DNA from: Anaerolineales bacterium
GTDB lineage: Bacteria; Chloroflexota; Anaerolineae; JAAEKA01
NCBI GenBank assembly: GCA_020634615.1
Contig: JACKBI010000015.1
Coordinates: 100,230-164,229 of the forward strand
Length of the DNA stretch: 64,000 nucleotides
Direction of reading: 5' to 3'
In this document: positions 1-64,000 of the stretch, one piece after another
How the letters are laid out: every line of letters begins with the position of its first letter
Position numbering within the stretch: the stretch's first letter is position 1
Translations under genes and position numbers: made by a program
Notes under the pieces: model-generated
Databases searched by the model: none
Seen by the model: the letters and a program-made list of their open reading frames with translations, nothing else
What the model was told of the DNA's origin: nothing

Positions 1-249
1 GGGACCAATGAAGCGTAGCACCTGCTCGCGGCCTTCGGGTGAACTCTTGACCGCCTTCAACCAGCCGTGGCGCAGCAGATAGAGACCTGACGCCGGCTCC
101 CCCTCCAAAAAGACCACCTCACCCGGCGCATACTCGCGCCAGAGCGCGTGCCTGGCCAAGTCGTCGAGGACTTCGCCCTTCAGTCCCGCGAAAAAGGCAA
201 CCGTGCGCAGTTGGGCGATGAGGGAGGACATTTTGAAATCGTTGGACAT
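1..249 (-). CDS. Crp/Fnr-family cNMP-binding transcriptional regulator, N-terminal part (gene continues beyond the window start)
   Basis: The reverse-strand translation from the ATG at 249 reads MSNDFKMSSLIAQLRTVAFFAGLKGEVLDDLARHALWREYAPGEVVFLEGEPASGLYLLRHGWLKAVK, a typical cNMP-binding beta-roll. I translated this by hand. Confidence 0.45.
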   Translation of the reverse strand, partial: MSNDFKMSSLIAQLRTVAFFAGLKGEVLDDLARHALWREYAPGEVVFLEGEPASGLYLLRHGWLKAVKSSPEGREQVLRFIGP

Positions 250-257
250 GAACGGGG

Positions 258-1073
258 TTACGCGGTGACAAACAGGCCGCTGGCCTTGCTGATGTGGATT
301 ACACCGTCGCGCGCCAGAACGGTCTCGAAATGTTGCGTCAACGCCTCGACCGACGGTTCGGCGCTGGCAGTCCAGAGCATGTTGCGCGTCGAGAGGACAT
401 ACGCCACCAGCGGGGCAACCTCGCTGATCTCCAGGCTGTCCTTGTAGTCGTGGCGCTCGACATGAGCAAATACCCGCGCCAGTTGCTGCCCGCCGTTTTC
501 CAGGCCAAAGCGTCGTTCAGGCGCCAGCAACGCTGACCGATTGCTGGAAAACGGCGCCAGCAGGTCGCCCAGTTCCTGCATGTGACCTGCGCCGTTGGTG
601 GCTGCGAACAGCCGGCCGGCGGGCCGCAACACACGTCTGATCTCTGCCAGCGCCCGCGGCAGATCGGGCACGTGATAGAGCATGTGGTTGGCCAGCACCG
701 CGTCGAACGCGTTGTCGGCGAAGGGGAGGGTTTGCGCGTCGGCGGTTTGAAAACGGAAACGAGGATCGTCGCCGGCGCCCGCAGCGCGCAGATTGGCTTC
801 GGCCTGGGTCACCATCCCGGGCGACAGGTCGGCCAGCGTGATCCGCCAGTCTGGTGGGATGCATTGCAATTGGTCACACCAGAAGCGGCCCGGCCCGCAG
901 CCAATGTCCAGAATGACGGCAGCCGGCGGCAACCTCAGGTGGTCGAAATACCAGCGGTACCACCCGACCGGGTTCGTGCTGAACAGTTGGTGGACGGCGA
1001 TGCGTGCGTCCAGATTCGACGAGTCGCGATATTGGCTGTCCAGCAGAAAGCTCTGGTCGGTGATGGACGGCAT
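258..1073 (-). CDS. Class I SAM-dependent methyltransferase
   Basis: Motif I ILDIGCGPGRFW, followed by an acidic loop and motif post-I. The ORF is 271 aa. Confidence 0.75.
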   Translation of the reverse strand: MPSITDQSFLLDSQYRDSSNLDARIAVHQLFSTNPVGWYRWYFDHLRLPPAAVILDIGCGPGRFWCDQLQCIPPDWRITLADLSPGMVTQAEANLRAAGAGDDPRFRFQTADAQTLPFADNAFDAVLANHMLYHVPDLPRALAEIRRVLRPAGRLFAATNGAGHMQELGDLLAPFSSNRSALLAPERRFGLENGGQQLARVFAHVERHDYKDSLEISEVAPLVAYVLSTRNMLWTASAEPSVEALTQHFETVLARDGVIHISKASGLFVTA

Positions 1074-1132
1074 AGTGGTTTCTGGTCCGGCTTCGCCAGG
1101 TGACAGCCACGATCTGTCACCTTATTCACGGC

Positions 1133-2536
1133 CTACCCGTTGCTTTTGCCGTTCTTGCGAGGGCGTTGCTTGCCCGGACGCGGCTCCTCGGGTGTCTGCT
1201 CAGCCGGGGCTGACTCGGGATCCGGTACTTCAGGCAGATGAACGAGGACGGTCTGCACAGCCAACCCTTCCACGGCTTCCACCTCCAGCGTGACACCATC
1301 GATGGTTGCCGCATCGCCAGGCTGCGCCACGCGCCCCAACTCCGCCATCACCATGCCGCCGACGGTATCCACCTCGGGGTGCTCGATCTCCAACTCCAGC
1401 AACTGGTTCAACTCATCGATCAACAGGTCACCGCGCACCCTCACAAGAACCGGCGACAGCCGCTCCAGCGGCGCGATCTCCTGGTCGAACTCGTCCAGAA
1501 TCTCGCCCACCACCTCTTCGACCACATCTTCCAGCGTGATTAAGCCGGCTGTGCCGCCATATTCGTCAAACACGATGACCAACTGGCGGCGCTCGCGACG
1601 GAAGCGGATCAGCATTTGATCGAGCGGCAGCGACTCAGGAACGTAGGCGACTGGCCGAACAAGCTGGCGCAGGTCGAAAGGCTGGCGCTCGCGGTTGGCT
1701 TGCTGGCGCGCCAGTGTCTTGACATGCAGCATACCAACGATTTTGTCCAGGTCGTTGTCGTATACCGGGTAGCGCGAGTGGCGCTCTTCGCACACGAAAC
1801 TCAGAATCTCGTCTTCGGTTGCCGAAATGGGAATACCGACGATATGGTTGCGCGGCGTCATGATCCGCCCAACAGTGCGCGCCCGCAGATCGAATATGTT
1901 CTCGATAAAGAGTTGCTCGCCCGGCTCGACCAGGCCGACCTCGGCGCTTTCGTCGACCAGGTATTCCAGCTCTTCTGCTGAAAAGAGACGCGCCTGCGCG
2001 CTTGCTGCGGGGATGCCCATCGCGCGCACCACCAGATTGCCGATCCCGTTGAACAGCCAAATGATGGGGCCGAACAGCTTGCTGATGAACCCCATGGCGC
2101 GGTCCAGCCGCAGCACGGTCGGCTCGGCGTATTGGATGGCCAGCGACTTCGGCACCATCTCGCCCAGGACGACATGCACATAGGTCAGCAGCCCGATGGC
2201 CAGGATAGTCGCCAGCGTGTGCGACAGCGGTTCTGACAGCGCACCCAGGCTGCTCAGCGGATGGAGCAGCCAGTCTGCAATGGTGTGCTCGCCATACATA
2301 CCCAGCCCGAGGCTGGCAATGGTGATGCCGATCTGAGCTGTGGCCAGATAGCGGTTCTGGCTGTCCGGGTTCTTGAGAACCCGCAACACATGACGCGCCG
2401 GTTTGGATCCCCGCTCAGCCGCCTGAACCAGGCGCGTCTTGGGCACGGCGACGATGGAGAACTCAGCCGCCACGAACAGGCCGTTGAGCAGGATCAGCAG
2501 GCTGATAATAGCGATTGGCAGCAGGTACTCGTTCAT
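1133..2536 (-). CDS. HlyC/CorC (CNNM) family transporter with DUF21, a CBS pair and a CorC_HlyC domain
   Basis: N-terminal 4-TM DUF21, tandem CBS domains and a C-terminal CorC transporter-associated domain. The 4-nt overlap with the downstream paralog suggests an operon. Confidence 0.85.
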   Translation of the reverse strand: MNEYLLPIAIISLLILLNGLFVAAEFSIVAVPKTRLVQAAERGSKPARHVLRVLKNPDSQNRYLATAQIGITIASLGLGMYGEHTIADWLLHPLSSLGALSEPLSHTLATILAIGLLTYVHVVLGEMVPKSLAIQYAEPTVLRLDRAMGFISKLFGPIIWLFNGIGNLVVRAMGIPAASAQARLFSAEELEYLVDESAEVGLVEPGEQLFIENIFDLRARTVGRIMTPRNHIVGIPISATEDEILSFVCEERHSRYPVYDNDLDKIVGMLHVKTLARQQANRERQPFDLRQLVRPVAYVPESLPLDQMLIRFRRERRQLVIVFDEYGGTAGLITLEDVVEEVVGEILDEFDQEIAPLERLSPVLVRVRGDLLIDELNQLLELEIEHPEVDTVGGMVMAELGRVAQPGDAATIDGVTLEVEAVEGLAVQTVLVHLPEVPDPESAPAEQTPEEPRPGKQRPRKNGKSNG

Positions 2537-3879
2537 TCGGCGGCCTCGCGCAGGATTTCCACCTGATCAGGCGTGGCCGGCAGACTAACGGCCGCCACAG
2601 CCTTGCCCTCGATCCGCTCGACGCGCAGCGAGACGTCGCCGAACTCGACGATGTCGCCAACCTCGGCAACCCGCCCCAGTTCCGTCAGCACCAGCCCGCC
2701 GATGGTGTCAGCCTGATCAGTGGGCAGATTGAGTTCCAGCAGTTCGTTGAGATCGTGCACCAGCCAATCCCAGCGCACCAGAACCCGATTGCCGGGCAGT
2801 CCGCGGAACAGCGCCACCTCCTGATCAAACTCGTCCTGCACTTCGCCAAAGATCTCCTCGATCAGATCCTCCAGCGTCACGATACCGGCGGTGCCGCCGA
2901 ATTCATCCAGCACGATGGCGACCTGGTAGCGCTTGTGTTGCAGGAGTGCAAACGCTTCGCCTGCGGTCATCGTCTCGGAAATGTTGAGCGCCGGCACCAT
3001 GACCTGTCTGATGTCAACAGGCGGCGAGTCAGGATCGTGGCGCACCTGGTGGCGCAGGCAAAGCAGGTCTTTCAGATGCACCACCCCCAGAATGTTGTCG
3101 ATCGACTGTTCGTAGAGCGGCAAGCGCGAAAAAGGCGAAGTCGCCAGCAGGCTGAACAACTCGTCGCACGGCCGCTCTACCGAAGCGGCCAGCACGCGCG
3201 TGCGCGGCACCATCAACTGACGCACGGTGGTGCGTCGCATCCACAGGGTGTTTTCGATCAGTCGCCGCTCCTGCACATCCAGTACACCGCCCTCACCGCT
3301 TTCCTCGACCAGAATGGCGATCTCTTCGGGCGAATGGACGTGGACGTGCTCAGTGGTGGGATCGACGCCAAACAGACGTAGCACCAGCCGGCCGCTGCCG
3401 TTGAACAGCCATCTGAGGGGGCTAAACAGGACCATCGACCAGCGCAACGGCAGCACCGTCAGAAGCGCCAGTCGCTCAGGATATTGCACGCCGATGTTTT
3501 TCGGCACCAGTTCGCCAAAGATCACCTGGAAACCCGTCAGTACCAACAGGACAATGGTTGCCGACAGAGACGCGGCCGCGGCCGGCGCCAGCCCTCCCAG
3601 ATTCGTCAACCACGGCGCGATCACCGGTGACAGGGCTGCCTGCGCGTAAAAGCCCAGCACCAAGCTGGAGACGGTAATGCCGATCTGACAGGCTGCGATG
3701 TAGTCGTCGAGTCTGGAGGGATCTTCGACCACCGGCAAGACCATGCGGGCAAACCGGTTGCCCTGGTCACTTAACTGCGACAGGCGTGACCGGCGGGAAC
3801 TGAGGGTGGAGAATTCTGCCGCTACGTAGAGGGCATTGAAAAGCAGCAGTATGATGATAACTGCGAATGTGACTAACAA
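2533..3879 (-). CDS. HlyC/CorC (CNNM) family transporter, paralog of the 1133..2536 gene
   Basis: Same DUF21-CBS-CorC architecture, roughly 40% identical by eye to the neighbouring gene. Confidence 0.85.
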   Translation of the reverse strand: MLVTFAVIIILLLFNALYVAAEFSTLSSRRSRLSQLSDQGNRFARMVLPVVEDPSRLDDYIAACQIGITVSSLVLGFYAQAALSPVIAPWLTNLGGLAPAAAASLSATIVLLVLTGFQVIFGELVPKNIGVQYPERLALLTVLPLRWSMVLFSPLRWLFNGSGRLVLRLFGVDPTTEHVHVHSPEEIAILVEESGEGGVLDVQERRLIENTLWMRRTTVRQLMVPRTRVLAASVERPCDELFSLLATSPFSRLPLYEQSIDNILGVVHLKDLLCLRHQVRHDPDSPPVDIRQVMVPALNISETMTAGEAFALLQHKRYQVAIVLDEFGGTAGIVTLEDLIEEIFGEVQDEFDQEVALFRGLPGNRVLVRWDWLVHDLNELLELNLPTDQADTIGGLVLTELGRVAEVGDIVEFGDVSLRVERIEGKAVAAVSLPATPDQVEILREAAE

Positions 3880-3991
3880 GTACTAACTCCGCTGAACCGT
3901 CGATTTGTCGGGTGATAGTATAAGCCAGATTGTGATCTGTTGACAACTCCAAACGAGATGTGCTATGCTCGACCAGCCAGGAGGCACATCG

Positions 3992-5215
3992 ATGGATTTC
4001 TCACTGTCCGACGAACATTTGCGTGCACAGCAAATGGTACGAACATTTGCCCAGCGGGAAGTTGCGCCGATCATCAAGGAAGCTGATCGCAATCAGTCCA
4101 TGCCACCGCACCTACTGCCGCGCATGGCCGAGCTGGGCATTCTCGGCATCTGCATCCCTGAACGCTATGGCGGCCAGGGTTTCGATTATATCACCCTGGG
4201 GCTGGCCTGCGAGGAACTGGAGGCGGCTGATACGAGTCTGCGGACAGCCATGTCGGTTCACGTGGGACTGAACAGCCTGACGCTGCTGCAGTGGGGCAGC
4301 GAAACGCAGAAGCAGCGCTTTCTGGCGCCACAGGCGCGCGGCGAGAAGGTGGCGATGTTTGGCCTGACCGAAGCAGGCGCAGGCAGTGACGTGGCTGCCA
4401 TGGCTTCCACTGCCCGTCGCGACGGAGCGGAGTACGTCGTCAACGGCGAGAAGATGTGGATCTCGCTGGCCAGCCTGGCCCATCACATCCTCTGGTTCGC
4501 GCGCACCAATCCGGAGCGCTCCGATCCGCACGAACAGCTTTCGGCCTTCATCATTGAGACCGACCGGCCCGGCGTCACCCGCGGCGACATCCACGGCAAA
4601 CTGGGCCTGCGCGCTGGCTCCACCGGCTGGGTGCATTGTCAGGATGTGCGTGTGCCGGCCGAGAACCGGCTGGGCGAGGAGGGCGAGGGGTTCAGGATCG
4701 CGATGTCGGCGCTGGACAACGGCCGTTACACGGTGGCCGCCGGGGCAACTGGGTTGATCCGCGCCGCGCTGGAGGCCAGCGTCAAGTACGCCAAAGAACG
4801 CAAGACCTTCGGTCGCGAGATTGGTCGTCACCAGTTGGTGCAACAGAAAATCGCGCGCATGTCCCGTGACTACGAGCTGGCCCGGCTGGCTTATCTGCAA
4901 GTGGGCTGGATGAAGAACCAGGGGCTGCGCAACACCAGGGAAGTATCACTGGCCAAGTGGTTCGCAACCGACGCATCCTTTGATGCGGCCAATGAGGCGG
5001 TACAAGTCCACGGCTCCTACGGCTACAGCGACGAGTACGATGTGGAGCGCTACCTGCGCAATTCAAAAGCGGCGGTGATCTACGAAGGGACCAGCGAGAT
5101 CCACCAGTTGATGCAAGCCGGCTATGCGCTGGGCTACCGCCAAGATGGCGACCTGCGCTGTGAACTGCCGACCTACGATCCGCAGGTGTGGCAGGGGGAG
5201 AGCGGTGACCAGTGA
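3992..5215 (+). CDS. Acyl-CoA dehydrogenase
   Basis: ACAD N, middle and C domains (…GLTEAGAGSDVAAMAST…YEGTSEIHQLM). An AGGAGG ribosome-binding site sits 7 nt upstream of the ATG at 3992; the ORF track's upstream start is unlikely. The final five codons and the stop lie inside a heptamer repeat element. Confidence 0.85.
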   Translation: MDFSLSDEHLRAQQMVRTFAQREVAPIIKEADRNQSMPPHLLPRMAELGILGICIPERYGGQGFDYITLGLACEELEAADTSLRTAMSVHVGLNSLTLLQWGSETQKQRFLAPQARGEKVAMFGLTEAGAGSDVAAMASTARRDGAEYVVNGEKMWISLASLAHHILWFARTNPERSDPHEQLSAFIIETDRPGVTRGDIHGKLGLRAGSTGWVHCQDVRVPAENRLGEEGEGFRIAMSALDNGRYTVAAGATGLIRAALEASVKYAKERKTFGREIGRHQLVQQKIARMSRDYELARLAYLQVGWMKNQGLRNTREVSLAKWFATDASFDAANEAVQVHGSYGYSDEYDVERYLRNSKAAVIYEGTSEIHQLMQAGYALGYRQDGDLRCELPTYDPQVWQGESGDQ

Positions 5216-5300
5216 CCAGTAATCAGTAACCAGTGATCGGTCAGGGGCAAAGCCACCGTCTACTGACTACTGACTACTGATAACTGATTACCGTTCACCG
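5204..5300. repeat. Heptamer-repeat hairpin element (CAGTGAY)n…(RTCACTG)n, family C, copy 1
   Basis: ggtgaccagtgaccagtaatcagtaaccagtgatcggtcagg…ctactgactactgactactgataactgattacc. It sits between convergent genes and probably acts as a terminator. Confidence 0.7.
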
Positions 5301-6137
5301 CGGCTTGCGCGCCACGAAGAGCTCGCCGCCGCCGGAGTCCCAGATTTCCTCGTCCGCTTCGATGATCAACTCCGGGGTGAAACCAACTTCGGCCAGCAGA
5401 CGCAGCCACGTGTCGCGGCTGAACAGCCCCACCACGTGCCGGTCGTGGATCGCACGCGCCGAGCCGTCGCCCTCCAGCAGCAAATACGCCATGTCCATGA
5501 CAAAGTGCGTGTCAGTCGGATCCGGATCGTGGACCCACTCGACGTAGCGCAGCGCGCGTCCGCTGCCGTCGGCTGCATCATGCCCGCCGTGGTCGGTGTA
5601 TGGACGATAGCTTTCGCGCGTCTCGTCGGGGCAGAACAACGCCACGCCACCCGGCTTGGTATGCACAAACGCTGTGACCATCGCCTGGCGCAGGTCTTCT
5701 TCGCTGGTCAGATATGCCACCGCGTCATGCACGAAGACGGCGTCGAACTGGCGGCCAAGGCTCACCGTGCGCATGTCACCCTGGACGTGTTCGCACTCGG
5801 GATTGAGCGCGCGGCTGACCGCCAGCATGGGCGGGGAAAGATCGACCAGCGTCAGTTGGAAGTGCGCTTTGAGGTGTGAGGCGTTGTTGCCGCCGCCGCT
5901 GCCCAATTCCAGCACCTCGACCGGCGGCTGTTTACAGGCGTTCACCAGCGTGCGATGATAGACGGCCGCCTCACCGGCGTAGTCGTCCGGCGAGGACAGG
6001 ATCGGCCACCAGTCGGCCAGTTCAAAGTAAAGCGAAGGCAGCGAGTAGTACTCGCTCTTGAAGTCAGCGGCGCGTTCCATCTCCAGGTATTCCTGCGGCG
6101 TCAGCATGGCTTTGCGCGCTGCGGTCATCGTCGTCAT
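5295..6137 (-). CDS. Class I SAM-dependent methyltransferase
   Basis: VLELGSGGGNNASHL motif I; 280 aa. Confidence 0.7.
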   Translation of the reverse strand: MTTMTAARKAMLTPQEYLEMERAADFKSEYYSLPSLYFELADWWPILSSPDDYAGEAAVYHRTLVNACKQPPVEVLELGSGGGNNASHLKAHFQLTLVDLSPPMLAVSRALNPECEHVQGDMRTVSLGRQFDAVFVHDAVAYLTSEEDLRQAMVTAFVHTKPGGVALFCPDETRESYRPYTDHGGHDAADGSGRALRYVEWVHDPDPTDTHFVMDMAYLLLEGDGSARAIHDRHVVGLFSRDTWLRLLAEVGFTPELIIEADEEIWDSGGGELFVARKPR

Positions 6138-6155
6138 CTCCTCCCGCGTAGCAGG

Positions 6156-6575
6156 TCAGTCGTCCTCGATGATCTGATAGCAGGTGATGATCTCAGCTCC
6201 CGGCCGGATCGTCGCGGCCACTGAGCAATACTTGGTCTCCGACAGGTGAATGGCCTGCGCGACGTCCTTCTCTTTCAGCCCCTTGCCACGCAAAACGTAC
6301 TCCATGGTGATGCGGACAAAGGGCCACGGCGATTCGGCAGCGTTTTCGCCCGACACGTTGACCTGCAGGCCAGTCATGCGGGAACGCTTCTTGGCCAGAA
6401 TGCCGACCACATCGTAGGCCGAACAGGAAGCCAGACTCAGCAGCAAGAGCTGTGAAGGGGCCATACCTGTGCCGTTCTCCTCGTCCTGTGCCGAGATAAC
6501 GACAGAATGCTTGGAATCATCGGTGCCAACGAATTGTTTGTTCTGTACCCAGGTCAGGGTGACGTCTTTAGTCAT
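6156..6575 (-). CDS. OsmC/Ohr family peroxiredoxin-like protein
   Basis: 139 aa with conserved Cys residues (LASCSAYD…KYCSVA), a typical OsmC fold signature. Confidence 0.8.
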   Translation of the reverse strand: MTKDVTLTWVQNKQFVGTDDSKHSVVISAQDEENGTGMAPSQLLLLSLASCSAYDVVGILAKKRSRMTGLQVNVSGENAAESPWPFVRITMEYVLRGKGLKEKDVAQAIHLSETKYCSVAATIRPGAEIITCYQIIEDD

Positions 6576-6793
6576 GGTGGTTCTTTCGTTCGGTAGTTTA
6601 GTAGTGCGCTAGTTCGCAGGCGCAATCGTGCGCCAGTGCTTTGATGCAGAATGCAGGCAAAAGGTTATCACAACCATGTGCGTCGGAGTGACTATTGTCG
6701 CACCCGGCAGGTCATCACCACGTCGCCTGCCATGCAAATCAACGACCATCGCACCAACGCACCCCCAAACTACCGCACCACCGAACTAACGCA

Positions 6794-8362
6794 CTATTCC
6801 TGGTCCACCAACTCGCGCTTGAGGATTTTGCCGGTGGCGGTCATCGGCAGAGCGGAGCGGAACTCGATATAGCGCGGGTATTTGTAAGCTGCCAGGCCCT
6901 CGCGGGCGAAGGACATGATCTCGTCCACGGTCGCCGTTTCGCCCGGCTTGAGAACGACGTAGGCCTTGATCTCCTCGCCCATCTTGTCATCGGGCACGCC
7001 CTTGACGGCAACCAGCGACACCTTGGGATGGGTCATCAGGTATTCCTCGACCTCGCGCGGATAGACGTTGAACCCACCGCGGATGATCATCTCCTTCAGC
7101 CGGTCGACGATGTAGAAATAGCCGTCGGCGTCGATCTTGCCCATATCGCCGCTGTGGAACCAGTCGTCGCGTATCACCTCGGCGGTCGCGTCGGGGCGCT
7201 TGTAGTAGCCTTTCATCAGTTGGTGACCGCGGATGACAACCTCGCCCACTTCTTCAGGCCCCAGCGCGGCATGGCTGTCACTGGCCGGATCAACAATGCG
7301 CATGTCCGTCAGCCAGATCGGCTGGCCGATGGAGCCGACCTTGCGCGGCCGGTCGAGCTGGTTGAAACAGGCTACCGGCGACGTCTCGCTCAACCCGTAG
7401 CCCTCAAGAATCGGCACGTCGAAGCGCTCCTCGAAGTTGCGCAGCAGCTCCACCGGCAGCGCCGAGCCGCCGCTGACCGCGATGCGCAGGGTGCTGCGAA
7501 TCAGGTCGAGATCGAACTTCTCTGCGTCGGGGTAGCTCAGGAGGCCCCAATACATCGTTGGTACGCCCGCAAATACCGTGACGCCGTCGCGTTGCATGAT
7601 GCCCAGCACAGCATCGGCGGCAAAGCGCGGCAGCAAGGTGATGGTTGCGCCGGAGCAAAAACCGGTATTCATGAGCACCGTCTGGCCAAAGGAGTGGAAC
7701 AGCGGCAGCACCACCAGGCAGACGTCGTCCTTGTTCATCTGGATCATATCGCGCGTGGCTACCGCGTTCATGACCATGTTGCTGTGGGTCAATTCCGCAC
7801 CCTTGGGGCTGCCCGTGGTGCCGGAGGTGTAAAGGATCACTGCCGTCTCGTCGGGCATCGTCTGCACCGTGTCGAAGACCGGCGACTGGCCGGCCATGAC
7901 GCGGCCCAACGTCGTCACGCCCTCGCCTTCCACCGGCGAAGCCGCGGTTGGATCAGCCGTGGCCACGATGAGGTGGCGGCAGTCGGGAGCCTGCTGAAAC
8001 CCCTCCAGCGCCATCTGCGCCATGGGCAGTTCAGGCGTGCCCTGGAAGACGATCAGCGCGACCGCATCACTGTCTTTGAGGTGATAGGCGATCTCGCGTC
8101 CTTTGAACAGCACGTTGAACGGCACCACAGTCGCGCCCAGCTTCAGAATGGCGTAGTAGGCGATGGGAAAGTAAGGGATGTTGAGGCACGACAGCGCGAC
8201 CTTGTCGCCGCGCTGCACGCCAAGTTGGCGCAGCCCGTTGGCCAGTTGGTTAGCTGCGCCGTTGACCTGGGCATAATTGAGCTTGGTGTCGTTGAAGATC
8301 ACGGCAGGCTGAGCCGGGTTGGCCTGAGCGCTGGACTCCAGCAGCATCGCTAGGTTGAGCAT
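6794..8362 (-). CDS. fadD: Long-chain fatty-acid--CoA ligase (AMP-dependent synthetase)
   Basis: AMP-binding motif YTSGTTGSPKGA; 522 aa; GGAGGT ribosome-binding site before the ATG. Confidence 0.9.
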   Translation of the reverse strand: MLNLAMLLESSAQANPAQPAVIFNDTKLNYAQVNGAANQLANGLRQLGVQRGDKVALSCLNIPYFPIAYYAILKLGATVVPFNVLFKGREIAYHLKDSDAVALIVFQGTPELPMAQMALEGFQQAPDCRHLIVATADPTAASPVEGEGVTTLGRVMAGQSPVFDTVQTMPDETAVILYTSGTTGSPKGAELTHSNMVMNAVATRDMIQMNKDDVCLVVLPLFHSFGQTVLMNTGFCSGATITLLPRFAADAVLGIMQRDGVTVFAGVPTMYWGLLSYPDAEKFDLDLIRSTLRIAVSGGSALPVELLRNFEERFDVPILEGYGLSETSPVACFNQLDRPRKVGSIGQPIWLTDMRIVDPASDSHAALGPEEVGEVVIRGHQLMKGYYKRPDATAEVIRDDWFHSGDMGKIDADGYFYIVDRLKEMIIRGGFNVYPREVEEYLMTHPKVSLVAVKGVPDDKMGEEIKAYVVLKPGETATVDEIMSFAREGLAAYKYPRYIEFRSALPMTATGKILKRELVDQE

Positions 8363-8410
8363 GGTGTACCTCCAAAGAGTGGGTGTGGGTTGGCCGATGG
8401 GCCTATCTTA

Positions 8411-8480
8411 GCGTAGGAATGAGGGGATGGCAAATGATAGGGAGGGGAGGAAAAGGAGGAAAAAGGGGGAAAGGGGGGTC
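8411..8480. repeat. Purine-rich arm of the family-A G/A-rich repeat (half element)
   Basis: gggaggggaggaaaaggaggaaaaagggggaaagggggg, immediately followed by a family-B element. Confidence 0.5.
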
Positions 8481-8485
8481 AAGAG

Positions 8486-8574
8486 ACTTCGGAAGTCGCC
8501 GGTTGTGTACACATCTACATTTGCAACGAGAACGACCAGTCCGCGACGTGCTGGCGACTTCCGAAGTATGAGGG
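8486..8574. repeat. Family-B palindromic element with GACTTCGGAAGTCGCCG terminal inverted repeats, copy 1
   Basis: gacttcggaagtcgccgg…N52…ctggcgacttccgaagt. Confidence 0.7.
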
Positions 8575-8762
8575 GCGGCATCCGGTTTGACAGGCGGACA
8601 TGGGCGGGATACACTGGCTACACCACGCTTCACGACCAGGAGTCGTAACTACTCACCCGTCTTTCCCGCGGAGGCGGGAATCCACGCTTCACGAGCACCA
8701 GACTCCCGCCTCCGCGGGAGTGACGTAACGATAAAGGCTGAGTAGCAACCAGGAGTCACTCA

Positions 8763-9179
8763 ATGCCGCTTGCTGTTATCCACGACCGACTTGCTGTTTC
8801 CGCTGTCCTCTTTGCCGGGGTTTGCGCCGTCTGGGGCTTCATCAACTACCTTCGCGGGCAGGACATGACCAGCGGCTACTGGGGTGCTCTGGTGATCTGC
8901 GAAATCCTGATGATTGTCCAGGCCCTCTTTGGGATCATCCTCGCCATCGAGGGCAACCACCCACCGCGCGCGATCGTCCACTACCTCTACGGCATCAGCG
9001 CGGTCATCTCGCTGCCGGCAGTCTATGTCTTCACCGGTGGGCGGGACACACGACGCGAGAGCCTGCTCTACGCGGTTGTCAGCCTCTGGCTCTTCGGCCT
9101 GGCGATCCGCGGCATCACCACCGGCTCGGAGCAGGAGACGGTGGCAATGGTACTGCGTTCGATTGTTGGGTTGATTTAG
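8763..9179 (+). CDS. Hypothetical 4-TM membrane protein
   Basis: Hydrophobic 138-aa ORF followed by a strong terminator. Confidence 0.5.
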   Translation: MPLAVIHDRLAVSAVLFAGVCAVWGFINYLRGQDMTSGYWGALVICEILMIVQALFGIILAIEGNHPPRAIVHYLYGISAVISLPAVYVFTGGRDTRRESLLYAVVSLWLFGLAIRGITTGSEQETVAMVLRSIVGLI

Positions 9180-9195
9180 GACGCGTCTACGAGAA

Positions 9196-9242
9196 AGCCA
9201 GGGCCTCCCTGCTGTTGGACGGCAGGGAGGCCCTGGCTTTTT
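9196..9242. terminator. Bidirectional rho-independent terminator
   Basis: aaagccagggcctccctgc-tgttggacg-gcagggaggccctggcttttt: a 16-bp stem with flanking A and T tracts. Confidence 0.8.
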
Positions 9243-9276
9243 ACTTCCGGTTAAAGTTCGGTGGATGCAGCGAACC

Positions 9277-10551
9277 CTACCAGGATTCGCTGTAGATGAG
9301 ATCACCGAGTGGTGGAGTGTAGTAGGTGAAGTCGGTCAGGTTCCCGCGCATCATCCCTCCGTTGGTGTCCAGTACCGAGAAGATGTTATCGTAGGTGGGC
9401 AGCACACCGCCAGGTGGCGGAATTATGGGGCCGGGCAGGCAGCTAAGGCCGCCTCGGGCATGCACAAACCAGACATCGTCGTAGTTGTTCAATATGGTTG
9501 GGTCGAGAGACGTGATCCCGGCGGCTTCCCATTCCTGGCGCACTTCAGCCGCGGGGCGTCCCTGGATGTCGGCGGTTTGAGCGATAGCCCCGTCGCTCAG
9601 CCACGTTTCCAGAGCGTCCACCGATGTGTGAATCGCGTAGATATTGGTCGTGTCTCCGGGCACGCCTGAACAATTGTAATTCACCAGCGAGAGTGCATAG
9701 TCGGTGATCCAGTCGGGTTGAAGCTGTGAGCGGTTAGCGCGAACGCCGACATCTGGCAAGTATGTCTGTGAACTCTGCAATGGCGCGCGCGAGCTTGCTT
9801 GCCCGATCATGGTCTGTGCCACAGGGATCATCTTCTCGACAGACCATTCGGACGTGTACATGACGTAGCTCAGGTCGCCGTCCACCCACATCAGCACTCC
9901 CAATACGGCCTGATTGATGCCGTCTACGGCTACCACGCCCGGATCGTGCGCTAGGACAGGCGTCCCGTTGATATCGATGATGCGGCTCTGGCCCCTGCCG
10001 GCCTCAGCTTCGCTCAAAGCCCACCTGTGATACTCGATTGCCGCATGATCTCGATAAATCGAGATCATGATTCCGTCCGAGTAGTGAAGCGCGACGGCGT
10101 GCTGGGTGGGAGATAACTCGATGAATTTCAGCGTAATGCCGTCGGGCAGCAGCGATGGCAGCCGGATCGGTACTCCCAGGGCGGCTTCAGCCTCGTCCAA
10201 CGTCACGTATTTGCCGCCATCATAGTTATGACCATCTGCGCGCGGGATCGGGGGAATGAAATGAAGAACCGGCCCCGTGGGGGTGATATAGGGCAGGGGC
10301 GGCGGCATGGTAGCAACTGGCTGCGGCGTTTGACCGTTGGGCGTAGGCAGAGGGTCGGCCGCTGTAGTCGGTGGAGGCGGGGCAAGGGTGGCGATGATGG
10401 GCGAGGATTGGTCTGCGGCAGCAACTGCCGGCGACAGAGCGCTGCCTCCGGCGCAGCCACTGGCGGCCGCAGCAACGACCAGCAATCCGGCGACGAGAAC
10501 GGCAATTTCCAGACGTACAAACGAATGGTTTTTCACGGTGTGTCTCCTCAA
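9277..10551 (-). CDS. Secreted lipoprotein with a Pro-rich linker and a conserved C-terminal ~160-aa domain of unknown function
   Basis: Lipobox LVVAAAASGC. The C-terminal 160 aa are near-identical to the C terminus of the 10720..11868 gene. Confidence 0.6.
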   Translation of the reverse strand: MRRHTVKNHSFVRLEIAVLVAGLLVVAAAASGCAGGSALSPAVAAADQSSPIIATLAPPPPTTAADPLPTPNGQTPQPVATMPPPLPYITPTGPVLHFIPPIPRADGHNYDGGKYVTLDEAEAALGVPIRLPSLLPDGITLKFIELSPTQHAVALHYSDGIMISIYRDHAAIEYHRWALSEAEAGRGQSRIIDINGTPVLAHDPGVVAVDGINQAVLGVLMWVDGDLSYVMYTSEWSVEKMIPVAQTMIGQASSRAPLQSSQTYLPDVGVRANRSQLQPDWITDYALSLVNYNCSGVPGDTTNIYAIHTSVDALETWLSDGAIAQTADIQGRPAAEVRQEWEAAGITSLDPTILNNYDDVWFVHARGGLSCLPGPIIPPPGGVLPTYDNIFSVLDTNGGMMRGNLTDFTYYTPPLGDLIYSESW

Positions 10552-10719
10552 TTCAACCCGGCTTGAAAAGCGCTGGTGCTGTGATCACAAGCTAGCAGGA
10601 CACTGCATTGGGATTGGCCTTAAACTCCTGAACCGAAACGCACAGGCCTCCTTGCTATTCGACAGCAGGAAGGCCCTGACTTCTTACCTCCGGTCAAAGT
10701 CTGGTGGATGCAGTGAATC

Positions 10720-11868
10720 CTACCAGGATTCGCTGTAGATGAGATCACCGAGTGGTGGAGTCCAGTAGCTGAGGTCGGACAGGTTCCCACTCATCAGCGA
10801 GCCACCTGTGGTGTCCAGTACCGAGTAAATGTTATCGTAGGTGGGCAGCACACCGCCAGGTGGCGGAATTATGGGGCCGGGCAGGCAGCTAAGGCCGCCT
10901 CGGGCATGCACAAACCAGACATCGTCGTAGTTGTTCAATATGGTTGGGCCGAGAAACGTGATCCCGGCGGCTTCCCATTCCTGGCGCACTTCAGCCGCGG
11001 GGCGTCCCTGGATGTCGGCGGTTTGAGCGATAGCCCCGTCGCTCAGCCACGTTTCCAGAGCGTCCACCGGTGTGTGAACCGCGTAGATATTGGTTGTCTC
11101 TCCGGGCACGCCTGAACAATTGTGATTCATCAGCGAGAGCGCACGGTCGGTGATCCAGTCGGGTTGAGGCCGCGAGCGGTTGGCGCGAACGCCGACACTT
11201 GGCAAGAATGTCTGTGAACTCTGCGATGGCGCGCGTGAGCTTGTCTCACTCTCCACCACATTTATGTTTACCATGTAATCATCATCGAAAAATTGGTCCG
11301 GATTAACCAAGCTACCAAGTGGTGGTGTGAAATCAGGCTCGGTGAACGCTCCGATCCCGATTTGAACAGCATCTTCAGTCAGAATTACGTAAATGTTGTC
11401 ATATTCCGGCGGTTCCCAACCTTCTGGTCTAAGGTCTTCCGAAGGAAGGGTCAACGGCATTGTCTTGGTACCAACTTGGAAATTGACTCCTCCACGGACA
11501 TCAATCACCCAAATTGTATCTTGCAAAGCATAAAACTCATCTGGCAGCCGGCCAATCTGAGTTCCATTCCATTCGTTACGCACATCGGCTTCGGGACGGT
11601 TTTGCACGCGCGCCGCAGTACGGATTTCGCTTTCACGTAACCAATTTTCGAGTTGCGTAGCGGAAACCTCTGCGGCGTAGACCTTTGTGTCCGCGCTTAG
11701 ATTACCAGCATCTAGTTCAACACTACGTAAAGCTTGTTCCACAATGGAAACCTGCGACACAGTTGATGCGCTTGCCCCTGATCGCCTAAGAAGGCTTGTA
11801 CCTGTAATGATCATGCTTATCACGACAAGCATGATTCCAACACTAACTACTGCGCTACGGTGTGACAT
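10720..11868 (-). CDS. Membrane-anchored secreted protein carrying two copies of the same unknown ~150-aa domain
   Basis: N-terminal signal anchor. The proximal domain copy is diverged and AT-rich; the distal copy is near-identical to the 9277..10551 C terminus, and the duplication includes the downstream terminator. Confidence 0.6.
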   Translation of the reverse strand: MSHRSAVVSVGIMLVVISMIITGTSLLRRSGASASTVSQVSIVEQALRSVELDAGNLSADTKVYAAEVSATQLENWLRESEIRTAARVQNRPEADVRNEWNGTQIGRLPDEFYALQDTIWVIDVRGGVNFQVGTKTMPLTLPSEDLRPEGWEPPEYDNIYVILTEDAVQIGIGAFTEPDFTPPLGSLVNPDQFFDDDYMVNINVVESETSSRAPSQSSQTFLPSVGVRANRSRPQPDWITDRALSLMNHNCSGVPGETTNIYAVHTPVDALETWLSDGAIAQTADIQGRPAAEVRQEWEAAGITFLGPTILNNYDDVWFVHARGGLSCLPGPIIPPPGGVLPTYDNIYSVLDTTGGSLMSGNLSDLSYWTPPLGDLIYSESW

Positions 11869-11925
11869 AGAATACGCCTCCTGATTATGTTTGCAGGGAT
11901 TGGTAGTTGAAAGTAAGGAACGAGG

Positions 11926-12762
11926 TCAGTTACAGCCACCTATGAACCACGAGTTACTTCCATAGGAAGTAGCCTGATAGCTCGTGTTAGGTGTAGTGAT
12001 GACCATGCCGTAGTTTGTCCCTACATTTACCCACTGATGGCTTGTATTTTTATACTTGACTTGAGAGAACGTACTCGGCCCCAATCCATTGTTAGGGGGA
12101 TTCTGGACTTCTCCGCCGCCAATGGTAAGTGCTGGCACTACGAAGTCTAGCCAAGCTCCAGCCACCAAGTTACTATCGATATAGGCAAGATGGCCTGGCC
12201 CACTTGCGTCTTTCTCAACCCTGTATTCATGTGTTTGCCCAGGTGGTGCATTCGCAACATCCATTTTCGAGTATCCGTTGTAGTTCTGCACAATTACAAC
12301 GTGGCGGGTTTCAAGTTTCCAACTACCGTAGCGACTACAGCCTGGCGTCACGAAGCAAGGATCCTTTAACCAGCCACTTTCAAGGACATGCCAACCACCT
12401 TGGGTTGGGTAGCCTGCTATTCCAACTCTCATGAACGACCACAGGCCATCACGTATAGTTGGATCACCCACGGCAATGTAAGATCGAATGCCAATTGGCT
12501 GGAGAGAAGCATTTATTTCTCCCCACGCATTACATAGCGTACCGCTAGATCCACAGTAGCCACATGTCCCCGTTTGGAGAAGAGGCTTCTCAACTTCCTC
12601 TTTTGGAGCACCGCTGTTTTGCGGTTTTGCGTTGGCTCCAGGTACCATGATCAATAACAGGAAGATCAGAGAAATTCCCGCCATTGTTGCTCTACGTATC
12701 ATGTTTGGTTCCTCCTGTCTCGAAGCAAATATCCGTGGGTTTGAACGCCCTCGAATGCGCAA
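11926..12762 (-). CDS. Secreted Cys-containing hypothetical protein (low-GC island)
   Basis: Signal peptide MAGISLIFLLLIMVPGANA; CGYCGSSGTLC motif; GGAGG ribosome-binding site; local GC about 50% against a 65% background. Confidence 0.55.
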   Translation of the reverse strand: MRIRGRSNPRIFASRQEEPNMIRRATMAGISLIFLLLIMVPGANAKPQNSGAPKEEVEKPLLQTGTCGYCGSSGTLCNAWGEINASLQPIGIRSYIAVGDPTIRDGLWSFMRVGIAGYPTQGGWHVLESGWLKDPCFVTPGCSRYGSWKLETRHVVIVQNYNGYSKMDVANAPPGQTHEYRVEKDASGPGHLAYIDSNLVAGAWLDFVVPALTIGGGEVQNPPNNGLGPSTFSQVKYKNTSHQWVNVGTNYGMVITTPNTSYQATSYGSNSWFIGGCN

Positions 12763-12840
12763 TTTGTCGCATCCCTGTTTTTAACCTCTATTTGGAAAAC
12801 CCACATTCCAGCTTCATTATCATCAATACAATCATATCAT

Positions 12841-12852
12841 CCCCCCCCCCCC
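12841..12852. repeat. C12 homopolymer (G12 on the coding strand of the flanking genes)
   Basis: Twelve consecutive C between the LuxR stop and the start of the secreted-protein gene. Confidence 0.9.
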
Positions 12853-12896
12853 GTGTCTACTACACTTTAGAGCAGTTTTTCACTATTCGGCGCGTG

Positions 12897-13178
12897 CTAC
12901 GTCTTCACCCATCCCTGCCGAATCGCAACCAGCGCAGCTTCGGTGCGCGAGGCCACGCCCAACTTGCGAAAGATGTTGCGGATGTGAAACTTGACCGTGT
13001 CTTCCGTGACGTTCAACTCCCTGGCGATCTGGGCATTGGTCGCGCCTCTTGCCAGCACGCGCAACACCTCCAGTTCCCTCGACGTAAGAGGGCATGGCGT
13101 AGGCTCTTCGTCATGCTCCGGTGCCGCGTCGTTGTTGGTTGGATCTTCTGTACCCATGACATCCCATCCCGATCCCAT
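12897..13178 (-). CDS. LuxR-family HTH transcriptional regulator (stand-alone GerE-type HTH)
   Basis: LTSRELEVLRVLARGATNAQIARELNVTEDTVKFHIRNIFRKL. Confidence 0.8.
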   Translation of the reverse strand: MGSGWDVMGTEDPTNNDAAPEHDEEPTPCPLTSRELEVLRVLARGATNAQIARELNVTEDTVKFHIRNIFRKLGVASRTEAALVAIRQGWVKT

Positions 13179-13208
13179 GACCCTGTCGAAGTCGTTCTGG
13201 CGGTTGGT

Positions 13209-15110
13209 TTATCCGTTGGCTGCCGGAGCCGCGCCGGGCCCGACCAGGAAATACGCAGCCCAGGGGGTGTAGCTGCTCTCCAGCACCTCATCAGTGAGCA
13301 CCTGGCCGGCGCTGTCGCGGATCACGCGTCGCCAGGCCACATCCATGCCGTTCTTGGCGTATTCGACTTGGCGCACTTCGCCCTCAGCCAGGCTGGCGTC
13401 GGTCTGGTAAATCGGCGCAGGCGGCGGCGATTCTTTCAGAATCTCCGGACCGGTGACTTCCACGTTCCAATCCGGTTTGGTACCGTAGAAGTTGAAGGTC
13501 AGCGTGCCTTTGACCTCATCCATGACCGACTTGATGATGATGTGGTGGTCGGTGGTGTTGCGGAACTTGAAGTCCACTGTCGGCGTGTAGATCGTGGCAT
13601 CCAGACCGGGCTGACCGTACCAGCCAACCACGTAGCCGTGGTTCCAGCGCTCCTCGATGGGGAAGCCGCCGTAGAACGCAGCGCGGAACGCCGTGGTGCT
13701 GACCTGGCAAACGCCGCCGCCGATGCCGACGGCCGTCCGGTCGCCCCAGATGATCAGCGAGTCGGTGTAGCCGTTTTCAGCGTTCACGTCGCCGATGGCG
13801 TTGTTGAAGGAGAAGACGCCGCCGGGCGGCACCACGGTGTTGTCCACCGCGTTGGCCGCCGTCGCGATGTTGTGGACGCGGTCGGCGCTGGAGCCTTTGA
13901 AGCTGGTGGTGCCGGTGGCGACCAGCTCCACGATGCCCATCTCGTCGATCTTGTGCATGTTGACGGCCGGCTCGACCAGCGTCAGCGGCAGCAGCGCGTT
14001 GTGGTCATTGCTCAACACGGCCTGGCGAATAGTGGCCAGCGTCGCGTCGACGTCCAGCACGCGGCCGGTCTGACTGGGTGTCACCACCTTGATCTCGCCG
14101 GTCTTCGGGTCGTAGTCGAGGCGAGCATCGCGCGGCTCGCGTGCCAGCTCGGCCGCCCATTCCTGGACCTGCGGGCGCAGCGGCTCCACATCCAGGCTGG
14201 CTAGCAACTGCATGCTGCCGTCCAATTGGGGTGTCAACTCGAGGCTGGCCAGATCGGTCAGCGTCTCTTGCGAGATGGTGAAGTTGGGCGGCGGCGCTTG
14301 GGCGTCCAGGTCCGGCTCGGCGGCGGTCAGGACCACCGGACCGCTCAATACCTGGCGCATGAACACCTCAGCCTGGCTGACGTCCGCCAGCAGCGGGGTC
14401 TCTTCTTTGACCACCAAGTCGACCGATCCACCCTCGTTAGCCAGCAGCGCATCGTAGATTGCCGAGTGGCTGGCCGATACATCCAGCGCGTAGCCGGTCT
14501 GGCTGGCTGTTGAAATCACATCCTGTCCGTCAACGCGCAGCGTAGCCTCGGCCACGGGACGGTTGATCTCGCGAGCCCGCGCTTCCAGCCAGGCCAGCCC
14601 GGCGGAGCGATCGACCGCTTCGTCGGCCAGCACCTCGCGGCCGAAACGGTAGGCCGAAAGCTGCTCCTGTAGATTCGCCTGCAACGCAGCAATCTGGTCG
14701 GTGAACTCCAAACCTCCCCCTTGGCGCCGGCCGATCTCATAGGCAGCCGCGGCCGCGCTGTCCGCGTCGAAGTTGACACCCAGGTCGGCGGCCGTCAGCG
14801 TCCACGACTGGTCGCCGTAGCGAACCACCACCGGGGCCAGCGGGTACGGGTCAAAGGCGACACTCAACCGTTCCCTGGCTTCAGCCAGCGTCAGCCCGCT
14901 CATGTCGATGCCGCGCACCGAAACGCCATCGTAGATGCGGTTCTGGTGTTCGCGCTGATAGTAGGCGACGCTGCCAATGGCAAACACCGCCGCCATCCAG
15001 ACGATCAGCGTCAGCAGGATCAACAGGACGCGCAGCAACGTGCCAAACCAGGAGGACTTGGCTGACTGTGGTTGAACAGTGGGTGGTGTCGTGGCTCTGG
15101 CGTTGGCCAT
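13209..15110 (-). CDS. VanW family protein (N-terminal TM, peptidoglycan-binding-like repeats, VanW domain)
   Basis: The C-terminal GGGVCQVSTTAFRAAFYGGFPIEERWNH is the VanW signature. Confidence 0.75.
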   Translation of the reverse strand: MANARATTPPTVQPQSAKSSWFGTLLRVLLILLTLIVWMAAVFAIGSVAYYQREHQNRIYDGVSVRGIDMSGLTLAEARERLSVAFDPYPLAPVVVRYGDQSWTLTAADLGVNFDADSAAAAAYEIGRRQGGGLEFTDQIAALQANLQEQLSAYRFGREVLADEAVDRSAGLAWLEARAREINRPVAEATLRVDGQDVISTASQTGYALDVSASHSAIYDALLANEGGSVDLVVKEETPLLADVSQAEVFMRQVLSGPVVLTAAEPDLDAQAPPPNFTISQETLTDLASLELTPQLDGSMQLLASLDVEPLRPQVQEWAAELAREPRDARLDYDPKTGEIKVVTPSQTGRVLDVDATLATIRQAVLSNDHNALLPLTLVEPAVNMHKIDEMGIVELVATGTTSFKGSSADRVHNIATAANAVDNTVVPPGGVFSFNNAIGDVNAENGYTDSLIIWGDRTAVGIGGGVCQVSTTAFRAAFYGGFPIEERWNHGYVVGWYGQPGLDATIYTPTVDFKFRNTTDHHIIIKSVMDEVKGTLTFNFYGTKPDWNVEVTGPEILKESPPPAPIYQTDASLAEGEVRQVEYAKNGMDVAWRRVIRDSAGQVLTDEVLESSYTPWAAYFLVGPGAAPAANG

Positions 15111-15256
15111 AGGTCTTCGTCAGGGAGTGTCGCTTCGGGAAGTAACGGTTTGGTAGGTGACAGTCACTTTCGGAAAGTGACTGTCACCTGTCAGCGTTTA
15201 TTCTATCACAGACTGCGCAACAGGCAGTCGGCATTGCTACATTTTTCGCGACGCGT

Positions 15257-17767
15257 TCACACGCCGCTGAGCAATTCGACGCGGCTGTCGCCGCCCGGCT
15301 CGGCTACCGTCACTTGCCAGAAGGGTGTCCAGGCCAGCGCAACCCGGTCAACGTCCACATCGGTGCGCCGTGGCTTGACTTCATAGGTCTGGATATCGTC
15401 CACCGCTGTCTCCCAACGCTGCGTGATCTCGGCGGTAGCGTCTTCCAGTTCCTTCTCCAGATCCTTGATGTCCTGTTGATAGGTGGCGATCTGGTCCTGC
15501 GATTCTTCCACATCGCGCTTGGCGCGGGCGGTCATCTCGCGCTTCTTGGACGCCGAGGACAGGATCGTACCGGCGCGCCTTCTGCGGCCGCCGAACAGAC
15601 TAAGGATCGTGTCGCCTGCCGAAACCATCTCCTGTTGCTTGCGCGCATCATAGGTGGCCTGGTCATCGGCCAATTCCTGTTCCTCGCGCCGCAGCTTTGC
15701 TTCAAGCGCGTCGATCTTCTTTTCATATGCATCGCCCAGCTTATCGACCTCGGCATCGCGCTGCTCGCGCGCCAACTGCTGGCAACGAATCTTGAAAGCC
15801 CGCTCGTCCTCGCCCGGCTCACCATAAGCCGCCAACGCCGGATTGAAGAGCAGCGGATAAGTCCAGTTGCGATAGAGATAGTCGCTCAAGTCCTTGGACA
15901 GTGCGGAAAGCTCGCGGGCGCTGTTGATCGAGTCGGGCACGTCGCCGAAGATGGCATCCGCTTCGGGCTGTCCGTCCAGCGCGCTCAAGTCAAGGTCAAG
16001 TTGCACCGCCTGATCCCAGCGTACCAGTCCGCTGCCGCCGGGCGGCTCGACCGCCAGCACGACCGCCTGCCGCTGATTGACGTTGCGTTTGTCGTCTACA
16101 AAATGAACCGTACCTGTGCCCAATATCTGTGCTTCGTAACGAATCTTCTTGTCGGTGACGTTGAGCCGCGTGCCCTGTTCCTTTTCCAGCGCGCCGACTG
16201 CATCGACCATCGACCGGGTCGCAGGCAGGTAGACCTGTGGCAGGTCGGGCGGCAAGGCCGGCGCCACGGCGCTGGTAGTCGCTGCGTAGCTGGCAATGCC
16301 TGGGGCCGGCGGCGCGGCCGGCTGACTGACCTCCTCAGCCGGTTGGGTGGCGGCCGGCTGGCTGGCCATCAACGTCTTGACCTGGCTGCGGGTCAAGGGA
16401 CCGCGCAGATAGCTCATGGCCCAGCGGGTTTGAAAGATGACTGGACTATCTTCGTTGATGTTGTGCATCAGAAAAACGCGGCTGCCCAGGCTGGGGATGA
16501 TCTTGTCAAGCTGGCTGCGGTTGAAGCCGCTGCCGGCTGTGGCCGAGACGGTTTCCAGCCCTTCCAGCACGCGCGCCTTGTCGCGCTCCGCCTGCAGCTT
16601 GCCGATGAACCAGGTGCCGGCGTTGGTCAGTCCCTTGTAGTCCAGGTCCACCGGGTTCTGGGTCGTCAGCATCATGCCGACGCCGAAAGCGCGCGCCTGC
16701 TTCATCAGCGTCAGCAGCGGGCGCTTGCTGGGCGGTTCGCCGACGGGCGGGAAGAAGCCGAACACCTCGTCCATATAGACCAGCGCGCGCAGGCTGGTGG
16801 TACCTGGCTGCGCGCGCATCCAGGTGATCACCTGTTCCAGCAGCAGGGTGACGAAAAACATCCGCTCGGCGTCGCTGAGATGTGCAATGTAGAAGATGCT
16901 CATGTTGGGCTTGGCATCGCCGCCGTAGAGCATATGGTCGATGTTGAGCGGCACGCCCTGTATCCACGCACCGAACGCCGGCGAGGCGATCATGTTATTC
17001 AGCGTAATCGCCAGCGCGAAGCGGTCCTTCTGCGGGAAGAACGTATCGACGTCGAAGACGCCCAGCTGACGCACCGGCGGGTTCTGGATCGAAAGGATCA
17101 GCTTGGGCAAGTCGAGATCCTGGCCCTTACGCCAGTAGTACTCGAAGATCGTCGCCAGCAGGATATGCTCGCGGCTGCGCATCGGATCGGCTGCGATGCC
17201 CACCAGTCCCAGCAACGCGCTGACGGTGCCGCTGATCTGTTCGCGCAGCGCCTCCTGGTTGTCGTCCCAGTTCAGCTCCGGCGCGGCCAGCGAACTGACA
17301 ATGCTGACCGGCACACCGGCATCGGATCCGGGTGTGTAGATGACGAAATCGGCGCTCTCCTTCAATGCCCGGATGCGCTCCGGTCCCTGATCCCACGACT
17401 CCAGCCCGTTGCGCCAGTCGTTGGCCGTCTTCTCAGCAAAAGCCTCGGGGGTCATGTCCTTGCGGCGGGCATCGTCGGCATTGATCCAGGGCAGGAAATC
17501 CTCACCGCGGAGGTCGGGAAATGTCAGCAGCAGGTTGGTGATGTCCCCCTTGGGATCGATGATGATCGCCGGCACCTTGTCCAGCGCAGCTTCCTCCAAC
17601 AGGTCAATGCAGAGGCCAGTCTTGCCGCTGCCAGTCATGCCGACACAGACCGCATGAGTGGTCAGGTCGCGGGCGTCGTACATCAGGGGCGTCTCACCCA
17701 GCGTGCCGGCGGCAAGGTCAAAGTCCTTGCCAAGATAAAAAGCGCCAAGTTTCTCTGCGACGGGCAT
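15257..17767 (-). CDS. HerA/FtsK-like (DUF87) P-loop ATPase with a C-terminal coiled-coil region
   Basis: Walker A GMTGSGKTG followed by IIDPKGD; Walker B VYMDEV; a coiled-coil tail of ~150 aa. The start is at MPVAEKL, preceded by a GGAGAG ribosome-binding site. Confidence 0.65.
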   Translation of the reverse strand: MPVAEKLGAFYLGKDFDLAAGTLGETPLMYDARDLTTHAVCVGMTGSGKTGLCIDLLEEAALDKVPAIIIDPKGDITNLLLTFPDLRGEDFLPWINADDARRKDMTPEAFAEKTANDWRNGLESWDQGPERIRALKESADFVIYTPGSDAGVPVSIVSSLAAPELNWDDNQEALREQISGTVSALLGLVGIAADPMRSREHILLATIFEYYWRKGQDLDLPKLILSIQNPPVRQLGVFDVDTFFPQKDRFALAITLNNMIASPAFGAWIQGVPLNIDHMLYGGDAKPNMSIFYIAHLSDAERMFFVTLLLEQVITWMRAQPGTTSLRALVYMDEVFGFFPPVGEPPSKRPLLTLMKQARAFGVGMMLTTQNPVDLDYKGLTNAGTWFIGKLQAERDKARVLEGLETVSATAGSGFNRSQLDKIIPSLGSRVFLMHNINEDSPVIFQTRWAMSYLRGPLTRSQVKTLMASQPAATQPAEEVSQPAAPPAPGIASYAATTSAVAPALPPDLPQVYLPATRSMVDAVGALEKEQGTRLNVTDKKIRYEAQILGTGTVHFVDDKRNVNQRQAVVLAVEPPGGSGLVRWDQAVQLDLDLSALDGQPEADAIFGDVPDSINSARELSALSKDLSDYLYRNWTYPLLFNPALAAYGEPGEDERAFKIRCQQLAREQRDAEVDKLGDAYEKKIDALEAKLRREEQELADDQATYDARKQQEMVSAGDTILSLFGGRRRRAGTILSSASKKREMTARAKRDVEESQDQIATYQQDIKDLEKELEDATAEITQRWETAVDDIQTYEVKPRRTDVDVDRVALAWTPFWQVTVAEPGGDSRVELLSGV

Positions 17768-17931
17768 ATGTTCTCTCCAAAGTACCGGTTTGGGAACAGT
17801 CTGATCTGGTGCGCGCGGCGACCCTGCCGCCATCGCCGCAATTATAGCATACTGGCGAAAAACATGGGAAGAGAACCACGATGTGGAAGTTCGACTTTGC
17901 GGAACAAGTCGAACTTCGCACAGATCCCGAT

Positions 17932-17959
17932 TTGACGCATGGCTCGTCTCGCCTATAAT
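17932..17959 (+). promoter_or_regulatory. Candidate sigma-70 promoter TTGACG-N16-TATAAT for fur-znuCB, with flanking inverted repeats that may be an operator
   Basis: ttgacg at 17932, tataat at 17954. ATTGAGA-N19-TCTCAAT lies directly downstream, and a 32-bp palindrome lies upstream at 17886-17917. Confidence 0.45.
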
Positions 17960-18011
17960 TGAGACTCGGTATCACTGAGAACCAATCTCAATCCATACTG
18001 CAAACGACAAG

Positions 18012-18425
18012 ATGGAACAAAACGTTACGGAACGGATGCAACTGGCCGGCTACAAGCTGACGCCGCCGCGGCTCGCGGTGCTGCAAGTGCTGGACGAAAC
18101 TGATGAGCACCTCAGCCGCGCCCAGATTCTTGAGCGCGTGCAGGCGGTCCAGCCGGCCATCGGCCGCGCAACAGTCTATCGCACGCTGGAGTTGTTGATC
18201 CGCCTCGGCGTCGTGCGCCCGATTTACCTGGGCGAGCAGAACGTCTGCTTCACGCGCGCTGACCGCGGCCATCACCACCTGATCTGCTCTGAGTGTGGGC
18301 AGGTGGTCGAATTCGACGAGTGCACAGTCGGTCAACTCCAGGAAACCCTGGCGCAGCGGCTCAACTTCGACATCCGTGGCCATCTGCTGGAGTTCTACGG
18401 CCTGTGCGAGCGCTGCCAGGGGTGA
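18012..18425 (+). CDS. zur: Fur-family metalloregulator (Zur-like)
   Basis: HHHLICSECGQVVEFDEC metal-binding site and a winged-helix N terminus. Confidence 0.85.
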   Translation: MEQNVTERMQLAGYKLTPPRLAVLQVLDETDEHLSRAQILERVQAVQPAIGRATVYRTLELLIRLGVVRPIYLGEQNVCFTRADRGHHHLICSECGQVVEFDECTVGQLQETLAQRLNFDIRGHLLEFYGLCERCQG

Positions 18426-18432
18426 GGTAACC

Positions 18433-19257
18433 ATGCAAAACCTGCGCCAGATTCCTTCACTCATGGGCAAACCACAGCCGCACCTGGCCGGCGAGCCGAT
18501 TCTCGCGCTGCGTGATGTTTCGGCGCGCTACAACGGCCGCTTTGCCCTGCAGGACATTTCGTTCGACCTGATCGCGGGCGAGCAGGTGGCGGTGGTCGGT
18601 CCTAACGGCGCGGGCAAGAGCACACTGTTCAAGGTCATCGCCGGCGTGCTGCCCAGCAGCGGCGGTGAAGTCACAGTGGCCGGCAGCGGGCCGGGCAAAC
18701 ATATCTGCATCGCCTATGTGCCACAGCGCAGCCAGGTGGACTGGACATTCCCCGTCGACGTAGCCGATGTTGTGATGATGGGACGCATTGGCCGTTTGGG
18801 GCTGTTTCGCCGACCCAAACGACTCGACTGGGACTATGTGCATCAGTCGCTGGCCGTGGTTGGCATGTCAGAGTTTGCCGAACGCCAGATCGGTGAGCTG
18901 TCCGGCGGCCAGCAGCAGCGCGTCTTCATTGCCCGCGCGCTGGCCCAGGAGGCAGAGCTGATGCTGATGGACGAACCGCTGACCGGGCTGGATGTGCGCT
19001 CTCAGGAGGACATCTTTGCCGTGCTGGACGAACTACGCGCCCGCGGCGTCACGGTAATGATTGCCACCCACGACCTCAACCTGGCTGCGGAGCGCTTCGA
19101 CCGGGTGATGCTGCTCAACGGCCGGCTGCTGGGCTTTGGCCGGTCCGAAACAGTATTCACCTCAGAACGCCTCCTGAGCGCCTACGGCGGTCACATCCGC
19201 ATGCTGGACACCGGCGACGGAACCCTGATCGTCAACGACACCTGCTGCGACCCGTAA
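18433..19257 (+). CDS. znuC: Zinc/manganese ABC transporter ATP-binding protein
   Basis: Walker A GPNGAGKST; signature LSGGQQQRV. The start is at MQNLRQ; the ORF track's upstream extension overlaps fur. Confidence 0.85.
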   Translation: MQNLRQIPSLMGKPQPHLAGEPILALRDVSARYNGRFALQDISFDLIAGEQVAVVGPNGAGKSTLFKVIAGVLPSSGGEVTVAGSGPGKHICIAYVPQRSQVDWTFPVDVADVVMMGRIGRLGLFRRPKRLDWDYVHQSLAVVGMSEFAERQIGELSGGQQQRVFIARALAQEAELMLMDEPLTGLDVRSQEDIFAVLDELRARGVTVMIATHDLNLAAERFDRVMLLNGRLLGFGRSETVFTSERLLSAYGGHIRMLDTGDGTLIVNDTCCDP

Positions 19258-19360
19258 GCAGTGATCAGTGATCAGTAGACAGTAAACAGTAGGCACGGGT
19301 CAGAGGACCGCGCTGATTACAAGGTTCTGATTACTGAATACTGGTTACTGGTTACTGGTC
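19258..19360. repeat. Heptamer-repeat hairpin element, family C, copy 2 (intra-operonic)
   Basis: cagtgatcagtgatcagtagacagtaaacagtag…ctgattacaaggttctgattactgaatactggttactggttactgg. Confidence 0.7.
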
Positions 19361-19371
19361 ACTTCCCGCCC

Positions 19372-20232
19372 ATGCCCAACCTGCTTAATTTTTTCCTCGA
19401 ACCTCTCTCCTACCCCTTCATGGTGCGCGGCATGGCCGCGGCGGTGATCGTGGGGATCGTCTGCGCGCTGGTAGGCAGCTACGTGATCCTGCGCGGCATG
19501 GCCTTCTTCGGCGACGCACTGGCCCATGCGATCCTGCCGGGCGTCGCGATCGGCTATCTGATCAGCGGCGCTGCCAGCGCATCGCTGTTCTGGTGGGGGC
19601 TGGTGACTGCCATCCTGACCGCGGTGGGTATCGGTGCGATCAGCAAGGGCGCACAGCTTAAGGAGGATACGGCCATCGGCATCGTCTTTGCCGGCATGTT
19701 TGCGCTGGGCATCGCGCTGATCTCGACCATGCGCAGCTACACCGTCGATCTGGTGCACCTGCTCTTTGGCAACGTGTTGGGGGTGACAACTGCCAGCCTG
19801 TTGTTGACAGCCGTCTTCGGTGGGCTGGTCGTGTTGATCATCATCGCCTTCTACAAAGAATTCCTGGTCATCTCCTTCGATCCGGTGCTGGCCGAAACAT
19901 TGCGGCTTCCGACCGAAGCGCTGCGCTACCTGTTGCTGATGCTGATCGCCGTAACCATCGTAGTCTCGCTGCAGACGGTGGGCGTTGCGCTGATGCTGGC
20001 CATGCTGGTGACGCCCGCCGCGACCGCCTACCTGCTGACCCGCCGTCTGCCGACCATGATGGCCGTGGCTGCCTTGATCGGCGCGATCTCAGGTGTCGTC
20101 GGTCTGTACCTGTCCTATTACATCAGCATCGCCTCGGGCGCCGCCATCGTGCTGGTCTGCACGGGCATTTTCCTCGTCGTCGCGCTCTTCGCCCCACAGC
20201 GCGGCTGGGTCTGGCGAATGCGCCCGGCCTGA
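19372..20232 (+). CDS. znuB: Metal ABC transporter permease (ABC-3 family)
   Basis: A polytopic membrane protein of 286 aa typical of ZnuB/MntB. Confidence 0.85.
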   Translation: MPNLLNFFLEPLSYPFMVRGMAAAVIVGIVCALVGSYVILRGMAFFGDALAHAILPGVAIGYLISGAASASLFWWGLVTAILTAVGIGAISKGAQLKEDTAIGIVFAGMFALGIALISTMRSYTVDLVHLLFGNVLGVTTASLLLTAVFGGLVVLIIIAFYKEFLVISFDPVLAETLRLPTEALRYLLLMLIAVTIVVSLQTVGVALMLAMLVTPAATAYLLTRRLPTMMAVAALIGAISGVVGLYLSYYISIASGAAIVLVCTGIFLVVALFAPQRGWVWRMRPA

Positions 20233-20246
20233 TCGGCAATAACACC

Positions 20247-21383
20247 GTGAGCCATATTGTTGTCAACGGCTGGTTTTGGGGACAGATGAACACCGGATCG
20301 GGGCAGTATCTGCACGGTCTGGCAGAACATCTGCCCGCGGCTGCTCCCGATCATCGCTTCACACTGGTGCTCCCCTCGGCCAGCGAGAACGACGCGCCAG
20401 CGGGCTGGCAGGTGGTGATCGCGCCGCCAGCCGCTCGTCGGCTCAGCGAGAACCTGGCCAAGCTGTGGTTCGAGCAGGTGACCTTCCCGCGCGCCTGTCG
20501 CCGTCTTGCTGCGGGTATCGCCTTCGTGCCATATTGGGGATCACCGTGGCAGCGTCCCTGCCGGACCGTTGTCACCGTCCACGATATCATCCCGTTGTTG
20601 CTGCCTGCCTACCGCGGTGGCAGCTTACAGCGCGCCTACACGTGGCTGGTGAGCCGGACAGCCCGCCGGGCGCACCTCGTTCTCACCGACAGCGAAGCCA
20701 GCCGGCGTGACATCACCGAACACCTTGGCATCGCGCCGGGTCTGGTCCACGCGGTGCTGCTGGCTGCCGATGAGTCGTTCCGCCCGGTTGCCGACCCGGC
20801 TGAACTGGCGCGGGTACGCGCCAGATACGCGCTGCCCGACCGATTCATCCTCTATCTGGGCGGGTTTGATGTGCGCAAGAACGTACCGCGACTGATCCAG
20901 GCCTATGCCCGCTGGAGTCGACAAGAGTTGCCAACTTTCGGAAAAGTTGGCAACTCTGAAGCGCCACATCTCGTCATCGCCGGCAAGCTGCCCGCGGCTG
21001 ACACGTCGTTCACCCCCGACCCGCGCCGGGTGGCCACCGAAGAAGGGGTCGCCGATCAGGTTCACTTCACCGGCTGGGTGGACGAGGCCGACAAACCGGC
21101 GCTGTACAGCCTGGCCAGCCTGTTCGCCTTTCCGTCGCTCTACGAAGGCTTTGGCCTGCCGGCCGCAGAAGCCGCTGCCTGCGGCACGCCTGTGCTGACA
21201 TCCAACCGTTCCTCGCTGCCCGAGGCCGCGCCCAGCGCGATCCTGGTCGATCCAGAAGATGTGAATGCCATAGCGACCGGCCTCAATGAAAGTCTGCGAT
21301 TGCCGCGAAGCATTGGTCCCGCTGCCTCGCGCACCTGGAAAGACACGACGCACAAGACTCTGCAAGTTCTCTTGACACCTTGA
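20247..21383 (+). CDS. Glycosyltransferase family 4
   Basis: GT-B C-terminal motif EGFGLPAAEAAACGTPVLTS. Confidence 0.75.
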   Translation: MSHIVVNGWFWGQMNTGSGQYLHGLAEHLPAAAPDHRFTLVLPSASENDAPAGWQVVIAPPAARRLSENLAKLWFEQVTFPRACRRLAAGIAFVPYWGSPWQRPCRTVVTVHDIIPLLLPAYRGGSLQRAYTWLVSRTARRAHLVLTDSEASRRDITEHLGIAPGLVHAVLLAADESFRPVADPAELARVRARYALPDRFILYLGGFDVRKNVPRLIQAYARWSRQELPTFGKVGNSEAPHLVIAGKLPAADTSFTPDPRRVATEEGVADQVHFTGWVDEADKPALYSLASLFAFPSLYEGFGLPAAEAAACGTPVLTSNRSSLPEAAPSAILVDPEDVNAIATGLNESLRLPRSIGPAASRTWKDTTHKTLQVLLTP

Positions 21384-21475
21384 ACGATGTGCTATAAGAT
21401 GCCGTATACGATACCCATGTGTTATTTTGGTGAAAATGCATCTGCTCCGGAAGGAGTGACAGGAGAAAACGCATC

Positions 21476-21895
21476 ATGGCCCGCTACCCCCTCAATCTAC
21501 CTGTGGTTCTCAAGCAAGAGGCTGAGCAGCTTGCCGCCGATCAGGGCGTTTCCCTGAACCAGTTCATCCTGTGGGCGGTCTCCGAAAAGGTCGGCAGCTT
21601 GCGGCAACAGTTGGATGATCCGGCTTTTCCGCAAGTGACCTACCGCCGCGGGGCCAGCGGGATGCCGGTGGCGGTTGTGCGCGGTACCGGTTTGCGCGTC
21701 GAAGCAGTCGCCATTGCTGTAGAGCAGTGGGGACTGTCACCGGCCGAAGCAGCCGCAGAATACGGGCTGGCCGAAGCGCAGATCGCCGATGCGCTGGCGT
21801 TCAGCCGTGCCCACCGGGCTGAGATCGAAGCTTCTATGGCGGTTGAGACGAGTCTGGAGGCCACCATGGTCAGGGCAGCGCATGTCGCTGCCTAA
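21476..21895 (+). CDS. DUF433 domain protein with an N-terminal HicB/CopG-like region (putative antitoxin)
   Basis: The C terminus (TYRRGASGMPVAVVRGTGLRVEAVAIAVEQWGLSPAEAAAEYGLAEAQIADALAF) matches the DUF433 pattern. Confidence 0.65.
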   Translation: MARYPLNLPVVLKQEAEQLAADQGVSLNQFILWAVSEKVGSLRQQLDDPAFPQVTYRRGASGMPVAVVRGTGLRVEAVAIAVEQWGLSPAEAAAEYGLAEAQIADALAFSRAHRAEIEASMAVETSLEATMVRAAHVAA

Positions 21896-22247
21896 GCTCC
21901 ATCTCGACGCCGATACCTCAATCCGTGCGCTTCAGCAGGCACTGGTGGCACGCGGCCACGACGTCACAAGGACTCCAAATCCCTGGATGCCGCACGACGC
22001 GTCCGATCGCAGCCAGTTGCTGGGCGCCAGCGCACAAGGGCGTGTCATTTTCACGTTCAACGTGCGTGACTTTCTTGCTCTGGCGCAGGTATATCAACAA
22101 CATGCCGGAATCGTACTGGCCGCCCAGCAGAGCTGGAGCATTTCGGATCTGATTGCAACACTTGATCGGCTCTTGTCAGAAACGAATGCAACTGACTGGA
22201 TCGGCCAGGTCCGCTGGCTCAACCAATGGCGCGACAAGCTCCCGTAA
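21880..22247 (+). CDS. DUF5615 (PIN/Mut7-C-like) protein, putative toxin partner of DUF433
   Basis: LHLDADTS…GHDV…PHDASD…GRVIFTFNVRDF. It overlaps the upstream gene by 16 nt. Confidence 0.6.
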
Positions 22248-22270
22248 CTCACTTGCTGCAAAGGCTCACC

Positions 22271-23170
22271 ATGACCGCTTACCTCGCTCTCGAATCGACC
22301 CTTATTTCCCACGGATTGCCCTATCCGCAGAATCTGGAGACTGCCCGTCGCCTGGAGGCGATTGCGCGCGAATCCGGCGCCGAGCCGCGGACTGTGGCGG
22401 TGATCAATGGTCAATTGCGCGCCGGACTGACGGGGGAGGAATTGGAATGTCTGGCCAGCACAGCAGGCGTGCGCAAGCTCTCACGCCGCGACCTGCCCAT
22501 CGCGGTCGCACGCGGTTGGACCGGCGCGACCACCGTCGCCACGACGATGTGGATCGCCGCGCAACACGGCATCCGCGTCTTCAGCACCGGCGGAATCGGC
22601 GGGGTACACAGGTTACAAGTGGCAAGTGGCAGGTGGCAGGTTGCTGGCGGCGCGATTGCAGCGGATGTTTCCGCGGATTTGCCTGAACTTGCGCAGACGC
22701 CGGTGGCTGTAATATGCGCTGGCGCCAAGGCGATCCTCGATCTGCCGGCGACGCTGGAATACCTGGAGACGTGGGGAGTGCCAGTAGTCGGCTACGGCAC
22801 CGATGAGTTCCCGGCCTTTTACACGCGGTGCAGCGGCCTGCCGGTCGATGTGCGCGTCGATACGCCAGAGGAAGCCGCTGCCATCATCGAGGCCAAGCGC
22901 AAGCTTGGGCTGCCCGGCGGCGTGCTGATCTGCGCACCGGTGCCGGCAGAGTTCGAGTTGCCCGCTGACGAAGCCAACGCGGCCATCGAGCAGGCGCTGG
23001 CTGAGGCCGACGAACAGGGCGTGCGCGGCAAGGAGATTACACCATTCCTGCTGGCCCGCATCGTCCAACTGACCGGTGAGCGCAGCCTGCGTGCCAATCT
23101 GGCACTTTTGGAAAACAACGTGCGCGTTGGCGCACAGATCGCGAAAGCGCTTGCTGCAATCACGTCATAG
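22271..23170 (+). CDS. psuG: Pseudouridine-5'-phosphate glycosidase
   Basis: MTAYLALESTLISHGLPYPQN…, an indigoidine synthase A-like fold. Confidence 0.85.
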   Translation: MTAYLALESTLISHGLPYPQNLETARRLEAIARESGAEPRTVAVINGQLRAGLTGEELECLASTAGVRKLSRRDLPIAVARGWTGATTVATTMWIAAQHGIRVFSTGGIGGVHRLQVASGRWQVAGGAIAADVSADLPELAQTPVAVICAGAKAILDLPATLEYLETWGVPVVGYGTDEFPAFYTRCSGLPVDVRVDTPEEAAAIIEAKRKLGLPGGVLICAPVPAEFELPADEANAAIEQALAEADEQGVRGKEITPFLLARIVQLTGERSLRANLALLENNVRVGAQIAKALAAITS

Positions 23171-23174
23171 TGGC

Positions 23175-23262
23175 CGGACTTCGGAAGTCGCCGCTTGATA
23201 GTGACAATCGGTTTCACGCGTTCAAACGGCCTTCGTTACGCAACCAGCAACTTCCGAAGTCT
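23175..23262. repeat. Family-B palindromic element, copy 2 (between convergent genes)
   Basis: ggacttcggaagtcgccgc…N50…caacttccgaagtctgc. Confidence 0.65.
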
Positions 23263-23264
23263 GC

Positions 23265-24272
23265 TCAGAACGCCTCCACCCACGTCCGCCACAGCTTCAC
23301 TCGCTGCGGATCAAAGGGCAGATAGAACGTCACCCGGTCCAGCAGACCGACGTAACGCATTTTCACAAGATAGGGGAGTTCTTCCGGCTGACCCTCGACC
23401 GCAAACTGCGCCAGGATGTCGTCGCTGATCAGCGCTGGCATCTCGCTCCAGCGCTGGCGGATGGCCAGACTGCTCAAGCGCTCGCGGATTTCGCCCCAGC
23501 CGTGCAGTTCCATCACCTTGCTGTAGCTGGGCGTCGACGCGTAGAACGAGACCTGGCTGCGGATCTCCTCGCGCATCCGGGCCATCTCTTCAGCCGTCTC
23601 GCCGGTGATGACGAAGATGCTGCTGGACAGCGCGAGGTCGCTGCGCCTGCGGCCTGACTTTTCCAGACCGTCCTGCACGTTGGGCATGATCTGCTCGCGC
23701 AGATAACGGGTGGTGTGGAAGGGATGGACGTGCAGCCCCTGGCACAGCTCGCCGGCCAGTTGGCACATCTGCGCGTTGACCGCGGCGATGTAGACGGGTA
23801 TCTGTGGCCGGTCGATGGGGCCGGGGCTGAAGAAGGGCGCCATCAGCGTCAGCTTGTAGTACTCGCCGCGGAAATTGAGCCGGCCGCCGGTTTGCCACGA
23901 CTCCCAGACGGCGCGCATGGCCAGAATGAACTCACGCAGGCGCGCGGCGGGCGGCCCCCAGGGCATGCCGAAACGGCGCTCGATGTGCGCCTGCACCTGC
24001 GTGCCCAGACCGAGGATGAAGCGTCCGTTGGAGGCGGCCTGCAAGTCCCACGCCAGATAAGCGGTCGAGGCCGGGTTGCGGGCGAACGCGACCGCGATGG
24101 CCGTGCCCAAGCCAATGCGCTCCGTGTTCAGCGCAGCAACGCCCAGTGGCAAAAAGGGGTCGTGTTGCGTCTCGCTGGTCCAGAGCGTGTCGAAACCCAG
24201 CGACTCAGCAGCCTGCGCCAGTTCCGCCGCTTCGCGCAGTCCAGTAGTCATCAGCGCAACGTCTAGTTTCAT
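23265..24272 (-). CDS. LLM-class (luciferase-like) flavin/F420-dependent oxidoreductase
   Basis: TIM-barrel LLM signatures (GFDTLWTSETQHDPFLPL…). 335 aa. Confidence 0.8.
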   Translation of the reverse strand: MKLDVALMTTGLREAAELAQAAESLGFDTLWTSETQHDPFLPLGVAALNTERIGLGTAIAVAFARNPASTAYLAWDLQAASNGRFILGLGTQVQAHIERRFGMPWGPPAARLREFILAMRAVWESWQTGGRLNFRGEYYKLTLMAPFFSPGPIDRPQIPVYIAAVNAQMCQLAGELCQGLHVHPFHTTRYLREQIMPNVQDGLEKSGRRRSDLALSSSIFVITGETAEEMARMREEIRSQVSFYASTPSYSKVMELHGWGEIRERLSSLAIRQRWSEMPALISDDILAQFAVEGQPEELPYLVKMRYVGLLDRVTFYLPFDPQRVKLWRTWVEAF

Positions 24273-24304
24273 TTCAACTCTTTTCTGTTTTCATGTGACC
24301 AGCG

Positions 24305-24895
24305 TCAATCACCCGAGAGCAACACACCGGCCGAAAGCACACCGACGTACGGCAGATTGCGATACAGTTGGCGATAATCCAGGCCGTAGCCGACCACGTA
24401 GCGGTCCGGCAGTTCGAAGCCGACGTAGCGCAGCGGCAGGTTAAACAGCCGCAGCCGCGGCTTGTTGAACATGGTGCAGACATGCAGGCTGGACGGCTGA
24501 CGATCGCGCAGCAGGCGCAGCATGTAGTTGAGCGACAGCCCCGTGTCCACCATGTCCTCGACGAACAACACGTGACGGCCCGCGACGTCGATCTCCAGGT
24601 CTTTGGTGATGCGCACCGGGCGCTGCACACCAGACTCGGCGCGCGCGCCGTAACTGGTGATCGCCAGAAAGTCGATCTGGAGCGGGATGCTAATCGTGCG
24701 CACCAGGTCCGCCATGAACAGCGTCACCCCGCGCAGCGCGCCGACCAGCAACGGGTCCAGTCCCGCGTAGTCGGCGGAGATCGCCGCGCCAAGCTGCACA
24801 ACCCGCTGTTGGATCTGGTCCGCGGTCAACAGCACCTCCGCAACCGCGCCGGTCTCCACAACACGCCGCTGATCAACTTCCAGCACGCCGCTCAT
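24305..24895 (-). CDS. hpt: Hypoxanthine phosphoribosyltransferase
   Basis: PRPP-binding motif VLFVEDMVDTGLSL. Confidence 0.85.
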   Translation of the reverse strand: MSGVLEVDQRRVVETGAVAEVLLTADQIQQRVVQLGAAISADYAGLDPLLVGALRGVTLFMADLVRTISIPLQIDFLAITSYGARAESGVQRPVRITKDLEIDVAGRHVLFVEDMVDTGLSLNYMLRLLRDRQPSSLHVCTMFNKPRLRLFNLPLRYVGFELPDRYVVGYGLDYRQLYRNLPYVGVLSAGVLLSGD

Positions 24896-24904
24896 CCGCT
24901 ACCC

Positions 24905-25318
24905 TCACCCGTGTTCAAGCCCAATTTCCTCATTTCCCTCGTTTCCCTGTCCCTCCGTCCCAATCCACGGGACGCGCGCCAGATCGTCCAGACCGTGCTT
25001 GGCCAGCAGTTGCCGGAAGTCACTGCGTTTGTAGAGCTTGATGTTAACCTCGGGATACTGCTCCGCCAGCCAGCGGATCTTGCGGTTCTTGCGCCGCACC
25101 TGCTTGGGCCGCATCGTCGTGATTTCGACAAAGAGATCCTCGTCGGGCAGGTAGAAGTCAGGGGTGAAAGCCACCGCGGGATTGCCGTCCTGATCCGCAC
25201 GCAACACGAAGGTGCGCGGCTCGTATTCCCAGCGCACGCCATAGAAATCCAGCAGCCGCGCGAACTCCTCCTCCGCGGCGTGGGCAAAGGCGGGCAAAGA
25301 CGGTGGGATGTCGGGCAT
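24905..25318 (-). CDS. Hypothetical protein with a possible PD-(D/E)xK-like motif
   Basis: FTPDFYLPDEDLFVEITTMRPK. It is divergent from the Lon-like protease gene. The start is uncertain. Confidence 0.35.
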   Translation of the reverse strand: MPDIPPSLPAFAHAAEEEFARLLDFYGVRWEYEPRTFVLRADQDGNPAVAFTPDFYLPDEDLFVEITTMRPKQVRRKNRKIRWLAEQYPEVNIKLYKRSDFRQLLAKHGLDDLARVPWIGTEGQGNEGNEEIGLEHG

Positions 25319-25721
25319 CACAGGTTGGAGGTGGCGTCTTTCAGGGTGCACTATGAGTGATGAAACGAAGCGCCATGGCGGGGGATTTGAGAAACAATGA
25401 TGGGCGTCGTCGTTGTTACAGGTCGAAAATCTCTGGCACGTGCTCGTCTTCGTACTTTTCGATCAACACGCCAAGCACCTCCATCAACGACGCCAGCGGA
25501 TGTGCTTCGTTCTCGCCTACTTCGTCGATCAGGTTGTCAAGAAGAAAAACGGCCTCTTTATACTCTTGTTCAGTGTGCGGTACCATATGCGGCAGATTAT
25601 AACACAGCCCCAGACGCGCACCAACTCGTTTTGTTGGCCCTTGCCGCTATGGTACAATCGTCGCGGGCCACGCGTGGCCTGCGAGCTTCTTCGATCCGGT
25701 ATCCCACCGAGGTACATCTTT

Positions 25722-28310
25722 ATGCCAATCACCCCCCGCGAGTTGAGCGCGGAACAACTGCGCCGCCTGTGCTCGCCTGACGATCTGTCTTTCCAGTCCA
25801 CCGCTGAGCTGGAACTGCTGGATGACATCATCGGCCAGGAACGGGCGACGCGCGCCATCGAGTTCGGGCTGGACATCCCCTATTACGGCTACAACATCTT
25901 CGCCCTCGGCCCGTCGGGCGCCGGCAAGACGACCACGATTACCCAATACCTGGAGCGCAAGGCGGCCACCCTGCCGATCCCCAACGACTGGGCCTACGTC
26001 AACGACTTCGAGCGGCCGGATGAACCCAAGGCGCTGCGGCTGCCGCCCGGCGGCGGTGCGAAGCTGCGCGACCGGTTCGACCAACTGCTGGATGAGCTGG
26101 AGGAGTTGCTACCCAAGGCCTTTGAGAGCGAGAACTACGAACAGCACCGCAAGGAGATGGTCCAGGAGTTGGACGAGCGGCGGCAGCGGGTGGTGGAAGC
26201 CATGGAGGCAAGCGCGCGCAGCCAGGGCTTTGCGATCATCGAGACGCCGACCGGGCTGCTCTTTGCGCCGCTGATCGACGGCAAGGCCGCCACCCGCGAG
26301 CAGTTTGAGCAGCTACCGGAGGAGCAACGCAACGCGTTGGAGGCTGCCGAGCCGGCGCTGGTCGAGCAGATGGAGAAGACGCTGCGCGAGGTAAAAACCA
26401 TTAACGACGAGGCCATCAGCCGCTTGCAGCACCTTGACAGGGAGATCGCGGCGGCAACCCTTGGTCCGGGCTTCGATGAGCTGAAAGAGCAGTACGCCGA
26501 GTGGGACGACATACTCACGTATCTCGAAGACGTGCGCCAGCATATCGCCCACCACGTCGACCGGTTCAAGTCCCAGACCGATGACGGCGAAGCGCCTGCC
26601 AGCGATATCCCGGCAGCGCTGCTGCTGCGCCCGCCCGAGTCGCTCTTCGACAACTACCAGATCAACGTCGTGGTTGATCATCAGCACAGGCGGGGCGCGC
26701 CGGTGATCGTCGAAACCAATCCGACCTACTACAACCTGGTGGGCCGCATCGAGCACGAAGCCGAGTTCGGCGCGCTGATCACCGACTCCAGCATGATCAA
26801 GGGTGGGTCGCTGTTGCAGGCCAACGGCGGCTTCCTGGTGGTCGACGCGCGCGCACTGCTGCGCCAACCGCTGGCCTTCGAAGCGCTCAAGCGCTCGCTG
26901 CGCCATAAGCAGGTCAGGATCGAAGAGTTGAGCGAGCAACTCAGCGTGGTCGCCACCACCAGCCTCAGCCCGCAGCCGATCCCGCTGAACGTCAAGGTCA
27001 TCCTGATCGGCGACCCGTACACCTATTACCTGCTCTACGCCTACGACGACGAGTTCCAGAAGCTGTTCAAGGTGCGGGCCGACTTTGCCAGCGAAATGAC
27101 GTGGAACGATGAAAACACGGTCAAGATCGCCCGATTTATCCGTACACGCTCCGAAGAAGAGGGACTGCGGGCGTTCGACCTGACCGGCGTCGCCAAGGTG
27201 GTCGAGCACGCCGGCCGGCTGGTGGAGGATCAACGCAAGCTGACAACACGCTTCGCCGACGTGGCCGACGTCATCCGTGAGGCCGACTACTGGGCAGGCA
27301 AGGCCGGCCACACGCTGGTAACCGGCGCCGATGTGGAACGGGCCATCGAGGAACGCCGTTATCGCTCCGGCCAGGTGGAGGAGCGGGTACGCGAGGCGAT
27401 CGTCGACGGCACGATCATGATCGATGTCGACGGGGCGGTGGTCGGGCAGGTCAACGGGCTGGCGGTGCTGATGCTGGGCGACCACATGTTTGGCAAGCCG
27501 TCGCGCATTACCGCGAAAACTTTCCTGGGCCAGGCCGGCGTGGTCAACATCGAGCGCGAGGCCCGACTGAGCGGCAAGATCCACGACAAAGGGATGCTGA
27601 TCATCAACGGCTTCCTGGGCGGCCGCTATGCATTGAACAAGCCGCTGAGCTTGACGGCGACCATCACCTTCGAGCAGAACTACGACGGCATCGACGGCGA
27701 CAGCGCCAGTTCCACCGAGATCTACGCGCTGCTGTCATCGCTCAGCGGGCTACCCATCAAACAGAGCATCGCCGTCACCGGTTCGGTCAACCAGCACGGC
27801 GAGATCCAGGCCATCGGCGGCGCAACAGACAAGATCGAGGGCTTCTTCGACATCTGCAAGGAAAAGGGGCTGACCGGCGCGCAGGGCGTCATCATCCCGC
27901 AGGCCAACGTCAACAGCCTGATGCTGCGCGAGGATGTCGTCCAGGCGGTCGCCGACGGCCAGTTCCACATCTACCCCGTGCGCACCGTGGACGAGGGCAT
28001 CGCGATCCTGACCGGCGTCGAGGCCGGCGAGCGTGGCGAGGATGGCAAGTTCCCCAAGGAGACGGTCAATCGGCTGGTGGACGACGGGCTGCGCAAGCTG
28101 GCCAAGCGACTGAAGACCTTTGGTCGGCCGCCCAAGAAAAAGGGCGACGAGGAAGCGCCTGTCGAGGAAAACGGCGAGGAGTCCGACGAAGACGAGACGC
28201 CGGAAGTGCCAGGCGAACCGGGCCTGCCCGGCGATACGATCGACGGCATCGGCGATGACCCCGAACAGCCTGATGGCGGACCGGAGCCACCCGAAGACCT
28301 TGAGGATTAA
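25722..28310 (+). CDS. Lon-like protease (LonC type): AAA+-like domain with a large helical insertion, S16 peptidase domain and an acidic C-terminal tail
   Basis: Walker A GPSGAGKTT; S16 catalytic region GDSASSTEIYALLSSL…K; tail rich in D, E and P. Confidence 0.8.
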   Translation: MPITPRELSAEQLRRLCSPDDLSFQSTAELELLDDIIGQERATRAIEFGLDIPYYGYNIFALGPSGAGKTTTITQYLERKAATLPIPNDWAYVNDFERPDEPKALRLPPGGGAKLRDRFDQLLDELEELLPKAFESENYEQHRKEMVQELDERRQRVVEAMEASARSQGFAIIETPTGLLFAPLIDGKAATREQFEQLPEEQRNALEAAEPALVEQMEKTLREVKTINDEAISRLQHLDREIAAATLGPGFDELKEQYAEWDDILTYLEDVRQHIAHHVDRFKSQTDDGEAPASDIPAALLLRPPESLFDNYQINVVVDHQHRRGAPVIVETNPTYYNLVGRIEHEAEFGALITDSSMIKGGSLLQANGGFLVVDARALLRQPLAFEALKRSLRHKQVRIEELSEQLSVVATTSLSPQPIPLNVKVILIGDPYTYYLLYAYDDEFQKLFKVRADFASEMTWNDENTVKIARFIRTRSEEEGLRAFDLTGVAKVVEHAGRLVEDQRKLTTRFADVADVIREADYWAGKAGHTLVTGADVERAIEERRYRSGQVEERVREAIVDGTIMIDVDGAVVGQVNGLAVLMLGDHMFGKPSRITAKTFLGQAGVVNIEREARLSGKIHDKGMLIINGFLGGRYALNKPLSLTATITFEQNYDGIDGDSASSTEIYALLSSLSGLPIKQSIAVTGSVNQHGEIQAIGGATDKIEGFFDICKEKGLTGAQGVIIPQANVNSLMLREDVVQAVADGQFHIYPVRTVDEGIAILTGVEAGERGEDGKFPKETVNRLVDDGLRKLAKRLKTFGRPPKKKGDEEAPVEENGEESDEDETPEVPGEPGLPGDTIDGIGDDPEQPDGGPEPPEDLED

Positions 28311-28364
28311 CATGACAGCGCCGCTTGCTGCCTGCACACCGACCCCGAAACTCCAGCAACGACC

Positions 28365-29537
28365 GTGACTCCACCCGCCGGACCACTGAGCGTTGCGTTG
28401 CTCGCGGCAAACCCGTCGACGCCAACCCGTACATCGCATTGTTGCGCGCCGGGCTGGCCGACGCCGGCGTCGCGGCGACCATCGTTGATGACCCTGGACC
28501 AGACGGCCTGCCAGAGCCGGCCCGCCGCGCCGACATCGTGCATCTGCACTGGCTGGAACTGTGGGGCAGACCGCCCTATCGCAGCCTGCAACATCTGGCG
28601 CGCTGGGGTGTAGCAGGGCGGGCGGCGCGCGACGCTGGCTGGAGCCGGCCCTCAACAGCCCGTCCGTTCCGCTGCCCGCCGCGCACAGTTTCTTGACCGG
28701 TTCTTCGCCGCGTTGGCTGACTACAAAGCTGGCGGCGGGCGGCTGGTCTACACGCTGCACAACTGGGGCCAGCACGAAGGCGAGGGCGAGCAGGTGGAAG
28801 CGGCAGCGTTGGATCGATTGCTGCAACAGGCCGATGCCGTTCACGTCCACGCAGACTACATCGTCCCGCAGTTGCAGGCCAGGCTGCCCGCGGGTGCGTC
28901 GACCGTTGTGACGGTCATTCCCCACGGCAACTACATCGGCGCGTACCCGAACACCGCGGATCGCAGCGAAGCCCGCCAGCGCCTCGCCCTGCCAGACGAC
29001 GCATCTGTCTACCTGTTCTTCGGCCTGATCCGACCGTACAAAGGATTGGAAGAGCTGCTGCCGGCCTTTGTTCAGGTCGCCGACCCACAGGCGCGGCTGT
29101 TGATCGCCGGGCAGTCGCGGCCGCGCGACTATGCTGGTCAACTTGCCGGGAATACCAACGATGCCCGCATCCACTGGCATCCACAGTTCGTGCTGGATGA
29201 CGACATTCAGCTGTGGATGAACGCCGCGGACATCGTCGTCCTGCCGTACCGCCGTATCACCACCAGCGGCGCGGCCATGCTCGCCTGGAGCTTCGGCAAG
29301 CCGGTGATCGCCCCGGCGTTGCCTGCCTTTGTTGAGCCGATGGATAGAGCGCCTTTCCTCGGCGTCCTTTACGATCCCGGTGACCCAACAGCACTCGTAG
29401 CAGCGTTGCAGAAAGCGCAAGGCGGCGACTGGCAAATTTTCCAGCCCGATATCCTGACGTGGGCCGCGCAGTTCAACTGGCAGCGCATCGGACAGCGCTT
29501 CGCCAAACTTTACGGAGAGGTGATCAGTGACCAGTAA
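28365..29537 (+). pseudogene. GT4 glycosyltransferase with two frameshifts between about 28610 and 28685
   Basis: GT-like peptide occupies three successive frames: …ADIVHLHWLELWGRPPYRSLQHLARW (frame 2), then RRWLEPALNSP (frame 1), then RRAQFLDRFFAALADYKAGGGRLVYTLHNW… (frame 0), continuing to a GT-B C-terminal domain. Stop codons interrupt each frame. Confidence 0.45.
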
Positions 29538-29630
29538 TCAGTGATCAGTCCCGGATCCACCCAACGCAAGTTAGGCCGGTCAGGAGACTGTTTACCGATT
29601 ACTGATTACCGATCACCGATTACCTCCTCC
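29515..29630. repeat. Heptamer-repeat hairpin element, family C, copy 3
   Basis: gaggtgatcagtgaccagtaatcagtgatcagtcc…accgattactgattaccgatcaccgattacc. It supplies the last codons and the stop of the upstream gene. Confidence 0.7.
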
Positions 29631-29631
29631 C

Positions 29632-30843
29632 ATGAACTTCGTCGTCTTCGCCCCCAACCCCTGGCACGACATCTGGCGCAACCGCCAGCAGATCTTCAGC
29701 CGGCTGGCAGGACGTCACCGCGTCCTGTACATAGAGCCGGCGCGCGCCAGCCTGGCAGACTGGCGCCGCAGTCGCGTTACTCTGGCCGATCTGCGCCGTC
29801 CCGCCGTGGCCAAAGAACAGCCCAATCTGTGGCTATACCGCATCCCTGCTGCCCTGCCCAGCCGCGACACCGGCGACCTCTTCGACCGCACGACTGACCG
29901 CTTGCTGGCCGCCCACCTGCGCCGCACCCTCCGCCAACTCGATTTCCTTCCCAGCCCCCAGTCCCCAGTCCCCACGCCCTACGCCCCAGTTCTTTGGCTC
30001 TACCGTCCTACCCACTGGCGCTGGGCCACGGATAACATCCCGCACAGCCTGCTCGTCTACCACATCACCGACGACTACACCGCCTTCGGCCACCTCACAG
30101 CCGCCCAGCGCGACGCGATGGCAACCGCCGAGCGCAACCTGCTGGCCGCCGCCGACCTGACCATCGTCACCGCTCCGCGCCTGCTGGAGCTGAAACGCCC
30201 TTCCGCCCGCCGCATCGAACTCGTCCCCAACGGCGTCGATTTCGACGCCTTCCAACGCGCCCTCGCCAACCCGCGCAAACTCCCACAACTCGAGGCTCTC
30301 CAGCCCCCACACCCCATCCTGGGCTACAGCGGCCACATCAGCAGCCGTCTCGACCTGCCGCTACTGCGTGACCTGGCGCTGGCGCGACCGGAATGGCAGT
30401 TCGTCTTCGCCGGCAGCGAGGACGCGCGCGGTTGCGAGGCGGATCTGGCCGCCCTCAAATCGCTCCCCAACGCCCATTTTCTGGGCGTACTGCCCGTGGA
30501 AGACGTGCCGCACTTCATCGTCGCCTGCGACGTCTGCCTGATCCCCTACCGCATCAACGACGAGACGCGTGCCATCAGTTCGCTGAAGCTGTACGAGTAT
30601 CTCGCCGCAGGCAAACCCGTGGTCAGCGCGCGTGTGCCGGCGGCCGTGGAGTACGCCGATGTCGTCGAAATTGCAGATGGAACCGTGGACTCCTGGCTGC
30701 TCAGTCTGGCCAGCGCCCTTGGATCACAACAAGACGGTGAAGCAGCGACAGCCCGTCAAACCGTGGCTCTGGCAAACACGTGGGACGCTAGAGTGCAGCA
30801 GATCGAAACACTGATGGCGGATGCTCAACGAAACACAGCCTGA
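29632..30843 (+). CDS. Glycosyltransferase (group 1, TuaH-like), paralog A
   Basis: GT-B C-terminal motif …CDVCLIPYRINDETRAISSLKLYEYLAAGKPVV. Confidence 0.75.
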   Translation: MNFVVFAPNPWHDIWRNRQQIFSRLAGRHRVLYIEPARASLADWRRSRVTLADLRRPAVAKEQPNLWLYRIPAALPSRDTGDLFDRTTDRLLAAHLRRTLRQLDFLPSPQSPVPTPYAPVLWLYRPTHWRWATDNIPHSLLVYHITDDYTAFGHLTAAQRDAMATAERNLLAAADLTIVTAPRLLELKRPSARRIELVPNGVDFDAFQRALANPRKLPQLEALQPPHPILGYSGHISSRLDLPLLRDLALARPEWQFVFAGSEDARGCEADLAALKSLPNAHFLGVLPVEDVPHFIVACDVCLIPYRINDETRAISSLKLYEYLAAGKPVVSARVPAAVEYADVVEIADGTVDSWLLSLASALGSQQDGEAATARQTVALANTWDARVQQIETLMADAQRNTA

Positions 30844-31403
30844 CACAGCCGCGACTCATCGTCCACATTTGCCCTGCAGAGTCACAAGAGGTGAAACACC
30901 TGCATCACGACGTGGATGCTACTTCGAGAATTTTAAGTTGACGAATGACACGGGACGTAGTATAATTCCCAATAGAACATCCGTTCCGCAATGGTGTGTT
31001 CTCATCTTTTCTAGTAATATTCCATAACCCGAATGCTCTCAGCAGGACTGTCCGTAGGCAGTCCTTATGGCTCATCTCCATAGTCTCCGCAAAGTCCGCC
31101 GCAATCATCGCTATGAGAATTCCTGAGTCACGCTTCTGTTTCTCATGAAATCCGACGTCTATCTGCGCTCCCAACTTCAGGACATCATCGCTGGCATCGC
31201 AAGCACGGCTAACTGGCTGCCGGCAGTTGCATCGTCGGACGATGCTGATTTGTTCCATGCCGGCTTTCTTGCAGCACTCAACGCTGTGGCGGTGTCGCTC
31301 AGCATTGATGTCCGCGCAAATCAAGTGCCTGCGCCAGTAGTTCTGGTCACAGATGATTCGAAGAGCACGTCGCACACGGGGATCAAATGAGCGGCAGCCG
31401 TTC

Positions 31404-32597
31404 TTACGGCCTCAATGACTGCAGCAGACTGTTCAATTCCGGGGAGAGCATGATCTTGTTGCCCGGGTCCTTGAACATCGTTTCCAGAACCTCGCGCAGC
31501 AAGAAGCGATTGATGTCATCCTCAGACATGCCGTTCTCTTTGGCATGGTTATATGCATCGGCCAAGGTCATCAAGGCATCGTGCGTTGCCGCAGCTCGCT
31601 GTTTATGAATTTCACCGCTTGCCATTGCGACTCGCATTGATGTTCGGGCAGCCTTTATTTCAACAGGTGGCTGAACATTCTCAATCATGACTGATGTGAC
31701 CTTCACATTCCACGCAGTTGCAGCAGCATGCGCCGTGGTCTCTATGGACTTCTGCATGGCAGCGTATTGAGATGGATCGAGCAGTTGGTCAAGGTTCATC
31801 TTGTGGAACTCGACCCGAGCCGCCGCTTCAATAGCTGATTGCGTTTGCCTGGTCCAGTCAGGCGTATGCAGTAGGATATTCTGCAACACGACAGCGTGGG
31901 TATCTTCATCCCAATCCTCCTTGCCCAGCACCACAGCGTCTGGCAGGTCAATTCCATAGCTGGCACACAGGGTCACTGTCACCGGAATGCAGTCACTGCT
32001 CAATACATGGGGGATGTCGAGACGTATCTGTTGTCGTCCTAGAGGGATGGACTTTTTGGGATATTCAAACGGGTCAGTTTTCAGCCGCGAAGGACCTACA
32101 ATGCGCGTCTGCTGTTTTCCGCGTTCCAAAACAAGGGCGTTCATGGGCTTGACGATCAGCTCATGCGGTCCCATCAGCGGCCCCTTCTTGTCTTTGGGCA
32201 CCACTATCTTCGCATCCTCAACGATCATGAAGCCGCGCGTCATGCCCAACGCCAGACGCAGGTGATGCATTAGTGCCTCCCATTCTCCACCAGGATAAAG
32301 GTGGCGCACAATCACCGCCGACAATATGAAGGTTAACGCCGTGGCTGCCAGTGCCGCCAAGAGTGCAATGATCCCGCCTTGAATGTAGCTGACTACATAC
32401 AACACAGCCAACAGCCCAACGATGAACCAGCGCCGCTGTTTTGTGATATGCCACATCTCTGACAGCGCGCCAAGGGCGAAACCGGCAACCGTCAGCTCAT
32501 GCTGCCAGCCATCCAGAAAGACGCCGATGAAGTAGCCGACGAGTCCGCCGGCTGCACCTGCGATTAGGACTCTGATGATGCTACGAAGTCGGGGCAT
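31404..32597 (-). CDS. SPFH (band 7/stomatin-like) domain membrane protein
   Basis: Four N-terminal TM helices followed by an SPFH-like beta/alpha domain. It lies in a low-GC segment (30850-32760). Confidence 0.65.
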   Translation of the reverse strand: MPRLRSIIRVLIAGAAGGLVGYFIGVFLDGWQHELTVAGFALGALSEMWHITKQRRWFIVGLLAVLYVVSYIQGGIIALLAALAATALTFILSAVIVRHLYPGGEWEALMHHLRLALGMTRGFMIVEDAKIVVPKDKKGPLMGPHELIVKPMNALVLERGKQQTRIVGPSRLKTDPFEYPKKSIPLGRQQIRLDIPHVLSSDCIPVTVTLCASYGIDLPDAVVLGKEDWDEDTHAVVLQNILLHTPDWTRQTQSAIEAAARVEFHKMNLDQLLDPSQYAAMQKSIETTAHAAATAWNVKVTSVMIENVQPPVEIKAARTSMRVAMASGEIHKQRAAATHDALMTLADAYNHAKENGMSEDDINRFLLREVLETMFKDPGNKIMLSPELNSLLQSLRP

Positions 32598-32853
32598 TGA
32601 GTGTCCCTCCCAAACAAACGCAAATTTACTTTAGACTTTGATCACCGGCTGATCTGGCCGAGGAACGGCTTTTCAGTCGATTAACGATGCGACAGCATTA
32701 GTATAGCACAAGCTAGAGCAATTACATATGCGCAAAATCATGTTTGATACGGATCATTCAGCCGATTGCAAACCGGTGTGGAGTACATAACATTCGCCAG
32801 GTTGCTGGCGGCAACAGATTGCGGGACTGGGAGAACAATGTTACTATTCCACC

Positions 32854-34080
32854 ATGCCGCCCATCCTCTTCTTCACTCCCGACCCACCCACCGCGCTGTG
32901 GCAGGACAAGCCGCAGATCGCGCGGCGGTTGGCGCGGCGATTCACGGTGGTGATGGCCGGACCGGAGCTGCATCTGCCGTCCCTGCGCAGCCAGCATCGC
33001 GCCGGCCACTGGCATCTGGCCGATCTTCGCACGCCTCCGCTGACCCGCCTGGACGACAACCTCTACCGTTTCACCTGGTCGCCGCTCACCGCGGCCACCG
33101 GCGCGCCTATCCTCGGTAGCTGGACCGCTGCCGCCCGCCAACGACGCTGGCAATCCGCCCTGAACCAACTCGCCGCCACCCAGCCCCTAGTCCCCAATCC
33201 CCAGTCCCCATCCCCCATCCTCTGGCTCTTCCGTCCGGGCATGCTGCACTTCGTGGACGAGTTCAACCCGCAGTTGGTGATCTACCACGTGGTGGACGAG
33301 TACAGCGCATATCCTGGCCTCAGTGACGAGCAGCGAACTTTGCAGCGCAACCTGGACCGGCGGTTGACAGAGCGCGCGGATTTGGTATTCTGCACGGCCC
33401 GCAGTCTGGTCGAGGAGCGGCAGGCCATCAATCCCAACACGCACTACATGCCCAACGCGGTGGATTTCCGCGCCTTTCAACGTGAGCTGGCATCCGCGGA
33501 CGCCACGCCGCTGGACGAGCTGCCCCGGCCTGTGCTGGGTGTCGTCGGCGGAATCAATGCCAAGCTGGACCTGGAACTGCTGGCACCAGTGGCGCGGCAG
33601 CGGCCGGATTGGACGCTCGCGCTGGTGGGGCCGGTGAGCTACGGCGTCAGCGATGCAGACCTGGCCAGCCTGCGCAGCCTGCCAAACGTGCACTTCACGG
33701 GGCCGGTCGCGCACGAGCAGGTGCCGGCGGTGATCGGCGAGTGCGACGTTTGCCTGATCCCGTACCGGTTGAATGAGCAGACGCGGCACGTCAATCCGCT
33801 GAAAGTGTACGAGTACCTGGCAGGCGGCAAGCCAGTAGTGGCGACGCCGCTGCCTGAGTTGGCACAGTTCGGCAACACAGTACGCTTGGCCGGCGACGCG
33901 GCCGGCTTCATCGCTGCAGTCGAGGCGTCACTGCCCGAAACGGCCGATCCGCTGGCGCAGGCGACTCGACGGGCTGTGGCGGCAGCCAACACCTGGGATT
34001 TGCGCGTCGCGCGGATGATCGAGCTGGTGGACAGCGCACTGAGGGCTGCCCCACAGACGCCGCCAAACGATGCATGGTAA
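32854..34080 (+). CDS. Glycosyltransferase (group 1, TuaH-like), paralog B
   Basis: …CDVCLIPYRLNEQTRHVNPLKVYEYLAGGKPVV. Same architecture as the 29632..30843 gene. Confidence 0.75.
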   Translation: MPPILFFTPDPPTALWQDKPQIARRLARRFTVVMAGPELHLPSLRSQHRAGHWHLADLRTPPLTRLDDNLYRFTWSPLTAATGAPILGSWTAAARQRRWQSALNQLAATQPLVPNPQSPSPILWLFRPGMLHFVDEFNPQLVIYHVVDEYSAYPGLSDEQRTLQRNLDRRLTERADLVFCTARSLVEERQAINPNTHYMPNAVDFRAFQRELASADATPLDELPRPVLGVVGGINAKLDLELLAPVARQRPDWTLALVGPVSYGVSDADLASLRSLPNVHFTGPVAHEQVPAVIGECDVCLIPYRLNEQTRHVNPLKVYEYLAGGKPVVATPLPELAQFGNTVRLAGDAAGFIAAVEASLPETADPLAQATRRAVAAANTWDLRVARMIELVDSALRAAPQTPPNDAW

Positions 34081-34133
34081 CGTTTCACCAGAATTATGCA
34101 TCTATTGGCTGACAGAGAGATCAAAGGAGACGA

Positions 34134-34598
34134 GTGAACAAGACAATGAAACGATATCCACAATTCCTGCTAGGCGCGATTCTGGTCGCTGCCATCGCCT
34201 TGAGCGGCTGCGGCGCGAGTGCAAACCCGGCGCAGGCGCCTGCATCTGGCGCAGCATCCGCCCCGGCGGCGCAAGCCGTCGAAGCCCTCAACCTGCCGGT
34301 CGACATCAACGCCGCTCAATTGAACGACATCCGCAACCGCGACGACGTGTATGTGCTGGATGTGCGCGAGGATTTTGAGTATGCCGACGGGCACGTGCCC
34401 GGAGCAAACCTGATCCCGCTGGGCCAGTTGTCCAGCCGGCTAAGCGAGATTCCGACCGACAAGACCGTCGTGGCCGTTTGCCGCAGTGGCAACCGCAGCG
34501 GTCAGGCGACACAACTCCTGCGCCAGGCCGGCTTCGATGCTCACAACATGACGGGCGGGATGAACTCGTGGACCGCTTCGGGGTTCGCGGTCGAGTAG
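34134..34598 (+). CDS. Rhodanese-domain lipoprotein (sulfurtransferase)
   Basis: Lipobox ALSGC; active-site loop CRSGNRS. Confidence 0.85.
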   Translation: MNKTMKRYPQFLLGAILVAAIALSGCGASANPAQAPASGAASAPAAQAVEALNLPVDINAAQLNDIRNRDDVYVLDVREDFEYADGHVPGANLIPLGQLSSRLSEIPTDKTVVAVCRSGNRSGQATQLLRQAGFDAHNMTGGMNSWTASGFAVE

Positions 34599-34616
34599 TT
34601 CGAACCTGTTTCCCAG

Positions 34617-34667
34617 AAAACGAAGGAGGCCAGGCATTCACGTGAATGCCTGGCCTCCTTCGTTTAT
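34617..34667. terminator. Perfect 24-bp-stem palindromic bidirectional terminator
   Basis: aaaacgaaggaggccaggcattcac|gtgaatgcctggcctccttcgtttat. Confidence 0.85.
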
Positions 34668-34733
34668 CACAGTTGGTTCAGTCTGGCGCCTGCCGGGACG
34701 CAGGCAAAGACCAGCCAAAGCTGTTGTCGAAAG

Positions 34734-35171
34734 TTAATCGCTGGCCAGTTTGTCTGCTGCATCGTCGAGGGCATCACTGGCTGCCCCGGCAGCATCAGCC
34801 GCCTGCTGTTGCAGCGCCTCGGCGCTGTCGCTTGCCACGTCCTGAGCGGCATCCGCTGCATCCGAAACCTGTTCCTGCAGCGTCTCCGAAGCAGTGGAGG
34901 CCGCATCGGCGACGACATCGACGGCTTCTCCTGCCTGCTTCTGCACATCGGTTGCCATGCCGGCGGCTTTTTGCTGCACTGAGCTGGCTGGCTGCCAGGC
35001 GTAGTCCATCGACTGCTGGCCGCGCGAGGTCAGGCGACTGGCCTGGCTGGTGATCTCGCCGCGAATCTCGCGGCCGGAACGCGGCGTGCGCAGCAGCGCA
35101 AAAGCGGCGCCGCCGATCGCGCCCAGCACGAATCCCCAAAACATCGCGTTAGATTCCTTCTCGTTCGCCAT
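34734..35171 (-). CDS. YtxH-like stress protein (N-terminal GxxxG TM helix, Ala/Asp/Gln-rich tail)
   Basis: MANEKESNAMFWGFVLGAIGGAAFALL…. Confidence 0.55.
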   Translation of the reverse strand: MANEKESNAMFWGFVLGAIGGAAFALLRTPRSGREIRGEITSQASRLTSRGQQSMDYAWQPASSVQQKAAGMATDVQKQAGEAVDVVADAASTASETLQEQVSDAADAAQDVASDSAEALQQQAADAAGAASDALDDAADKLASD

Positions 35172-35673
35172 TGTTCGTCGTCTCCTGCGTAGTATGAGTC
35201 GCGCCACCTGACGGGGCAGCCGTGCCTGTGGACCAATCGGGCTGGTAGCCGGCTGCCGGATCGGGCGTCTGCTTTTTGGCCTTGATGCCGAGGCTTCCCA
35301 GAATGTAACGCACCGAACCCTTCGCACCAGCGGTCTTGGCAGATACGTCGATCATCGGGCTGGTGACACCTTCGCTGACGAAGCTGGCCGTGCCGCGCAC
35401 AGTGCTTGAAGTCTCCTGAAGGCTTTCCAGGACCGGCTTGAGCTCCTCGAGCAGGAACATCAGCAGCTTGATAATCTGCCACATCATCACCATCAGAATA
35501 GCGTCCAGCGCGATCAGCGTGATGGCCAGGATGATGATAGAGATGTCACGCAGCCGGTTGGTGACAACCGGATGCGTCATCAAATAGAGGAAGATCATCA
35601 CCAGCACCAGGAAGCCGGCGGCTGCGATGATACCGATCCCTATCTTCTGTCTTTGTGTCAATTGCGTTGGCAT
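35149..35673 (-). CDS. DUF948-like membrane protein
   Basis: Two TM helices and a coiled-coil region. Adjacent to and overlapping ytxH, as in the Firmicutes ytxG-ytxH arrangement. Confidence 0.55.
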   Translation of the reverse strand: MPTQLTQRQKIGIGIIAAAGFLVLVMIFLYLMTHPVVTNRLRDISIIILAITLIALDAILMVMMWQIIKLLMFLLEELKPVLESLQETSSTVRGTASFVSEGVTSPMIDVSAKTAGAKGSVRYILGSLGIKAKKQTPDPAAGYQPDWSTGTAAPSGGATHTTQETTNNGEREGI

Positions 35674-35895
35674 TGGAACCTCGTGACGCGATCCAGAAAA
35701 ATTGGCTTGCGCATTGTAACACAGAATTCTCCGGCTGCCAACGAAATCATTGCCTCAGGAAAAAGACACGCTCGAGACCACCGAACGGGCAACGACACTT
35801 TCACGGGATATCTTTCTGTGAACTTATGCGTTTCCTTGCATATTTCCGAAAGATAGACTATCCTGCCGTAAATCCGTTGACGAAAGCAGGACAGC

Positions 35896-36387
35896 GTGAT
35901 AAAATCCTCGTACGACACCACTCTGGACGACCTGGATCGCCAAATACTGAAAGAATTGCAGGAGGATGGCCGGCTGAGCAGCGTCGAACTGGCCCGCCGC
36001 GTTGGACTGTCTACCTCCGCCACCCACGCGCGCATCAAGCGGCTGGAGCAGGACGGCTACGTCGATCGCTACGTGGCGCTGCTGAACTGGGAGCAGGCCG
36101 GCTACGACATGGTCTGCTTCGTGAACGTCAGCCTGCAGATGCACCAGCCCGACAGCGTGACCGCTTTCAAAGCCGCCGTGCAGGCCATGCCCGAGGTGCT
36201 GGAAGCGTTTCATGTCACCGGCGAATTCGACTACCTGCTAAAGGTGGCGATCCGCAACCGCAAGGACCTGGAGCGTTTCGTGCTCCACCGCCTGACACCC
36301 ATCGCCGGCGTGGCGCGCATCTACACCAGCCTGGTGCTGAGCGTAGTCAAGGCGTCCACGGCGCTGCCGCTGGACGGGGATCAGTGA
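35896..36387 (+). CDS. Lrp/AsnC family transcriptional regulator
   Basis: HTH_AsnC with a RAM domain. 163 aa. Confidence 0.9.
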   Translation: MIKSSYDTTLDDLDRQILKELQEDGRLSSVELARRVGLSTSATHARIKRLEQDGYVDRYVALLNWEQAGYDMVCFVNVSLQMHQPDSVTAFKAAVQAMPEVLEAFHVTGEFDYLLKVAIRNRKDLERFVLHRLTPIAGVARIYTSLVLSVVKASTALPLDGDQ

Positions 36388-36480
36388 TCGGTACGCAGTG
36401 TCCCTGACTTGCCAGTTCCGACGATAGGCAAGCAGTAAGCTGTGAACGGATCGCTCACAGCACAGAAAACGAGACAAAAT

Positions 36481-37722
36481 ATGTTCATGGCGGCCACAGC
36501 AACGCAAGCAGCATTGTCGAACGGAGCACGCACGATACCCGCCCAACTCGCGCTGAGCAGCGAAGCTGGCACACTCAAGCGCTCGGTGATGCGCGAGTTG
36601 TTAAAGCTGACAGCGCGCGCTGATGTGATCTCACTGGCAGGCGGGCTGCCGGCCAGCGAGTTGCTGCCATTGGCTCAGTTGCAGGAGTGCATCGAAACCG
36701 TGTTACGGCGCGACGGAACGCGCGCCTTGCAATACAGCCCGATGATCGAACCGCTGCGCCGCTGGATCTGCGACACCATGCGCGCCAGAGGCGTCGCGTG
36801 TGAGCCAGAGCAGGTCCACATCACCAACGGCGCACAGCAGGGTCTGACCATCCTGTCGCGGCTTTTTCTCAATCCCGACCAGCCTGCCGTGGTCGAAGCA
36901 ATCACCTTCACCGGCATTCAGCAGGTAACCGCCGGCCGAGGCGCAGTGATGCGCACGGTCCCCACCGACCTGGCCACCGGCGTTGATGTCGACGCGCTGG
37001 AGGAGGCATTTCACCGCACGCCGCGGCCGCGGCTGGCCGTGGTCATCCCCGACTTCCACAACCCGCTGGGCGTCAGCCTCACTCTCGAGAAGCGGCAGCG
37101 CATCGCTGAACTGGCAGCTCGCTACCGGGTGCCGCTGGTGGAGGACGACCCCTATTCCGCGTTGAGATTCGACGGCCAGTCGTTACCGCCCATCAAGGCG
37201 TTCGACGAGGCCGGCGCCGTGTTTTACATCGGCTCGTTTTCCAAGATGCTGGCGCCGTCGCTACGGCTGGGCTGGATCGTTGCTCCGGCTGAACTGGCCT
37301 CGCAGGTGACGGTGCTGCGCGAGTCCATCGACCTGGAATCTTCGACATTGATCCAGCGCGCAGTCAGCCTGTTTGTTGAACAAGGGCTGATGGCAGGACA
37401 CCTGGCGCGCTTCAACGCTGCCAACCGCTGCCGCCGCGATGTGTTGTTCGACGCGTTGGCACACTATCTCGGTGACCGGGCAAGCTGGACACGGCCGGAA
37501 GGCGGGCTGTTCGTCTGGCTGACGCTACGCGAGGAAATCGACACGTGGGCGTTACTGGAAGATGCGATCGCAGCAGGTGTGGCTTTCGTGCCCGGAGCGG
37601 CGTTTGCGCTGAACGGCGGCTCCCACAACACACTGCGCCTGAATTTCAGCAACGTGCAGCCGGAGTTGATCCCCGTCGCAGTCGAGCGATTGGCGCAGGT
37701 GATCAAGCAGAAGGGGAAATGA
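36481..37722 (+). CDS. PLP-dependent aminotransferase (LysN/2-aminoadipate aminotransferase-like)
   Basis: Collinear with Thermus LysN (…[27 protein letters not shown]…[15 protein letters not shown]…). Confidence 0.8.
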
Positions 37723-37803
37723 GGGAAAGAAGGGAAAGGAAGGAAACGCCCTCCCGCCCAAGGTTGTTTCGTCGGGTTTCCCTTCTTTCCTTCCTTTCCC
37801 TCC
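37712..37803. repeat. Family-A element: purine arm, spacer, pyrimidine arm
   Basis: gggaaatgagggaaagaagggaaaggaaggaaac…gtttcccttctttccttcctttccc. Confidence 0.65.
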
Positions 37804-37810
37804 AGCTTGT

Positions 37811-38491
37811 GTGATTACCATGACCCAACCCACGTTCATTCCCCTCGACTTCACCGAATACCCGCCCGACGAGATGCAGCGGCGGGCTGAGGCGTTCTAC
37901 GCTGAGCTCAGCCGGCGACGGACGGTGCGCGAGTTTTCCGACCGGCCTGTGCCGCGCGCATTGATCGAAACGTGCCTCCTGGCGGCCGGCAGCGCCCCCA
38001 ACGGCGCCAACCTGCAACCATGGCATTTCGTCGCCGTGGCCGCCCCGGCCATCAAACGCCAGATCCGCGCGGCGGCTGAGGCCGAGGAGCGGGAGTTCTA
38101 CAGCGGGCGCGCGCCGCAGGAGTGGATCGACGCGCTTGCGCCGCTGGGCACCGATCCCAACAAGCCATTCCTGGAGATCGCTCCCTGGCTGATCGTGATC
38201 TTCGGCCAGTCCTACGGTTTGCTGCCTGATGGCCGCAAGGTGAAACACTACTACGTGCAGGAGTCGGTCGGCATCGCGACGGGGATGCTGATCACCGCGC
38301 TGCACCACGCCGGACTGGCCACGCTGACCCATACACCCAATCCCATGGGTTTCCTCAACGACCTGCTGGGCCGGCCGGCCAATGAACGGCCGTTCCTGAT
38401 CCTGGTGGCCGGTTACCCGGCCGCGGACGCGCGCGTGCCAACTCACGCGCTGAACAAGAAGCCATTGAACGAGATCGCGACGTTTATCTGA
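37811..38491 (+). CDS. Nitroreductase-family flavoprotein (iodotyrosine-deiodinase-like)
   Basis: Nitroreductase fold signatures; 226 aa. Confidence 0.75.
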
Positions 38492-38510
38492 GAGGCCTTT
38501 CGCAGATCCA

Positions 38511-38596
38511 GACTTCGGAAGTCGCCGGGTCTACCTGTAGAGCCGGTTTGCGCGTTCAGGGCTGTCTTCTTTGCAAGCCGGCGACTTCCGAAGTCT
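38511..38596. repeat. Family-B palindromic element, copy 3
   Basis: gacttcggaagtcgccggg…N46…gccggcgacttccgaagtc. Confidence 0.75.
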
Positions 38597-38640
38597 TTGA
38601 TAACAGCCTCCAGACGAATCTATACAAGAGGAGTACTGCC

Positions 38641-39765
38641 ATGACCGTGCCAACCAACGGCGCACGCGCCATCACCGAGGAAGCCGATTTCCTGCAACTG
38701 AAAGCTATCGACCACGTTCACTGGTGGGTGGGCAACGCCAAGCAGACCATGTACTACTGGTGGAAGGCGTTCGGATTCAAGCCGGTGGCCTATTCCGGGC
38801 TGGAAACCGGCAATCGCCAGTTCGCGTCATATGTGCTGGAATCGGGCAAGATTCGTTTCGTCATCTCCGCCGCCTACGGCCCCAGCAGCGAGATCGCCGC
38901 GCATCATCTGGTCCACGGCGACGGCATCAAGGCCATCGCGTTGACAGTGGATGACGTGGAGAAAGCCTGGCGCGAGACCACCCAGCGCGGCGGCAAGAGC
39001 GCCTGGGCGCCGCGCGAGGAAGCGGACGAGTACGGTGTACTGCGTACCTCAGCCATCCAAATCTACGGCGAGGTGCTGCATGTCTTCGTGGATCGCAACG
39101 ACTACCGCGGTCCCTTTGCGCCCAGCTACCGACCGCTGGACATGCCGGCCCAGTCGACCGGACTGGCGGCTGTCGATCACATGGTGGGCAACGTGCAGCT
39201 TGGCAAGATGAACTACTGGGTCAACTTCTACCACCAGGTGATGGGCTTCCGCCAGTTGCTGCACTTTGACGACCAGGACATCAGCACCGAATACTCTGCG
39301 CTGATGTCGAAGGTGATGCAGAACGGCAGCGGGCGGGTCAAGTTCCCCATCAACGAGCCGGCTGAGGGCAAGCGCAAGAGCCAGATCGAGGAATACCTGG
39401 ACTACTACATGGGGCCGGGAGTGCAACACGTGGCCATGAGCACCGGCGATATTCTGGCGACGATGAGCCAGTTGCGCGCCAACGGCGTCGAGTTCCTGCG
39501 CGTGCCAGACGCCTATTACGACCAGTTGCCCGAGCGGATCGGCAAGATCGACGAGGACATGGCGGCCATCCGCGAGATGGGAATCCTGGTGGATCGGGAC
39601 GACGAGGGCTATCTGTTGCAGGTCTTCTCGCGCCCCCTGCAAGACCGTCCCACCGCGTTCATCGAGGTCATCGAGCGCCACGGCAGCCGCGGCTTCGGCA
39701 AAGGCAACTTCAAGGCGCTGTTCGAGGCGCTGGAAATGGAGCAGGAGCGGCGCGGCAATCTGTAG
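38641..39765 (+). CDS. hppD: 4-hydroxyphenylpyruvate dioxygenase
   Basis: Two VOC modules, with iron ligands in HVAMSTGD…; 374 aa. Confidence 0.9.
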   Translation: MTVPTNGARAITEEADFLQLKAIDHVHWWVGNAKQTMYYWWKAFGFKPVAYSGLETGNRQFASYVLESGKIRFVISAAYGPSSEIAAHHLVHGDGIKAIALTVDDVEKAWRETTQRGGKSAWAPREEADEYGVLRTSAIQIYGEVLHVFVDRNDYRGPFAPSYRPLDMPAQSTGLAAVDHMVGNVQLGKMNYWVNFYHQVMGFRQLLHFDDQDISTEYSALMSKVMQNGSGRVKFPINEPAEGKRKSQIEEYLDYYMGPGVQHVAMSTGDILATMSQLRANGVEFLRVPDAYYDQLPERIGKIDEDMAAIREMGILVDRDDEGYLLQVFSRPLQDRPTAFIEVIERHGSRGFGKGNFKALFEALEMEQERRGNL

Positions 39766-39852
39766 GGGGTGGGGAGTGGGGAATGGGGACTGGGGATCAG
39801 CCCTCACTCCGGTTTCCCTCCTTTCCCTTCTTTCCTTCCTTTCCCTCTTCTC
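39766..39852. repeat. Family-A element with a G-quadruplex-prone purine arm
   Basis: ggggtggggagtggggaatggggactgggga…tttccctcctttcccttctttccttcctttccc. Confidence 0.7.
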
Positions 39853-39868
39853 AAAGGAGCGTTACCCT

Positions 39869-40494
39869 TGGAAATCACCCCCTCCTCCCTCCCCTGGCAG
39901 TCGCTGTACAAGCTGATGATTGGGTCGATTGTGCCGCGCGCCATTGGCTGGGTGTCGACTGTGAACGAGGCGGGCGAGCCGAATCTCGCGCCGTTTTCGT
40001 TTTTCACCGCGGCCGGGGCCAATCCGCCGCATGTTCTGTTCTGCCCGATGATCCGCTCCACCGACGGCCAGCCCAAGGACACGTTGCACAACGTGCGCGC
40101 CACGGGTGAGTTCGTCGTCAACATCGTCACCGAGGCTCTGGGACCGGCGATGAACATCACGTCAACTGAGCTGCCTGCGGATGTGAACGAGTTCGCGGCG
40201 GCCGGATTGACGCCGGCGCCATCGAGCGTGGTGCGCCCGCCGCGTGTCGCTGAAAGCCCCATCCACTTCGAGTGCCGGCTGACGCAGATCGTCGATCTTG
40301 GCGACCAGCCCGGCGCGGCCAGCGTGGTCATCGGCGAGGTCGTGCATTTACACGTGGACGACGCGCTGCTGATCGGCGGCGACAAAATCGACATCGCGCA
40401 GTTGCAACCCATCGGCCGCCTGGCCGGCAACAGCTACAGCCGCGTCGCCCCGGCCATGTTCGACCTCATCCGCCCGCCTTCACAGATCGGATAG
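39869..40494 (+). CDS. Flavin reductase-like (FMN-binding split-barrel) protein
   Basis: AAAGGAG ribosome-binding site 8 nt before TTG at 39869; …SLYKLMIGSIVPRAIGWVST… The ORF track's upstream start lies in repeat sequence. Confidence 0.7.
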
Positions 40495-40505
40495 AAGCTC
40501 ACCAC

Positions 40506-40588
40506 GGAGAGAAGGAGGGAAAGGAGGGAAAGAGACAAGCGCAGGTCGGCCCCTTGGTTTCCCTCATTTCCCATCTTTCCCTCTTCCC
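40506..40588. repeat. Family-A element
   Basis: ggagagaaggagggaaaggagggaaagagac…ggtttccctcatttcccatctttccctcttccc. Confidence 0.65.
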
Positions 40589-40590
40589 AT

Positions 40591-41070
40591 TCATCGAAAT
40601 CGGTCACGAAATGTCTGAATCTGGCCACTGTGCTCGCGCTTGTGGCCGTAGTATTGATAGGCGATCAGATCTTCCAGGTCGTATTGCGCGCCGTACCAGG
40701 GAATCGCACCGGTCCGCTGCAGCAAGCCGGCCGGCAGATCGCTGACCAGTCCACGGACCTGTTCGTGCGCGGCGAGGTATTCCTCGAGGCACCGTTCGTA
40801 CGTCCAGCCGTTGCGCAGTTCGTCCACCTGATGATCGTTGAACGCCTGCCCGTCGGCTTTGAGCGCATCGCGCAGCGGGGTCGGACACGGTGTCACCACA
40901 TCCTGCAGCACCTCCACCAGCACCAGCTCAAAAGATGCCAGATGCGCCACCAGATCCTTGACCGACCAGTAGCCTACCGCCCCACTGGTGGTGCGCTGGT
41001 CGGCCGGAACCAGATCCAGCGTGCGCATGAACGTAAAATGGCCGTACATCAAAACGTCGGACGCGTGCAT
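40591..41070 (-). CDS. DinB/ClbS(DfsB)-like four-helix-bundle protein
   Basis: …WSVKDLVAHLASFELVLVEVL… pattern. Confidence 0.5.
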   Translation of the reverse strand: MHASDVLMYGHFTFMRTLDLVPADQRTTSGAVGYWSVKDLVAHLASFELVLVEVLQDVVTPCPTPLRDALKADGQAFNDHQVDELRNGWTYERCLEEYLAAHEQVRGLVSDLPAGLLQRTGAIPWYGAQYDLEDLIAYQYYGHKREHSGQIQTFRDRFR

Positions 41071-41074
41071 GGCG

Positions 41075-42262
41075 TTACTCCTTGAAGTGTGACAGCGCAG
41101 CGGCAAACCCGGGCAGGGCGCGATCAATCATCGCATCGCTGGCAGTGATCGAGATACGAAAATAGCCGGGCATCTCGAATGTTGCGCCCGGCAGCACCAA
41201 CACGTCACGCTCCGCCAGCCAGTGGCAAAACGCCACATCGTCGGCCAGCGGTGAACGCACCAGCAGATAGAAGGTCCCCTCCGGGCTGCGCAGGGAGTAA
41301 CCCATGTCGCGCAGCGCGCTCACGAGCCTGTCACGCTTGGCCTGCAGGTGCTCGATGTCGATGGAGAGCTTTTCCAGGTCGGGCAGGGCATGCTGCAACA
41401 GGGCGTTGGGAAAAGCGTAGGCCGTAACGACCTGGGACGCGAGGATTGCCGGACGCATTGCCTCGCGCGCCGGCATTGACGGCGGCAGTGCGATGTAGCC
41501 GATGCGCTGGCCGGGCGTCAACAGCGTCTTGCCATAGGTGTAGAGCAGAAACGACTGATCGTAATAGGCAGTCGGGGTCGTGAACTCGCGGCCATCGTAG
41601 ACGATCCGGTTGTACGACTCGTCGGACAGCAGGTAGATCGTCCGGCCGTTGCGCTGGCTGGCAGCCGTCAGCAGATCTGACAGCGCTGTCAGCGTGGCCG
41701 GCGGGTAGATCCTGCCGGTGGGATTGTTAGGCGAATTGACAATGATGGCGCGCGTCCGCGGCGTGATGGCAGCCTCGATCGCGGCCAGGTCCAGGTCGAA
41801 GCTGACCGGGTCGCACTGCACCCGCACCGGCGTTCCCATGCTGGAGGCAATCATCGCTTCGTAGAAGAACCAGGGCGGGCTGATGTAGATGATCTCGTCG
41901 CCCGGATCGGTGATCGCGCCTAACGCCACAGCGATGGCTGCGAATGCGCCGTTGGTCATGAAGATGTCGTCAGCGTCAAAGGGCATGTCGAAGCGCTGCC
42001 GCAGCGTTTCAGCCACGATACGGCGCGGGCCTGGCTCGCTCATTTTGTAGGCGAACCAATCCTTGTCGTGCGGCGTGCTCCAGCGCTGCAATGCCTCGGT
42101 GAACTCCGGCAGCGGCATCTCCTGCGGATTGCCGGCCACAAAATCGCTGACGCCGGGGTTCCCCATGCGCGAGGTCACGACCGGGTCCTGGAAGAAATTA
42201 AGGAACGGGCTCATGGCCCCAAGCACCGCGGCGATGCGTTTCGATCCTGATACAGGTATGGA
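41075..42262 (-). CDS. Class I/II PLP-dependent aminotransferase
   Basis: …NSPNNPTGRIY… and a PLP lysine region (YGKTLL…). Confidence 0.8.
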   Translation of the reverse strand, partial: SIPVSGSKRIAAVLGAMSPFLNFFQDPVVTSRMGNPGVSDFVAGNPQEMPLPEFTEALQRWSTPHDKDWFAYKMSEPGPRRIVAETLRQRFDMPFDADDIFMTNGAFAAIAVALGAITDPGDEIIYISPPWFFYEAMIASSMGTPVRVQCDPVSFDLDLAAIEAAITPRTRAIIVNSPNNPTGRIYPPATLTALSDLLTAASQRNGRTIYLLSDESYNRIVYDGREFTTPTAYYDQSFLLYTYGKTLLTPGQRIGYIALPPSMPAREAMRPAILASQVVTAYAFPNALLQHALPDLEKLSIDIEHLQAKRDRLVSALRDMGYSLRSPEGTFYLLVRSPLADDVAFCHWLAERDVLVLPGATFEMPGYFRISITASDAMIDRALPGFAAALSHFKE

Positions 42263-42419
42263 CATCCGGGTTTCCTTTCCCTGGTACACATTCACTGCCG
42301 CTAATCACGGCACACCTTACGTCATGTTTAACGTATTGACTCGGCCAATTGCGCCGCGCAACCTGTTGCTGTGTGCCATTCACAGGTATAATGGCAGCCG
42401 GCAACACAGAGACGACACG

Positions 42420-42505
42420 GACTTCGGAAGTCGTCGGCTGCTTGTCAGGAGCGGCCCGCAACGGCTGGCACAAGCCCTCGTGTTGACTCGGCGACTTCCG
42501 AAGTC
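42420..42505. repeat. Family-B palindromic element, copy 4
   Basis: gacttcggaagtcgtcgg…N48…ctcggcgacttccgaagtc. Confidence 0.75.
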
Positions 42506-42548
42506 TTTCCAACCAGCTTCCAAAACTGACGCGCAAGGGAGAGCAACC

Positions 42549-43037
42549 ATGAACACAACCGACATTGGCATGTACTTCGCCTACAACGACTGGGCTAACC
42601 AGCGTATCCTTGATCAGGCGGCGCACCTCAGCAGCGAACAACTCTTGGCGCCCGCCGCTGTGCCGATGGGCAGCCTGTTCGGCACGCTGGCACATACGCT
42701 GGTGGCCGAAGTCATCTGGCGGCGGCGCTGGCAAGCGCTGCCACCCATCGATTCCGGTGACATCGAATCGTATCAATCCTTTGATGCGCTGCACGCGCGC
42801 TGGCAGGTCGAGGCTGACGCGTTGCGGGCCTATGTCGCCAGCGTTACCGACGAGGACTTGCAGCGTACCTTGCATTACCAGAACTCCAAAGGGACAGCGT
42901 TCCAGCAAATCCTCTGGCACCTGATGGCGCACATGGTCAACCATGGCACGCAGCACCGCTCCGAGGCCGCCATCCTGCTGACCAGCGCCGGCCACTCGCC
43001 CGGCGAGTTGGATTTGATCGGATATCTGCGGCAGTAA
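42549..43037 (+). CDS. DinB-family (DinB_2) protein
   Basis: …YNDWANQRILDQAAHLSSEQL…HMVNHGTQHRSE…. Confidence 0.75.
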   Translation: MNTTDIGMYFAYNDWANQRILDQAAHLSSEQLLAPAAVPMGSLFGTLAHTLVAEVIWRRRWQALPPIDSGDIESYQSFDALHARWQVEADALRAYVASVTDEDLQRTLHYQNSKGTAFQQILWHLMAHMVNHGTQHRSEAAILLTSAGHSPGELDLIGYLRQ

Positions 43038-43140
43038 TCTCACGATTTGATGCGCAATCGGCGTGGAGGAAACAGGCATGTCTTGACAGATCATCAATGA
43101 CCGTGTACCATTTGAATACGTACAGTGACAAGGAGGTTCT

Positions 43141-43420
43141 CATGCCGCGAGTTGCCGTTCAAGACAGTAGTCGGGTATCTCTGCGCATTCGTCCAGAAGA
43201 CAAGGCGCTGCTGGTACGCGCCGTTTCCTATACCCACATGGATCTGACATCGTTTGTCTTACAAAATGCCTTACAAGCTGCCAAAGCAGTAATTGCCGAA
43301 GCGGAGCTTATTGCCCTCTCTGAGCAAGATAGTTTGCGCGTGTTGGATGTCTTGGAAGATCCGCCCCCTCCGAATGCAAGGCTGCTTGCAGCGGCTCATG
43401 CGCTGCCGCTCATGCCATGA
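43141..43420 (+). CDS. DUF1778 antitoxin (TacA-like)
   Basis: AAGGAGG ribosome-binding site. It overlaps the GNAT gene by 4 nt (ATGA). Confidence 0.8.
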
Positions 43421-43944
43421 CCGTTGTGCCTTGGCATGAGGAGCCGATTGCCAAGCGGCACAACCGCGATGCTTTTGATTGCGGAGACGCTGCGCTGAAC
43501 GAGTTATTGCGCCGTTATGCCCGCCAAGCCCATGATTCCGGCGGCGCCAAGACCTTTCTTGCGGTTCCAGATGACGACTCGCAACGAGTTCTGGGTTTCT
43601 ATTCCTTGAGTCCTGCTTCGGTTGGGTTTTCCCGAACACCAGAGGTCATCAAGCGTGGTTTAGCGAGATATGATGTGCCAGTCTTCCGCCTTGGTCGACT
43701 GGCCGTTGATCTCAGCATGCAGAGAAAAGGGTTGGGTGGTCAACTCCTGTTGGCCGCAGGCAGGCGTTGCCTGCGCGCTTCCCAGGAGGTCGGCGGCGTG
43801 GCATTACTAATCGATGCCAAGAGTGAGGCTGTTGCAAACTGGTATGCCGGCTTTGGCGCATTGCAGCTTCTGAATACACCCCTTACCTTGCTTCTTCCTT
43901 TGAAAACTGTCCAGACGGCACTGCAATCTGAGGATAGATTCTGA
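43417..43944 (+). CDS. GNAT-family acetyltransferase toxin (TacT/AtaT-like)
   Basis: GNAT motif A RLAVDLSMQRKGLGGQLL. Confidence 0.8.
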   Translation: MTVVPWHEEPIAKRHNRDAFDCGDAALNELLRRYARQAHDSGGAKTFLAVPDDDSQRVLGFYSLSPASVGFSRTPEVIKRGLARYDVPVFRLGRLAVDLSMQRKGLGGQLLLAAGRRCLRASQEVGGVALLIDAKSEAVANWYAGFGALQLLNTPLTLLLPLKTVQTALQSEDRF

Positions 43945-43994
43945 ACGATCGCCCGTCAATTCCTTGAGAACTGTTTGCACACAGGAGCACCCAG

Positions 43995-45035
43995 ATGCGA
44001 TACAAACTATTCGGCCGCAGCGGCCTGCGGGTCTCAGAACTGGCCCTCGGCACCATGACCTTCGGGCCGGAGTGGGGCTGGGGCGCGGACAAGGAGACCA
44101 GCCAGGCGCTCTTCGATCTCTACGCGGACGCTGGCGGCAACTTCATCGACACCGCCAACCGCTACACGGAAGGCACGGCTGAGAAATATGTCGGCGAATT
44201 CGTCGCGAGCGATCGCGAGCATTTCGTCGTGGCCAGCAAGTACACCCTCAAGATGCGCGACGGCGACCCCAACTTCGGCGGCAACCAGCGCAAGAACATG
44301 ATGCAGTCGCTGCAAGCCAGCCTCAAGCGGCTCAACACCGACTACCTGGATATCTTGTGGCTGCACGCCTGGGACTTCACCACCCCTGTGGAAGAGGTGC
44401 TGCGCGGGCTGGACGATCTGGTGCGGCAGGGCACGGTGCTCTACGTCGGCATCAGCGACACGCCGGCCTGGGTGGTGTCACAGGCCAACGCGATCGCCGA
44501 TTTGCGCGGCTGGTCACGCTTCGTGGGCCTGCAAATTCGCTACAGCCTGGCTGACCGCAGCGCCGAACGCGATTTGCTGCCCATGGCGCGGGCGCTGGAC
44601 ATCGCCGTGACGCCGTGGAGTGTATTAGGCGCCGGCGTGCTGACCGGCAAATACAACGCCGATCCGCAGGCCAGCGGACGGGCGGCGCGTTGGGGAGCCG
44701 CCGAACGCGATCTGGCCATCGCCGCCGAGGTGCGCGCCGTGGCCGATGAGATCGGCTGTTCCGCGCCGCAGGTTGCCATCGCCTGGGTGCTGAACCAGCA
44801 AAAGCCGCACGCCGCTCCCATCATCCCGATTCTCGGAGCCACCAAACCGCACCAGCTCGCGGATAACCTGGGCGCGCTGGACGTTACCCTGAGCGCCGAG
44901 CACCTGGCGCGGCTGGAAGCGGTCAGCGCCATCGACCTGGGGTTCCCCCACGAATTCCTGACCAGCGGCGGCGTCAAAGACCTCGTCTTCGGCGGCACCT
45001 ACGACCAGATCGACAACCACCGGCAGATCTACTAG
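43995..45035 (+). CDS. Aldo/keto reductase
   Basis: AKR signatures; 346 aa. Confidence 0.9.
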   Translation: MRYKLFGRSGLRVSELALGTMTFGPEWGWGADKETSQALFDLYADAGGNFIDTANRYTEGTAEKYVGEFVASDREHFVVASKYTLKMRDGDPNFGGNQRKNMMQSLQASLKRLNTDYLDILWLHAWDFTTPVEEVLRGLDDLVRQGTVLYVGISDTPAWVVSQANAIADLRGWSRFVGLQIRYSLADRSAERDLLPMARALDIAVTPWSVLGAGVLTGKYNADPQASGRAARWGAAERDLAIAAEVRAVADEIGCSAPQVAIAWVLNQQKPHAAPIIPILGATKPHQLADNLGALDVTLSAEHLARLEAVSAIDLGFPHEFLTSGGVKDLVFGGTYDQIDNHRQIY

Positions 45036-45116
45036 CGTGAGGCGACGACTTGAGCACGTAGAAAGCGCAGAGCCAGACCGGCCGGTCTGGCTCTGCGCTT
45101 TGTCTCTCTTTGAGAC

Positions 45117-45521
45117 TCATGCCAGCGGTGCAGTCAACTCCACCTGGATGTTGTCTGGGTCGCGGAACGCCAGAACGGCGATACCGAATGGCTCCAACGA
45201 CTTGATCTCGCCGCGCGAGACACCATTGGCGTCAAACAGGCTGGCAGCGGCTTCCAGGTCGGCCACGCTAGCTACGCTCAAGCTGAGGTGATCCAGGCCG
45301 ATGCGGTTCTCGCTGAACTGGTCAGCGGGAGTGGTCTGGGTCGGATCGGGTGGCGGGTTCAGCGCCAGCAGCACGCTGCCGTTGTGCAGCAAGGCCTTCG
45401 GGCCAAAGTCGGTCAGGAAGTTGAAGCCCAGCAACTCGCTGTAGAACTGTTGCGAACGACGCAAGTCGCTGACGGTCAGTGCGACATGGTGGACACCGGT
45501 TGTGGGGATTGGGTTTGTCAT
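45117..45521 (-). CDS. VOC/glyoxalase-family protein. The ORF continues in-frame upstream to 45875, adding a ~110-aa N-terminal region containing VHLFTLRLW…W.GKV.
   Basis: VOC module GVHHVALTVSDLRRSQQFY. There is no stop codon between the upstream peptide and the VOC start. Confidence 0.65.
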   Translation of the reverse strand: MTNPIPTTGVHHVALTVSDLRRSQQFYSELLGFNFLTDFGPKALLHNGSVLLALNPPPDPTQTTPADQFSENRIGLDHLSLSVASVADLEAAASLFDANGVSRGEIKSLEPFGIAVLAFRDPDNIQVELTAPLA

Positions 45522-45811
45522 AGTTGTTTGCTCCTTTAACTCTGTGGTTGCTGACAACTGATCGATCAACTGTTGCCAACTGCGAAAGTAATGCGCTTCT
45601 CCCGTCAGGAGGTGCTGCACCTTGCCGCGCCATTCGATGTGGTCCGTGTCCATTTCCTCCGCCCACAGGCGCAGTGTAAACAGGTGGACCTGGGAAGGAT
45701 GATTTGGCGGTCGACTTGTCATCAGGCGCTCCATCGACCGAAAAAGATACAGGATCGAGGACCACCGGAATCTCCTTGGATCGTGAATTGTGGCGAGCTG
45801 ATTTGGATTGC

Positions 45812-47297
45812 TTACGCCTTGATCAAGGAAACATACGTGCCCTGCACAGTTGAATAGAATGAGACAGTTGTCCAACCAGGCGACCAGATGCGCTGGTCGA
45901 TCCTGGGGCCAATCTTGCCATCCGGGCTAATCTGGTGCATGTGCATACGTCCATTACCATTTTTCAACAAGAACAGGTAGTTCTGCCCGCCGATTGCGTA
46001 GGTCTTCGCAGTTGTCCACCCCGAGGACCAGTCGCGATTGTCAATGACCGGTCCAATCTTTCCGTCGGCGTTGATCTCGTTGACGTGCATCCGCCCATCA
46101 CCCGCTTTCAGCAGGAATAGGTAGTTCTTTCCTCCAATCGCGAATGTGCTCGCGGATGTCCAACCTGAAGACCAATCCTGGTTGTCAATCATCGTTCCAA
46201 TCGTACCATCGGCATTGATTTCATTGACGTGCATCCGCCCGTCACCCGCTTTCAGCAGAAACAGGTAATTCTTGCCCCAGATCGTGTAGATCGCCGCTGA
46301 TGTCCAGCCCGATGACCAGTCCTTGTTGTCGATGAGTGCCCCGATCGTGCCATCGGCATTGATTTCATTGACGTGCATCCGCCCGTTTCCCTCTTTCAAC
46401 AGAAACAGGTAATTCTTGCCCCAGATCGTGTAGATCGCCGCTGACGTCCAGCCCGATGACCAGTCCTTGTTGTCAACGATGTCCCCAAAGCTTCCGTCAG
46501 CATTGATCTCGCGAACAATCATCCACCCATCTCCCTTCTTCAGAAAGAACAGATAGGTCTTCGAGCCGATGGTAAACGGGGCACTTGTCGTCCACCCATC
46601 CGACCACGATCGCATGTCTACCGTGTGATTCACCTCGCCGTGCGGGAACAACTTGTAGACGTGCGAGTTTCCGGCAGTTAGCTCCGCGGCTGTGGCTTGA
46701 TCGCCCGGACTAAACGGACCTGGTGACAGCGAACACAACAGATCGACATACCCGCTGGGTGGAGCAATAAACACATCCTTGGTTGGATCAACTGCAAAGG
46801 CGCGCCGGCAGTAGTGCATCATGGATAGATAATCATAGTTGCCAACATTGACGCTGGCGGCGTCACTCATCTTGATGAAATTTGCAGCCTTCACAGGGTC
46901 AACGTTGTCAAAATCAATCGTTACCCAATCATCCCTGTCACTGCGCATATGTTCATGAATCATCCCCACGGCATGACCAATCTCGTGTTCAATCCTGCAA
47001 CTGATGTTTGGGTTCGGGTTCTCGGGAACCAGGACGATCTGAATGCCGCCAGCCATTCCAGCCGCAGTCGAAAAACAGAAATCCAGCGCGGCCCCGCCAA
47101 ATGATTGAAATGAGATGTAGTTGGTCTGATTGGCACGGGGGATCAATGTGATGCCGACCGCCAGATCGTTCCATGCTGCAATGGCAGTGTTGACACGACT
47201 GACCGTGGTAGGAAAGACACTCTCGTCAATGTCAATTTGATATGGCACACATCCATCCGGCCAGTACGTTTTCTTGTCGCTCGTGATGATTCCCATG
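45812..47297 (-). CDS. Astacin (M12A) zinc metalloprotease with six C-terminal ~45-aa tandem repeats
   Basis: HEIGHAVGMIHEHMRSDRDD and the Met-turn SMMHY. The protein begins directly with a mature-astacin-like N terminus (…WPDGCVPYQID…) and has no signal peptide or prodomain. It lies in a low-GC segment. Confidence 0.8.
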
Positions 47298-47513
47298 GTA
47301 TTGTCTCCTTGTATCGTACGTGCGAAAACAGGTTGATGTGTCGGTTTCTCGTCACCAACATGGTCCGAGCATATCACAAGGCGCGCTTCACCAGCGCTTC
47401 ATGAGAGATTTCACAGGAAACGGTTTACCAACCAGCCGACAGAGGCGTCAGCTTGCTTTGGCCCCCCGCAGTCTGACGTCACAGAGAAAACAGGCGGAAA
47501 CTTCCAGGAAGGA

Positions 47514-50500
47514 TCATGAGTTGAAAGAGGCGTCCAACTGAGCTAGCAGCGGCTCGAGCCGCGCGTCAAGACCGTCAAGATCAACCGGCTCAACCGGGAT
47601 CAGTTCCGAAACATCGGGCAGCGGCGGTGGATCGGGCAGCGTTTCCCCGATCAATTGCTGGTACCGTTGGCGCTGCTCATGAAGCCCGGTCTGTAGGTAG
47701 AGCGACCGATAGAGCTCGGCCGCGGCAGCGAGTGCTGTCTGGTTGTCTGGAGCCAACCGCCACAGTTCATAATGGAGTGCAGCTTGTTGCACGCGCGTCG
47801 GCCTCCGCCGCAACATGGCTTGCAACTCTGCGACCGTGTCTTCATCAGTCAACTCACCCAGCGCGTGGTGCAGCCGAATACCCATGACCTGGAGGTCGAA
47901 GCGCGCGTCCGAGCCTGCCAGATACTGTCCAGCCACCCTGGAGGCCATCTCCACTGCCTCATTGTGGCAAGACAGCGCCTCGGCAGGACAATCCTGCTCT
48001 AACATAAGCCGCGCCAGATCAATGAGCATGCCGCACAGATAGCTGGGAACATCCATCTGCCGTCCAAAATCGATCGCTCTTCGAATCAAGGCCGTGGCAT
48101 GCTCTGGCCGTCGCAGCCCTTCGAGAATAGCACCGATGTTGGCGATGTCGAGACAAGCCGACCACCGATCGCCGATAGCCAGCGAGTTACGCAAAGCCCA
48201 CTCGTAGCCTCCCAGTGCCAGCAGATGATCGCCGTGTCTTGTGAGGATATTAGCGATGAGGTCAACCGCCCAAGATAACGCTTGACGATCATCTATCTGA
48301 CGGGCCAGTAGGCCGGCGCGCAGATACCAGTGCACGGCATCTCCTGTTTTGTGCTGCGACATGCAGACATTTCCCAACGTGAGTGTCGCGCGCGTGACGA
48401 CGAGGTGGTAGCCCAACGGCTCGGCGACCGCGATCGACCTCCGGCAGCAGTCCGCGGACGCGTCCCAATCCCCCTGGCTCCAGTAGACCATGCCCATGGT
48501 ATTCAGCGCCTCGCAGATGCCACGCTGGTCGCCGAACTCGCCGGCGATGCGTAGCTGCCGCTCCAGTGTGGCCAGCGCCTGCTTGTTGTCACCCTTGAAC
48601 CAGTAGATCTCGGCCATAGTCCACAGAGCGCTGACTACACCGCGCCACTCGCCGGTGGACTCGAAACCAAGCTCAGCCTTTGCCAGCCACTCCAACGCCG
48701 TATCGTAGTGGCCCTGCAAGCGCATCACATTGGCCAGGGCACGCTGGGCCTGCGCCTGCAAGGCGACCTTGCCAAGGGTTTCGGCGGCTTCCAGAGCTTG
48801 TCGGTTGATGGCCTCTGCCTCATGCCACTGTCCGTTCACGCGCCAGACCTCACCCAGGGCCAGCATCAGTGCGCAAGTTTCGCTGGCAGACAAGCTTTTC
48901 CTCAGCTTGCCCTCCAACAGATGTTGATAGAGACGAATGGCCTCGGCGTTGGCGTAGATGCGCTGGGCGACCGCTGCTGCCCGGCGGTAATAAGCAATGG
49001 CCGCCCGAGGTCGCCCGGCCTGCTCAAGATGGCCGGCGATCTGACTACTGACGCTGTCCAGATCTGTGGCATGATGCGTTTCCAGCGCCTGGGCTACAGA
49101 TAAATGAATGGCGCGCCGGCGAATCGGACTGACGTCGGCGTGTGCCACAGCTCGGATCTTGTCATGGCTGAAGTCGTATGCGTTCAATCCCTGCTCGCGG
49201 ACGAGGTGCTTGCGCCACAACTCATCCAGGCTTTGCACGACGACTGTTTCATCCTGGCTGCAAGCACTGGCCAACACATCGAAGCTGAACTCCCGGCCGA
49301 TCACCGCCGCCGTTTGCACCAGCGCCTGAGCATCCGGCGACACCATTGACAAACGCCGCCGGATCACCGCCCGAATCTTGGGAGGGAGGGCGGACAGGTC
49401 AGTCAATTCACTTTCCCACTGCCTTCCTGTCTCCCCATCTCCCAGTTCCGCGCGCACTGTCTCTACCACGAACAACGGGTTGCCCTCCGTGTCGTGGAAA
49501 AGCTGCTCGGATTTCGCCGATGTCAGCTCGCGCCCCCCTAGATCCGCGGCCAAACTCGCAGTCTCGGCCATGGTCAGCGGCGACAAACGTAGCTCGCGCA
49601 AGATCGCTCGTTGCTCCAGCATCAGTCGAAAAGCGGCCAATGGGTGATCCTTGCCAACTTCCTCGATCCGCACCGTGCCAAGCACGAGCAGGGGCACGCT
49701 ACCAGCGGCCTGCAACAGATACTGTAGCCAGTCCAGCGTTTTCTGATCGCACCACTGCACATCGTCCAGAAACAGCAGAAGGGGTTGAGCGCTTCCGGCG
49801 CGCTCCTGTCCGGGCAAGCTTGTACCGGTGAGCAGACCATCGCGCCCTGGCGAACGCTCATCGAAATCGATCATGGGCGTTCTCAGCACGACCTGCGCCA
49901 AAGCCTGGAAAAACCGCTGGCGCTGCCATGACTCGGTCATCGGCCCCGGCGCGGGCAGTTCCGGGCGGTCAGATAGCAGATCGGGCAGCAACCTGGCAAC
50001 CTCGCGAATCCAGACATCATCTAGTGCGCGTGTTCTCGCTCGAAGGGCGGCGCTGCGCAACCACTCAGCTACCGGCGCGTATGCCACCAAGGAGTCGCCG
50101 GTGGCATAACAGCGCGCTACTGCCGTCTCCACATCCTGCCGTTCCGCCCAGGCCAGTAGTTCCTCAGCCAGTCGCGTCTTGCCCATGCCTGCTTCGCCCG
50201 ATATCAGCACGAGCTGCGCCCGGCCCGCTTCCGCTGCACGCCAACTATCCAATAGCACTTTCCATTCCGTCTGGCGGCCAACAAAAATGGCACCCGTCGC
50301 GGTTTGCGGGTAGGACGCAGGCCCTGGTAAATCGGCGTTCCTCATCAGAACCTGTTGGTATACAGCCTGTGTTGTTGACCCCGGGTCAACACCCAATTCG
50401 TGGCGCAAGATCGTGGCGCACGTGTGATAAACGCGCAGAGCGTTAGCCCGGTCTCCCAGAGCCAGATGCAGTTGCATCAACTGGCGGTAGACGGCCTCAT

Positions 50501-51089
50501 GTAGCGGGTCAGCCCGTACCAGCCGTTGCGCGTATCCTAGCGCTTCCTTGTAGCTGTGTTTCTCCTTCAATAACACCGACAGTCGTTCGAGGACTTCCAG
50601 ATATGTCTGGCGCAGCCGTTCGCGCTCAGGCACCAGCCACTCGTCATACCATCCGGCCAACAGATCGCCGCCATAGATATCAGCGGCCGCCTTCAGCGCA
50701 GCCAATTCCTCTGCCGAATCGGCGCGTTCCTGCGCAGCTGCGGCTTGCGCGCAGGCATCTTCGAAGTCAACAATGTCGAGCGTGTTTGGTGCATCGTGCC
50801 GCCACTGCAGAGTATGCGGACTAACGTCGAGAAATCGGTCGGCGTCAGGCAGGGATTGACGCATCCGCGCTAGCAGCGTGCGCAGATTCTTGAGAGCTTG
50901 TTTATCGGGGGTGTCGGGCCAGAAGGCGAAGGCGATCTGCTGTCGCGAGCAAGGCACGCGCCGATGCAGCAGCAAGTAGACCAACAACTGCTGCACGCGC
51001 GCCTGATCGAATCCGACCAGCCTTTCATGGCCGGCCGTGATGCGAAAACCACCCAACAAGTTCACTTCCAAGGACGAAGTGTCCACCAA
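47514..51089 (-). CDS. SARP/AfsR-family regulator: OmpR-type winged helix and BTAD, STAND (NB-ARC) ATPase, TPR repeats
   Basis: BTAD N terminus; Walker A GEAGMGKTRL; C-terminal TPR arrays. 1191 aa. Confidence 0.8.
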   Translation of the reverse strand: MVDTSSLEVNLLGGFRITAGHERLVGFDQARVQQLLVYLLLHRRVPCSRQQIAFAFWPDTPDKQALKNLRTLLARMRQSLPDADRFLDVSPHTLQWRHDAPNTLDIVDFEDACAQAAAAQERADSAEELAALKAAADIYGGDLLAGWYDEWLVPERERLRQTYLEVLERLSVLLKEKHSYKEALGYAQRLVRADPLHEAVYRQLMQLHLALGDRANALRVYHTCATILRHELGVDPGSTTQAVYQQVLMRNADLPGPASYPQTATGAIFVGRQTEWKVLLDSWRAAEAGRAQLVLISGEAGMGKTRLAEELLAWAERQDVETAVARCYATGDSLVAYAPVAEWLRSAALRARTRALDDVWIREVARLLPDLLSDRPELPAPGPMTESWQRQRFFQALAQVVLRTPMIDFDERSPGRDGLLTGTSLPGQERAGSAQPLLLFLDDVQWCDQKTLDWLQYLLQAAGSVPLLVLGTVRIEEVGKDHPLAAFRLMLEQRAILRELRLSPLTMAETASLAADLGGRELTSAKSEQLFHDTEGNPLFVVETVRAELGDGETGRQWESELTDLSALPPKIRAVIRRRLSMVSPDAQALVQTAAVIGREFSFDVLASACSQDETVVVQSLDELWRKHLVREQGLNAYDFSHDKIRAVAHADVSPIRRRAIHLSVAQALETHHATDLDSVSSQIAGHLEQAGRPRAAIAYYRRAAAVAQRIYANAEAIRLYQHLLEGKLRKSLSASETCALMLALGEVWRVNGQWHEAEAINRQALEAAETLGKVALQAQAQRALANVMRLQGHYDTALEWLAKAELGFESTGEWRGVVSALWTMAEIYWFKGDNKQALATLERQLRIAGEFGDQRGICEALNTMGMVYWSQGDWDASADCCRRSIAVAEPLGYHLVVTRATLTLGNVCMSQHKTGDAVHWYLRAGLLARQIDDRQALSWAVDLIANILTRHGDHLLALGGYEWALRNSLAIGDRWSACLDIANIGAILEGLRRPEHATALIRRAIDFGRQMDVPSYLCGMLIDLARLMLEQDCPAEALSCHNEAVEMASRVAGQYLAGSDARFDLQVMGIRLHHALGELTDEDTVAELQAMLRRRPTRVQQAALHYELWRLAPDNQTALAAAAELYRSLYLQTGLHEQRQRYQQLIGETLPDPPPLPDVSELIPVEPVDLDGLDARLEPLLAQLDASFNS

Positions 51090-51194
51090 CCTGACCCGCT
51101 TCCTCCACCATCATGTTGATGTGCTGTGACAACCGCCGTCACGGACCAGACTGTACCATAACGCCGTACAAGCTGTCAACCACCGCCGCATCTA

Positions 51195-52382
51195 CTAGCG
51201 CAGAACCAACGCCCGCTGCGGATCGCCCAAATACTCTGCGCCGTCCCCGGTCACCAGCACATCCTCCTCCAGCCCGACGTAGCCGTAGCCGGGCACGGCC
51301 AGCCCTGGCTCGACCGTGTAGACGTGCCCCGCTTCCAGCGGGCGGAAGGGCGTTTGACCGTAGCGTTCCCAGGCCGGTCCCAGCACGCCGCCGCCATCAT
51401 GCACGTTGCGGCCCATGTGGTGACCGGTCGCATAGGGATACGCCGGATAGCCCGCGTCGACGATGACCTGGCGCGCGGCTGCGTCGATTTCGACACCGGT
51501 CGCGCCGGGCCGCATGGCCGCCACCGCCGCATCCACCGCCCGCAGGACGGTATCGAAACCGCGCTGCACCGGCTCGGGGGCCGCCGTTTCGCCGGGACGC
51601 AACATGTAGACCACCCGCTGAATGTCGGAACAGTAGTCATCCTGCTCCACGCCAAAATCGAAGTGGACAATGTGCCCCGGTTCGACGCGAAGATCGGTCG
51701 GGCCGGCGTGGCCGCCCGACGAGTCCGGTCCCGAGTTGACCAGCGGGCAACCCTCGCGATCCCACGCAGGTTGCAGGCCGCGCGCGTCCAGTTGGTCGTG
51801 CATGAACCGGGCGATCTCCCGCTCGGTCAACCCAGGACGCAGCGTCTCAACCGTTGCGTCGTAGATCTGACGCGTCGTCTCGATGGCCGCACGGATACGC
51901 TCGACCTCAGCCGCGGTCTTGCGGCCACGCAGCGCGCCGATGATCGCCTCCGCCGAAACCAGCCGGCCGGCAAAGCGCGTTTCCTCAAGATACCCGGCCA
52001 GCACCTGATACAAGCCATGCCCCAGCCCGTCGGCAAAGACATCGTTGGCCGAATAATTGATGGCCAGTTGTTTGGGATCGAACCGCTCAAGCGCAGCAAG
52101 CAAATCTGGTCGCACTGACTGATCGTAGGCGATAACGTCGGCGAAGAGACCGGTTCGTTCCGCTGTGACAGCATCGCCGCGGCCAACAATTGCGACGCGC
52201 CCGCCGGAGCGCGTGAGAAGCAGCGCACTCTGCCAGGTCAGGCCATGCTCGCCGTAGATCAACGGCAGCACCGGGTCGCCGCCGGCTGATGTCTCGCGCA
52301 CAAAGGTCAGCCACGCGTCCACTTCCATCTCCTGAAGAATATCGATGGCCTGAAGCACTTTCTCGCGATTGATTTCTGACAT
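51195..52382 (-). CDS. M24 family metallopeptidase (Xaa-Pro aminopeptidase/creatinase fold)
   Basis: Pita-bread fold metal ligands (…HFDFGV…). Confidence 0.8.
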   Translation of the reverse strand: MSEINREKVLQAIDILQEMEVDAWLTFVRETSAGGDPVLPLIYGEHGLTWQSALLLTRSGGRVAIVGRGDAVTAERTGLFADVIAYDQSVRPDLLAALERFDPKQLAINYSANDVFADGLGHGLYQVLAGYLEETRFAGRLVSAEAIIGALRGRKTAAEVERIRAAIETTRQIYDATVETLRPGLTEREIARFMHDQLDARGLQPAWDREGCPLVNSGPDSSGGHAGPTDLRVEPGHIVHFDFGVEQDDYCSDIQRVVYMLRPGETAAPEPVQRGFDTVLRAVDAAVAAMRPGATGVEIDAAARQVIVDAGYPAYPYATGHHMGRNVHDGGGVLGPAWERYGQTPFRPLEAGHVYTVEPGLAVPGYGYVGLEEDVLVTGDGAEYLGDPQRALVLR

Positions 52383-52622
52383 ACCGTACCTCTTTCTCAT
52401 GTAGTTGGGGATATTGCAACACCGGCATTGTCAGCGACCGGTAACGCTTTGTCAAAAGACCGCGCCGGCGCGATACGCAGGAATCCAGCTCGCGCGAGCG
52501 CGAACCGGCAAAAATTCGCGGTTGAACTGCGGACACTTCGGGTGTATACTGAAGTGTGCAATAGATCACAGTTCTGTCCTTTTTCTGAACTCACCGCCGC
52601 GAACCTCAACGAAGAGGCCACC

Positions 52623-55600
52623 ATGAATCGGCGTGACGAACTCATAGACGCAATTGCTCTGCTCGAAGCCCAACGCGCCACCCTCGGCGACACGGCTGTC
52701 GACGCGTCGATTGCTGCCATGCGCCAGGCGCTCTCGGCGCACGACCAGGCTGCCCGCGCCGAACAGCGCAAGACAGCCACGGTCATCTTCGCGGACATCG
52801 TGAACTTTGTCGAGCTGACAGCCCAACGCGATCCTGAGGACGTCCGCGAGCTACAGCGAGCCTTCTTCACCACGGTCACCGCACCCATTCTGGAGTTCGG
52901 CGGGGTCATTGAGAAATACATCGGCGATGCAGTCATGGCCGTGTTCGGCGTGCCAGAGGTGCACGAGGACGACGCGGAGCGGGCGGTGCGCGCGGCCCTG
53001 GCCATGCAAGCCGGGCTGGCAGCCCTGAACGTGGCGCTGGCGCACACTCATGCGCTGCAGCTCGCCATGCGCATCGGGATTCATACCGGCACCGTGGTCG
53101 CCACCAGCGAGACGCACAGCGGCTCGTTCATGGTCAGCGGCGATACGGTTTCGCTGGCGTTTCACCTGCAGGAAGTGGCAGAACCGAATTCGGTGCTGGC
53201 CAGCGAAGCGACCCAGCGTCTGATTTCCCATGTCTGCGAGATGGAACCGCTGGGCAGGTTGACGCTGCGCCGGCGCAGCGAGTCGACCATGACCTACCGG
53301 GTCCTGCGTTTGCGGCCAGACACGGGCAAGCTGCGCGGTGTTGCCGGAATGGATTCGCCTCTGGTGGGACGGCAGCCCGAGTTCGCAGCTTTGTGCGCGG
53401 CCGTTGACCGGCTGCATGAGGGCAGAGGAGGTCTCGTGACTCTGGTAGGGGAAGCGGGCATCGGCAAGTCGCGTCTGATGGCTGAGGTCCGCAAGACACT
53501 TGAGAAACAACCGCTTGCTCTGCCGTCGTCCGCTGCTATTCGCTGGATCGAGGGGCGTTGCCTTTCGTACGACGGCAAAGTTGCCTATCACCTTTGGCAG
53601 GACCTGCTGCGCGAGACATTGGGCGCATCGATGGAAGACTCGGCGGAAATGGTCGCATCCTCGCTGGAGCGGTTCGTCCGCGTGATCTGTCCGTACAATC
53701 AGGAAAGCACCGTGGCCTTCCTGGCGCGCCTCATGGCACTGCCGCTGCCGGCTGATTGGGAAGAACGGCTGGACAAAATGGGCGCCCAGGATCTCCAGTA
53801 TCATACCTTCGGCGCCGTGAAAAACGTCCTCAGTCGCGCTGTGCAAAACTGGCCTATCGTCCTGGTCTGCGAAGATCTGCACTGGGGAGATCCCAGCTCG
53901 CTGGCGCTGCTGGCGCAACTCGTGCCGCTGGTCGAACGGACACCGCTGCTGTTGGTCTGCATCTTCCGGCCAGAACCCGACCAGAACCATCCGGTCTGGC
54001 AGATCGCAGCACATGGAGACCGCCTGTCAGCCGGGCAACACCTGAGTCTGCATCTGCAACCGCTGACGGCAGATGACAGCGAGATTCTCCTGACCAACCT
54101 CCTGGGGATGCCGTTGCCCTCCCGGCTGGTCTTGCGCATTCTCAGCCAATCCGAAGGCAACCCGTTCTACGTCGAGGAGATCATCCGCTCGCTGATCGCC
54201 CACGGAGCACTGGTACAAGACCCGGCAAACGGCCAGTGGCAACTGGTGGATGACCTGGCAAATATCGCGATCCCCGAGACATTGCAGAACGTGCTGGCGG
54301 CGCGCATTGACCGCCTGGACTACAATGAGCGCCACGTCTTGCAGATGGCAGCAGTGATCGGGCGAATCTTTCCACTGCGCGTGCTGGCAGCCGTATCCAG
54401 CGACGTCCTCAATCTGGAGGAGTGCCTGCGTTCCCTCGTGCAGCAAGAATTGATTCGGCAGCGCTCTGGCGCACAGGAACTGGAATACATCTTCAAGCAC
54501 GCGCTAACGCAAGAGGCAGCATACAACGGAACATTGAAGCGCCAGCGGCAGGTGTTCCACCGACAGACGGCCGAGGCGCTGGAGCGCCTTTTCGCCGAGC
54601 GTGTCGAAGAACTGTTAAGCATCCTGGCCCACCACTGGGAGCATTCTGACAACCCGCAGCGCGCGGTGGAGTATCTGCTGCGGGTGGGCGACCGCGCGCG
54701 CCTGGCCTATGCTAACCAGGAAGCCGCCGATTCCTACGAGCGCGCGTTGTCGCTGTTGCAGCAGCAAGGCAACGATGAAGGCAGCGCGCGAATCTTGATG
54801 CGTCTGGGACTGGTGCATGTAGCTGCTTTTGATTATCAGCAGGCCAGCAAGGCATACGAGCGCAGCTTCGTGCTCTGGAATCGCCGGTCCCCTTCGCCCG
54901 AAGGAGTCGCGCCGTTACCACTTGCTTCGCAGACGCACCGCCGCATGTGGGGAATAGAGCCCAAGAACTGGGACCCAAACCCGACCTTCGACTACGAAAT
55001 GCCGCTCTTTTCCGGCCTGCTGGAAGAAAGCCCAGACCTTTCGGCCGTTCCCGACATTGCCCGCAGTTGGGAAATGCTCGACGGTGGACGCGCCTACATC
55101 TTTCATCTGCGCGACGACGTGCGATGGAGCGACGGTTTTCCCGTCACCGCGGACGATTTTGAATTCGCCTGGAAGCGGCTGCTGGACCCGGCTGTGCCGC
55201 CGATGAATGCCCGCCGGCGCGCGCTGGACACCTCCACAGGTCTGCGCTCAGCCGGCCCGCTGTACGATGTGTGCGGCGCGCACGCGTATCACACCGGCCA
55301 GTCTGGTAATCCCGATAGCGTCGGCGTCCACGCCACCGATCCGCTGACACTGGTGGTCGAATTGGAGCGACCGGTGGCCTACTGGCTGCACATCATGGCC
55401 AACCCGGCGACGTTCCCCGTCCCCAGACATCGCGTCGAGCAGTACGGCGACGACTGGTGCGAGGCTGACAGGATTGTCACCAACGGGCCCTATCTGCTGG
55501 ATCGCTGGCATCCGCGAGAGCAGGTCGATCTGGTGCGCAACCCACACTACCACGGCCGTTTCAGCGGCAATGCACACCGGGTCGAGTTGCTCTGCCTGCC

Positions 55601-56480
55601 CTATCCAACTGACTGGCCGGAACGACTGGCGCTATATGAGGCGGGCGAGTTGGATTATCTCTTTATCGGCAACTGGCCCATCCCGGGCGTGGCGGAAGCA
55701 GCCCGCCGGCGCAGCGCAGACCACCGCAGGATGCCTGCCCTGCATACAGCCTCAACTTGCTTCAACGTCCAGCTTCCTCCCTTCGACGACCGGCGCGTGC
55801 GCCAGGCCTTTGCCATGGCGTCCGATATCGCAAGCGGCATGGCCTCCGGGCGAGTGCGCAGTCAGGAAATCGTCACCGGCGGCTTCCTGCCGGCTGCCAT
55901 GCCTGGCTACTCTGCCGGCATTGCCCTCGGCTACGACCCGGAACGAGCCAGGGTGTTACTGGCGGAGGCTGGTTATCCCGGCGGTCGCGGCTTCCCGGAG
56001 GTCACATATTACTTCATCATGACACCAGGCAGCAGTATGATGGAAGAGTCCCTGGTGCCTCAGATGGAAGAAACTCTGGGCGTGAAAATCCACCTTGAGA
56101 TCCTGGAATGGGGCGAATATCACTTGCGTCTCAAAACCAAACCACCCCACATCGGCCTGCATACCTGGTCAGCCAACTACCCGGACCCCGACGATTTCAT
56201 GCGCGTCGCCTATCACGATATCCAGCGCTATTTCGGCTGGCGCGATGAGCAGTATGAGACTCTGGTGGATGAAGCTCGCACGCTGACTGACCAGGCTCAG
56301 CGCATCAAGCTCTATCGACAGGCCGACGCGATCCTGGTGCGCGAGGCCGCCATCGTACCGATCATGCACGCACCGACTTCATGCCTGATCCAACCCTGGG
56401 TAGAGCGACTGGTGATCTCTCCGCTGAGCGCGATGTCGCTCTGGACATCGCTGCGCGACGTGGTGATCCGCCCGCATTGA
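52623..56480 (+). CDS. Multidomain signalling protein: class III adenylate/guanylate cyclase, STAND ATPase, TPR repeats, and a C-terminal family-5 solute-binding-protein (SBP_bac_5, OppA/DppA-like) domain
   Basis: Cyclase homology domain (VIFADIVNFVELT…YIGDAVMAVFG); Walker A GEAGIGKSRL; the C-terminal ~520 aa are collinear with peptide/nickel SBPs (…IARSWEMLDGGRAYIFHLRDDVRWSDGFPVTADDFEFAWKRLLDP…). One continuous ORF with no signal peptide. Confidence 0.75.
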   Translation: MNRRDELIDAIALLEAQRATLGDTAVDASIAAMRQALSAHDQAARAEQRKTATVIFADIVNFVELTAQRDPEDVRELQRAFFTTVTAPILEFGGVIEKYIGDAVMAVFGVPEVHEDDAERAVRAALAMQAGLAALNVALAHTHALQLAMRIGIHTGTVVATSETHSGSFMVSGDTVSLAFHLQEVAEPNSVLASEATQRLISHVCEMEPLGRLTLRRRSESTMTYRVLRLRPDTGKLRGVAGMDSPLVGRQPEFAALCAAVDRLHEGRGGLVTLVGEAGIGKSRLMAEVRKTLEKQPLALPSSAAIRWIEGRCLSYDGKVAYHLWQDLLRETLGASMEDSAEMVASSLERFVRVICPYNQESTVAFLARLMALPLPADWEERLDKMGAQDLQYHTFGAVKNVLSRAVQNWPIVLVCEDLHWGDPSSLALLAQLVPLVERTPLLLVCIFRPEPDQNHPVWQIAAHGDRLSAGQHLSLHLQPLTADDSEILLTNLLGMPLPSRLVLRILSQSEGNPFYVEEIIRSLIAHGALVQDPANGQWQLVDDLANIAIPETLQNVLAARIDRLDYNERHVLQMAAVIGRIFPLRVLAAVSSDVLNLEECLRSLVQQELIRQRSGAQELEYIFKHALTQEAAYNGTLKRQRQVFHRQTAEALERLFAERVEELLSILAHHWEHSDNPQRAVEYLLRVGDRARLAYANQEAADSYERALSLLQQQGNDEGSARILMRLGLVHVAAFDYQQASKAYERSFVLWNRRSPSPEGVAPLPLASQTHRRMWGIEPKNWDPNPTFDYEMPLFSGLLEESPDLSAVPDIARSWEMLDGGRAYIFHLRDDVRWSDGFPVTADDFEFAWKRLLDPAVPPMNARRRALDTSTGLRSAGPLYDVCGAHAYHTGQSGNPDSVGVHATDPLTLVVELERPVAYWLHIMANPATFPVPRHRVEQYGDDWCEADRIVTNGPYLLDRWHPREQVDLVRNPHYHGRFSGNAHRVELLCLPYPTDWPERLALYEAGELDYLFIGNWPIPGVAEAARRRSADHRRMPALHTASTCFNVQLPPFDDRRVRQAFAMASDIASGMASGRVRSQEIVTGGFLPAAMPGYSAGIALGYDPERARVLLAEAGYPGGRGFPEVTYYFIMTPGSSMMEESLVPQMEETLGVKIHLEILEWGEYHLRLKTKPPHIGLHTWSANYPDPDDFMRVAYHDIQRYFGWRDEQYETLVDEARTLTDQAQRIKLYRQADAILVREAAIVPIMHAPTSCLIQPWVERLVISPLSAMSLWTSLRDVVIRPH

Positions 56481-56549
56481 TCGAAATATCAGGCGGATCT
56501 GCGGCATCTGGCCACAATAGCTGTTGCAAGATTGGAAACGAGGATCTAC

Positions 56550-57818
56550 ATGACAATGATAAGCGGCGCCAGTCAGTCTGGAGCTCAACCTGAGCCGCGA
56601 AGCCGCAACTACCTGACATTCCTGATCGTGTTCCTGGGATCGATAGCACTGATGGACGGCTATCTCTCCGGGGTCAAAGCGTCGGCCATTCCCTACATTC
56701 TGAAGGCCTATGGCATCGACGCGCCCACGTTTTCGGGGCTGGAGTCGATCGCGCTTATCGTGACGTTCTTCGTTTTTGCCCTCAATCACCTGGCTGACGT
56801 CATTGGCCGCAAGCCGGGTCTGCTGCTGCTGATTCTGGGCATGGGTCTCTCCAGCCTTGCGATATTGATCTGGACACCGACACTGCCACTGTTCATGATC
56901 TTCTACGCTGCGGCGACATTCTTTACCGTCTCGAATATGTGGCAGGTGCCGGCCAGTGAAGAAGCACCGGCCGCACGTCGGGCACGGGTAGTCACCTTGA
57001 CTGCGGCCATCGGTCTCCTGCCGCTGCAAGCCATCCTGCCGCCGATCCTGGTTGCAAGGTTGGGTCTCAACTGGCGCTGGATGTACGGAATCCAGTTTCT
57101 TTTCATGCTTCCAGTGCTGCTGATGTGGCTTTTTATGCGCGAGACCTCCCGCTACCAGGTGGTACAAGAGCAGCGCCGCCAGGACCACGTAAGTCGCAGG
57201 TTCAATCTCGGCCTGGCCACCATGGACCGGCGCGACCTGCGCAACATCATATTTTCGTCGGCAGTCCTGATCTGCATTCTCCTCTTTGTCTCGCTCTTTT
57301 TCTGGTGCGGCTACTTCTTTATCACGCTCAACGGGTTCACACTGACGCGTTGGTCGGCGGTCTTCCTCGCAGTCCTGTTGATGATCATGCTGGGAAATCT
57401 GTCGGGCGGCTGGTTGCTGGACCGCGTGGGCAGGAAACGAGGGTTGATCATCGGCTGCGCAGGATGCTGTATCGCGATTGCCGGTCTGGGATATGCGCCC
57501 GGCACAATCCAGATCGCGATGGTAGCCGCGACAGGGTTCTTCTTTGGTATCAGTTCCTCCTGGACAGCTGTTTACATTTCCGAGGTTTTTCCAACCGATC
57601 GCCGCGCCACCTGCGTGGGTTGGGTGACGGCTGCCAGCCGTATCAGCTACGTGGCGGGACCGGCGTTGGCAGCGCTGCTGCTCAAGGCGTTTCCCGACAT
57701 GACGATTTTCTGGATTGCAACCGGTCTCATCAGCCTGCTGCCGATCGTGATAGTCCTGGTGGCCAGGCCCGCGGAAACCAAGCAGCTTGCCCTGGAAGAG
57801 ATCGCCGCGAGCCATTGA
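56550..57818 (+). CDS. MFS transporter
   Basis: Twelve predicted TM helices; a GRKRG-type loop between TM8 and TM9. Confidence 0.8.
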   Translation: MTMISGASQSGAQPEPRSRNYLTFLIVFLGSIALMDGYLSGVKASAIPYILKAYGIDAPTFSGLESIALIVTFFVFALNHLADVIGRKPGLLLLILGMGLSSLAILIWTPTLPLFMIFYAAATFFTVSNMWQVPASEEAPAARRARVVTLTAAIGLLPLQAILPPILVARLGLNWRWMYGIQFLFMLPVLLMWLFMRETSRYQVVQEQRRQDHVSRRFNLGLATMDRRDLRNIIFSSAVLICILLFVSLFFWCGYFFITLNGFTLTRWSAVFLAVLLMIMLGNLSGGWLLDRVGRKRGLIIGCAGCCIAIAGLGYAPGTIQIAMVAATGFFFGISSSWTAVYISEVFPTDRRATCVGWVTAASRISYVAGPALAALLLKAFPDMTIFWIATGLISLLPIVIVLVARPAETKQLALEEIAASH

Positions 57819-57834
57819 GCGCAACAACGTAACT

Positions 57835-58491
57835 ATGAACACATCCCAATCGACTTCCACTGACCGTTACCAACGCCTTTACGACCGGATGGCGCCCTTC
57901 TATGCGACGGGAATGCGGTTGCTGCCGGTGTGGCAGCGTTACACTGAGACGGTGCTGCCCTGGCTGGACAAGCTGCAAGTCTCCGGCCCGGTGCTGGAGA
58001 TCGGCCCCGGACCGGGCGTACTGTTGACGAAATTGAGCCAGCGCTTCGATGTCGCGGTCGGACTGGACCTGTCGACCGGTATGCTGGTCGAAGCGCAGGG
58101 CCGTCTGCGGGGCGCCGGTCTGCCGGCGCGGCTGGTGCAGGGCAACGCCGTGCAGCTTCCCTTTGCGTCAGGCAGTTGCGCGGCCGTGACCCTGACCTTT
58201 GCCTTCAGCGCGTTCCCCAAGGGGCTGGCGGCGATGCAGGAGATCGCGCGCGTGCTGTGCTCCGGTGGCCTGGTGGTGCTGGTGGATGCGGCTGAACCAG
58301 ACGACAGAAACGCAGCCGGGATGGCGCTGGCGAAAACGTGGGAAATGTTCGGCGACTTCATGCGCGACGAGGCCGACCTAATGCAACAGGCCGGCCTCGA
58401 AATCGTCGAATGCTATAATTTCGGTGCTTTTCACAGCATCCGATTGACAGTCGGACGGCGGGGCTCTACGCCTCGTACGTCCCCGCGGTAA
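57835..58491 (+). CDS. Class I SAM-dependent methyltransferase (UbiE/COQ5-like)
   Basis: VLEIGPGPGVL motif I. Confidence 0.8.
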   Translation: MNTSQSTSTDRYQRLYDRMAPFYATGMRLLPVWQRYTETVLPWLDKLQVSGPVLEIGPGPGVLLTKLSQRFDVAVGLDLSTGMLVEAQGRLRGAGLPARLVQGNAVQLPFASGSCAAVTLTFAFSAFPKGLAAMQEIARVLCSGGLVVLVDAAEPDDRNAAGMALAKTWEMFGDFMRDEADLMQQAGLEIVECYNFGAFHSIRLTVGRRGSTPRTSPR

Positions 58492-59935
58492 CGTCGCCGC
58501 CTTCGCCCGTCCAGTTGGTGTGGAAGAACTGGCCGCGCGGCCGGTCCACCCGCTCGTAGGTGTGTGCGCCGAAGTAGTCGCGCTGCGCCTGGGTCAGGTT
58601 GGCCGGCAAACGATCGCGGCGGTAGCCATCGAAGAACGCCAGCGCGCTGGACATGGCGGGTACCGGGATCCCCAGGGCCACGGCCTGCGCCACCACTCGC
58701 CGCCAGCCGGCCTGCGCTGCTTCGACTGCTTCGGTGAAATAGGGCGCCAGCAGCAGGTTGGTCAGGTCCGGATCGGTGTCGTAAGCTTCCTTGATCTTGC
58801 CCAGGAAGACCGAGCGGATGATACAGCCGCCGCGCCACATCAGCGCAATGCCGCCATAGTTCAGATTCCAGCCATACTCAGCCGCGGCGGCGCGCATTAG
58901 CATGTAGCCCTGCGCGTAAGAGACGATCTTCGACGCGTAGACGGCTTCCTCCAGATCATCGATGAACGCAGCCTGCTTGCCGGTGAAAGACGACGCCTGG
59001 CCATGCAGCACCTTTGACGCCGCGACCCGCTCCTCCTTCAGCGCCGACAGGCTGCGGGCAAACACCGCCTCGCCGATCAGCGTCAACGGGATCCCCATGT
59101 TGAGGGCGCTTTCGGCGGTCCACTTGCCGGTGCCCTTCTGTCCGGCTGCATCCAGGATCAGGTCCAGCACAGCGGCGCCAGTTTCATCGCGATAGGCCAG
59201 GATATCGCGCGTGATCTCGATCAGGTAGCTCTCCAGCTTGCCGCTGTTCCAACGCTCCAGAACCGCGCTCATGGCGTCGTTGTCGAGCCCAAGCCCCTCT
59301 TTCATCAGCTCATAGGCTTCAGCGATGATCTGCATGTCGCCGTATTCGATGCCATTGTGTACCATCTTGACAAAGTGGCCCGCGCCGCCTTCGCCGACCC
59401 AGTCACAGCAGGGCGCGCCGTTGGGGTCGCCTTCCGGTACCTTGGCCGAAATACTTTGGAAGATATCCTTGACTGAGGCCCACGCGGCCGGCGACCCGCC
59501 CGGCATGATGGAGGGGCCGAAACGCGCACCCTCCTCACCGCCAGAGACACCGGTGCCGATGAAGAGCAGCCCCTTCGACTCCAGGTAGGCAGTACGGCGG
59601 ATGGAATCCTCGTAATTGGAGTTGCCGCCGTCGATGATGATATCGCCTGGCTCCAGATAGGGCAGCACCGTCTCAATAAATGCGTCCACCGGTTTGCCGG
59701 CTTTGACCATCAACATCACCCGGCGCGGCCGTTTCAGGAGACTGATCAATTCCTCGATCGAATGGGCGCCGACGACATTGGTCCCGGCGGCAGTGCCATC
59801 CAGAAACTCATCTACCTTCGACACCGTTCGATTATAAACGGCCACGGTGAAGCCATGGTCGTTCATGTTCAATACCAGGTTCTGGCCCATGACGGCCAGT
59901 CCAATCAAGCCGATGTCGGCGACGGGAACAGTCAT
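58466..59935 (-). CDS. gnd: 6-phosphogluconate dehydrogenase (decarboxylating)
   Basis: IGLIGLAVMGQNL NADP-binding motif. The start is at MTVPVADIG. Confidence 0.9.
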   Translation of the reverse strand: MTVPVADIGLIGLAVMGQNLVLNMNDHGFTVAVYNRTVSKVDEFLDGTAAGTNVVGAHSIEELISLLKRPRRVMLMVKAGKPVDAFIETVLPYLEPGDIIIDGGNSNYEDSIRRTAYLESKGLLFIGTGVSGGEEGARFGPSIMPGGSPAAWASVKDIFQSISAKVPEGDPNGAPCCDWVGEGGAGHFVKMVHNGIEYGDMQIIAEAYELMKEGLGLDNDAMSAVLERWNSGKLESYLIEITRDILAYRDETGAAVLDLILDAAGQKGTGKWTAESALNMGIPLTLIGEAVFARSLSALKEERVAASKVLHGQASSFTGKQAAFIDDLEEAVYASKIVSYAQGYMLMRAAAAEYGWNLNYGGIALMWRGGCIIRSVFLGKIKEAYDTDPDLTNLLLAPYFTEAVEAAQAGWRRVVAQAVALGIPVPAMSSALAFFDGYRRDRLPANLTQAQRDYFGAHTYERVDRPRGQFFHTNWTGEGGDVTAGTYEA

Positions 59936-60114
59936 TTTTTCTTCCTTCCGTGGGTAGCGGGACTGACGGTCCTTGTTTTCGACTGGTGCTAATGAAGTGC
60001 CGAGGCAGCTAGTTTGCCGCGAAGCCAGCAATATCAGTCCTGCAGAAGCGCGCCAATCGTATACTCCCCATTTTACACAGGTGACGGAATGCGGGAAACC
60101 TGGCCAGCGACCTC

Positions 60115-60178
60115 GTTCGTAGTAGCGACTTCAGTCGCCTCTGGGGACACCGGAGGCGACTGAAGTCGCTACTACGAA
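60115..60178. terminator. Hairpin terminator with a 26-bp stem
   Basis: ttcgtagtagcgacttcagtcgcctc-tggggacacc-ggaggcgactgaagtcgctactacgaa. Confidence 0.8.
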
Positions 60179-60182
60179 CCGG

Positions 60183-61817
60183 TCATTTTGCGTATACCCA
60201 GTCAGCAAACAGCTGGCCAAGATCGCAGCCGCAGTGCTGTTCAGCCAGCGCGCGCAGCCCCTCGGTCGTAGCAACGTCCCAGGAGAAGGCCCGGTAGTAG
60301 TCGCGCAGGAACGCGGCAAACGCCGTCTCGCCCATCTCCTGCGCCAGCGCCTCGAAGAAAAGCGGCCCGCGTCCGTAGACGATAGCGCCGTACGTGCCGG
60401 GATATTCGCCGCCCTCGGAGTACGCCGCCACTGGCAGGCCAATGGGAATCGCATCCTCGCTGACACGCGCCCAGCGACTCTCCAGCGACGCCCGGAACCC
60501 GTCGTAACCTTCCTGACCGTACTGATCCTGGAAGTACAGCAGGGTGATGTACTGGGTCAGCGCCTCGTCCAGCCACGGGTCGTCCAACTGATCGTCGCCC
60601 ACCACGTTGTAGAACCACTGATGGCCCACCTCGTGTGCAACGGTGGCTTCCAGATACTGCTCGTACTGGCCCTGATACATGCGGTTGGTGAGCGCCATGA
60701 TGCCGGGATATTCGACGCCCAACGCGCTGGTGGCCGTGCTGACAAGATCCATCTCGCTGTAGGGATAGGGGCCGATGTGGCCCTCGAAGCTCCGCATTGC
60801 TGCCGCGGCGATCTCGGCCACCGCTTTTGATCCGATTCGAAGGCTGCGCGGCGCGTAGCTGTTGATCGTCGTTTCACCCACCTGCTGGCTGGTCACCTCG
60901 TAAGCATCGCTGGCAGCCAGATAGAAGTCGCGCGCCGGGCCGGCTGCTACGGTCACCACCTGCTTGCCTGCGGCGCTGCTTTCGTCCACAATGACGCCGC
61001 TGGTTACCAGCACCTGCTTGTCGGGTGCGGTGATACGCGCCAGGTAGTAGCTGCTGTCAGCATAGACGACATCGCCTTCGGGCGGAGCAATCTCGACGTT
61101 CCAGCCTTCATCGTCGTAGACCGCGATCATTGGATAGAAGTGCGCCAACGCCAATACATCGTCAAATGAGGCAAAGGTGCCGTAGTTGCTGGTCTCCGGG
61201 TCGGTCGGCACGATCACGTCGAAATCCATCGCGATAACCGCCTGCTGGCCCGGTTGGAGTGGCTCTGCCAGCGGCACGGTCATGACGCTGTCCTCCAGGC
61301 TATAGACAGGCTCGCCCGGCTGCCCGTTGACGGTCAGATTGCTGACAGAAATTGATCCACCGGTAAGGTTGGGGAACAGACGAAACACCACGCTGTCCAG
61401 CGGCACATCCTCCGTATTGGTGTAGCGCACTTCCTCGCGACCGTGCAGCGACGTCATGTCGTCGCCCAGAGTCACATCCAGATGATAGACGCTCGCGCCG
61501 GGCCGCTGCTCCAGCACGGATTGCTGGCCGGTCACCAGACCAGCAGCAAAGGGGCTGCGGTCGTCCCAGGCAATGTCGAAAATCGTCGACGCCGGCTGGT
61601 CGGCGCTGTCCACAGCCGCGGAGGCCGGTTCAGCCGGTTGCGTGGCGGCCGGCTCGACGGCAGTCGTCGGCGCAAGTTGCGGCGTGTCTGTGGCGGCGAG
61701 CGCAGTCGTGGGCTGTGTTGCCGGCGAAACGGTGGCGACAGCAGGGTTAGCGGGCTGCTGGCAAGCCGTCAAAGCCAGCAGGGAAATCAAGGTGAGGATG
61801 AGAATTTTAGTTTTCAT
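60183..61817 (-). CDS. M1-family zinc aminopeptidase-like lipoprotein
   Basis: Lipoprotein signal MKTKILILTLISLLALTAC; HEVGHQWFYNVVG…E zincin motif. Confidence 0.75.
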   Translation of the reverse strand: MKTKILILTLISLLALTACQQPANPAVATVSPATQPTTALAATDTPQLAPTTAVEPAATQPAEPASAAVDSADQPASTIFDIAWDDRSPFAAGLVTGQQSVLEQRPGASVYHLDVTLGDDMTSLHGREEVRYTNTEDVPLDSVVFRLFPNLTGGSISVSNLTVNGQPGEPVYSLEDSVMTVPLAEPLQPGQQAVIAMDFDVIVPTDPETSNYGTFASFDDVLALAHFYPMIAVYDDEGWNVEIAPPEGDVVYADSSYYLARITAPDKQVLVTSGVIVDESSAAGKQVVTVAAGPARDFYLAASDAYEVTSQQVGETTINSYAPRSLRIGSKAVAEIAAAAMRSFEGHIGPYPYSEMDLVSTATSALGVEYPGIMALTNRMYQGQYEQYLEATVAHEVGHQWFYNVVGDDQLDDPWLDEALTQYITLLYFQDQYGQEGYDGFRASLESRWARVSEDAIPIGLPVAAYSEGGEYPGTYGAIVYGRGPLFFEALAQEMGETAFAAFLRDYYRAFSWDVATTEGLRALAEQHCGCDLGQLFADWVYAK

Positions 61818-62254
61818 ATGAGTCTCGTTGGATGACAAAGTTGATGCGGGCCGATTTTCGGCCAGCTTGCTTGTGATAGTTAAGAAAATGAATCGGCAAT
61901 TGTATCGGTACGCCCGCCGGAGGCTACCCACTCCGCTCCGCTACGGGGTGCTGCGCAAAGCCGTCCGGCTACAACATGGAAGCCCTTTCAGGGCTGGAAT
62001 CCAGGCCCGTAGGGCCTTTCACCTCGTAGCCCGATCCGTTTAACGGTCGGGCGGGCTTCGCCAGGCTATTGCCGGAACAAAATCTTAACTTTCATCATTC
62101 GGTGGGGTGGCGGCGCCGTCGTACTGTCGACACCTCTCTTTGCCCGCCGCGGCAACGGCAGCTATAATCACACCCATCACAGATCGGCCGCTCCGACGGT
62201 TCAACGACGGAGTCGCACGCCCCCCACTTTACCAGCGCCAGGCTGTATTGATCT

Positions 62255-63802
62255 GTGATCCTTCCTTCCATGATTGCAACTCGCCGCCAGATTGCCCGCG
62301 CCGCCGGGCTCGTCTCCGTCCTCTTCGCCATCAGCCGGCTGCTCGGCCTGTTGCGCGAGATCATTATAGGCGCGCAATTCGGCACCGGCGCGACGCTGGA
62401 CGCGTACCTGGCAGCTTTCCGTCTGCCGGACATGATCTTTTATCTGGTGGCCGGCGGAGCGCTGGCGTCCGCGTTCATTCCCACGTTCACTGCCGCCCTT
62501 GCCCGCTCGCAGGATCCGCGCCAACTGGTTGCCTGGAAACTGGCCAGCAACGTCGCCAATTTGACACTGCTGATCACCACATGCCTGGCCATCGCGGCAG
62601 CCATTCTGGCCAAACCGCTGGTCGAACACATCATCGCGCCCGGCTTCAACGAGACAAACGTCGATCTGACGGTGCGCCTGATGCGCATTATGCTGATCGG
62701 TCCGGTCATTTTCGGGTTGAGCGGCCTGGTGATGGGCATTCTCAACAGCTTCCAGCACTTCCTGTCGCCCGCCCTGGCGCCGGTCATCTACAATTTGGTG
62801 ATCATCGCGGCCGCTCTGTTCCTGGCGCCGACCATGGGGGTAACGGGACTGGCGATCGGCGTGGTTGCGGGGTCGCTGGGACATCTGCTGGTACAGGTAC
62901 CAGCGCTGCTGCGCCGCAAGCCGCGCTATTTTGCCAGCTTCGGTCTGGACAGCCCCGATGTACGGGAGGTTCTTCGGTTGATGGGGCCGCGCGTGCTGGG
63001 TTTGGCCGCCGTGCAGATCAACTTTGTCATCACCGTCAACCTGGCATCGCGCCTGGCCGAGGGGAGCATCGCAGCCGTCAACTACGCCTGGCTGATGATG
63101 TTGCTGCCGCAGGGTATCATCGCGCAGGGCATTGCAACGGCAGTCTTCCCGACCCTTTCAACGCTGGCTGCCCAGCAACAGATCGACACGCTGCGACGAA
63201 CCCTCAACGCGGCGCTGCGCGCCATCCTCTGGTTGACCCTGCCTGCGGCGGCCGGGCTGCTCATTCTGCGCACGTCGCTGATCCAGGTGCTGCTGGAGCG
63301 GGGCCAGTTCACCGCGCAATCGACGCAGATGACCGCCTACGCGCTGGCCTTCTTCTCCTTCGGGCTGGTCGCACACAGTCTGCTGGAGGTGATCACCCGG
63401 GCCTTCTATGCACTGCACGACACCTGGACGCCGGTCAAGATCGGCCTTGTGGCAATGCTGATCAACGCGACGCTGGGCATTCTGTTGCTCCATCCGATGG
63501 CGCAAGGCGGTCTGGCACTGGCCAACACCATCGCTGTGACCGTGGAAACTCTGACACTGCTCTGGCTGATCCGGCCGCGAATCAACGGGCTGGGCGGACG
63601 GCAGTTGGTCAACACACTGGGGCGCAGCCTGGCCGCCACGCTGGTCATGTCAGCAGCGCTGCTGTTGTTCACCGCGCGCACAGCAACCATGCCCGCGCTT
63701 GCCACAGTGGTCGCCGGGCTGGTGATCGGCGCAACTGTCTATGGTGTGCTGGCGCTGGCGTTGGGTCGCGAGGAACTCAAACAGCTTCGCAGGACGAGTT
63801 AG
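62255..63802 (+). CDS. murJ: Lipid II flippase MurJ
   Basis: MviN/MurJ N terminus …LLGLLREIIIGAQFGTGATLDAYLAAFRLPD…; 14 TM helices. Confidence 0.9.
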   Translation: MILPSMIATRRQIARAAGLVSVLFAISRLLGLLREIIIGAQFGTGATLDAYLAAFRLPDMIFYLVAGGALASAFIPTFTAALARSQDPRQLVAWKLASNVANLTLLITTCLAIAAAILAKPLVEHIIAPGFNETNVDLTVRLMRIMLIGPVIFGLSGLVMGILNSFQHFLSPALAPVIYNLVIIAAALFLAPTMGVTGLAIGVVAGSLGHLLVQVPALLRRKPRYFASFGLDSPDVREVLRLMGPRVLGLAAVQINFVITVNLASRLAEGSIAAVNYAWLMMLLPQGIIAQGIATAVFPTLSTLAAQQQIDTLRRTLNAALRAILWLTLPAAAGLLILRTSLIQVLLERGQFTAQSTQMTAYALAFFSFGLVAHSLLEVITRAFYALHDTWTPVKIGLVAMLINATLGILLLHPMAQGGLALANTIAVTVETLTLLWLIRPRINGLGGRQLVNTLGRSLAATLVMSAALLLFTARTATMPALATVVAGLVIGATVYGVLALALGREELKQLRRTS

Positions 63803-64000
63803 AACTCCATGCGCCACGCAGTAGTCCCAGTCGAGCACCGTGCAAGTGCTCGCGCTTCGTGCCTGATCCTGGCCTCCGTGCCAAACGCTAGTCTACGGCG
63901 CGTCATCTGACAGCACAGCCCTAATATCGTCCCCATCACAAATACGACAGTCCAGTTTGTAGCCTATGAAACGCGCGCGGCCTGCGGCTTCCAACACCCA

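What the first reader, a model, noticed from the sequence alone, without database searches (positions are those of the whole stretch)
8486..42505. Family-B ~85-bp palindromic elements bounded by GACTTCGGAAGTCGCCG inverted repeats
Four copies (8486-8574, 23175-23262, 38511-38596, 42420-42505), all intergenic, each with the 17-nt terminal inverted repeat and a 46-52 nt variable centre; the core GACTTCGGAAGTC is itself palindromic. Positions include convergent, divergent and tandem gene junctions. A related long hairpin (gcgacttcagtcgcc arms) forms the terminator at 60115-60178. The structure is MITE/REP-like; no cognate transposase is in the window.
Basis: seen in the sequence. Interest (0 to 1): 0.55.

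Follow-up and report, generated by a model that had tools for sequence, protein, structure and literature searches.

The report
REP-doublet repeats of a Chloroflexota RAYT transposase
The four ~85-bp hairpin repeats are real and belong to a widespread Chloroflexota family of small palindromic repeats. In related genomes these repeats flank a single-copy "REP-associated" tyrosine transposase gene, so this is an undescribed member of a well-known kind of bacterial repeat, not a new kind of element.

Summary
The window carries four intergenic ~85-bp elements, each GACTTCGGAAGTCGCCGG...CCGGCGACTTCCGAAGTC. The motif gives 16 hits against 1.6 expected. Two more copies lie just beyond the window's left end in the same genome.

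The 11-nt core ACTTCSGAAGT occurs as inverted pairs in at least 107 genome stretches. 98 of these come from about 40 Chloroflexota MAGs. The elements are strongly depleted inside ORFs, show no target-site duplication, match no Rfam family and have no conserved internal structure.

The deciding evidence is genetic association. A Y1/HUH transposase sits between such repeats on both sides in 3 genome loci and in 17 of 80 metagenome loci. It hits Pfam Y1_Tnp, its best NCBIfam hit is REP_Tyr_transpos, and its only PDB hit is E. coli TnpA_REP (4ER8). Sister transposases are flanked by co-varying palindromes such as AGACCTCGGAGGTCT.

The elements are therefore REP doublets ("REPINs") of a RAYT system. 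They are not classical TIR/TSD MITEs.

Two points remain open. I could not show a cognate RAYT in this genome, because the whole assembly could not be scanned. Mobility is inferred, not shown.

The 60115-60179 hairpin is a different, GTAG-tagged palindrome. It is not a family member and not a demonstrable terminator.

Verdict: new member of a known kind, modest interest.

The parts
8485..8568 (.). Copy 1. REP doublet: left REP GACTTCGGAAGTCGCCGG, 52-nt centre, right REP CTGGCGACTTCCGAAGTA with a degenerate last base. It lies between the divergent AMP-binding gene (-) and a membrane-protein ORF (+).
   Evidence: (I23)
23177..23261 (.). Copy 2. REP doublet with 3 arm mismatches (right arm CAGCAACTTCCGAAGTC). 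It fills the gap between the stop codons of the convergent psuG-like and luciferase-like genes, 6 nt and 3 nt from them.
   Evidence: (I14)
38510..38596 (.). Copy 3. REP doublet with perfect 19-nt arms, AGACTTCGGAAGTCGCCGG / CCGGCGACTTCCGAAGTCT. It lies between nitroreductase and HPPD and ends 45 nt before the HPPD start codon. It is present in all six strain contigs L001-L006, with one C/T polymorphism in the right arm.
   Evidence: (I12)
42420..42505 (.). Copy 4. REP doublet with 17-nt arms and one G.T wobble position (GTCGTCG / CGGCGAC). It lies between the divergent aminotransferase and DinB genes and ends 43 nt before the DinB start codon. It is present in all six strain contigs.
   Evidence: (I17)
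38597..38609 (+). Possible outer tail of copy 3 (TTGATAACAGCC). It resembles the outer motif CTTTTCAAACAG / GGCTGAACAGTTAC that flanks family members in related Caldilineae MAGs. Low confidence.
   Evidence: (D10)
42506..42518 (+). Possible outer tail of copy 4 (TTTCCAACCAGC), the same motif as above. Low confidence.
   Evidence: (D10)

Best explanation
The four elements are REP doublets (REPIN-like units). Each is two copies of a short palindromic REP, core (A)GACTTC-G-GAAGTC(T), extended here by GCCGG, in inverted orientation around a ~50-nt spacer. Together they make an 18-19-bp hairpin when single-stranded.

They belong to a repeat superfamily spread through Chloroflexota genomes. Its cognate enzyme is a single-domain Y1/HUH tyrosine transposase of the RAYT (TnpA_REP) type, whose gene is itself bracketed by these REPs.

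The likely mechanism is by analogy with E. coli TnpA_REP and IS200/IS605. The RAYT recognises the folded REP or REP doublet on single-stranded DNA, for example at the replication fork. It cuts and rejoins it without making target duplications. This slowly seeds copies into intergenic DNA, where they persist and diverge.

In the host, the transcribed hairpins probably act as mRNA 3'-end stabilisers or barriers. That would fit copy 2, wedged between two convergent stop codons.

Shown: the anatomy, the dispersal, the extragenic bias, the lack of TSD, compensatory arm changes, and the REP-RAYT linkage in related genomes.

Inferred: RAYT-catalysed movement, the presence of a cognate RAYT in this particular genome, and any RNA-level effect.
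For: (1) Four copies in the window far exceed chance. Two more lie in the next 9 kb of the same genome.

98 are from ~40 Chloroflexota MAGs, with several copies per MAG at unrelated loci. For example, at least 10 stretches come from Caldilineae HK-STAS-CHLO-19 and 10 from Caldilineales DTUCFX11.

(3) Clustering of neighbouring ORFs found only one relevant recurrent neighbour, a ~190-aa protein in L041, L102 and L022.
- It hits Pfam Y1_Tnp at 32.4 and 30.2 bits, above the 23-bit cutoff; the third protein scores 20.7, just below.
- Its best NCBIfam hit is REP_Tyr_transpos, at 73.7 and 67.8 bits.
- Its only PDB match is 4ER8 TnpA_REP, with the HUH and YxxxNP motifs aligned.
- JGI names homologues 'REP element-mobilizing transposase RayT'.

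(4) All three of these genes have core sites on both sides. Among 80 metagenomic homologues, 20 have the core within 7-41 nt of the gene ends, except for one upstream site at 148 nt (L142); 17 have it on both sides. 40 others are flanked by variant palindromes, AGACCTCGGAGGTCT or AGAAACCnGnTTTCT. This is the REP-RAYT co-variation pattern.

(5) Sites alternate in orientation. In the unbiased RAYT loci the counts are G..C 21, C..G 26 and same-orientation 1. There are two spacing classes, ~18-20 nt and ~70-86 nt, as in BIME/REPIN arrays.

(6) Elements lie inside long stop-free frames in 35/144 cases, against 4251/5400 for random segments. There is no TSD signal.

(7) The consensus fold of 33 GCCG-type members is only the 18-bp terminal stem. 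It shows compensatory C-G to G-C changes in 7 sequences and no conserved interior structure.

(8) REP doublets occur in-frame inside some RAYT ORFs but not in their relatives. These are lineage-specific insertions.
Against: No RAYT was found in the window, in the 9 kb beyond it, or in any fetched locus carrying the GCCG subtype. No RAYT locus with the exact GTCGCCG extension was recovered. The link between this subtype and a RAYT therefore rests on the shared 13-nt core and architecture.

The unit lacks the conserved 5' GTAG/CGTC tag of classical REPs. At 13-19 nt it is shorter than typical REPs. A single unit folds only weakly as ssDNA, at -2.6 kcal/mol, no better than shuffles.

The window's copies are mutually diverged, and two have degenerate arms. 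That fits old or inactive copies.

No clean empty site was obtained. The orthologous nitroreductase-HPPD spacer in a 93%-identical relative lacks the element but is too diverged to align.

RAYT-mediated REP transposition has never been directly shown in vivo for any system (established knowledge).
Confidence: 0.78

Rival explanations
1. The copies are immobile relics. They descend from a REPIN population, but this genome has lost its cognate RAYT, so they only decay or are kept for host-level uses.
For: No RAYT was found in about 73 kb of this genome. The window copies are diverged from each other, and copies 1 and 2 have degenerate arms. One neighbouring copy has a strongly decayed right arm, GAGTTCCAAAGTC.
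Against: A single-copy gene is expected to be absent from about 1.5% of a genome, so its absence here says little. Copies 3 and 4 have near-perfect 17-19-nt arms. A related MAG, DTUCFX11, has 85-95% identical GCCG-type copies, which suggests recent activity of this subtype.
Confidence: 0.2
2. The elements are primarily RNA-level: bidirectional terminators, mRNA-stabilising hairpins or small RNAs selected for that function. Their repetition reflects convergent use of a stable stem.
For: The predicted hairpins are strong on both strands. Copy 2 sits exactly between convergent stop codons. Arm changes are compensatory or G.U-compatible.
Against: No Rfam match was found, either at gathering score or at E<=1 in the sub-region holding copies 3 and 4. 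No U-tract or terminator call falls at those two copies. Copies 1 and 4 lie in divergent promoter regions where no transcript ends. The interior has no conserved structure. Exact conservation of a 13-nt palindrome across ~40 MAGs, together with linkage to a transposase gene, is not explained by a need for 'any stable stem'.
Confidence: 0.1
3. The elements are classical MITEs. They would be deletion derivatives of a DDE-transposase insertion sequence with these terminal inverted repeats, moved by cut-and-paste with target duplication.
For: They have terminal inverted repeats of 15-21 nt, a size of ~85 bp and a dispersed intergenic location.
Against: Flanking k-mers match no more than chance for k>=4 at four boundary offsets in 144 elements. 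No longer element with the same ends and a transposase other than the RAYT appeared among 107 loci. The repeat is itself palindromic. It also occurs as tight doublets and as alternating arrays, which is typical of REP/BIME and not of MITEs.
Confidence: 0.04
4. The sites are paired operator or partition-type binding sites for a dimeric host DNA-binding protein that recognises GACTTC-N-GAAGTC. This could be a global regulator or a ParB/Noc-like protein.
For: The core is a perfect odd palindrome, as for many dimeric binders. The 72-73-bp spacing in the window is nearly constant.
Against: Neighbouring genes are functionally unrelated, and no regulator recurs next to the sites. The sites occur between convergent genes and in tandem arrays of up to 11 units. 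Independent dimer sites would not require the central base always to be G on the left and C on the right, nor the GCCGG arm extension with compensatory changes. The sites track RAYT genes.
Confidence: 0.04

Closest known systems
REPIN-RAYT systems of Pseudomonas and Enterobacteria (Bertels & Rainey 2011, PMC3116915; Bertels et al. 2017, PMC5581495)
   Same: Two short palindromic REPs lie in inverted orientation around a spacer and form a long hairpin. The elements are extragenic and dispersed and have no TSD. In related genomes a Y1/HUH transposase gene is bracketed by the same REPs. REP sequence and RAYT lineage co-vary.
   Different: The REP here is a 13-15-nt perfect odd palindrome without the GTAG tag, and it folds weakly on its own. 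The same core persists across ~40 MAGs labelled as several Chloroflexota classes, whereas proteobacterial REPs are largely lineage-specific. A cognate RAYT has not yet been shown in this genome. Bertels 2017 notes that 'Group 4' RAYTs are common in Caldilineae; I did not test whether this clade is Group 4.
E. coli REP/BIME and TnpA_REP (PDB 4ER8; Messing et al. 2012, PMC3479197)
   Same: TnpA_REP is the only solved relative of the associated protein, at E=3e-5 with the HUH and YxxxNP motifs aligned. REPs alternate in orientation with two spacer classes, as in BIMEs.
   Different: Similarity is low; NCBIfam REP_Tyr_transpos scores 68-74 bits, below its 80-bit cutoff. There is no GTAG guide tetranucleotide. 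The cleavage site is unknown.
TIRYT / 'TIRtron' elements (Di Nocera et al. 2013, PMC3733652)
   Same: These are RAYT-like genes flanked not by GTAG REPs but by other inverted repeats. Some of those repeats are self-complementary, and some belong to moderately abundant dimer or cluster repeat families.
   Different: That paper lists GTAG repeats in Chloroflexi but does not describe this sequence. The 11-mer appears in no relevant paper in the library.
Bacterial MITEs (e.g. Correia, ERIC, RUP)
   Same: Small size, terminal inverted repeats, intergenic location and a hairpin in transcripts.
   Different: There are no target-site duplications and no DDE-type parent IS. The ends are palindromic REP units that also occur alone, as tight doublets and in arrays.
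IS200/IS605 family ends
   Same: The transposase is of the Y1/HUH type. Ends are recognised as ssDNA hairpins and no TSD is made.
   Different: The RAYT gene is not itself multicopy in the data seen. The repeats are far more numerous than the gene. No TnpB is present.

Membership tests
REP / REPIN-RAYT system | Short palindromic repeat unit able to form a stem-loop | tested here: inconclusive
   The core GACTTC-G-GAAGTC is a perfect odd palindrome. A single unit folds at only -2.6 kcal/mol as ssDNA, no better than shuffles. At 13-19 nt it is shorter than the usual 20-40 nt.
REP / REPIN-RAYT system | Two REPs in inverted orientation forming a long hairpin (REPIN), or alternating arrays (BIME) | tested here: met
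   All four window copies are G..C inverted pairs at 71-73 nt. In unbiased loci there are 47 inverted pairs against 1 same-orientation pair. Hairpin z-scores are -2.5 to -6.1.
REP / REPIN-RAYT system | Many dispersed, mostly extragenic copies per genome | tested here: met
   There are 6 copies in ~73 kb of this genome. Related MAGs hold at least 10 stretches each in a truncated scan. 24% of elements lie inside long open frames against 79% of random segments. The genome-wide count for this genome was not obtainable.
REP / REPIN-RAYT system | A RAYT (Y1/HUH transposase with HUH and catalytic Tyr) whose gene is flanked by the same REPs | tested here: met
   This is met in related genomes and metagenomes: 3 genome loci and 20 of 80 metagenome loci, 17 of them flanked on both sides.
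REP / REPIN-RAYT system | Cognate RAYT present in the same genome as these particular copies | not testable with these tools
   No RAYT is in the window or the adjoining 9 kb.
REP / REPIN-RAYT system | Conserved 5' GTAG (or CGTC) tetranucleotide next to the palindrome | tested here: not met
   The bases before the core are usually (A/G)AGAC. GTAG occurs only sporadically, for example downstream of the gene in L134, L150 and L155.
REP / REPIN-RAYT system | Insertion without target-site duplication | tested here: met
   In 144 elements no direct repeats of 4 nt or more exceed chance.
REP / REPIN-RAYT system | Demonstrated mobility (filled versus empty sites) | tested here: inconclusive
   All six strain contigs keep copies 3 and 4. 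A relative with 93%-identical HPPD lacks the element at the syntenic spacer, but the spacer cannot be aligned. In-frame REP doublets are present in some RAYT ORFs and absent in relatives.
MITE (DDE-type) | Target-site duplications and a parent IS with the same TIRs | tested here: not met
Intrinsic terminator | GC-rich stem with a short loop followed by a U-tract downstream of a gene | tested here: not met
   No terminator call falls at copies 3 and 4. The loops are 43-52 nt. Copies 1 and 4 lie between divergent genes.
Any Rfam RNA family | Covariance-model match | tested here: not met
   There are no matches at gathering score in the whole window. There are none on copies 3 and 4 at E<=1.

The most novel reading that the evidence does not exclude
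This could be an ancient, vertically persisting REPIN-RAYT partnership spanning much of Chloroflexota. Its 13-15-nt palindromic REP has stayed almost invariant across orders, and RAYT genes have repeatedly taken up their own REP doublets in-frame, read as QTSEV..TSEV, at two fixed loop positions. That would point to a host- or enzyme-level function: RAYT autoregulation through its own coding sequence or mRNA hairpin, or a conserved host factor that binds the palindrome. It would go beyond selfish spread.
Probability: 0.12. Interest if true: 0.55.

Novelty: new member of a known kind. Interest (0 to 1): 0.3.

Why it matters
REP/REPIN-RAYT systems have been studied almost only in Proteobacteria. 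This adds a well-populated Chloroflexota family. More than 7,700 RAYT homologues score E<=1e-20, and the REP core is shared by dozens of MAGs.

The family offers a natural series of REP variants paired with closely related transposases, for example ACTTCGGAAGT versus ACCTCGGAGGT. That is useful for working out how RAYTs read their substrates.

There are practical consequences too. These hairpins and arrays are likely assembly breakpoints in activated-sludge Chloroflexota MAGs. They also mark intergenic sites that may affect mRNA stability.

For the window itself the finding is ordinary: four non-coding repeats with no cargo.

Tried and rejected
- **Rfam.** The scan at gathering score over the whole window and the scan at E<=1 over 38400-42600 found nothing on the elements. 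The only hits are weak miRNA-like matches on neighbouring purine-rich hairpins.
- **Promoter and terminator scan.** The scan around copies 3 and 4 found nothing at the elements.
- **TSD search.** Four boundary offsets and k = 2-8 gave no signal.
- **Guilt by association.** Clustering 3,878 ORFs from 107 loci found only generic families (kinases, ABC transporters) apart from the RAYT.
- **RAYT search in held sequence.** tblastn and a 120-sequence HMM were run against the window, the strain contigs and all genome-scan loci. Only L041, L102 and L022 hit.
- **RAYT locus with the GTCGCCG subtype.** None was found among the 80 metagenome loci.
- **Empty-site search via HPPD orthologues.** L195 is syntenic but its spacer cannot be aligned, and L196/L197 have a different gene order.
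- **Literature.** The 11-mer appears only in unrelated primer lists. No paper combines 'repetitive extragenic palindromic' with 'Anaerolineae'.
- **Viral-contig scan.** A scan for the GTAG-tagged hairpin unit gave 0 hits.
- **RAYT identity by REP type.** Within-type identity is only slightly higher than between-type (0.667 against 0.646). REP type is therefore not a clean clade marker at this resolution.
- **Non-Chloroflexota hits of the scan.** Those from Gemmataceae, Bacteroidota and Vicinamibacterales are different repeat families that happen to contain the core. I did not pursue them.

Full report
**Observation**

The sequence at the four stated places shows the same architecture. A left arm GACTTCGGAAGTCGCCGG is followed by a 43-52-nt centre and a right arm CCGGCGACTTCCGAAGTC. 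The exact coordinates are 8485-8568, 23177-23261, 38511-38595 and 42420-42505.

The 13-mer with up to 2 mismatches gives 16 hits on both strands against 1.56 expected; no shuffle reaches 16. The 11-mer ACTTCSGAAGT with up to 1 mismatch occurs at exactly these eight sites and nowhere else in the 64 kb. The 13-mer is an odd palindrome, GACTTC-G-GAAGTC. In every copy the left site has G at its centre and the right site has C, so the two sites are true inverted repeats and not two independent palindromes.

The repeat finder reports arms of 15-21 nt with 86-100% complementarity. The predicted hairpins are much more stable than shuffled controls, both as RNA on either strand and as DNA.

**Gene context**

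The window is a Chloroflexota genome close to MAGs GCA_020634655.1 and GCA_023957165.1 from activated sludge. Gene calls on those contigs, together with Pfam, place all four copies between genes:

| Copy | Junction type | Left gene | Right gene |
|---|---|---|---|
| 1 | divergent | AMP-binding enzyme (6794-8362, -) | small membrane protein (8763-9179, +) |
| 2 | convergent | psuG-like (22226-23170, +) | luciferase-like (23265-24272, -) |
| 3 | tandem | nitroreductase (ends 38491) | HPPD (starts 38641) |
| 4 | divergent | aminotransferase (41075-42265, -) | DinB (42549-43037, +) |

Copy 2 fills the 94-bp gap between its two stop codons.

**Are the copies confined to the window?**

They are not. 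Fetching the DNA beyond the window's left end (L199) shows two further copies of the same subtype within 9 kb. One sits 30 nt upstream of a cupin gene. The other has a decayed right arm. That makes six copies in about 73 kb.

98 of them come from about 40 MAGs labelled Anaerolineae, Caldilineae, Chloroflexia, Ardenticatenaceae or Chloroflexota, often with many stretches per MAG. I extracted 147 elements. The core (A)GACTTCGGAAGTC(T) is constant. Interiors fall into subfamilies with length modes of about 75, 84 and 96 nt, and some loci hold tandem arrays; L112 has 11 units with an 82-nt period.

The nine non-Chloroflexota stretches are different repeats that happen to contain the core.

**What travels with the elements?**

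I clustered all ORFs of at least 80 codons from the 107 loci. Apart from generic families, one small protein recurs right next to elements in L041, L102 and L022. The evidence on its identity is:

- It has the HUH motif (HYHLL) and a YxxxNP tyrosine motif.
- It hits Pfam Y1_Tnp, with two of three proteins above the cutoff.
- Its best NCBIfam hit is REP_Tyr_transpos, at 73.7 and 67.8 bits against a cutoff of 80.
- Its only match among solved structures is 4ER8, E. coli TnpA_REP bound to a REP, with both catalytic motifs aligned.

In all three loci the gene has core sites on both sides. In L041 there are six tandem elements upstream, one immediately downstream and two more after a small ORF.

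I then used an alignment of the three proteins to pull 80 homologous loci from metagenomes. In 20 of them ACTTCSGAAGT (up to 1 mismatch) lies within 7-41 nt of the gene ends, apart from one upstream site at 148 nt in L142. In 17 it lies on both sides. Another 40 are flanked by related palindromes instead, AGACCTCGGAGGTCT or AGAAACCnGnTTTCT, and rarer variants occur such as AGACTTTGGAAGTCT and AGACATCGGAAGTCT.

This is the signature of REP-RAYT systems: a transposase gene bracketed by the repeat it is thought to mobilise, with repeat and enzyme diverging together. The protein family is large. 7,762 proteins score E<=1e-20, and several are named 'REP element-mobilizing transposase RayT' by JGI.

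**Further anatomy consistent with REP/BIME/REPIN**

- **Orientation.** In the RAYT loci, which were not selected on repeat arrangement, neighbouring sites alternate in orientation almost without exception: G..C 21, C..G 26, same orientation 1. There are two spacing classes, about 18-20 nt for tight doublets and about 70-86 nt for long doublets like those in the window.
- **Extragenic bias.** Elements are depleted in long open frames, 35/144 against 4251/5400 for random segments.
- **No target duplication.** Flanks show no target-site duplication.
- **Structure.** A consensus fold of 33 GCCG-subtype members predicts only the 18-bp terminal stem. One position is switched C-G to G-C in seven members (the GTGGCC...GGCCAC subfamily). 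There is no conserved interior structure.
- **Interiors.** They are alignable but diverged, so the 'variable centre' is old shared sequence and not a hypervariable cassette.
- **Single unit.** A single unit folds weakly as ssDNA, whereas a tight doublet gives -18.8 kcal/mol. The doublet is the likely structural unit.
- **Outer motif.** In related Caldilineae MAGs, and in one copy of this genome, the doublet is embedded in a further inverted motif, GTAACTGTTCAGCC ... GGCTGAACAGTTAC. It lies close to one arm and about 13 nt from the other. Copies 3 and 4 keep a recognisable version on one side only (D10). The true element may therefore be about 100-125 nt. This motif is a candidate for the cleavage or target region, but that is speculation.

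**Mechanism**

By analogy with E. coli TnpA_REP and IS200/IS605 (established knowledge; PMC3479197, PMC6006769), the RAYT would bind the folded repeat on single-stranded DNA. It would cut and rejoin it through a covalent tyrosine intermediate, with no target duplication.

The steps shown here are the anatomy, the dispersal and the genetic linkage. The catalytic step, the substrate form and activity in this genome are inferred.

Transcribed copies probably act as RNA hairpins that protect upstream mRNA or block read-through, as known for REPs. Copy 2, 6 nt and 3 nt from two convergent stop codons, is the best candidate. No terminator-like T-run was found where I scanned, around copies 3 and 4.

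**Limits**

- I could not show a RAYT in this organism. None is in the window, the flanks or any locus carrying the GCCG subtype. The whole assembly could not be searched.
- All six strain contigs keep copies 3 and 4.
- The closest orthologous spacer without the element is too diverged to serve as a clean empty site.
- The classical GTAG tag is absent, so in Di Nocera's terms the enzyme might be called a TIRYT and not a RAYT (PMC3733652).
- Bertels et al. report 'Group 4' RAYTs as common in Caldilineae (PMC5581495). I did not test whether this clade is Group 4.

**The 60115-60179 hairpin**

It is real, with 30-nt arms, a 5-nt loop and z = -11. It lacks the family core. Its arms are GTAGTAGCGACTTCAGTCGCC, a GTAG-tagged palindrome, and it is unique in the window. 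A similar unit occurs in Anaerolineae SSC4 (L015). It lies 4 nt after the stop codon of the minus-strand peptidase M1 gene, with no T-run following on that strand. It is better read as a member of a separate GTAG-class REP family. Its role as a terminator is unproven.

**Comparison and verdict**

The elements work like, and are best filed with, REPIN/REP-RAYT systems. They are a new sequence family in a phylum where such repeats have barely been described. No paper in the library holds the motif or links REPs with Anaerolineae. They are not a new kind of element, and interest is modest.

The most unusual points are the conservation of the short palindrome across many Chloroflexota lineages and the repeated in-frame presence of REP doublets inside RAYT genes.

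Noticed in passing
L134 3148-3176, L135 2920-3002, L141, L041 866-894, L154, L169 (site A); L117, L127-L129, L136 (site B); L202 10205-10233: Many RAYT genes of this clade carry tight REP doublets in-frame inside their own coding sequence, translated as QTSEV..xTSEV. They sit at two fixed positions: between RKYLxG and the AYCLMP-HUH strand, or just after the HUH motif. Close relatives lack the insert, and L135 has two doublets. Both REP variants, ACT TCC GAA GTC and ACC TCC GAG GTC, encode TSEV.
   Followed up: partly
window 60115-60179: A near-perfect 30-bp hairpin made of two inverted GTAG-tagged palindromes (GTAGTAGCGACTTCAGTCGCC), 4 nt after the stop codon of the minus-strand peptidase M1 gene. 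It is a different REP-like family from the finding. A similar unit occurs in L015 near 7530-7560.
   Followed up: partly
window 5200-5300, 19240-19365, 29515-29632; also L196 2385-2490 and L197 2400-2490: Long intergenic hairpins built from degenerate 7-nt repeats (CAGTGAT / CAGTAAT / GGTTAAT...). They occur in the window and, with other heptamers, upstream of the HPPD gene in related genomes.
   Followed up: no
window 8440-8482, 24924-24955, 37714-37808, 39804-39853, 40558-40598: Purine-rich GGGAAAGGAAGG tracts, several paired with their complement to form hairpins between genes. They give weak sub-threshold miRNA-like Rfam hits only.
   Followed up: no
window 45865-46440 (inside the astacin-like gene 45812-47377, -): Four tandem 144-nt coding repeats at 65-71% identity. 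The gene's called length differs among strain contigs (494, 446 and 140 aa), which suggests repeat-number or assembly variation.
   Followed up: no
window 9277-10551 and 10720-11868 (-): Two tandem paralogous genes for secreted proteins without Pfam matches. Their 3' ~450 nt are 87-96% identical (repeats D2 and D4). This is likely recent duplication or gene conversion.
   Followed up: no
window 34618-34665, 45062-45101, 9194-9240, 15155-15189: Perfect or near-perfect palindromes of 17-24-nt arms with 0-3-nt loops in intergenic DNA. They are unrelated in sequence to the family studied.
   Followed up: no
L010, L069, L079, L085, L105 (JACKBK), L053, L055, L100 (JAJTXO), L199 16985-17115: GCCG-subtype elements are embedded in an outer inverted motif, GTAACTGTTCAGCC ... 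GGCTGAACAGTTAC, placed asymmetrically: 3-4 nt from one arm and about 13 nt from the other. The mobile unit may therefore be about 125 nt, and the motif may mark the cleavage or target site.
   Followed up: partly
L112 758-1323 and 3757-4322; L099 1467-1715; L012; L043; L041 44-679: In some Chloroflexota MAGs the elements form head-to-tail arrays of up to 7 and 4 adjacent units with an 82-nt period. The interiors are diverging, so the arrays look superficially CRISPR-like, but the 'spacers' are homologous to each other.
   Followed up: partly
window as a whole versus GCA_020634655.1: Window genes at 22-23 kb and 44-45 kb map to two different contigs of that MAG, JACKBH010000025 and JACKBH010000009. 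The window therefore comes from a more contiguous assembly of a near-identical strain. L200 and L201 show a truncated AMP-binding gene next to copy 1.
   Followed up: no

Follow-up and report, generated by a model that had tools for sequence, protein, structure and literature searches.

Evidence for recombination and possible promoter switching in a strain-variable set of predicted cell-envelope genes of uncultured Chloroflexia

Analysis of a 64-kb stretch of DNA from an uncultured environmental Chloroflexia bacterium (hereafter the window) revealed three neighbouring genes, p3, p2 and p1. With a near-identical, exchanged domain (X) in p2 and p1, a gene content that varies among strains and a promoter G run of variable length, the locus has the look of a cell-surface gene set that can be switched and shuffled. 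In the account that we favour, and which we consider reasonably probable as a whole, X modules recombine, the slot that holds the genes takes several allelic forms, and a promoter switched by its poly-G tract drives genes for envelope proteins, X being the tethered partner of a p3-type protein. The ancestral unit would be a low-GC pair made of p3 and p2, the latter with an older copy of the domain (X') followed by X. In the lineage of the window, the terminal X of p2 would have been overwritten by the higher-GC type of X that is also present in p1, leaving a compositional chimera. In other strains, deletions at short microhomologies would have taken out the body of p3 and the 5' half of p2, producing genes in which the p3 signal peptide is fused in frame to X (SP-X genes). 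A single promoter would serve all of these alleles, its variable poly-G tract giving spacers of 14-19 nt. The weakest step concerns function: the products would belong to the cell envelope and be subject to diversifying or frequency-dependent pressure, and X would be the domain that acts as tethered partner to the secreted p3-type protein.

Contingency loci, like families of recombining surface genes, are to our knowledge described almost only from host-associated pathogens. The same contingency logic, with a length-variable promoter homopolymer, exchange of modules between paralogues and strain-specific gene content, would here operate in uncultured environmental Chloroflexia, at a locus whose two protein families, X and p3, have no match among curated sequence families. 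If confirmed, stochastic switching of surface or antagonism functions would extend to free-living filamentous bacteria. A sequence-only reading of the same DNA had drawn attention to p1 and p2; the p3 partner gene, the structural alleles among strains, the SP-X fusion gene and the variable poly-G tract of the promoter go beyond it. The features of the locus are collected in Table 1.

Table 1. Coordinates of the features of the locus within the window
Feature	Coordinates	Strand	Basis and remarks
p1, 419-aa predicted lipoprotein	9277..10536	-	ORF list; mechanical ORF reaches TTG 10551
p2, 382-aa protein with N-terminal membrane anchor, old X' and C-terminal X	10720..11868	-	ORF list; two profile domains
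p3, 258-aa Sec-secreted Cys-containing protein, predicted all-beta	11926..12702	-	ORF list, alignments, synteny
X module copy 1: final ~173 codons of p1 and 84 nt 3' including terminator	9193..9797	-	Local alignment; repeat families D1 and D2
X module copy 2: final ~174 codons of p2 and decayed terminator copy	10635..11243	-	Repeat search, alignment
Near-identical tract, containing the p2-to-p1 conversion tract	9383..9623	-	2 differences in 241 nt against 10829-11069
X', older copy of the domain inside p2 (residues 42-188)	11305..11745	-	BLASTP E 1e-17, 30% identity to the C-terminal X of p2
Hairpin, putative bidirectional intrinsic terminator between p1 (-) and convergent 138-aa gene (+)	9194..9240	.	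Inverted repeat, terminator scan, folding
Low-GC stretch: promoter region, p3 and 5' 612 nt of p2	11257..12880	-	46-51% GC, GC3 0.42-0.46
Promoter-like site: TAGACA, 17-nt spacer, TG, TATGAT	12831..12859	-	Upstream of p3; common to all slot alleles
Poly-G tract, G12 on the gene strand, within the promoter spacer	12841..12852	-	Sole G/C run longer than 6 in 64 kb
Context: small LuxR/GerE-type HTH regulator	12897..13178	-	Pfam GerE E 3e-23; synteny
Context: convergent 138-aa membrane protein	8763..9179	+	Bounds the other side of the slot in every close allele

The three genes and domain X

Likely starts were assigned to p1 at GTG 10536, with a Shine-Dalgarno sequence GAGGAG 7 nt before it, and to p2 and p3 at ATG 11868 and ATG 12702, both preceded by AGGAGG. 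The p1 protein, which was also called in another assembly (P0004), is composed of a signal peptide, a Pro-rich linker, a middle domain without family assignment and a C-terminal X domain. As read by eye, its signal peptide ends in ...VVAAAASGC, with the Cys in a lipobox-like AASGC, and a lipobox-type Cys was also recognised by eye in members of the wider X family (P0011, LANGC; P0014, SLGC; P0016, FGGC; P0017, LAGC). The middle region of p1 aligns weakly with Pfam DUF4367, from position 4 to 110 of the 110 in the profile at p1 residues 132-248, but the score of 14.2 bits lies under the gathering threshold of 22.1, and the p1 orthologue P0003 gave no DUF4367 match even at an E of 1. Over the module the p1 and p2 proteins are identical at 151 of 175 residues. 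Protein comparison bore out the earlier description of their N-terminal parts as unrelated, that of p1 being a predicted lipoprotein with a Pro-rich linker and that of p2 a hydrophobic anchor, previously read as a TM segment.

A search for the family of p3 found no match in Pfam, NCBIfam, PADLOC, PHROGs or PDB, and a structure model built from a 6-sequence alignment was unusable (pLDDT 41, pTM 0.42). Two conserved Glu residues about 90 residues apart led us to consider p3 as a jelly-roll hydrolase or glutamic peptidase; this assignment had no profile support. The second of these Glu residues is missing from the alternative secreted protein encoded at the related locus L001.

Domain X, about 150 residues long, is a new extracytoplasmic domain of the alpha+beta type. 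Searches of Pfam-A, NCBIfam, PADLOC, PHROGs and PDB sequences gave no match even at E-values up to 5-10, in agreement with the sequence-only reading, which had recognised no family in it. Structural comparison of X with the PDB likewise found no fold match. The nearest known fold types listed for X are small helix-on-sheet extracytoplasmic domains (cystatin-like, NTF2-like and PepSY), and none of these superposed on it significantly. The domain occurs in very few proteins, nearly all of which are lipoproteins or membrane-anchored: 15 clusters were found at E <= 0.001 among 1.84 billion representatives, and the X locus was found once among 185,579 species genomes and once in JGI metagenomes, which were scanned with alignment A1. 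No X was found in viral contigs. A phage origin of the locus was rejected on this ground together with the lack of PHROGs matches and of any BFVD fold match, and a defence system on the lack of PADLOC matches at the locus.

Two Cys residues of X are either both present or both absent across the alignments, and this co-varying pair probably forms a disulfide. The internal copy X' has a 10-residue insertion and no Cys pair and, in common with the wider lipoprotein family, has a DDDYMV motif after it; that the second gene carries an older, diverged copy of the domain had been proposed before and held up in BLASTP (Table 1).

Exchange between the X modules

The two X modules form a direct repeat of 605 nt (window 9193-9797 against 10635-11243), with 91.5% identity (558/610) and 3 small indels in a local alignment; outside it, identity falls to about 50% on both sides. 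In its coding part (9277-9797 against 10720-11243), 488 of 524 positions (93%) are identical, so the 3' modules of the two genes are indeed near-identical, as had been claimed from the letters. The same claim was made for the ~100 bp downstream, where similarity is present but reaches just 81% (70/86) over the ~84 nt 3' of both stop codons, and where the second hairpin has decayed. The hairpin 3' of p1 has a stem of 20-22 bp and folds at -45 kcal/mol as read on the gene strand and at -51 kcal/mol on the + strand (z about -7); TTTTT follows it on the + strand and TTTCT on the - strand. Since there is a U-run on the + strand as well, it would serve as terminator both for p1 and for the 138-aa gene that converges on it. 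Its counterpart after p2 (~10645-10690) is degraded (-30 kcal/mol, z -2.1), with a shortened stem and no U-run. An Rfam search of positions 8400-13300 returned only sub-threshold, miRNA-like matches, all to the hairpins, and a tandem-repeat search around the locus gave nothing relevant.

Comparison with related strains suggests that the modules have exchanged tracts. In the X of the window's p1, 12 consecutive informative sites (9388-9436) are of p2 type and are flanked by p1-type sites, and this tract is absent from the 99%-identical strain L004. Within 9383-9623, the window's p1 X has 2 differences from the p2 X of its own genome, yet 12 from the p1 X of L004 (at 9388-9436). The p1 X of L001 contains 17 consecutive p2-type informative sites, and max-chi-square permutation gave p ~0.001 in all five triplets tested. 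Because the X copies are mosaics of exchanged tracts, gene conversion is indicated. As judged from these alignments, the X copies recombine with each other and with the alleles of other strains, conversion keeping the centre of the module near-identical; exchange appears to run both ways, the most recent tract in the window strain having passed from p2 to p1.

A simple recent tandem duplication of the 3' end and its terminator, without ongoing exchange, would also have copied the terminator along with the coding part, and the decay of the copy after p2 is what would be expected of a redundant duplicate. Divergence along the module is however strongly non-uniform, with 2 differences in the 241 nt of the near-identical tract against 7-20% at the edges, and blocks of informative sites contradict a single tree. 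Moreover, L005 and L008 share the X'-X architecture of p2 at ~65% nucleotide identity, which makes it old, and in near-identical strains orthologous X copies differ exactly where the paralogues agree. Simple duplication, which this mosaic pattern already appears to contradict, is therefore very unlikely.

Concerted evolution and gene conversion among surface-protein paralogues are known from neisserial opa and pilE/pilS, Borrelia vls, vlp/vsp and mycoplasma variable lipoproteins. The present locus resembles these families in the exchange of tracts between paralogous modules, in its mosaic alleles and in a gene number that shifts by recombination between repeats. It differs from them in having two or three copies without a silent cassette archive, in that the homogenised part is a conserved C-terminal domain with its terminator and no hypervariable region, and in that no dedicated recombination machinery or signal was seen.

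The 5' part of p2 has 47.7% GC (GC3 0.42) and its X module 60.1% (GC3 0.68), a step that had been read in the right direction as about 50% against about 65%. No more than ~15 nt separate the step from the repeat boundary (11243-11257), and its position is also that of the fusion junction in other strains. GC3 is 0.42-0.46 in p3 and the 5' part of p2, 0.68-0.69 in both X modules and p1, and 0.79-0.83 in core neighbours. In the distant relative L005, the whole p3-p2 cassette, terminal X included, has a uniform GC3 of 0.52-0.535 next to a flanking gene at 0.85. Taken together, the step at the repeat boundary and the uniformly low GC3 in L005 fit an overwrite of the terminal X of p2 by a higher-GC copy.

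The sequence-only reading had suggested conversion of a horizontally acquired gene by its high-GC neighbour, or the reverse. Conversion is supported by the mosaic blocks, and the overwrite of the p2 X fits the first direction, but the latest tract ran from p2 to p1. As for the proposed acquisition, the cassette is lower in GC than the host flanks wherever these are measurable, and it lies in different contexts in distant relatives; a search for a mobility gene or integrase, flanking repeats, insertion scars or a donor of the cassette found none. A low GC content need not mean a foreign origin.

Structural alleles and their shared putative promoter

In the assemblies compared, the slot between the GerE-type regulator gene and the 138-aa gene is present in at least four structural forms within one Chloroflexia species-level group. 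Wherever the sequence of a close relative extends that far, the regulator adjoins the slot. The p3-p2-p1 allele occurs in three assemblies (window, L004 and L009), and L001 carries a gene for a different, 239-aa secreted protein together with p1. A single 213-aa SP-X gene occupies the slot in L002, L003, L006 and L010, once on a 493-kb MAG contig with full synteny. Its fusion junction lies at a GTGGAGAG-like microhomology, and P0008, from a distant lineage, represents an independent fusion with another junction. Finally, L013 has the form of a clean single crossover, in which the 5' part of p2 leads into a hybrid X (p2-type, then p1-type) followed by the 138-aa gene. Recombination via the repeats, deleting and adding genes, would account for these forms in natural populations. 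The locus also documents how a new secreted gene may arise by deletion, the signal peptide of one gene being joined to the domain of another. In the SP-X fusions X would be released and not tethered, which fits a simple tethered-partner role less well.

All comparison sequences are metagenome assemblies, in which repeats of this length can be mis-joined, L013 possibly being such a case. If repeats had been collapsed or mis-joined throughout, near-identity, mosaics and alleles could all be artefacts. Exactly where the identical tract has its edges, L009 breaks off and L004 shows a scaffold gap, so assemblers evidently struggle here; the structure of L013 is what a mis-join would give. The p3-p2-p1 order was nevertheless recovered in three separate assemblies, and the X copies of the window differ at 52 positions and have distinct flanks, which argues that they were not collapsed. 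Additionally, the SP-X alleles come from four independent data sets, including the 493-kb MAG contig, and the G tract recurs in every assembly that covers the promoter. An assembly artefact is thus highly improbable as an explanation of the whole.

The promoter-like site, 129 nt upstream of the p3 start, reads TAGACA, C-G12-ATGA, TATGAT and is a consensus match only, Chloroflexia promoters being poorly characterised. The G tract in its spacer was found in 7 of 7 assemblies covering the promoter (six distinct loci, L003 being a duplicate of L002). It is G13 in the 99%-identical strains L009 and L004 against G12 in the window, G9 in L001, L006 and L010, and G10 in L002 and L003, although homopolymer lengths are error-prone in sequencing, which may contribute to these differences. 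No such tract was found upstream of the distant cassettes L007 and L012, and it is specific to the close relatives of the window. The tract looks like a phase-variation signature. With a poly-G of variable length in the shared promoter, transcription is probably switched or tuned by slipped-strand changes, and the slot would be a contingency locus.

Phase variation through promoter-spacer homopolymers is known from opc and from vlp of Mycoplasma hyorhinis. Homopolymers between the -10 and -35 elements alter transcription of fetA and porA (PMC5320596). As with the poly-C of fetA and the poly-G of porA in Neisseria (PMC5320596), a G/C homopolymer of 9-13 nt lies here in a sigma-70-like spacer upstream of predicted envelope-protein genes, and its length varies both between near-identical strains (G12 against G13) and among relatives (G9, G10). 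The bacterium, unlike Neisseria, is an uncultured environmental member of the Chloroflexia and no host-adapted pathogen, its switching is a prediction, and the genes controlled have no relatives among known phase-variable genes.

Possible roles of the gene set

In the window, L005, L008, L011 and L012, a gene of the secreted, Cys-rich p3 family precedes an X gene by 28-57 nt, and the recurrence of this order in five diverged lineages marks the two as a conserved pair. For p1 the pair rule is uncertain, since the 239-aa protein of L001 is only a possible homologue of the p3 family (BLASTP E 0.044; hhalign probability of 57%, over 31 columns). In L012 the pair is followed by a third gene, which was considered as a counterpart of the p1 N-terminal part and rejected, as it showed no similarity to it and no Pfam match. 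We speculate, while regarding it as rather unlikely, that the p3 and X families form an unknown two-component extracellular system of a narrow Chloroflexia lineage, with a secreted effector or recognition protein and a tethered partner, whose partly orphaned, strain-specific combinations would be reshuffled via the X module and switched by the poly-G tract, as in a locus for strain discrimination or antagonism made of two folds that have no known relatives. If the main account is confirmed, it would also add an extracytoplasmic domain not described before, whose conserved partner gene offers a handle on its function.

In a related reading, which is possible but doubtful, p3-type proteins would act as secreted effectors, either antibacterial or active on the envelope, and the X proteins as the membrane-tethered immunity proteins or inhibitors of the producer, strains differing in their effectors and keeping orphan protectors. 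The fixed order over short gaps in the five lineages, a secreted-protein gene closely followed by a gene for a small membrane-tethered protein, recalls bacteriocin and polymorphic-toxin loci with cognate and orphan immunity genes. The same holds for the presence/absence polymorphism and the divergent alternative first genes in one slot among related strains, and for the retention of the downstream partner after loss of the upstream gene, p3 having been lost and X kept at least twice independently, with different junctions. The window itself has an orphan-immunity-like pattern, in which p3-p2 is followed by p1 but the 239-aa protein found ahead of p1 in L001 is missing. This likeness comes without any recognisable toxin, export or immunity domain and without a dedicated secretion system nearby: no toxin, bacteriocin or immunity family was found in p3, p1 or p2, and the p3 model is too poor to help. 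Furthermore, the homogenised part shared by p1 and p2 cannot on its own give specificity for different effectors, the SP-X products are untethered, and phase-variable promoters are unusual in bacteriocin loci.

Alternatively, p3, p2 and p1 may encode variable surface proteins, for example adhesins, proteins associated with a matrix or sheath, or targets of phages or predators, switched by the poly-G tract and shuffled by recombination, much like mycoplasma variable lipoproteins or the outer-membrane proteins of Neisseria. This and the effector reading are the two likeliest functions; we regard it as tentative, at somewhat less than an even chance. Taken alone it leaves unexplained the strict pairing of p3 with X and the retention of X after deletion of p3, and the surface exposure of the proteins is a prediction. 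It accords with the variable homopolymer in the promoter spacer, a type typical of surface-structure genes (PMC5320596), with the lipoprotein, anchor and Sec signals of the proteins, and with the co-varying, probably disulfide-forming Cys pair. In addition, replacement differences gather at both edges of X, and two alternative C-terminal hairpin haplotypes of the domain are shuffled among loci. The dN/dS ratio between the two X copies of the window is about 1, a value that rests on just 38 differences in a family too small for a proper test of positive selection. Finally, a VanW/PG_binding_4 cell-wall-associated protein is encoded in the neighbourhood of the slot.

The repeated 3' module and its exchange between genes

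Repeat search and local alignment revealed that p1 and p2, two of the three adjacent genes under study (gene-strand order p3-p2-p1), end in a direct repeat of 605 nt with 91.5% identity. This X module comprises the 3' coding part (488/524 positions, or 93%, identical) and the downstream terminator region. The two copies differ at only 2 positions in a tract of 241 nt, are 81% identical in the 84 nt 3' of the stop codons and drop to about 50% identity outside both repeat ends. At the protein level 151/175 residues are identical, and the module encodes X, a C-terminal domain of about 150 residues. An older internal copy, X', occupies residues 42-188 of p2 (30% identity to the terminal copy, BLASTP E 1e-17), and a profile search of the 64-kb window found these three X copies only. 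The sequence-only reading had described both the shared 3' module and the older copy; both are borne out, with slightly corrected numbers. The hairpin 3' of p1 has a strong 22-bp stem and, because its U-run lies on the + strand, is predicted to be a bidirectional terminator common to p1 and the convergent gene; its copy after p2 has a shorter stem and has lost the U-run.

Features of the locus, with positions in the window unless a related locus is named
Feature	Position (nt)	Strand	Product or type	GC3
Purine-rich segment	8300-8600			
Tandem repeats	8446-8477			
Inverted repeat	8658-8725			
Membrane-protein gene	8763-9179	convergent to p1-p3	138 aa; bounds slot on one side	
Direct repeat, p1 copy	9193-9797			
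p1-side hairpin	9194-9240			
p1	9277-10536/10551	minus	419-424 aa	0.685 (N-part); 0.69 (X module)
Near-identical tract	9383-9623			
p2-type block in p1	9388-9436			
Direct repeat, p2 copy	10635-11243			
p2	10720-11868	minus	382 aa	0.42 (5' 612 nt); 0.68 (X module)
Composition step	about 11257			
p3	11926-12702	minus	258 aa	0.46
Leader inverted repeat	12755-12772			
G12 tract	12841-12852	G on gene strand, C12 on + strand		
Promoter-like site	12859-12831			
Regulator gene	12897-13178		small, GerE/LuxR-type; bounds slot on other side	
ATPase-signature gene	15257-17833		858 aa	
Lower-GC stretch	31000-33000			
Second lower-GC region	45812-47377, 47514-51089			
Neighbouring core genes				0.79-0.83
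Secreted-protein gene	L001:700-1419		239 aa	
Split p2-like gene	L008:774-1925		118-aa and 248-aa ORFs	
Membrane-anchored protein	L012:2498-3130		about 200 aa	

Base composition changes abruptly inside p2, no more than about 15 nt from the left edge of the repeat. Since p3 and the 5' part of p2 are both low in GC3, the low-GC unit extends beyond p2 and covers the promoter region, all of p3 and the p2 5' part, not merely half of p2. The terminal X is higher in GC3 than the N-part in the window and in two related metagenomic loci (L007, L008); in the distant L005 the cassette is uniform (GC3 0.52-0.535), terminal X included. Lower GC is also found elsewhere in the window: a second region (about 53-57% GC) where a gene for an astacin-like M12A metallopeptidase adjoins that of a large BTAD/AAA/TPR (STAND-type) regulator, and a stretch of 53-55% GC comprising an SPFH/Band-7 protein gene together with the first part of a gene for a group-1 glycosyltransferase.

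When eight X modules were aligned, block-wise mosaics became apparent. Compared with p1 of L004, a 99%-identical strain, the p1 module of the window carries 12 consecutive p2-type sites, all within the near-identical tract, and the p1 module of L001, a locus without p2, carries 17 in its 5' third. Maximum chi-square permutation gave p of about 0.001 in 5/5 triplets. For the two window copies dN/dS comes to 0.98, from small counts of 9.5 synonymous and 28.5 non-synonymous changes that all lie at the module edges; that of orthologous pairs is mostly 0.3-0.5, also from small counts. These alignments show the X module to have been recently homogenised, with its copies apparently exchanging mosaic tracts, and indicate that the exchange is two-way and ongoing. 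The mosaics, the permutation tests and the uniform GC3 of L005 support the earlier proposal that the terminal X of p2 was overwritten by a higher-GC copy. Set beside these mosaics, a simple young duplication is an improbable explanation of the two copies.

Domain X and the p3-X gene pair

No match to X was found in Pfam-A, NCBIfam, PADLOC or PHROGs, nor among PDB sequences with single-sequence or profile queries. The family comprises 8 proteins among 5.8 billion clusters, and a profile search recovered 15 representatives at E <= 0.001 among 1.84 billion. Pattern-based scans, whose counts are lower bounds, found at least one locus among 185,579 species-representative genomes (the MAG in question bears the label "uncultured Chloroflexia bacterium"), at least one in JGI metagenomes and no match in viral contigs. 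Wider members are proteins of about 210 aa in which a signal peptide with lipobox-like Cys is combined with one X domain or two; they also share a conserved D-D-x-Y-M-x-E motif and have a tail rich in Pro/Thr. Positions L51, W74, W94, R99, G101, P106, Y120, P148 and G150 are invariant in the broad alignment. A pair of Cys residues, one in NCSG and the other in SCLPG, is kept or lost jointly across the family, which is compatible with a disulfide and an extracytoplasmic location. The AlphaFold2 model, built from a 9-sequence alignment, is of reasonable confidence (pLDDT 79, pTM 0.74; pLDDT >84 for core residues 31-100) and predicts an alpha+beta fold with an N-terminal helix, a beta-hairpin, a three-helix insertion and more strands. 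We conclude that X is a new, very rare extracytoplasmic domain.

The p3 family is likewise tiny and without annotation. The p3 protein itself is Sec-secreted, with conserved Cys pairs, and predicted to be all-beta; its structure model (pLDDT 41) was too poor to use. Wherever upstream sequence exists, a p3-family gene lies 28-57 nt 5' of a diverged X gene (window, L005, L008, L011 and L012). Nucleotide identity to the window is about 65% for L005 and L008, and the X proteins of L011 and L012 are just about 28-30% identical. Judged by gene order, these loci show p3 followed by X to be a conserved pair. In the distant L008 a break in the first X domain divides the p2-like gene into two ORFs, owing either to a frameshift that made it a pseudogene or to faulty sequencing. 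In the distant L012 a membrane-anchored protein without similarity to p1 is encoded 3' of a p3-like gene and its two-X-domain lipoprotein partner.

Structural alleles of the slot

Among loci 85-99% identical to the window, the slot between the regulator and membrane-protein genes takes four arrangements, and its flanking genes are the same as those of the window wherever contigs reach that far.

Arrangement of the slot and poly-G tract of the putative p3 promoter in close loci
Locus	Arrangement	Tract	Spacer (nt)
Window	p3-p2-p1	G12	17
L009	p3-p2-p1	G13	18
L004	p3-p2-p1	G13 (locus at contig end)	
L001	239-aa secreted protein, then directly p1	G9	17
L010 (493-kb MAG contig)	single 213-aa SP-X gene	G9	16
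L006	single 213-aa SP-X gene	G9	14
L002/L003	single 213-aa SP-X gene	G10	19
L013	p2 with hybrid X module, then directly 138-aa gene		

The full arrangement is found in three assemblies. The 239-aa protein of L001, secreted and Cys-bounded, occupies the p3-p2 position and belongs to a small family of its own (P0024-P0026); with an hhalign probability of 57%, it is unrelated or very distantly related to p3. In the SP-X loci the p3 body is absent and the p3 signal peptide is in frame with X. The junction lies at an imperfect microhomology of 8-10 nt (p3 ...GAGGAAGTTGAGAAG; p2 ...GTGGTGGAGAGTGAG; fusion ...AAAGAGGTGGAGAGTGAA). In the distant L007 the p3 body is likewise missing and the signal peptide runs in frame into X, independently and with a different junction, after EKPLLQ. 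Since distant lineages hold complete p3 and complete X'-X genes, the fusions are best read as deletions rather than the ancestral state.

In the X module of L013 every informative site of the 5' part (20-31 sites) is of p2 type, and every one of the 3' part (33-44 sites) is of p1 type. Such a hybrid is the expected product of a single crossover between the two direct repeats, and an assembly mis-join would give the same; for the locus as a whole, we regard an assembly artefact as improbable.

The putative p3 promoter and the possible role of the slot

A consensus scan identified a promoter-like site upstream of p3 (TAGACA, 17-nt spacer, TATGAT, with an upstream TG) whose spacer reads C-G12-ATGA. 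No other G/C run in the 64 kb exceeds 6 nt. Mononucleotide shuffles of the window gave a mean longest run of 9.5. The promoter region is kept in all close alleles irrespective of the following gene; tract length varies, with spacers ranging from 14 to 19 nt. L009 and L004 represent the strain of the window (99% identity) and carry G13. The tract is absent upstream of the distant cassettes L007 and L012. Homopolymers between -10 and -35 elements that alter transcription are classic in transcriptional phase variation, as in fetA (poly-C) and porA (PMC5320596). The putative p3 promoter shares with these both the anatomy and the length polymorphism, homopolymer sequencing error being a caveat. The leader, which stretches for roughly 125 nt from the promoter-like site to the start of p3, contains a small conserved inverted repeat (ATGCGACAAATTGCGCAT), also present in L002, L006 and L010 and without Rfam match, which may be a regulatory hairpin.

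We infer that the slot behaves as a contingency locus whose products are envelope or secreted proteins, and in which the X module with its terminator would provide portable homology for gene conversion, deletion and perhaps addition. The products could tentatively be variable surface proteins, a better match to the promoter homopolymer. A system in which a secreted effector is matched by a tethered protector, orphan protectors included, would account for the strict p3-X pairing and for the repeated loss of p3 with X kept; though somewhat doubtful, this reading is rated about equal to that of surface proteins. The mechanisms are of known kinds: conversion between paralogous genes, deletion mediated by repeats and homopolymers in promoters. 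What is new here are the protein families, X and p3, and a Chloroflexia bacterium that is uncultured and apparently free-living (environmental) is an unusual setting for such a locus, which stands as a well-documented, testable curiosity with a new domain pair.

Other features were observed nearby. Between the acyl-CoA synthetase and membrane-protein genes, a purine-rich segment is marked by a strong spike in GC skew (+0.36 to +0.42) and contains short tandem repeats of GGAGGAAAA(A). An inverted repeat 5' of the membrane-protein gene (25-nt arms, 88% complementary, 18-nt loop) gave sub-threshold miRNA-like matches only in Rfam. Finally, a gene 5' of a VanW/PG_binding_4 gene encodes a protein whose ATPase signature is HerA/DUF87-type and TrwB-like; L010, the Chloroflexia MAG, has this gene conserved as well.

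Follow-up and report, generated by a model that had tools for sequence, protein, structure and literature searches.

What role a run of 12 identical bases plays upstream of a gene for a secreted protein in an environmental Chloroflexota genome is the question raised by this locus. The window, which denotes the whole 64-kb stretch of DNA analyzed here, carries the run as G12 on the minus strand, the strand of the gene, at 12841..12852. On the forward strand the sequence at 12840-12853 reads T-C12-G, which confirms the limits given for the C12 run in the initial annotation. This putative mutable element is the sole homopolymer of at least seven bases in the window, the runner-up having six, and under a first-order Markov model the number of C runs of at least 12 bases expected per 64 kb is 0.005, so that the rarity ascribed to such homopolymers was borne out. 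Across the 270 kb fetched for related loci, homopolymers of at least eight bases were likewise found only as promoter tracts, one error-ridden contig end excepted. The intergenic region holding the tract spans 194 nt (12703-12896) and was rightly described as AT-rich, with a GC content of 46% in a window of 61% GC (the genome had been taken to be 65%). On its upstream side, the tract lies 44 nt downstream of the stop codon of a gene encoding a LuxR/GerE regulator that consists of the HTH only (12897..13178, minus strand; 93 aa, or 86 from the second ATG; Pfam GerE, E = 3e-23), which is itself preceded by a VanW-domain gene (13209-15110, minus strand).

The extent of the gene downstream of the tract required correction. 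The open reading frame list begins it at TTG 12762, and the initial annotation had set its limits at 11926..12762 and placed the tract about 80 nt from the ATG. The TTG was rejected in favor of ATG 12702, which is preceded by the ribosome-binding sequence GGAGGA at 12710-12715 (minus strand) and is called by independent gene callers, with 258 aa in 140 blocks of public collections. The gene hence occupies 11926..12702 on the minus strand, encodes 258 aa of a rare family, and begins 138 nt downstream of the 3' boundary of the tract. By inspection, the N-terminus exhibits a signal peptide, MIRRATMAGISLIFLLLIMVPGANA, which ends in PGANA and is followed by Lys, in agreement with the product having been predicted to be secreted. 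The further description of the protein as Cys-rich was generous: it contains six Cys residues, three of which (C116, C122, and C257) are conserved in the family.

A consensus scan of the region 12400-13300 detected a single promoter-like site, of a strong sigma-70 type, which lies on the minus strand and scores 10/12 with a spacer of 17 nt and a TGn extension. Its −35-like hexamer is TAGACA (12854..12859, minus strand; 5/6 against TTGACA in the promoter scans), and its −10 hexamer is TATGAT (12831..12836, minus strand), located both by the promoter scans and by the alignment with a more distant relative (L044) described below. Between them lies the 17-nt spacer C-G12-ATGA (12837..12853, minus strand), which contains the TG of an extended −10 element at 12838-12839, and the position of the promoter predicts a transcription start near 12824 on the same strand. 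Most of the spacer is therefore the G12 run itself. The earlier proposal that the tract is located in the promoter region, where its length would alter the spacing, could accordingly be narrowed to the interval between −35 and −10, in which the modal G12 gives the optimal spacing of 17 nt in the promoter scans. Sites scoring at least 10/12 with TGn and a spacer of 14-19 nt number only seven among the 128,000 positions of the window, six of them being intergenic and directly upstream of genes; this rarity and placement indicate that the extended −10 consensus is informative in this organism. Other near-consensus extended −10 promoters of this kind (at least 10/12, TGn) were found in intergenic positions upstream of genes at 3940, 17870, 35741, 35877, and 51179, and the first of these (3940) extends essentially up to the start codon at 3965, so that it may give rise to a leaderless mRNA. 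Adjoining the −35 hexamer is a GTGTAG block (12860..12865, minus strand) that the alignment shows to be kept in L020, L021, and L044, and which can be hypothesized as a candidate activator site.

Comparison with relatives supported the same placement. Sister species, collinear with the window and 85-87% identical to it at the nucleotide level, carry repeats of other lengths at the same place, namely G9 with a spacer of 14 nt (L020) or GAG10 plus TA with a spacer of 19 nt (L021/L022). In a more distant lineage (L044/L045), whose protein is 38% identical, the LuxR gene and a homologous promoter are kept, and this promoter reads GTGTAGT-TTTACA, followed by the non-repeat 17-nt spacer GGGCGCATTGGGTTTGA and TGaTACAAT. 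This homologous promoter fixes the register of the two boxes together with a working distance of 17 nt, the same as G12 provides in the window. The LuxR/GerE gene is located directly upstream in three lineages, i.e., the window, L044 (85-348), and L046 (42-266), and is not found there in L026 and L027. A further homologue, 75% identical to the window protein and without a tract, occurs in L024 (1002-1777) and L025 behind the promoter-like TTGACT-16-TATACA; in the three contigs that carry it, a GAG codon of the window is replaced in frame by TAA immediately behind the signal peptide, and the gene thus appears to have been inactivated by a nonsense mutation instead.

The initial annotation had proposed to compare the length of the tract among related strains, uniform length counting against a phase-variable promoter. 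Contigs were collected by exact-protein look-ups and one DNA-pattern scan of metagenomes, the latter adding one extra contig, and they stem from many samples and pipelines (ENA 'WANG18-1' scaffolds, ENA MEGAHIT contigs, JGI, Logan, and two NCBI MAGs). Only contigs with both flanks were counted, each of them a single time and with the window included among the G12 cases. This gave 29 independent contigs, which match the window over kilobases at 97.7-100% identity and carry five alleles: G12 in 14, G6AG5 in seven, G13 in five, G11 in two (one of them at a contig end), and G14 in one. The length is thus variable among near-identical contigs and not uniform. The variation is also confined to the tract. 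In a 1583-nt segment, 23 of the 29 contigs differ nowhere outside the tract and yet present four alleles. This alignment has no indel column outside the tract, nor has a second one that covers 15 sequences over 3025 nt. The latter includes four sequences that are identical apart from the tract, i.e., the window and L002 (both G12), L033 (G13), and L034 (G6AG5). The LuxR gene, the secreted-protein gene, and the region between them, approximately 1250 nt in all, contain only three SNPs. With 12 G residues here and 9-14 nt in relatives, the tract exceeds the length of at least about 8 nt that is long enough to slip, and it is polymorphic between conserved flanks, though sequencing error at a homopolymer is possible.

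Such error is the basis of a competing explanation, according to which the tract is a fixed G12 and its apparent variation arises from slippage of polymerases or sequencing together with the choices of assemblers at a homopolymer. At least seven short-read contigs, from several projects, do end exactly at the tract (L008, L039, L040, L041, L049, L050, and L051), three of which (L008, L039, and L040) have garbled, error-laden bases beside it; moreover, G14 was seen in one contig, and G11 in one solid contig and one contig end. We therefore treat the G14 (L017) and G11 (L014, L041) calls as provisional, since they could be errors. The contig ends themselves may reflect either length heterogeneity within the sample or plain sequencing failure after poly-G, and the breaks are compatible with, and not diagnostic of, high-frequency reversible switching. 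Against an artefact stands the recurrence of alleles across independent projects and assemblers: G13 was found in five assemblies and G6AG5 in seven, from different projects and assemblers, and both are too recurrent and independent to be artefacts. G6AG5 is in addition a substitution and not a product of slippage, and the sister species differ from the window by two to three G residues plus changes in the flanks. Also, a single pipeline yields different alleles for different samples, grouped by accession order. Within one project, G13 and G14 occur solely in ERZ27309172-186, and G12 and G6AG5 in 083-144; this is a post-hoc observation, made with accession order not used as time, and it shows alleles structured by sample, unlike the scatter from random error. 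An artefactual origin of the length variation is hence quite improbable. On the practical side, the locus systematically breaks short-read assemblies.

Distant homologues, with about 42% amino acid identity, have their own unrelated promoters in which G12 or C9 lies between TTGACA and the −10 hexamer, so that the occurrence of promoter tracts extends beyond this gene. In the Caldilineae MAG HK-STAS-CHLO-19 (L026, also L023), whose protein is 42% identical to that of the window, the promoter reads TTGACA-AATC-G12-TGA-TAGAAT with a spacer of 19 nt, and its context comprises a different upstream gene, then a clear terminator, and then the promoter. A related pair (L047/L048), with proteins 74% identical to this lineage, carries TTGACA-AATC-G12-TAGAAT with a spacer of 16 nt. 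All four complete observations in the L026/L047 lineage have G12, and the difference in spacer length is due to a neighboring 3-nt indel. An uncultured Chloroflexia MAG (L027) exhibits TTGACA-T-C9-GTGG-TACAAT, with C on the gene strand; its C9 may be undercalled if nanopore reads underlie the assembly. The protein of this MAG is 61% identical to that of the tract-less L044, which indicates that tracts have been gained or lost repeatedly. Together with the TAGACA-17-TGaTATGAT arrangement of the window and the L044 alignment, the architectures in L026, L047, and L027 locate the tract within the spacer by consensus as well as by comparison. Within one gene family, a homopolymer recurs, on either strand, in the spacers of promoters that are otherwise unrelated, and this pattern speaks for mutability as the target of selection and against a sequence-specific site.

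In line with the phase-variable promoter suggested in the initial annotation, these observations lead us to consider it probable, from sequence comparison, that the G12 tract forms the mutable part of the spacer in a slipped-strand contingency promoter serving a two-gene unit, made up of the secreted-protein gene and a partner gene downstream. By analogy with known systems, slipped-strand mispairing during replication would add or remove G residues, and the spacer would become 16, 18, or 19 nt long (14 in a sister species), so that the two boxes would be misaligned for the sigma factor. Transcription would then be raised or lowered, falling off from the 17-nt optimum, and the outcome would be a heritable and reversible heterogeneity, on/off or graded, in how much of the secreted protein is produced. 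In G6AG5 the 17-nt spacing is kept and the repeat is interrupted, and this allele would represent a stabilized, 'locked-on' variant. Two features weigh against a switch. An extended −10 element leans less on the −35 hexamer, and changes of the spacer might therefore tune expression weakly; and spacers of 14 and 19 nt are two to three steps off the optimum, which is far for a one-step switch.

The first of these features gives rise to the alternative that the tract is real and hypermutable but functionally neutral, being tolerated in a spacer of indifferent sequence, with the extended −10 element keeping the promoter active at all observed lengths with no adaptive switch. The TGn motif is present, many alleles coexist with no linked compensatory change seen, and the tract length is constant in the L026/L047 lineage, all of which would agree with neutrality. 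Unselected homopolymers of 12 nt should decay, however, whereas the tracts persist in at least three unrelated promoter contexts, in one of them on the opposite strand, and they are the only runs of at least eight bases in 270 kb. The modal length, furthermore, gives exactly 17 nt, as in the repeat-free homologous promoter. Hence, we regard neutrality as unlikely and retain the contingency promoter as the preferred reading.

The tract might also act through structure or at the RNA level, as a G-quadruplex, as a signal at which transcription of the upstream LuxR gene pauses or terminates, or as part of a structured leader. Its position 44 nt past the LuxR stop codon would place it in any read-through transcript of that gene. 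Nonetheless, Rfam searches returned no match in the whole window at gathering scores, and none in 12600-13000 even at E ≤ 1; the predicted RNA fold of the intergenic region is not more stable than that of shuffled sequences (z = +0.55) and leaves the tract unpaired; and the terminator scan detected nothing on the gene strand. A known structured RNA or a terminator was dropped on these grounds. Additionally, L026 and L027 carry the tract without an upstream LuxR gene, and in L027 the homopolymer is located on the other strand. We accordingly give hardly any credence to a structural or RNA-level role. The predicted 5' untranslated region of approximately 120 nt (12703..12824, minus strand, from the predicted start) does contain, on the same strand, a small hairpin ATGCG-N8-CGCAT (12755-12772) and an 8-nt perfect inverted repeat, GTGGGTTT and AAACCCAC (12735-12742 and 12797-12804). 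The inverted repeat and the 5' arm of the hairpin are identical in L020 and L021, whereas the 3' arm matches in L020 and differs by one substitution in L021.

A contingency promoter of this kind would fit the porA/fim type, here in environmental Chloroflexota. One-base changes in the poly-G spacer between −35 and −10 alter the transcription of porA (PMC3899988), and porA strains differ in tract length (PMC2562373). The arrangement in Neisseria meningitidis resembles that of the window in having a G homopolymer of approximately 9-12 nt as the spacer and an exported product; it differs in that the bearer here is an environmental Chloroflexota bacterium from activated sludge and not a host-adapted pathogen, and in that the cargo is a predicted secreted protein of neprosin fold with its partner and not a porin. 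TA repeats in hifA/hifB and poly-A in vlp shift the −35/−10 spacing through repeat number and bring about phase variation of surface structures (PMC3899988). The repeat is a dinucleotide in Haemophilus influenzae and poly-A in Mycoplasma hyorhinis, and hifA/hifB share a bidirectional promoter, whereas the window promoter is unidirectional. In the case of fim2/fim3, changes in poly-C act as the switch (PMC2562373). Bordetella pertussis and the window have in common a C/G homopolymer in the promoter region, in which small indels switch between high and low expression in the former. The fim tract separates the −10 hexamer from the binding site of BvgA, an activator with an HTH of the LuxR/FixJ type. 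The window similarly has a gene for a LuxR/GerE-type HTH directly upstream and a conserved block adjoining the −35, and differs in that the −35 hexamer is recognizable and that the regulator comprises the HTH only, without a receiver domain. By analogy with BvgA, one could speculate that the adjacent regulator acts at the GTGTAG block.

Phase variation driven by repeats is a textbook phenomenon in host-adapted pathogens, and evasion of immunity serves as its explanation there; to our knowledge, there is hardly any record of it from environmental phyla that are free-living and grow slowly. No publication joining phase variation, homopolymeric tracts, and Chloroflexi was found in a full-text literature search, and the one paper retrieved for Chloroflexota appeared to deal with another subject. 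To the extent that the literature could be searched, novelty lies in the host phylum, the habitat, and the cargo, the mechanism being of a known kind. More tentatively, and with slightly less confidence than doubt, we propose that homopolymer contingency promoters have evolved repeatedly in environmental Chloroflexota (MAGs of the Caldilineae and Chloroflexia classes, from activated sludge and soil) to serve a single rare cassette, which comprises a secreted protein of glutamic-peptidase fold and its partner. Unrelated promoters would have acquired their tracts independently, on one strand or the other, and an allele series of G9-G14 plus an interrupted 'locked' allele would be turning over in the population of a treatment plant. 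If so, Chloroflexota would gain their first described case of phase variation mediated by repeats, and stochastic switching would control a secreted enzyme, possibly a public good or one exposed to phages or predators, in a free-living community. Should the switch work, mutable-promoter bet-hedging would also operate in activated-sludge Chloroflexota, over a new secreted family of neprosin fold, and the allele series already present in public time-series metagenomes could be followed in relation to plant conditions, phages, or predators.

The nature of the cargo was approached through sequence and structure searches. The family is very rare: an exhaustive search gave nine matches among 1.84 billion representatives, word-indexed protein searches gave just five and four relatives, and a genome scan with a 5-sequence alignment found two Chloroflexota MAGs carrying it. 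Pfam yielded no match for the secreted protein, its partner, or the partner's paralogue; with 10 family members at E ≤ 10 only noise was returned, so that membership in Neprosin or Peptidase_G1 was not found at the sequence level, and the family profile had no match among PDB sequences. AlphaFold, run with a 10-sequence alignment, produced a model with a pLDDT of 75.5, in which residues 61-258 comprise a β-sandwich core with most 10-residue blocks above 80. In the PDB, Foldseek matched this model best to neprosin 7zu8 (E = 1.6e-7, TM 0.58) and to the scytalidoglutamic peptidase 2ifr, and the predicted fold is accordingly of the neprosin/eqolisin-like β-sandwich type. Neprosin (MEROPS G3) and the eqolisins (G1) are thus the best structural matches of the modeled protein. 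The catalytic dyad of neprosin is E188/E297 (PMC9343461), and the family has two invariant glutamates (E163 and E198) and a near-invariant one (E108) that are reminiscent of it. In contrast to neprosin and the eqolisins, the window protein has no sequence match in Pfam or the PDB and no pro-domain in the same polypeptide, and the model does not establish membership in a peptidase family.

The partner gene (10720..11868, minus strand) encodes 382 aa, lies 57 nt downstream of the secreted-protein gene, and is probably co-transcribed with it. Homologues of its N-terminal domain follow a neprosin-like gene in every lineage examined. In two metagenomic proteins (P0008 and P0009), a domain similar to the N-terminal domain of the partner is fused in front of a neprosin-like domain, and this fusion suggests that the partner could serve as a pro-domain or inhibitor. 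A paralogue of the partner, with 424 aa, follows next downstream on the minus strand.

The coding sequence of the mature neprosin-like domain and the N-terminal half of the 382-aa gene lie in a 1.33-kb segment (11263-12597) whose GC content is low, at 0.49 in comparison with flanks of about 0.60. This segment is absent from the sister species L020 and L021, in which the same promoter, tract, and signal peptide lead into a 213-aa in-frame fusion (P0004/P0005). Judged from this comparison, the segment is a cassette, either inserted or deleted behind a shared signal peptide. The idea that the tract is a scar or boundary of this cassette was rejected, given that the boundary, at approximately 12597, is inside the gene and that the sister species lacking the cassette keep the tract. 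Neprosin-like genes have a GC content of 0.49-0.52 within contexts of 0.61-0.65 in all lineages examined. Further downstream, the 382-aa and 424-aa genes share a C-terminal module that, together with about 90 nt downstream of it, is tandemly duplicated (9189-9785 and 10630-11263). The number of paralogues varies within the species, as seen when L010, L004, and L001 are compared: at least three additional copies were found in L010, and a 375-aa variant without any copy behind it in L001.

Follow-up and report, generated by a model that had tools for sequence, protein, structure and literature searches.

Chloroflexota repeat elements at gene 3' ends are paired arrays of short tandem units that may act as RNA stem-loops

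Three elements (E1, E2, and E3) in a 64,000-nt stretch of a Caldilineae-like genome, hereafter called the window, very probably constitute one Chloroflexota family within a class of paired arrays of 7-, 8-, or 9-nt units. Taking class and role together, we lean toward reading them as slippage-prone repeat hairpins that form RNA stem-loops at gene ends and are not classical terminators. The RNA-level role at gene 3' ends, considered by itself, is proposed tentatively.

Results

Position and anatomy of E1, E2, and E3

E1 (37711-37803), E2 (39765-39852), and E3 (40506-40588), which are about 85-95 nt long, begin at, or no more than 12 nt from, the stop codons of the aminotransferase, hppD, and flavin reductase genes, respectively, where the original prediction had placed them. 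The earlier hppD assignment is supported by a TIGR01263 match (434 bits vs a cut-off of 277), and the TTG start of the flavin reductase gene, previously given as 39869, is at 39868.

36442..37722, + strand, PLP-dependent aminotransferase gene, 5' neighbor of E1
38641..39765, + strand, 4-hydroxyphenylpyruvate dioxygenase gene (hppD), 5' neighbor of E2
39868..40494, + strand, flavin reductase gene, between E2 and E3
37711..37747, + strand, E1 5' arm, ~4 GGGAAANRA units: AAGGGGAAATGA GGGAAAGAA GGGAAAGGA AGGAAAC
37748..37775, + strand, E1 spacer/loop, GC-rich, without repeats, with a homolog in the spacer of the orthologous L014 element
37776..37803, + strand, E1 3' arm, made up of three TTTCCCTNN units and stopping 17 nt short of the nitroreductase ATG (37820)
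39765..39796, + strand, E2 5' arm, GGGGGTGGGGAGTGGGGAATGGGGACTGGGG, (GGGGANT) x4.6, with five runs of at least 4 G
39812..39852, + strand, E2 3' arm, ~4 units of TTTCCCTNN, followed by the Shine-Dalgarno (SD) sequence AAAGGAG (39853-59) and the TTG start at 39868
40506..40535, + strand, E3 5' arm, GGAGAGAAGGA GGGAAAGGA GGGAAAGAGA, 12 nt past the flavin reductase stop TAG (40492-94)
40557..40588, + strand, E3 3' arm, GTTTCCCTC ATTTCCCAT CTTTCCCTC TTCCC

The inverted repeats show 85-92% complementarity across 24-27 nt. As detected by TRF, all arms consist of 9-nt arrays except the E2 5' arm, which is a 7-nt array. The view of these elements as a hairpin family with a purine and a pyrimidine arm holds in that they are real, repeated, and hairpin-capable, but their arms are built of tandem repeats with a period of 9 nt. 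The E1 5'-arm unit GGGAAATGA contains the aminotransferase stop TGA (37720-22), the first base of the E2 5' arm is the G of the hppD stop TAG, and the E3 3' arm ends 2 nt short of where the convergent DinB_2 gene has its stop (40591-93).

The E2 5' arm belongs to a separate, STRR1-like 7-nt repeat family resembling GGGGA(C/T)T, and E2 is therefore a hybrid. G-quadruplex (G4) prediction supports the motif in this arm, whose G4Hunter score of 2.76 is the highest in the window; on the + strand, neither E1 nor E3 reaches four GGG runs, and both have scores under 1.5. Although the predicted five-run G4 motif is real, its assignment to family A was rejected, because it is a GGGGANT heptamer array and the same slot is occupied in two related genomes by an ordinary 9-mer purine arm. 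At the sequence level, the G4 potential of the E2 arm is genuine but is not conserved at the locus.

The 9-mer family and related arrays

The motif GGGAAAGGAGG, allowing at most one mismatch, occurs 13 times vs 0.92 expected, a count reached in 0 of 100 shuffles. There are five tracts of 26-40 nt composed solely of purines or solely of pyrimidines, all of them within 9-mer elements; the longest such tract across 300 Markov-1 random sequences is 20 nt. Two half copies are present, one of them the purine half copy previously reported at 8411-8480 as abutting a family-B element, which does so with slightly different limits.

8439..8478, + strand, solo purine array (half copy) adjoining the family-B inverted repeat 8485-8570
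24924..24950, - strand, solo 9-mer array, pyrimidine half copy, purine-rich on the minus strand: GGGAAACGA GGGAAATGA GGAAAT

Across 230 Chloroflexota units the consensus is GGAAA-N-R-A-G, with a pyrimidine at position 6 in 47%, A at position 8 in 87%, and G at position 9 in 74%, and the full GGAGG occurs in only 9.6%. The earlier descriptions "purine arm" and "AAGGAGG-rich" therefore fit the local copies and not the family. Among the matches listed from 185,579 species genomes, 55 of 112 loci are from Chloroflexota, in at least 21 metagenome-assembled genomes (MAGs), so the elements are not confined to the studied locus. TRF analysis of 299 kb (the window plus Chloroflexota loci) identified many 7-, 8-, and 9-nt arrays, mostly as adjacent complementary pairs, and the same unit families are shared across MAGs labeled Caldilineae, Anaerolineae, and Chloroflexia. 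Arrays nested within other arrays were seen in L061 and L092. The window itself contains three heptamer pairs of the same class and a family-B element.

5205..5291, unstranded, heptamer pair, (CAGTGAC)n / (CTACTGA)n in a convergent gap; RNA fold -48.6 kcal/mol, z -6.5
19254..19363, unstranded, heptamer pair, (CAGTRAN)n / (CTGRTTA)n filling a co-directional gap; stop TAA 19255-57, next ATG 19372
29520..29624, unstranded, heptamer pair with stop TAA 29535-37 in the first arm; next ATG 29632; RNA fold z -7.8
38510..38596, unstranded, family-B element between the nitroreductase gene and hppD, perfect 19-bp inverted repeat AGACTTCGGAAGTCGCCGG

Orientation and placement at gene ends

Among pairs whose arm order could be scored, the G-rich arm leads in 14 of 14 from the 9-mer family and in 10 of 11 from other families, and purine-pyrimidine arrangements outnumber the reverse by 27 to 3. 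Spacers (10-50 nt, GC-rich, and unique) are unrelated between copies. In the window, the stop codon is inside an arm or no more than 12 nt away at all eight gene 3' ends adjoining a pair. When gaps were classified at loci selected for carrying a 9-mer array, using genes from a home-made GC3 gene caller, arrays were found in 28 of 138 co-directional gaps, 12 of 43 convergent ones, and 3 of 32 divergent ones, and paired arrays in 13, 4, and 0 of these, respectively. The depletion in divergent gaps is a trend and is not significant.

Folding and arm pairing

RNA folding gave stable structures for E1 (-50.8 kcal/mol, z -4.7) and E3 (-39.7 kcal/mol, z -3.0) and for the heptamer pairs (z -4.2 to -7.8), but not for E2, which folds no better than its shuffles (z +0.77, with a diffuse ensemble); E2 and the other hybrid pairs yielded no defined hairpin on folding. 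Sense and antisense folds are equally stable and therefore carry no strand-specific RNA signal. At the DNA level, E1 folds with z -3.5, and single-stranded hairpin energies range from -17 to -25 kcal/mol.

The hairpin is generic rather than copy-specific: the arms of one element are no more complementary to each other than to those of unrelated copies (permutation p = 0.71 for the Watson-Crick score and 0.43 for duplex energy), and so offer no covariation support for a selected structure. The periodicity of the arms lets each G-rich arm pair, in several registers, with any C-rich arm of its family, so that transcripts of either strand contain a long, imperfect stem-loop of -40 to -50 kcal/mol with the upstream stop codon in its base.

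Turnover among relatives

Comparison with strains and with related genomes (67-75% identical at four-fold sites) shows that whole units are gained and lost by slippage, that slots swap arm families, and that elements appear and disappear among close relatives. The L005 strain has one additional 9-nt unit in the E1 pyrimidine (3') arm. In L014 and L035 the E3 slot is empty and the two stop codons are 1-5 nt apart, so that the hairpin is not required there; in L088 the same point, with the same flanks, holds a different family. Across the related genomes this slot is either empty or occupied by an 8/16-nt family. The family-B slot (38510..38596) contains other repeat-armed pairs in related genomes, and the 29520..29624 slot a different variant in L001. 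Downstream of the E2 pyrimidine arm, AAGGAG and the TTG start are conserved in four genomes, including L035, which lacks the 9-mer array there; that start thus does not depend on E2. Such rapid turnover is equally compatible with a mutational or selfish origin and with function.

Discussion

In the reading that we favor, each arm is a short tandem array, typically of 3-5 units, of GGGAAANRA or its complement, the G/A-rich array coming first and being followed by a spacer. Pairs of this class, G-rich arm first, occupy co-directional and convergent gaps from the upstream stop to the next gene, the stop codon being included in the base of the RNA stem-loop. Their persistence at gene 3' ends suggests that they act, or at least do no harm, as RNA stem-loops, which could define or protect 3' ends and insulate adjacent cistrons, as REP elements do. 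The G-run arm of E2 is a member of the GGGGANT heptamer family that took the place of a 9-mer arm in this lineage.

A less probable but serious contender is that the elements are non-functional by-products of replication slippage or selfish spread, of which only harmless placements (3' of genes, G-rich arm first) survive. The quick turnover of slots, one of them empty in close relatives, the unit-sized indels between strains, the hybrid arms from unrelated families, and the missing cognate-arm complementarity all fit this explanation, and slippage is what Mrazek proposed for bacterial heptamer repeats, as cited in PMC4679880 and PMC4692102. Neutral decay, however, would not yield the unequal conservation within units (position 6 free, 8 and 9 constrained), unit families are common to MAGs with three different class labels, and the strong G-first rule requires a directional process. 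The original prediction, that the elements could terminate transcription and that their SD-like strings could sequester or mimic ribosome-binding sites, now looks unlikely when read as Rho-independent termination, bidirectional at convergent genes. It would account for the placement directly after stops, the lack of pairs in divergent gaps, the long stable stems on either strand, the convergent location of E3 and the 5205 pair, and a UUU every 9 nt in each 3' arm. Against it, no T/U tract follows the stems, and a scan of 36000-42000 found no terminator-like site on the + strand and two weak sites on the minus strand vs 4.7 expected. The E1, 19254, and 29520 hairpins end 2-11 nt before the next start (17 nt for the E1 arm), which leaves no room for a promoter, and a promoter scan found none; moreover, the rarity of full GGAGG in family units speaks against the SD component. 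Canonical terminator function is thus not borne out.

About equally improbable is translational coupling in co-directional gaps, by which the last codons and stop of the upstream gene would pair with the region before the downstream start, so that a ribosome ending the upstream gene would unmask, and adjoin, that start. Of the window's four co-directional elements, three do have the stop codon within the paired 5' base, and in each of these three the pairing ends 2-11 nt from a downstream ATG lacking an SD (37820, 19372, and 29632). No SD precedes the nitroreductase start in three genomes, whereas 12-13 of 20 database-called L001 genes have one, and three L001 genes without an SD either follow arrays of this kind or overlap the gene before them. 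The sample is very small, with putative start codons outside the window, the explanation is inapplicable to the convergent copies (E3 and 5205), and the gene downstream of E2 has its own conserved SD. More doubtful still is a mobile origin, in which a transposase or RAYT-type enzyme would have inserted miniature elements of MITE or REPIN type at the ends of genes. It is suggested by the presence of E3 in the window and its absence in L014 and L035, by a 6-7-nt direct repeat flanking E3 (TCACCRC ... TCATCGA) of which empty sites keep one copy, by the different family between identical flanks in L088, and by the nesting in L061 and L092. That direct repeat is, however, short, takes in a stop codon, and is a single case; spacers differ wholly between copies, there are no conserved termini or core, unit number per arm varies, cognate arms are not copies of one another, and no transposase was seen adjoining any copy in an unsystematic look. 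The least probable explanation is that non-B DNA structures (G-quadruplex, H-DNA triplex, or cruciform) modulate replication or transcription. The E2 arm, with its top G4Hunter score and five runs of at least 4 G, the G4 formed in vitro by oligonucleotides of related GGGGA(C/T)T repeats (PMC4692102), the DNA folds of E1, and the over-representation of oligopurine tracts in Chloroflexus and Roseiflexus (PMC4060949) would be in line with it. Weighing against are the non-conservation of the G4 arm at the E2 slot, the few GGG runs and low scores of E1 and E3, the fact that homopurine purity is no family trait, and modest hairpin energies with which the duplex competes.

The nearest known counterparts are the G-rich simple sequence repeats of Xanthomonas, (GGGAATC)n, and Nostoc, (GGGGA(C/T)T)n (Rehm et al. 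2015, PMC4692102). Their G-rich strand is the coding one where they overlap stop codons or lie within 50 bp of them, and the non-coding one upstream of ORFs, and each Xanthomonas genome has 70-75 convergent repeat pairs forming inverted repeats (PMC4692102). Like the present class, they are built of tandem units (usually ~4) that are heterogeneous, with free positions beside a conserved core, are dispersed through genomes, mainly intergenic and rare at divergent ORFs, place their G-rich strand at stop codons, form inverted-repeat pairs, and differ in length and sequence between close species; the E2 5' arm is nearly identical to the Nostoc unit. Unlike these repeats, the main family here has a 9-nt GGGAAANRA unit, weak G4 potential, and a Chloroflexota host, and the 7-, 8-, and 9-nt families coexist and combine as hybrid pairs. 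Cyanobacterial STRR heptamers (STRR1 CCCCA(A/G)T, STRR2, and STRR3) were reportedly described by Mazel et al. in 1990. TAACTGA repeats of Beggiatoaceae, cyanobacteria, and Bacteroidetes are mostly direct and just upstream of starts, with one indirect case (MacGregor 2015, PMC4679880). Both are heptamer arrays scattered intergenically and at times within ORFs, as are ours, their hosts are likewise filamentous bacteria, and the window units of CCCCAGT, CAGTRAY, and TACTGAT type resemble STRR1 and TAACTGA units. However, 9-nt units are not known from these descriptions, and the present arrays, unlike TAACTGA repeats, are mostly inverted pairs after stops.

Enterobacterial REP/BIME and Pseudomonas REPINs are built on REPs, ~35-nt imperfect palindromes of conserved sequence that are RAYT-mobilized (PMC3116915). 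They too are short palindromes that abound between genes, both at gene 3' ends and inside operons, and their RNA stem-loops can stabilize upstream mRNA, which is the functional analogy that we favor; the present elements differ in their periodic arms of variable length and unrelated spacers. We know of no RAYT link for them. Rho-independent terminators share the stem-loop directly after the stop, also between convergent genes, whereas the elements here lack a 3' U-tract, have long A/G-U/C-rich stems instead of short GC-rich ones, and occur between closely packed co-directional genes. In Chloroflexus aurantiacus, (GATAGRA)n heptamers similarly form one family dispersed through a Chloroflexota genome (Subirana and Messeguer 2019, PMC6749651), although the unit is different and they are described as satellites, without pairing, orientation rule, or gene-end placement. 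These satellites show that an abundance of short-unit tandem repeats in Chloroflexota was already on record (PMC6749651), and the elements described here appear, by their sequence features, to be a Chloroflexota addition to a repeat type already described in Xanthomonas and cyanobacteria.

Results

Three periodic paired arrays lie at the stop codons of neighboring genes

Reading of the 37400-40900 region confirmed that three copies of a repeated family (E1, E2, and E3) lie at the stop codons of the aminotransferase, hppD, and flavin reductase genes, as stated in the original prediction. Genes were identified by Pfam matches on the corresponding public contig and by NCBIfam, with hppD scoring 434 bits against TIGR01263 (cut-off 277). 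In family A, one arm consists of 9-nt G/A-rich units (GGGAAANRA) and the other of their complement. The 64-kb window contains three full copies and two half copies, i.e. solo arrays.

Family A copies in the window
~37711-37803: E1, with purine units AAGGGGAAATGA GGGAAAGAA GGGAAAGGA AGGAAAC, a 28-nt GC-rich spacer, and pyrimidine units GTTTCCCTTC TTTCCTTCC TTTCCCTCC
From 39765: E2 5' arm, GGGGGTGGGGAGTGGGGAATGGGGACTGGGG, beginning at the G of the hppD stop codon TAG (39763-65)
To 39852: E2 3' arm, after a 15-nt spacer, GTTTCCCTCC TTTCCCTTC TTTCCTTCC TTTCCCTCTTCTC
40506-40588: E3, bounded by the stop codons of flavin reductase (40492-94) and of the convergent DinB_2 gene (40591-93)
8439-8478: purine half copy
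24924-24950: second half copy, overlooked in the original prediction

The arms are periodic. As assessed by Tandem Repeats Finder, all family A arms have a 9-nt period (GGGAAAGGA ×3.7, TTTCCCTCC ×3.0, ×3.9, and ×3.2), whereas the G-run arm of E2 has a period of 7 nt (GGGAGTG ×4.6), which makes E2 a hybrid of two repeat families. With at most one mismatch, GGGAAAGGAGG occurs 13 times in the window (0.92 expected). Tracts of 26-40 nt composed solely of purines or solely of pyrimidines number five, all inside E1-E3 or the half copy at 8439-8478; in 300 Markov-1 random sequences, such tracts reached 20 nt at most. The arrays sit at gene 3' ends: at all eight gene 3' ends that adjoin a pair in the window, the stop codon is inside an arm or at most 12 nt from one. 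Indeed, the aminotransferase stop TGA (37720-22) is part of an E1 repeat unit, and the ATG of the nitroreductase gene (37820) follows 17 nt 3' of the E1 pyrimidine arm. E2 is followed by AAAGGAG and then by the flavin reductase TTG, which is at 39868 and not, as previously given, at 39869.

The 9-nt unit has an unevenly conserved core and is widespread in Chloroflexota

Scanned with the query GTTTCCCTYNTTTCCYNNNTTTCC, genomes of 185,579 species, each represented once, gave at least 112 matching loci, so that the elements are not unique to this locus. Among the matches listed, 55 of 112 loci, in 21 MAGs, belong to Chloroflexota (Caldilineae, Caldilineales, Anaerolineales, Thermoflexales, Chloroflexaceae, and others), a phylum that makes up a few percent of species. 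Individual MAGs contribute repeatedly, with at least 12 loci in JACKBK, 10 in CAVPPH, and 6 in JAWKOJ. Most of the non-Chloroflexota matches listed are perfect GTTTCCCTT arrays, which are of a different nature. If the density of about one element per 8-10 kb seen in the window holds, a Caldilineae genome would contain several hundred.

We registered 230 units from Chloroflexota on their GGAAA core, which yielded the logo GGAAA-N-R-A-G. Position 6 is free (A 0.17, C 0.23, G 0.35, T 0.24), position 7 is a purine (G 0.55, A 0.33), and positions 8 and 9 are predominantly A (0.87) and G (0.74). Only 9.6% of these units create a full GGAGG, and 47% carry a pyrimidine at position 6, although the homopurine-homopyrimidine tracts of the window copies are pure over 26-40 nt. 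Purine purity and likeness to Shine-Dalgarno (SD) sequences thus belong to the window copies and not to the family. On the basis of the logo, SD/anti-SD mimicry was rejected as the conserved feature.

G-rich arms come first, and arrays tend to be rare in divergent gaps

In the window and the Chloroflexota loci among the matches listed, purine-then-pyrimidine (R-Y) pairs outnumber pyrimidine-then-purine pairs 27 to 3, next to 40 solo arrays. Several of the latter have a partner array from a different family, in the manner of E2 (e.g. L021, L036, L084, and L092). Because the reverse complement of an R-Y pair is again R-Y, this is a true asymmetry and not a strand artefact. The rule extends to unit families that were not used for locus selection, with the G-rich arm first in 10 adjacent pairs and the C-rich arm first in one. 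Together with the 9-mer pairs (14 and 0), 24 of 25 scorable pairs across all families are G-rich first.

On a GC3-based gene call, the gaps with arrays are 28/138 of the co-directional, 12/43 of the convergent, and 3/32 of the divergent ones. Paired arrays were found in 13 co-directional, four convergent, and no divergent gaps, although divergent gaps are longer. With approximate gene calls and loci selected for arrays, the rarity in divergent gaps is a trend only.

No SD precedes three starts (ATGs at 19372, 29632, and 37820, the last following E1). Each of them lies 2-11 nt from the last paired base of a hairpin at whose base the region of the upstream stop codon is paired with sequence before the ATG. 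Translational coupling by unmasking would be expected to show such a geometry, but three cases are too few to claim it.

E1 and E3 are predicted to fold by generic arm pairing

RNA folding supports the predicted hairpins for E1 and E3 but not for E2. The predicted structures are long, imperfect hairpins for E1 (−50.8 kcal/mol, z −4.7) and for E3 (−39.7 kcal/mol, z −3.0), whereas E2 is no better than its shuffles (z +0.77) and has a diffuse ensemble. This ranking is unchanged under DNA parameters.

Cognate arms are not specifically matched. In 26 R-Y elements, cognate arms were no more complementary than non-cognate arms, either in ungapped Watson-Crick score (14.96 versus 15.28, permutation p = 0.71) or in duplex energy (−35.0 versus −34.9 kcal/mol, p = 0.43). 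We saw neither covariation nor anything to indicate that an arm arose recently as an inverted copy of its partner. The E1 purine arm (37714-37747) even matches the E2 pyrimidine arm (39812-39845) better, over 34 nt at 91%, than its own (27 nt, 85%). These results, together with equal fold energies of sense and antisense strands, indicate that pairing is a generic, register-tolerant consequence of adjacent complementary periodic arrays. Compensatory evolution and an origin by inverted duplication were rejected since cognate and non-cognate complementarity are equal, and strand-specific RNA selection was rejected because the two strands fold equally well. We also note that the E1 purine and E2 pyrimidine arms are 2 kb apart, and that their pairing in a polycistronic transcript could loop out nitroreductase and hppD.

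The five-run G motif reported earlier was borne out, and the E2 5' arm has the top G4Hunter score of the window (2.76). It is also the only arm with at least four runs of at least three G and short loops at the sequence level; on the + strand, the E1 and E3 purine arms lack four such runs. Second and third, with 2.68 and 2.36, are GGGGANT/CCCCAGT-unit arrays inside two glycosyltransferase ORFs.

Elements turn over by units, arms, and whole elements

The gene cluster has orthologues in three loci, L014 and L035 (both from MAG CAVPPH) and L088 (MAG JAWKOJ), whose hppD proteins are 93-95% identical to that of the window. The E1 slot holds a 9-mer R-Y element in every genome compared; its spacer is homologous between the window and L014, and the number and order of units differ. 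Persistence of E1 in three genomes was rejected as a sign of selection, because four-fold degenerate sites are still 67-75% identical (75% for L014, 67% for L088) and shared ancestry suffices. In the E2 slot, the G4 heptamer arm of the window has as its counterpart a regular 9-mer purine arm in L014 and L088 and unrelated sequence in L035. Judging from these sequences, the putative G4 after hppD is a repeat arm specific to the lineage rather than an hppD regulator that has been conserved. Four of four genomes keep the SD and TTG start 3' of this slot, which contradicts the suggestion that the flavin reductase start depends on E2. Neither L014 nor L035 has an element in the E3 slot, the two stop codons there being separated by 1-5 nt, and L088 has a (GGTCAGAGGGGCAGAA)n/(CTCTGTCC)n pair at this place. 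The slot of family B, a 19-bp inverted repeat element, contains a (GAGAGGCA)n/(CTCTGATCC)n pair in L088, a small (GCAGAGA)3 pair in L014, and almost nothing in L035.

Closer relatives also differ. An identical hppD protein is encoded on contig JACKBH010000009.1 (MAG GCA_020634655.1) and on nine activated-sludge metagenome scaffolds. Among these near-identical strains, scaffold L005 has exactly one additional 9-nt unit in the E1 pyrimidine arm. With hppD identical, the public MAG contig L001 (~860-980) differs from the window at 29500-29632 in its CGGTRAY-type arms, its spacer, and the 3' end of the upstream gene, which indicates that the window comes from a closely related strain of the type of scaffold L002. 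Taken together, the slot and strain differences show that turnover is fast compared with point substitution and proceeds by whole units, arms, and elements.

A short direct repeat (TCACCRC ... TCATCGA; window 40495-40600) borders E3 itself and may reflect a target-site duplication or the scar of a deletion. One copy of it is present at the empty sites of L014 (2295-2430) and L035 (4835-5100), and in L088 (6700-6980) the other repeat family is found at the same point between the same flanks. N gaps fall exactly at E3 in five of the nine metagenome scaffolds, and N runs at or beside this position are seen in L003, L005, L008, and L009, with further ones nearby in L002 and L007, indicating that the elements break short-read assemblies. 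Most strain differences at E3 were scaffold N gaps and not real variants.

Family A belongs to a larger class of paired arrays

Two other kinds of paired element are present in the window.

Other paired elements in the window
5205-5291, 19254-19363, and 29520-29624: heptamer pairs, a CAGTRAY-type array followed by an RTYACTG-type array (Tandem Repeats Finder)
38510-38596 and 8485-8570: family-B inverted repeats, 19-bp perfect AGACTTCGGAAGTCGCCGG, loops of 49-60 nt

The three heptamer pairs fold with z scores from −4.2 to −7.8. Each spans its intergenic gap exactly, with a first arm that contains or abuts the upstream stop codon. The nitroreductase-hppD gap is likewise filled, by a family-B inverted repeat. 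Family A is therefore one family within a larger class of paired arrays.

Composites occur in other Chloroflexota MAGs (L061, 439-649; L092, 900-1131), in which the arms of an 8-nt family enclose a 9-mer array or 9-mer arms enclose one of 8-nt units, which suggests that arrays insert into, or grow within, other arrays.

Repeats are also found outside these gaps. (CCCCAGT)-type heptamer arrays at 29950-29988 and 33179-33220 lie at the same relative position in two paralogous glycosyltransferase ORFs, where they apparently encode Pro/Ser/Gln-rich linkers; their antisense strand is G-rich (G4Hunter 2.4-2.7). A (CAAGTGG) ×3.3 array (22616-22641) lies inside the ORF at 22226-23170. A 144-nt tandem repeat of 3.1-3.7 copies with 81-82% identity occupies 45941-46536, where the GC3 caller placed no gene, and a run of 12 C at 12841-12852, in AT-richer surroundings, is a possible slippage-prone tract.

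The elements lack terminator hallmarks and Rfam matches at threshold

The original prediction also had the elements terminate transcription, which the sequence does not support. A consensus scan found no terminator-like site on the + strand between 36000 and 42000, and the 3' flanks CCAGCTTG, CAAAGGAG, and CATTCATC have no T run. Nothing in the window matched Rfam at the gathering threshold, and an E-value search of 37600-40700 returned generic miRNA-precursor look-alikes with at most 34 bits, compared with the 60-100 required. A promoter scan found no promoters near the elements; there is no room for one after the hairpins of E1, 19254, and 29520, whose ends lie 2-11 nt from the next start. 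For purposes of annotation, the elements are not terminators, riboswitches, or sRNAs. Overall, the original observation holds, and its interpretation is partly supported.

As for known repeat classes, the copies share no conserved palindrome of ~35 nt as in REP/REPIN elements: spacers are unrelated, arm lengths vary, and cognate arms are not specifically matched. Of MITE features, internal sequences are not conserved, and one possible 6-7-nt duplication, a single case, is seen at E3. On the other hand, all five features of dispersed paired SSR arrays (units, copies, placement, inverted pairs, and strain variation) were found.

Discussion

Dispersed repeats of this architecture are known. For the (GGGANTN)n repeats of Xanthomonas and the GGGGA(C/T)T repeats of Nostoc, Rehm et al. 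(2015) described units, usually four, that combine a constant core with free positions, and copies that are dispersed, intergenic, under-represented between divergent ORFs, and strongly variable between close species (PMC4692102). In Xanthomonas, 70-75 convergent pairs per genome form inverted repeats, and no function was identified for the repeats of either genus (PMC4692102). The Chloroflexota elements share this architecture, and the 5' arm of E2, from the 7-nt GGGGANT family, is virtually the same as the Nostoc unit. Other relevant repeats are TAACTGA heptamers in Beggiatoaceae, cyanobacteria, and Bacteroidetes (MacGregor 2015; PMC4679880), scattered (GATAGRA)n arrays in Chloroflexus aurantiacus (PMC6749651), and over-represented oligopurine tracts in Chloroflexus and Roseiflexus (PMC4060949). 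A Nostoc preprint reports that heptamer repeats affect recF/recO expression and leaves the mechanism unresolved (10.1101/2022.06.06.494920). A search of the open-access literature turned up neither the 9-nt GGGAAANRA family nor any account of paired repeat hairpins in Chloroflexota. What is new here is the 9-nt unit, the phylum, and the hybrid arms; the architecture was already known.

The elements may persist at gene ends because they act, or are tolerated, as RNA stem-loops in either transcript direction. By analogy with REP elements, such stem-loops might protect or define 3' ends and insulate cistrons, and periodicity would keep the hairpin robust to slippage. The G-first rule would point to a 5'-to-3' directional process, e.g. 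transcription or translation; a candidate rationale is that a C-rich arm coming first would expose unpaired C-rich RNA. The main rival is that the arrays are by-products of slippage or selfish elements, filtered by selection against harmful placements. Slippage has been put forward for heptamer excess by Mrazek, as cited in PMC4679880, and a change by exactly one unit is seen between near-identical strains. Neutral decay of slipped copies conflicts, at the level of the unit logo, with the uneven conservation of neighboring positions, and this inequality is the best hint of sequence-specific constraint.

A more ambitious proposal, which we consider improbable, is that repeat-armed hairpins are a Chloroflexota-wide gene-boundary device, seeded at stop codons and serving for coupling in co-directional gaps and as 3' caps between convergent genes. 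A sequence-specific process would place units with a conserved core (GGGAAA, CAGT, and GGGG) at stop codons; this would account for position 6 being free, for the shared unit families, and for insertions that have both their point and their flanks in common. Where genes are co-directional, the base of the hairpin would set the upstream stop beside an SD-less downstream start, so that terminating ribosomes would melt the base and re-initiate, i.e. structural translational coupling. Between convergent genes, the same hairpin would cap 3' ends.

In practical terms, the elements mislead gene callers, with ORFs called into arms. With the present findings, the Xanthomonas/cyanobacterial repeat architecture, whose function has gone unexplained for decades, now takes in a 9-nt unit and a further phylum of filamentous bacteria. 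The G-rich-first rule, the logo with one free position, and the stop/start geometry provide testable handles on the function of these repeats.
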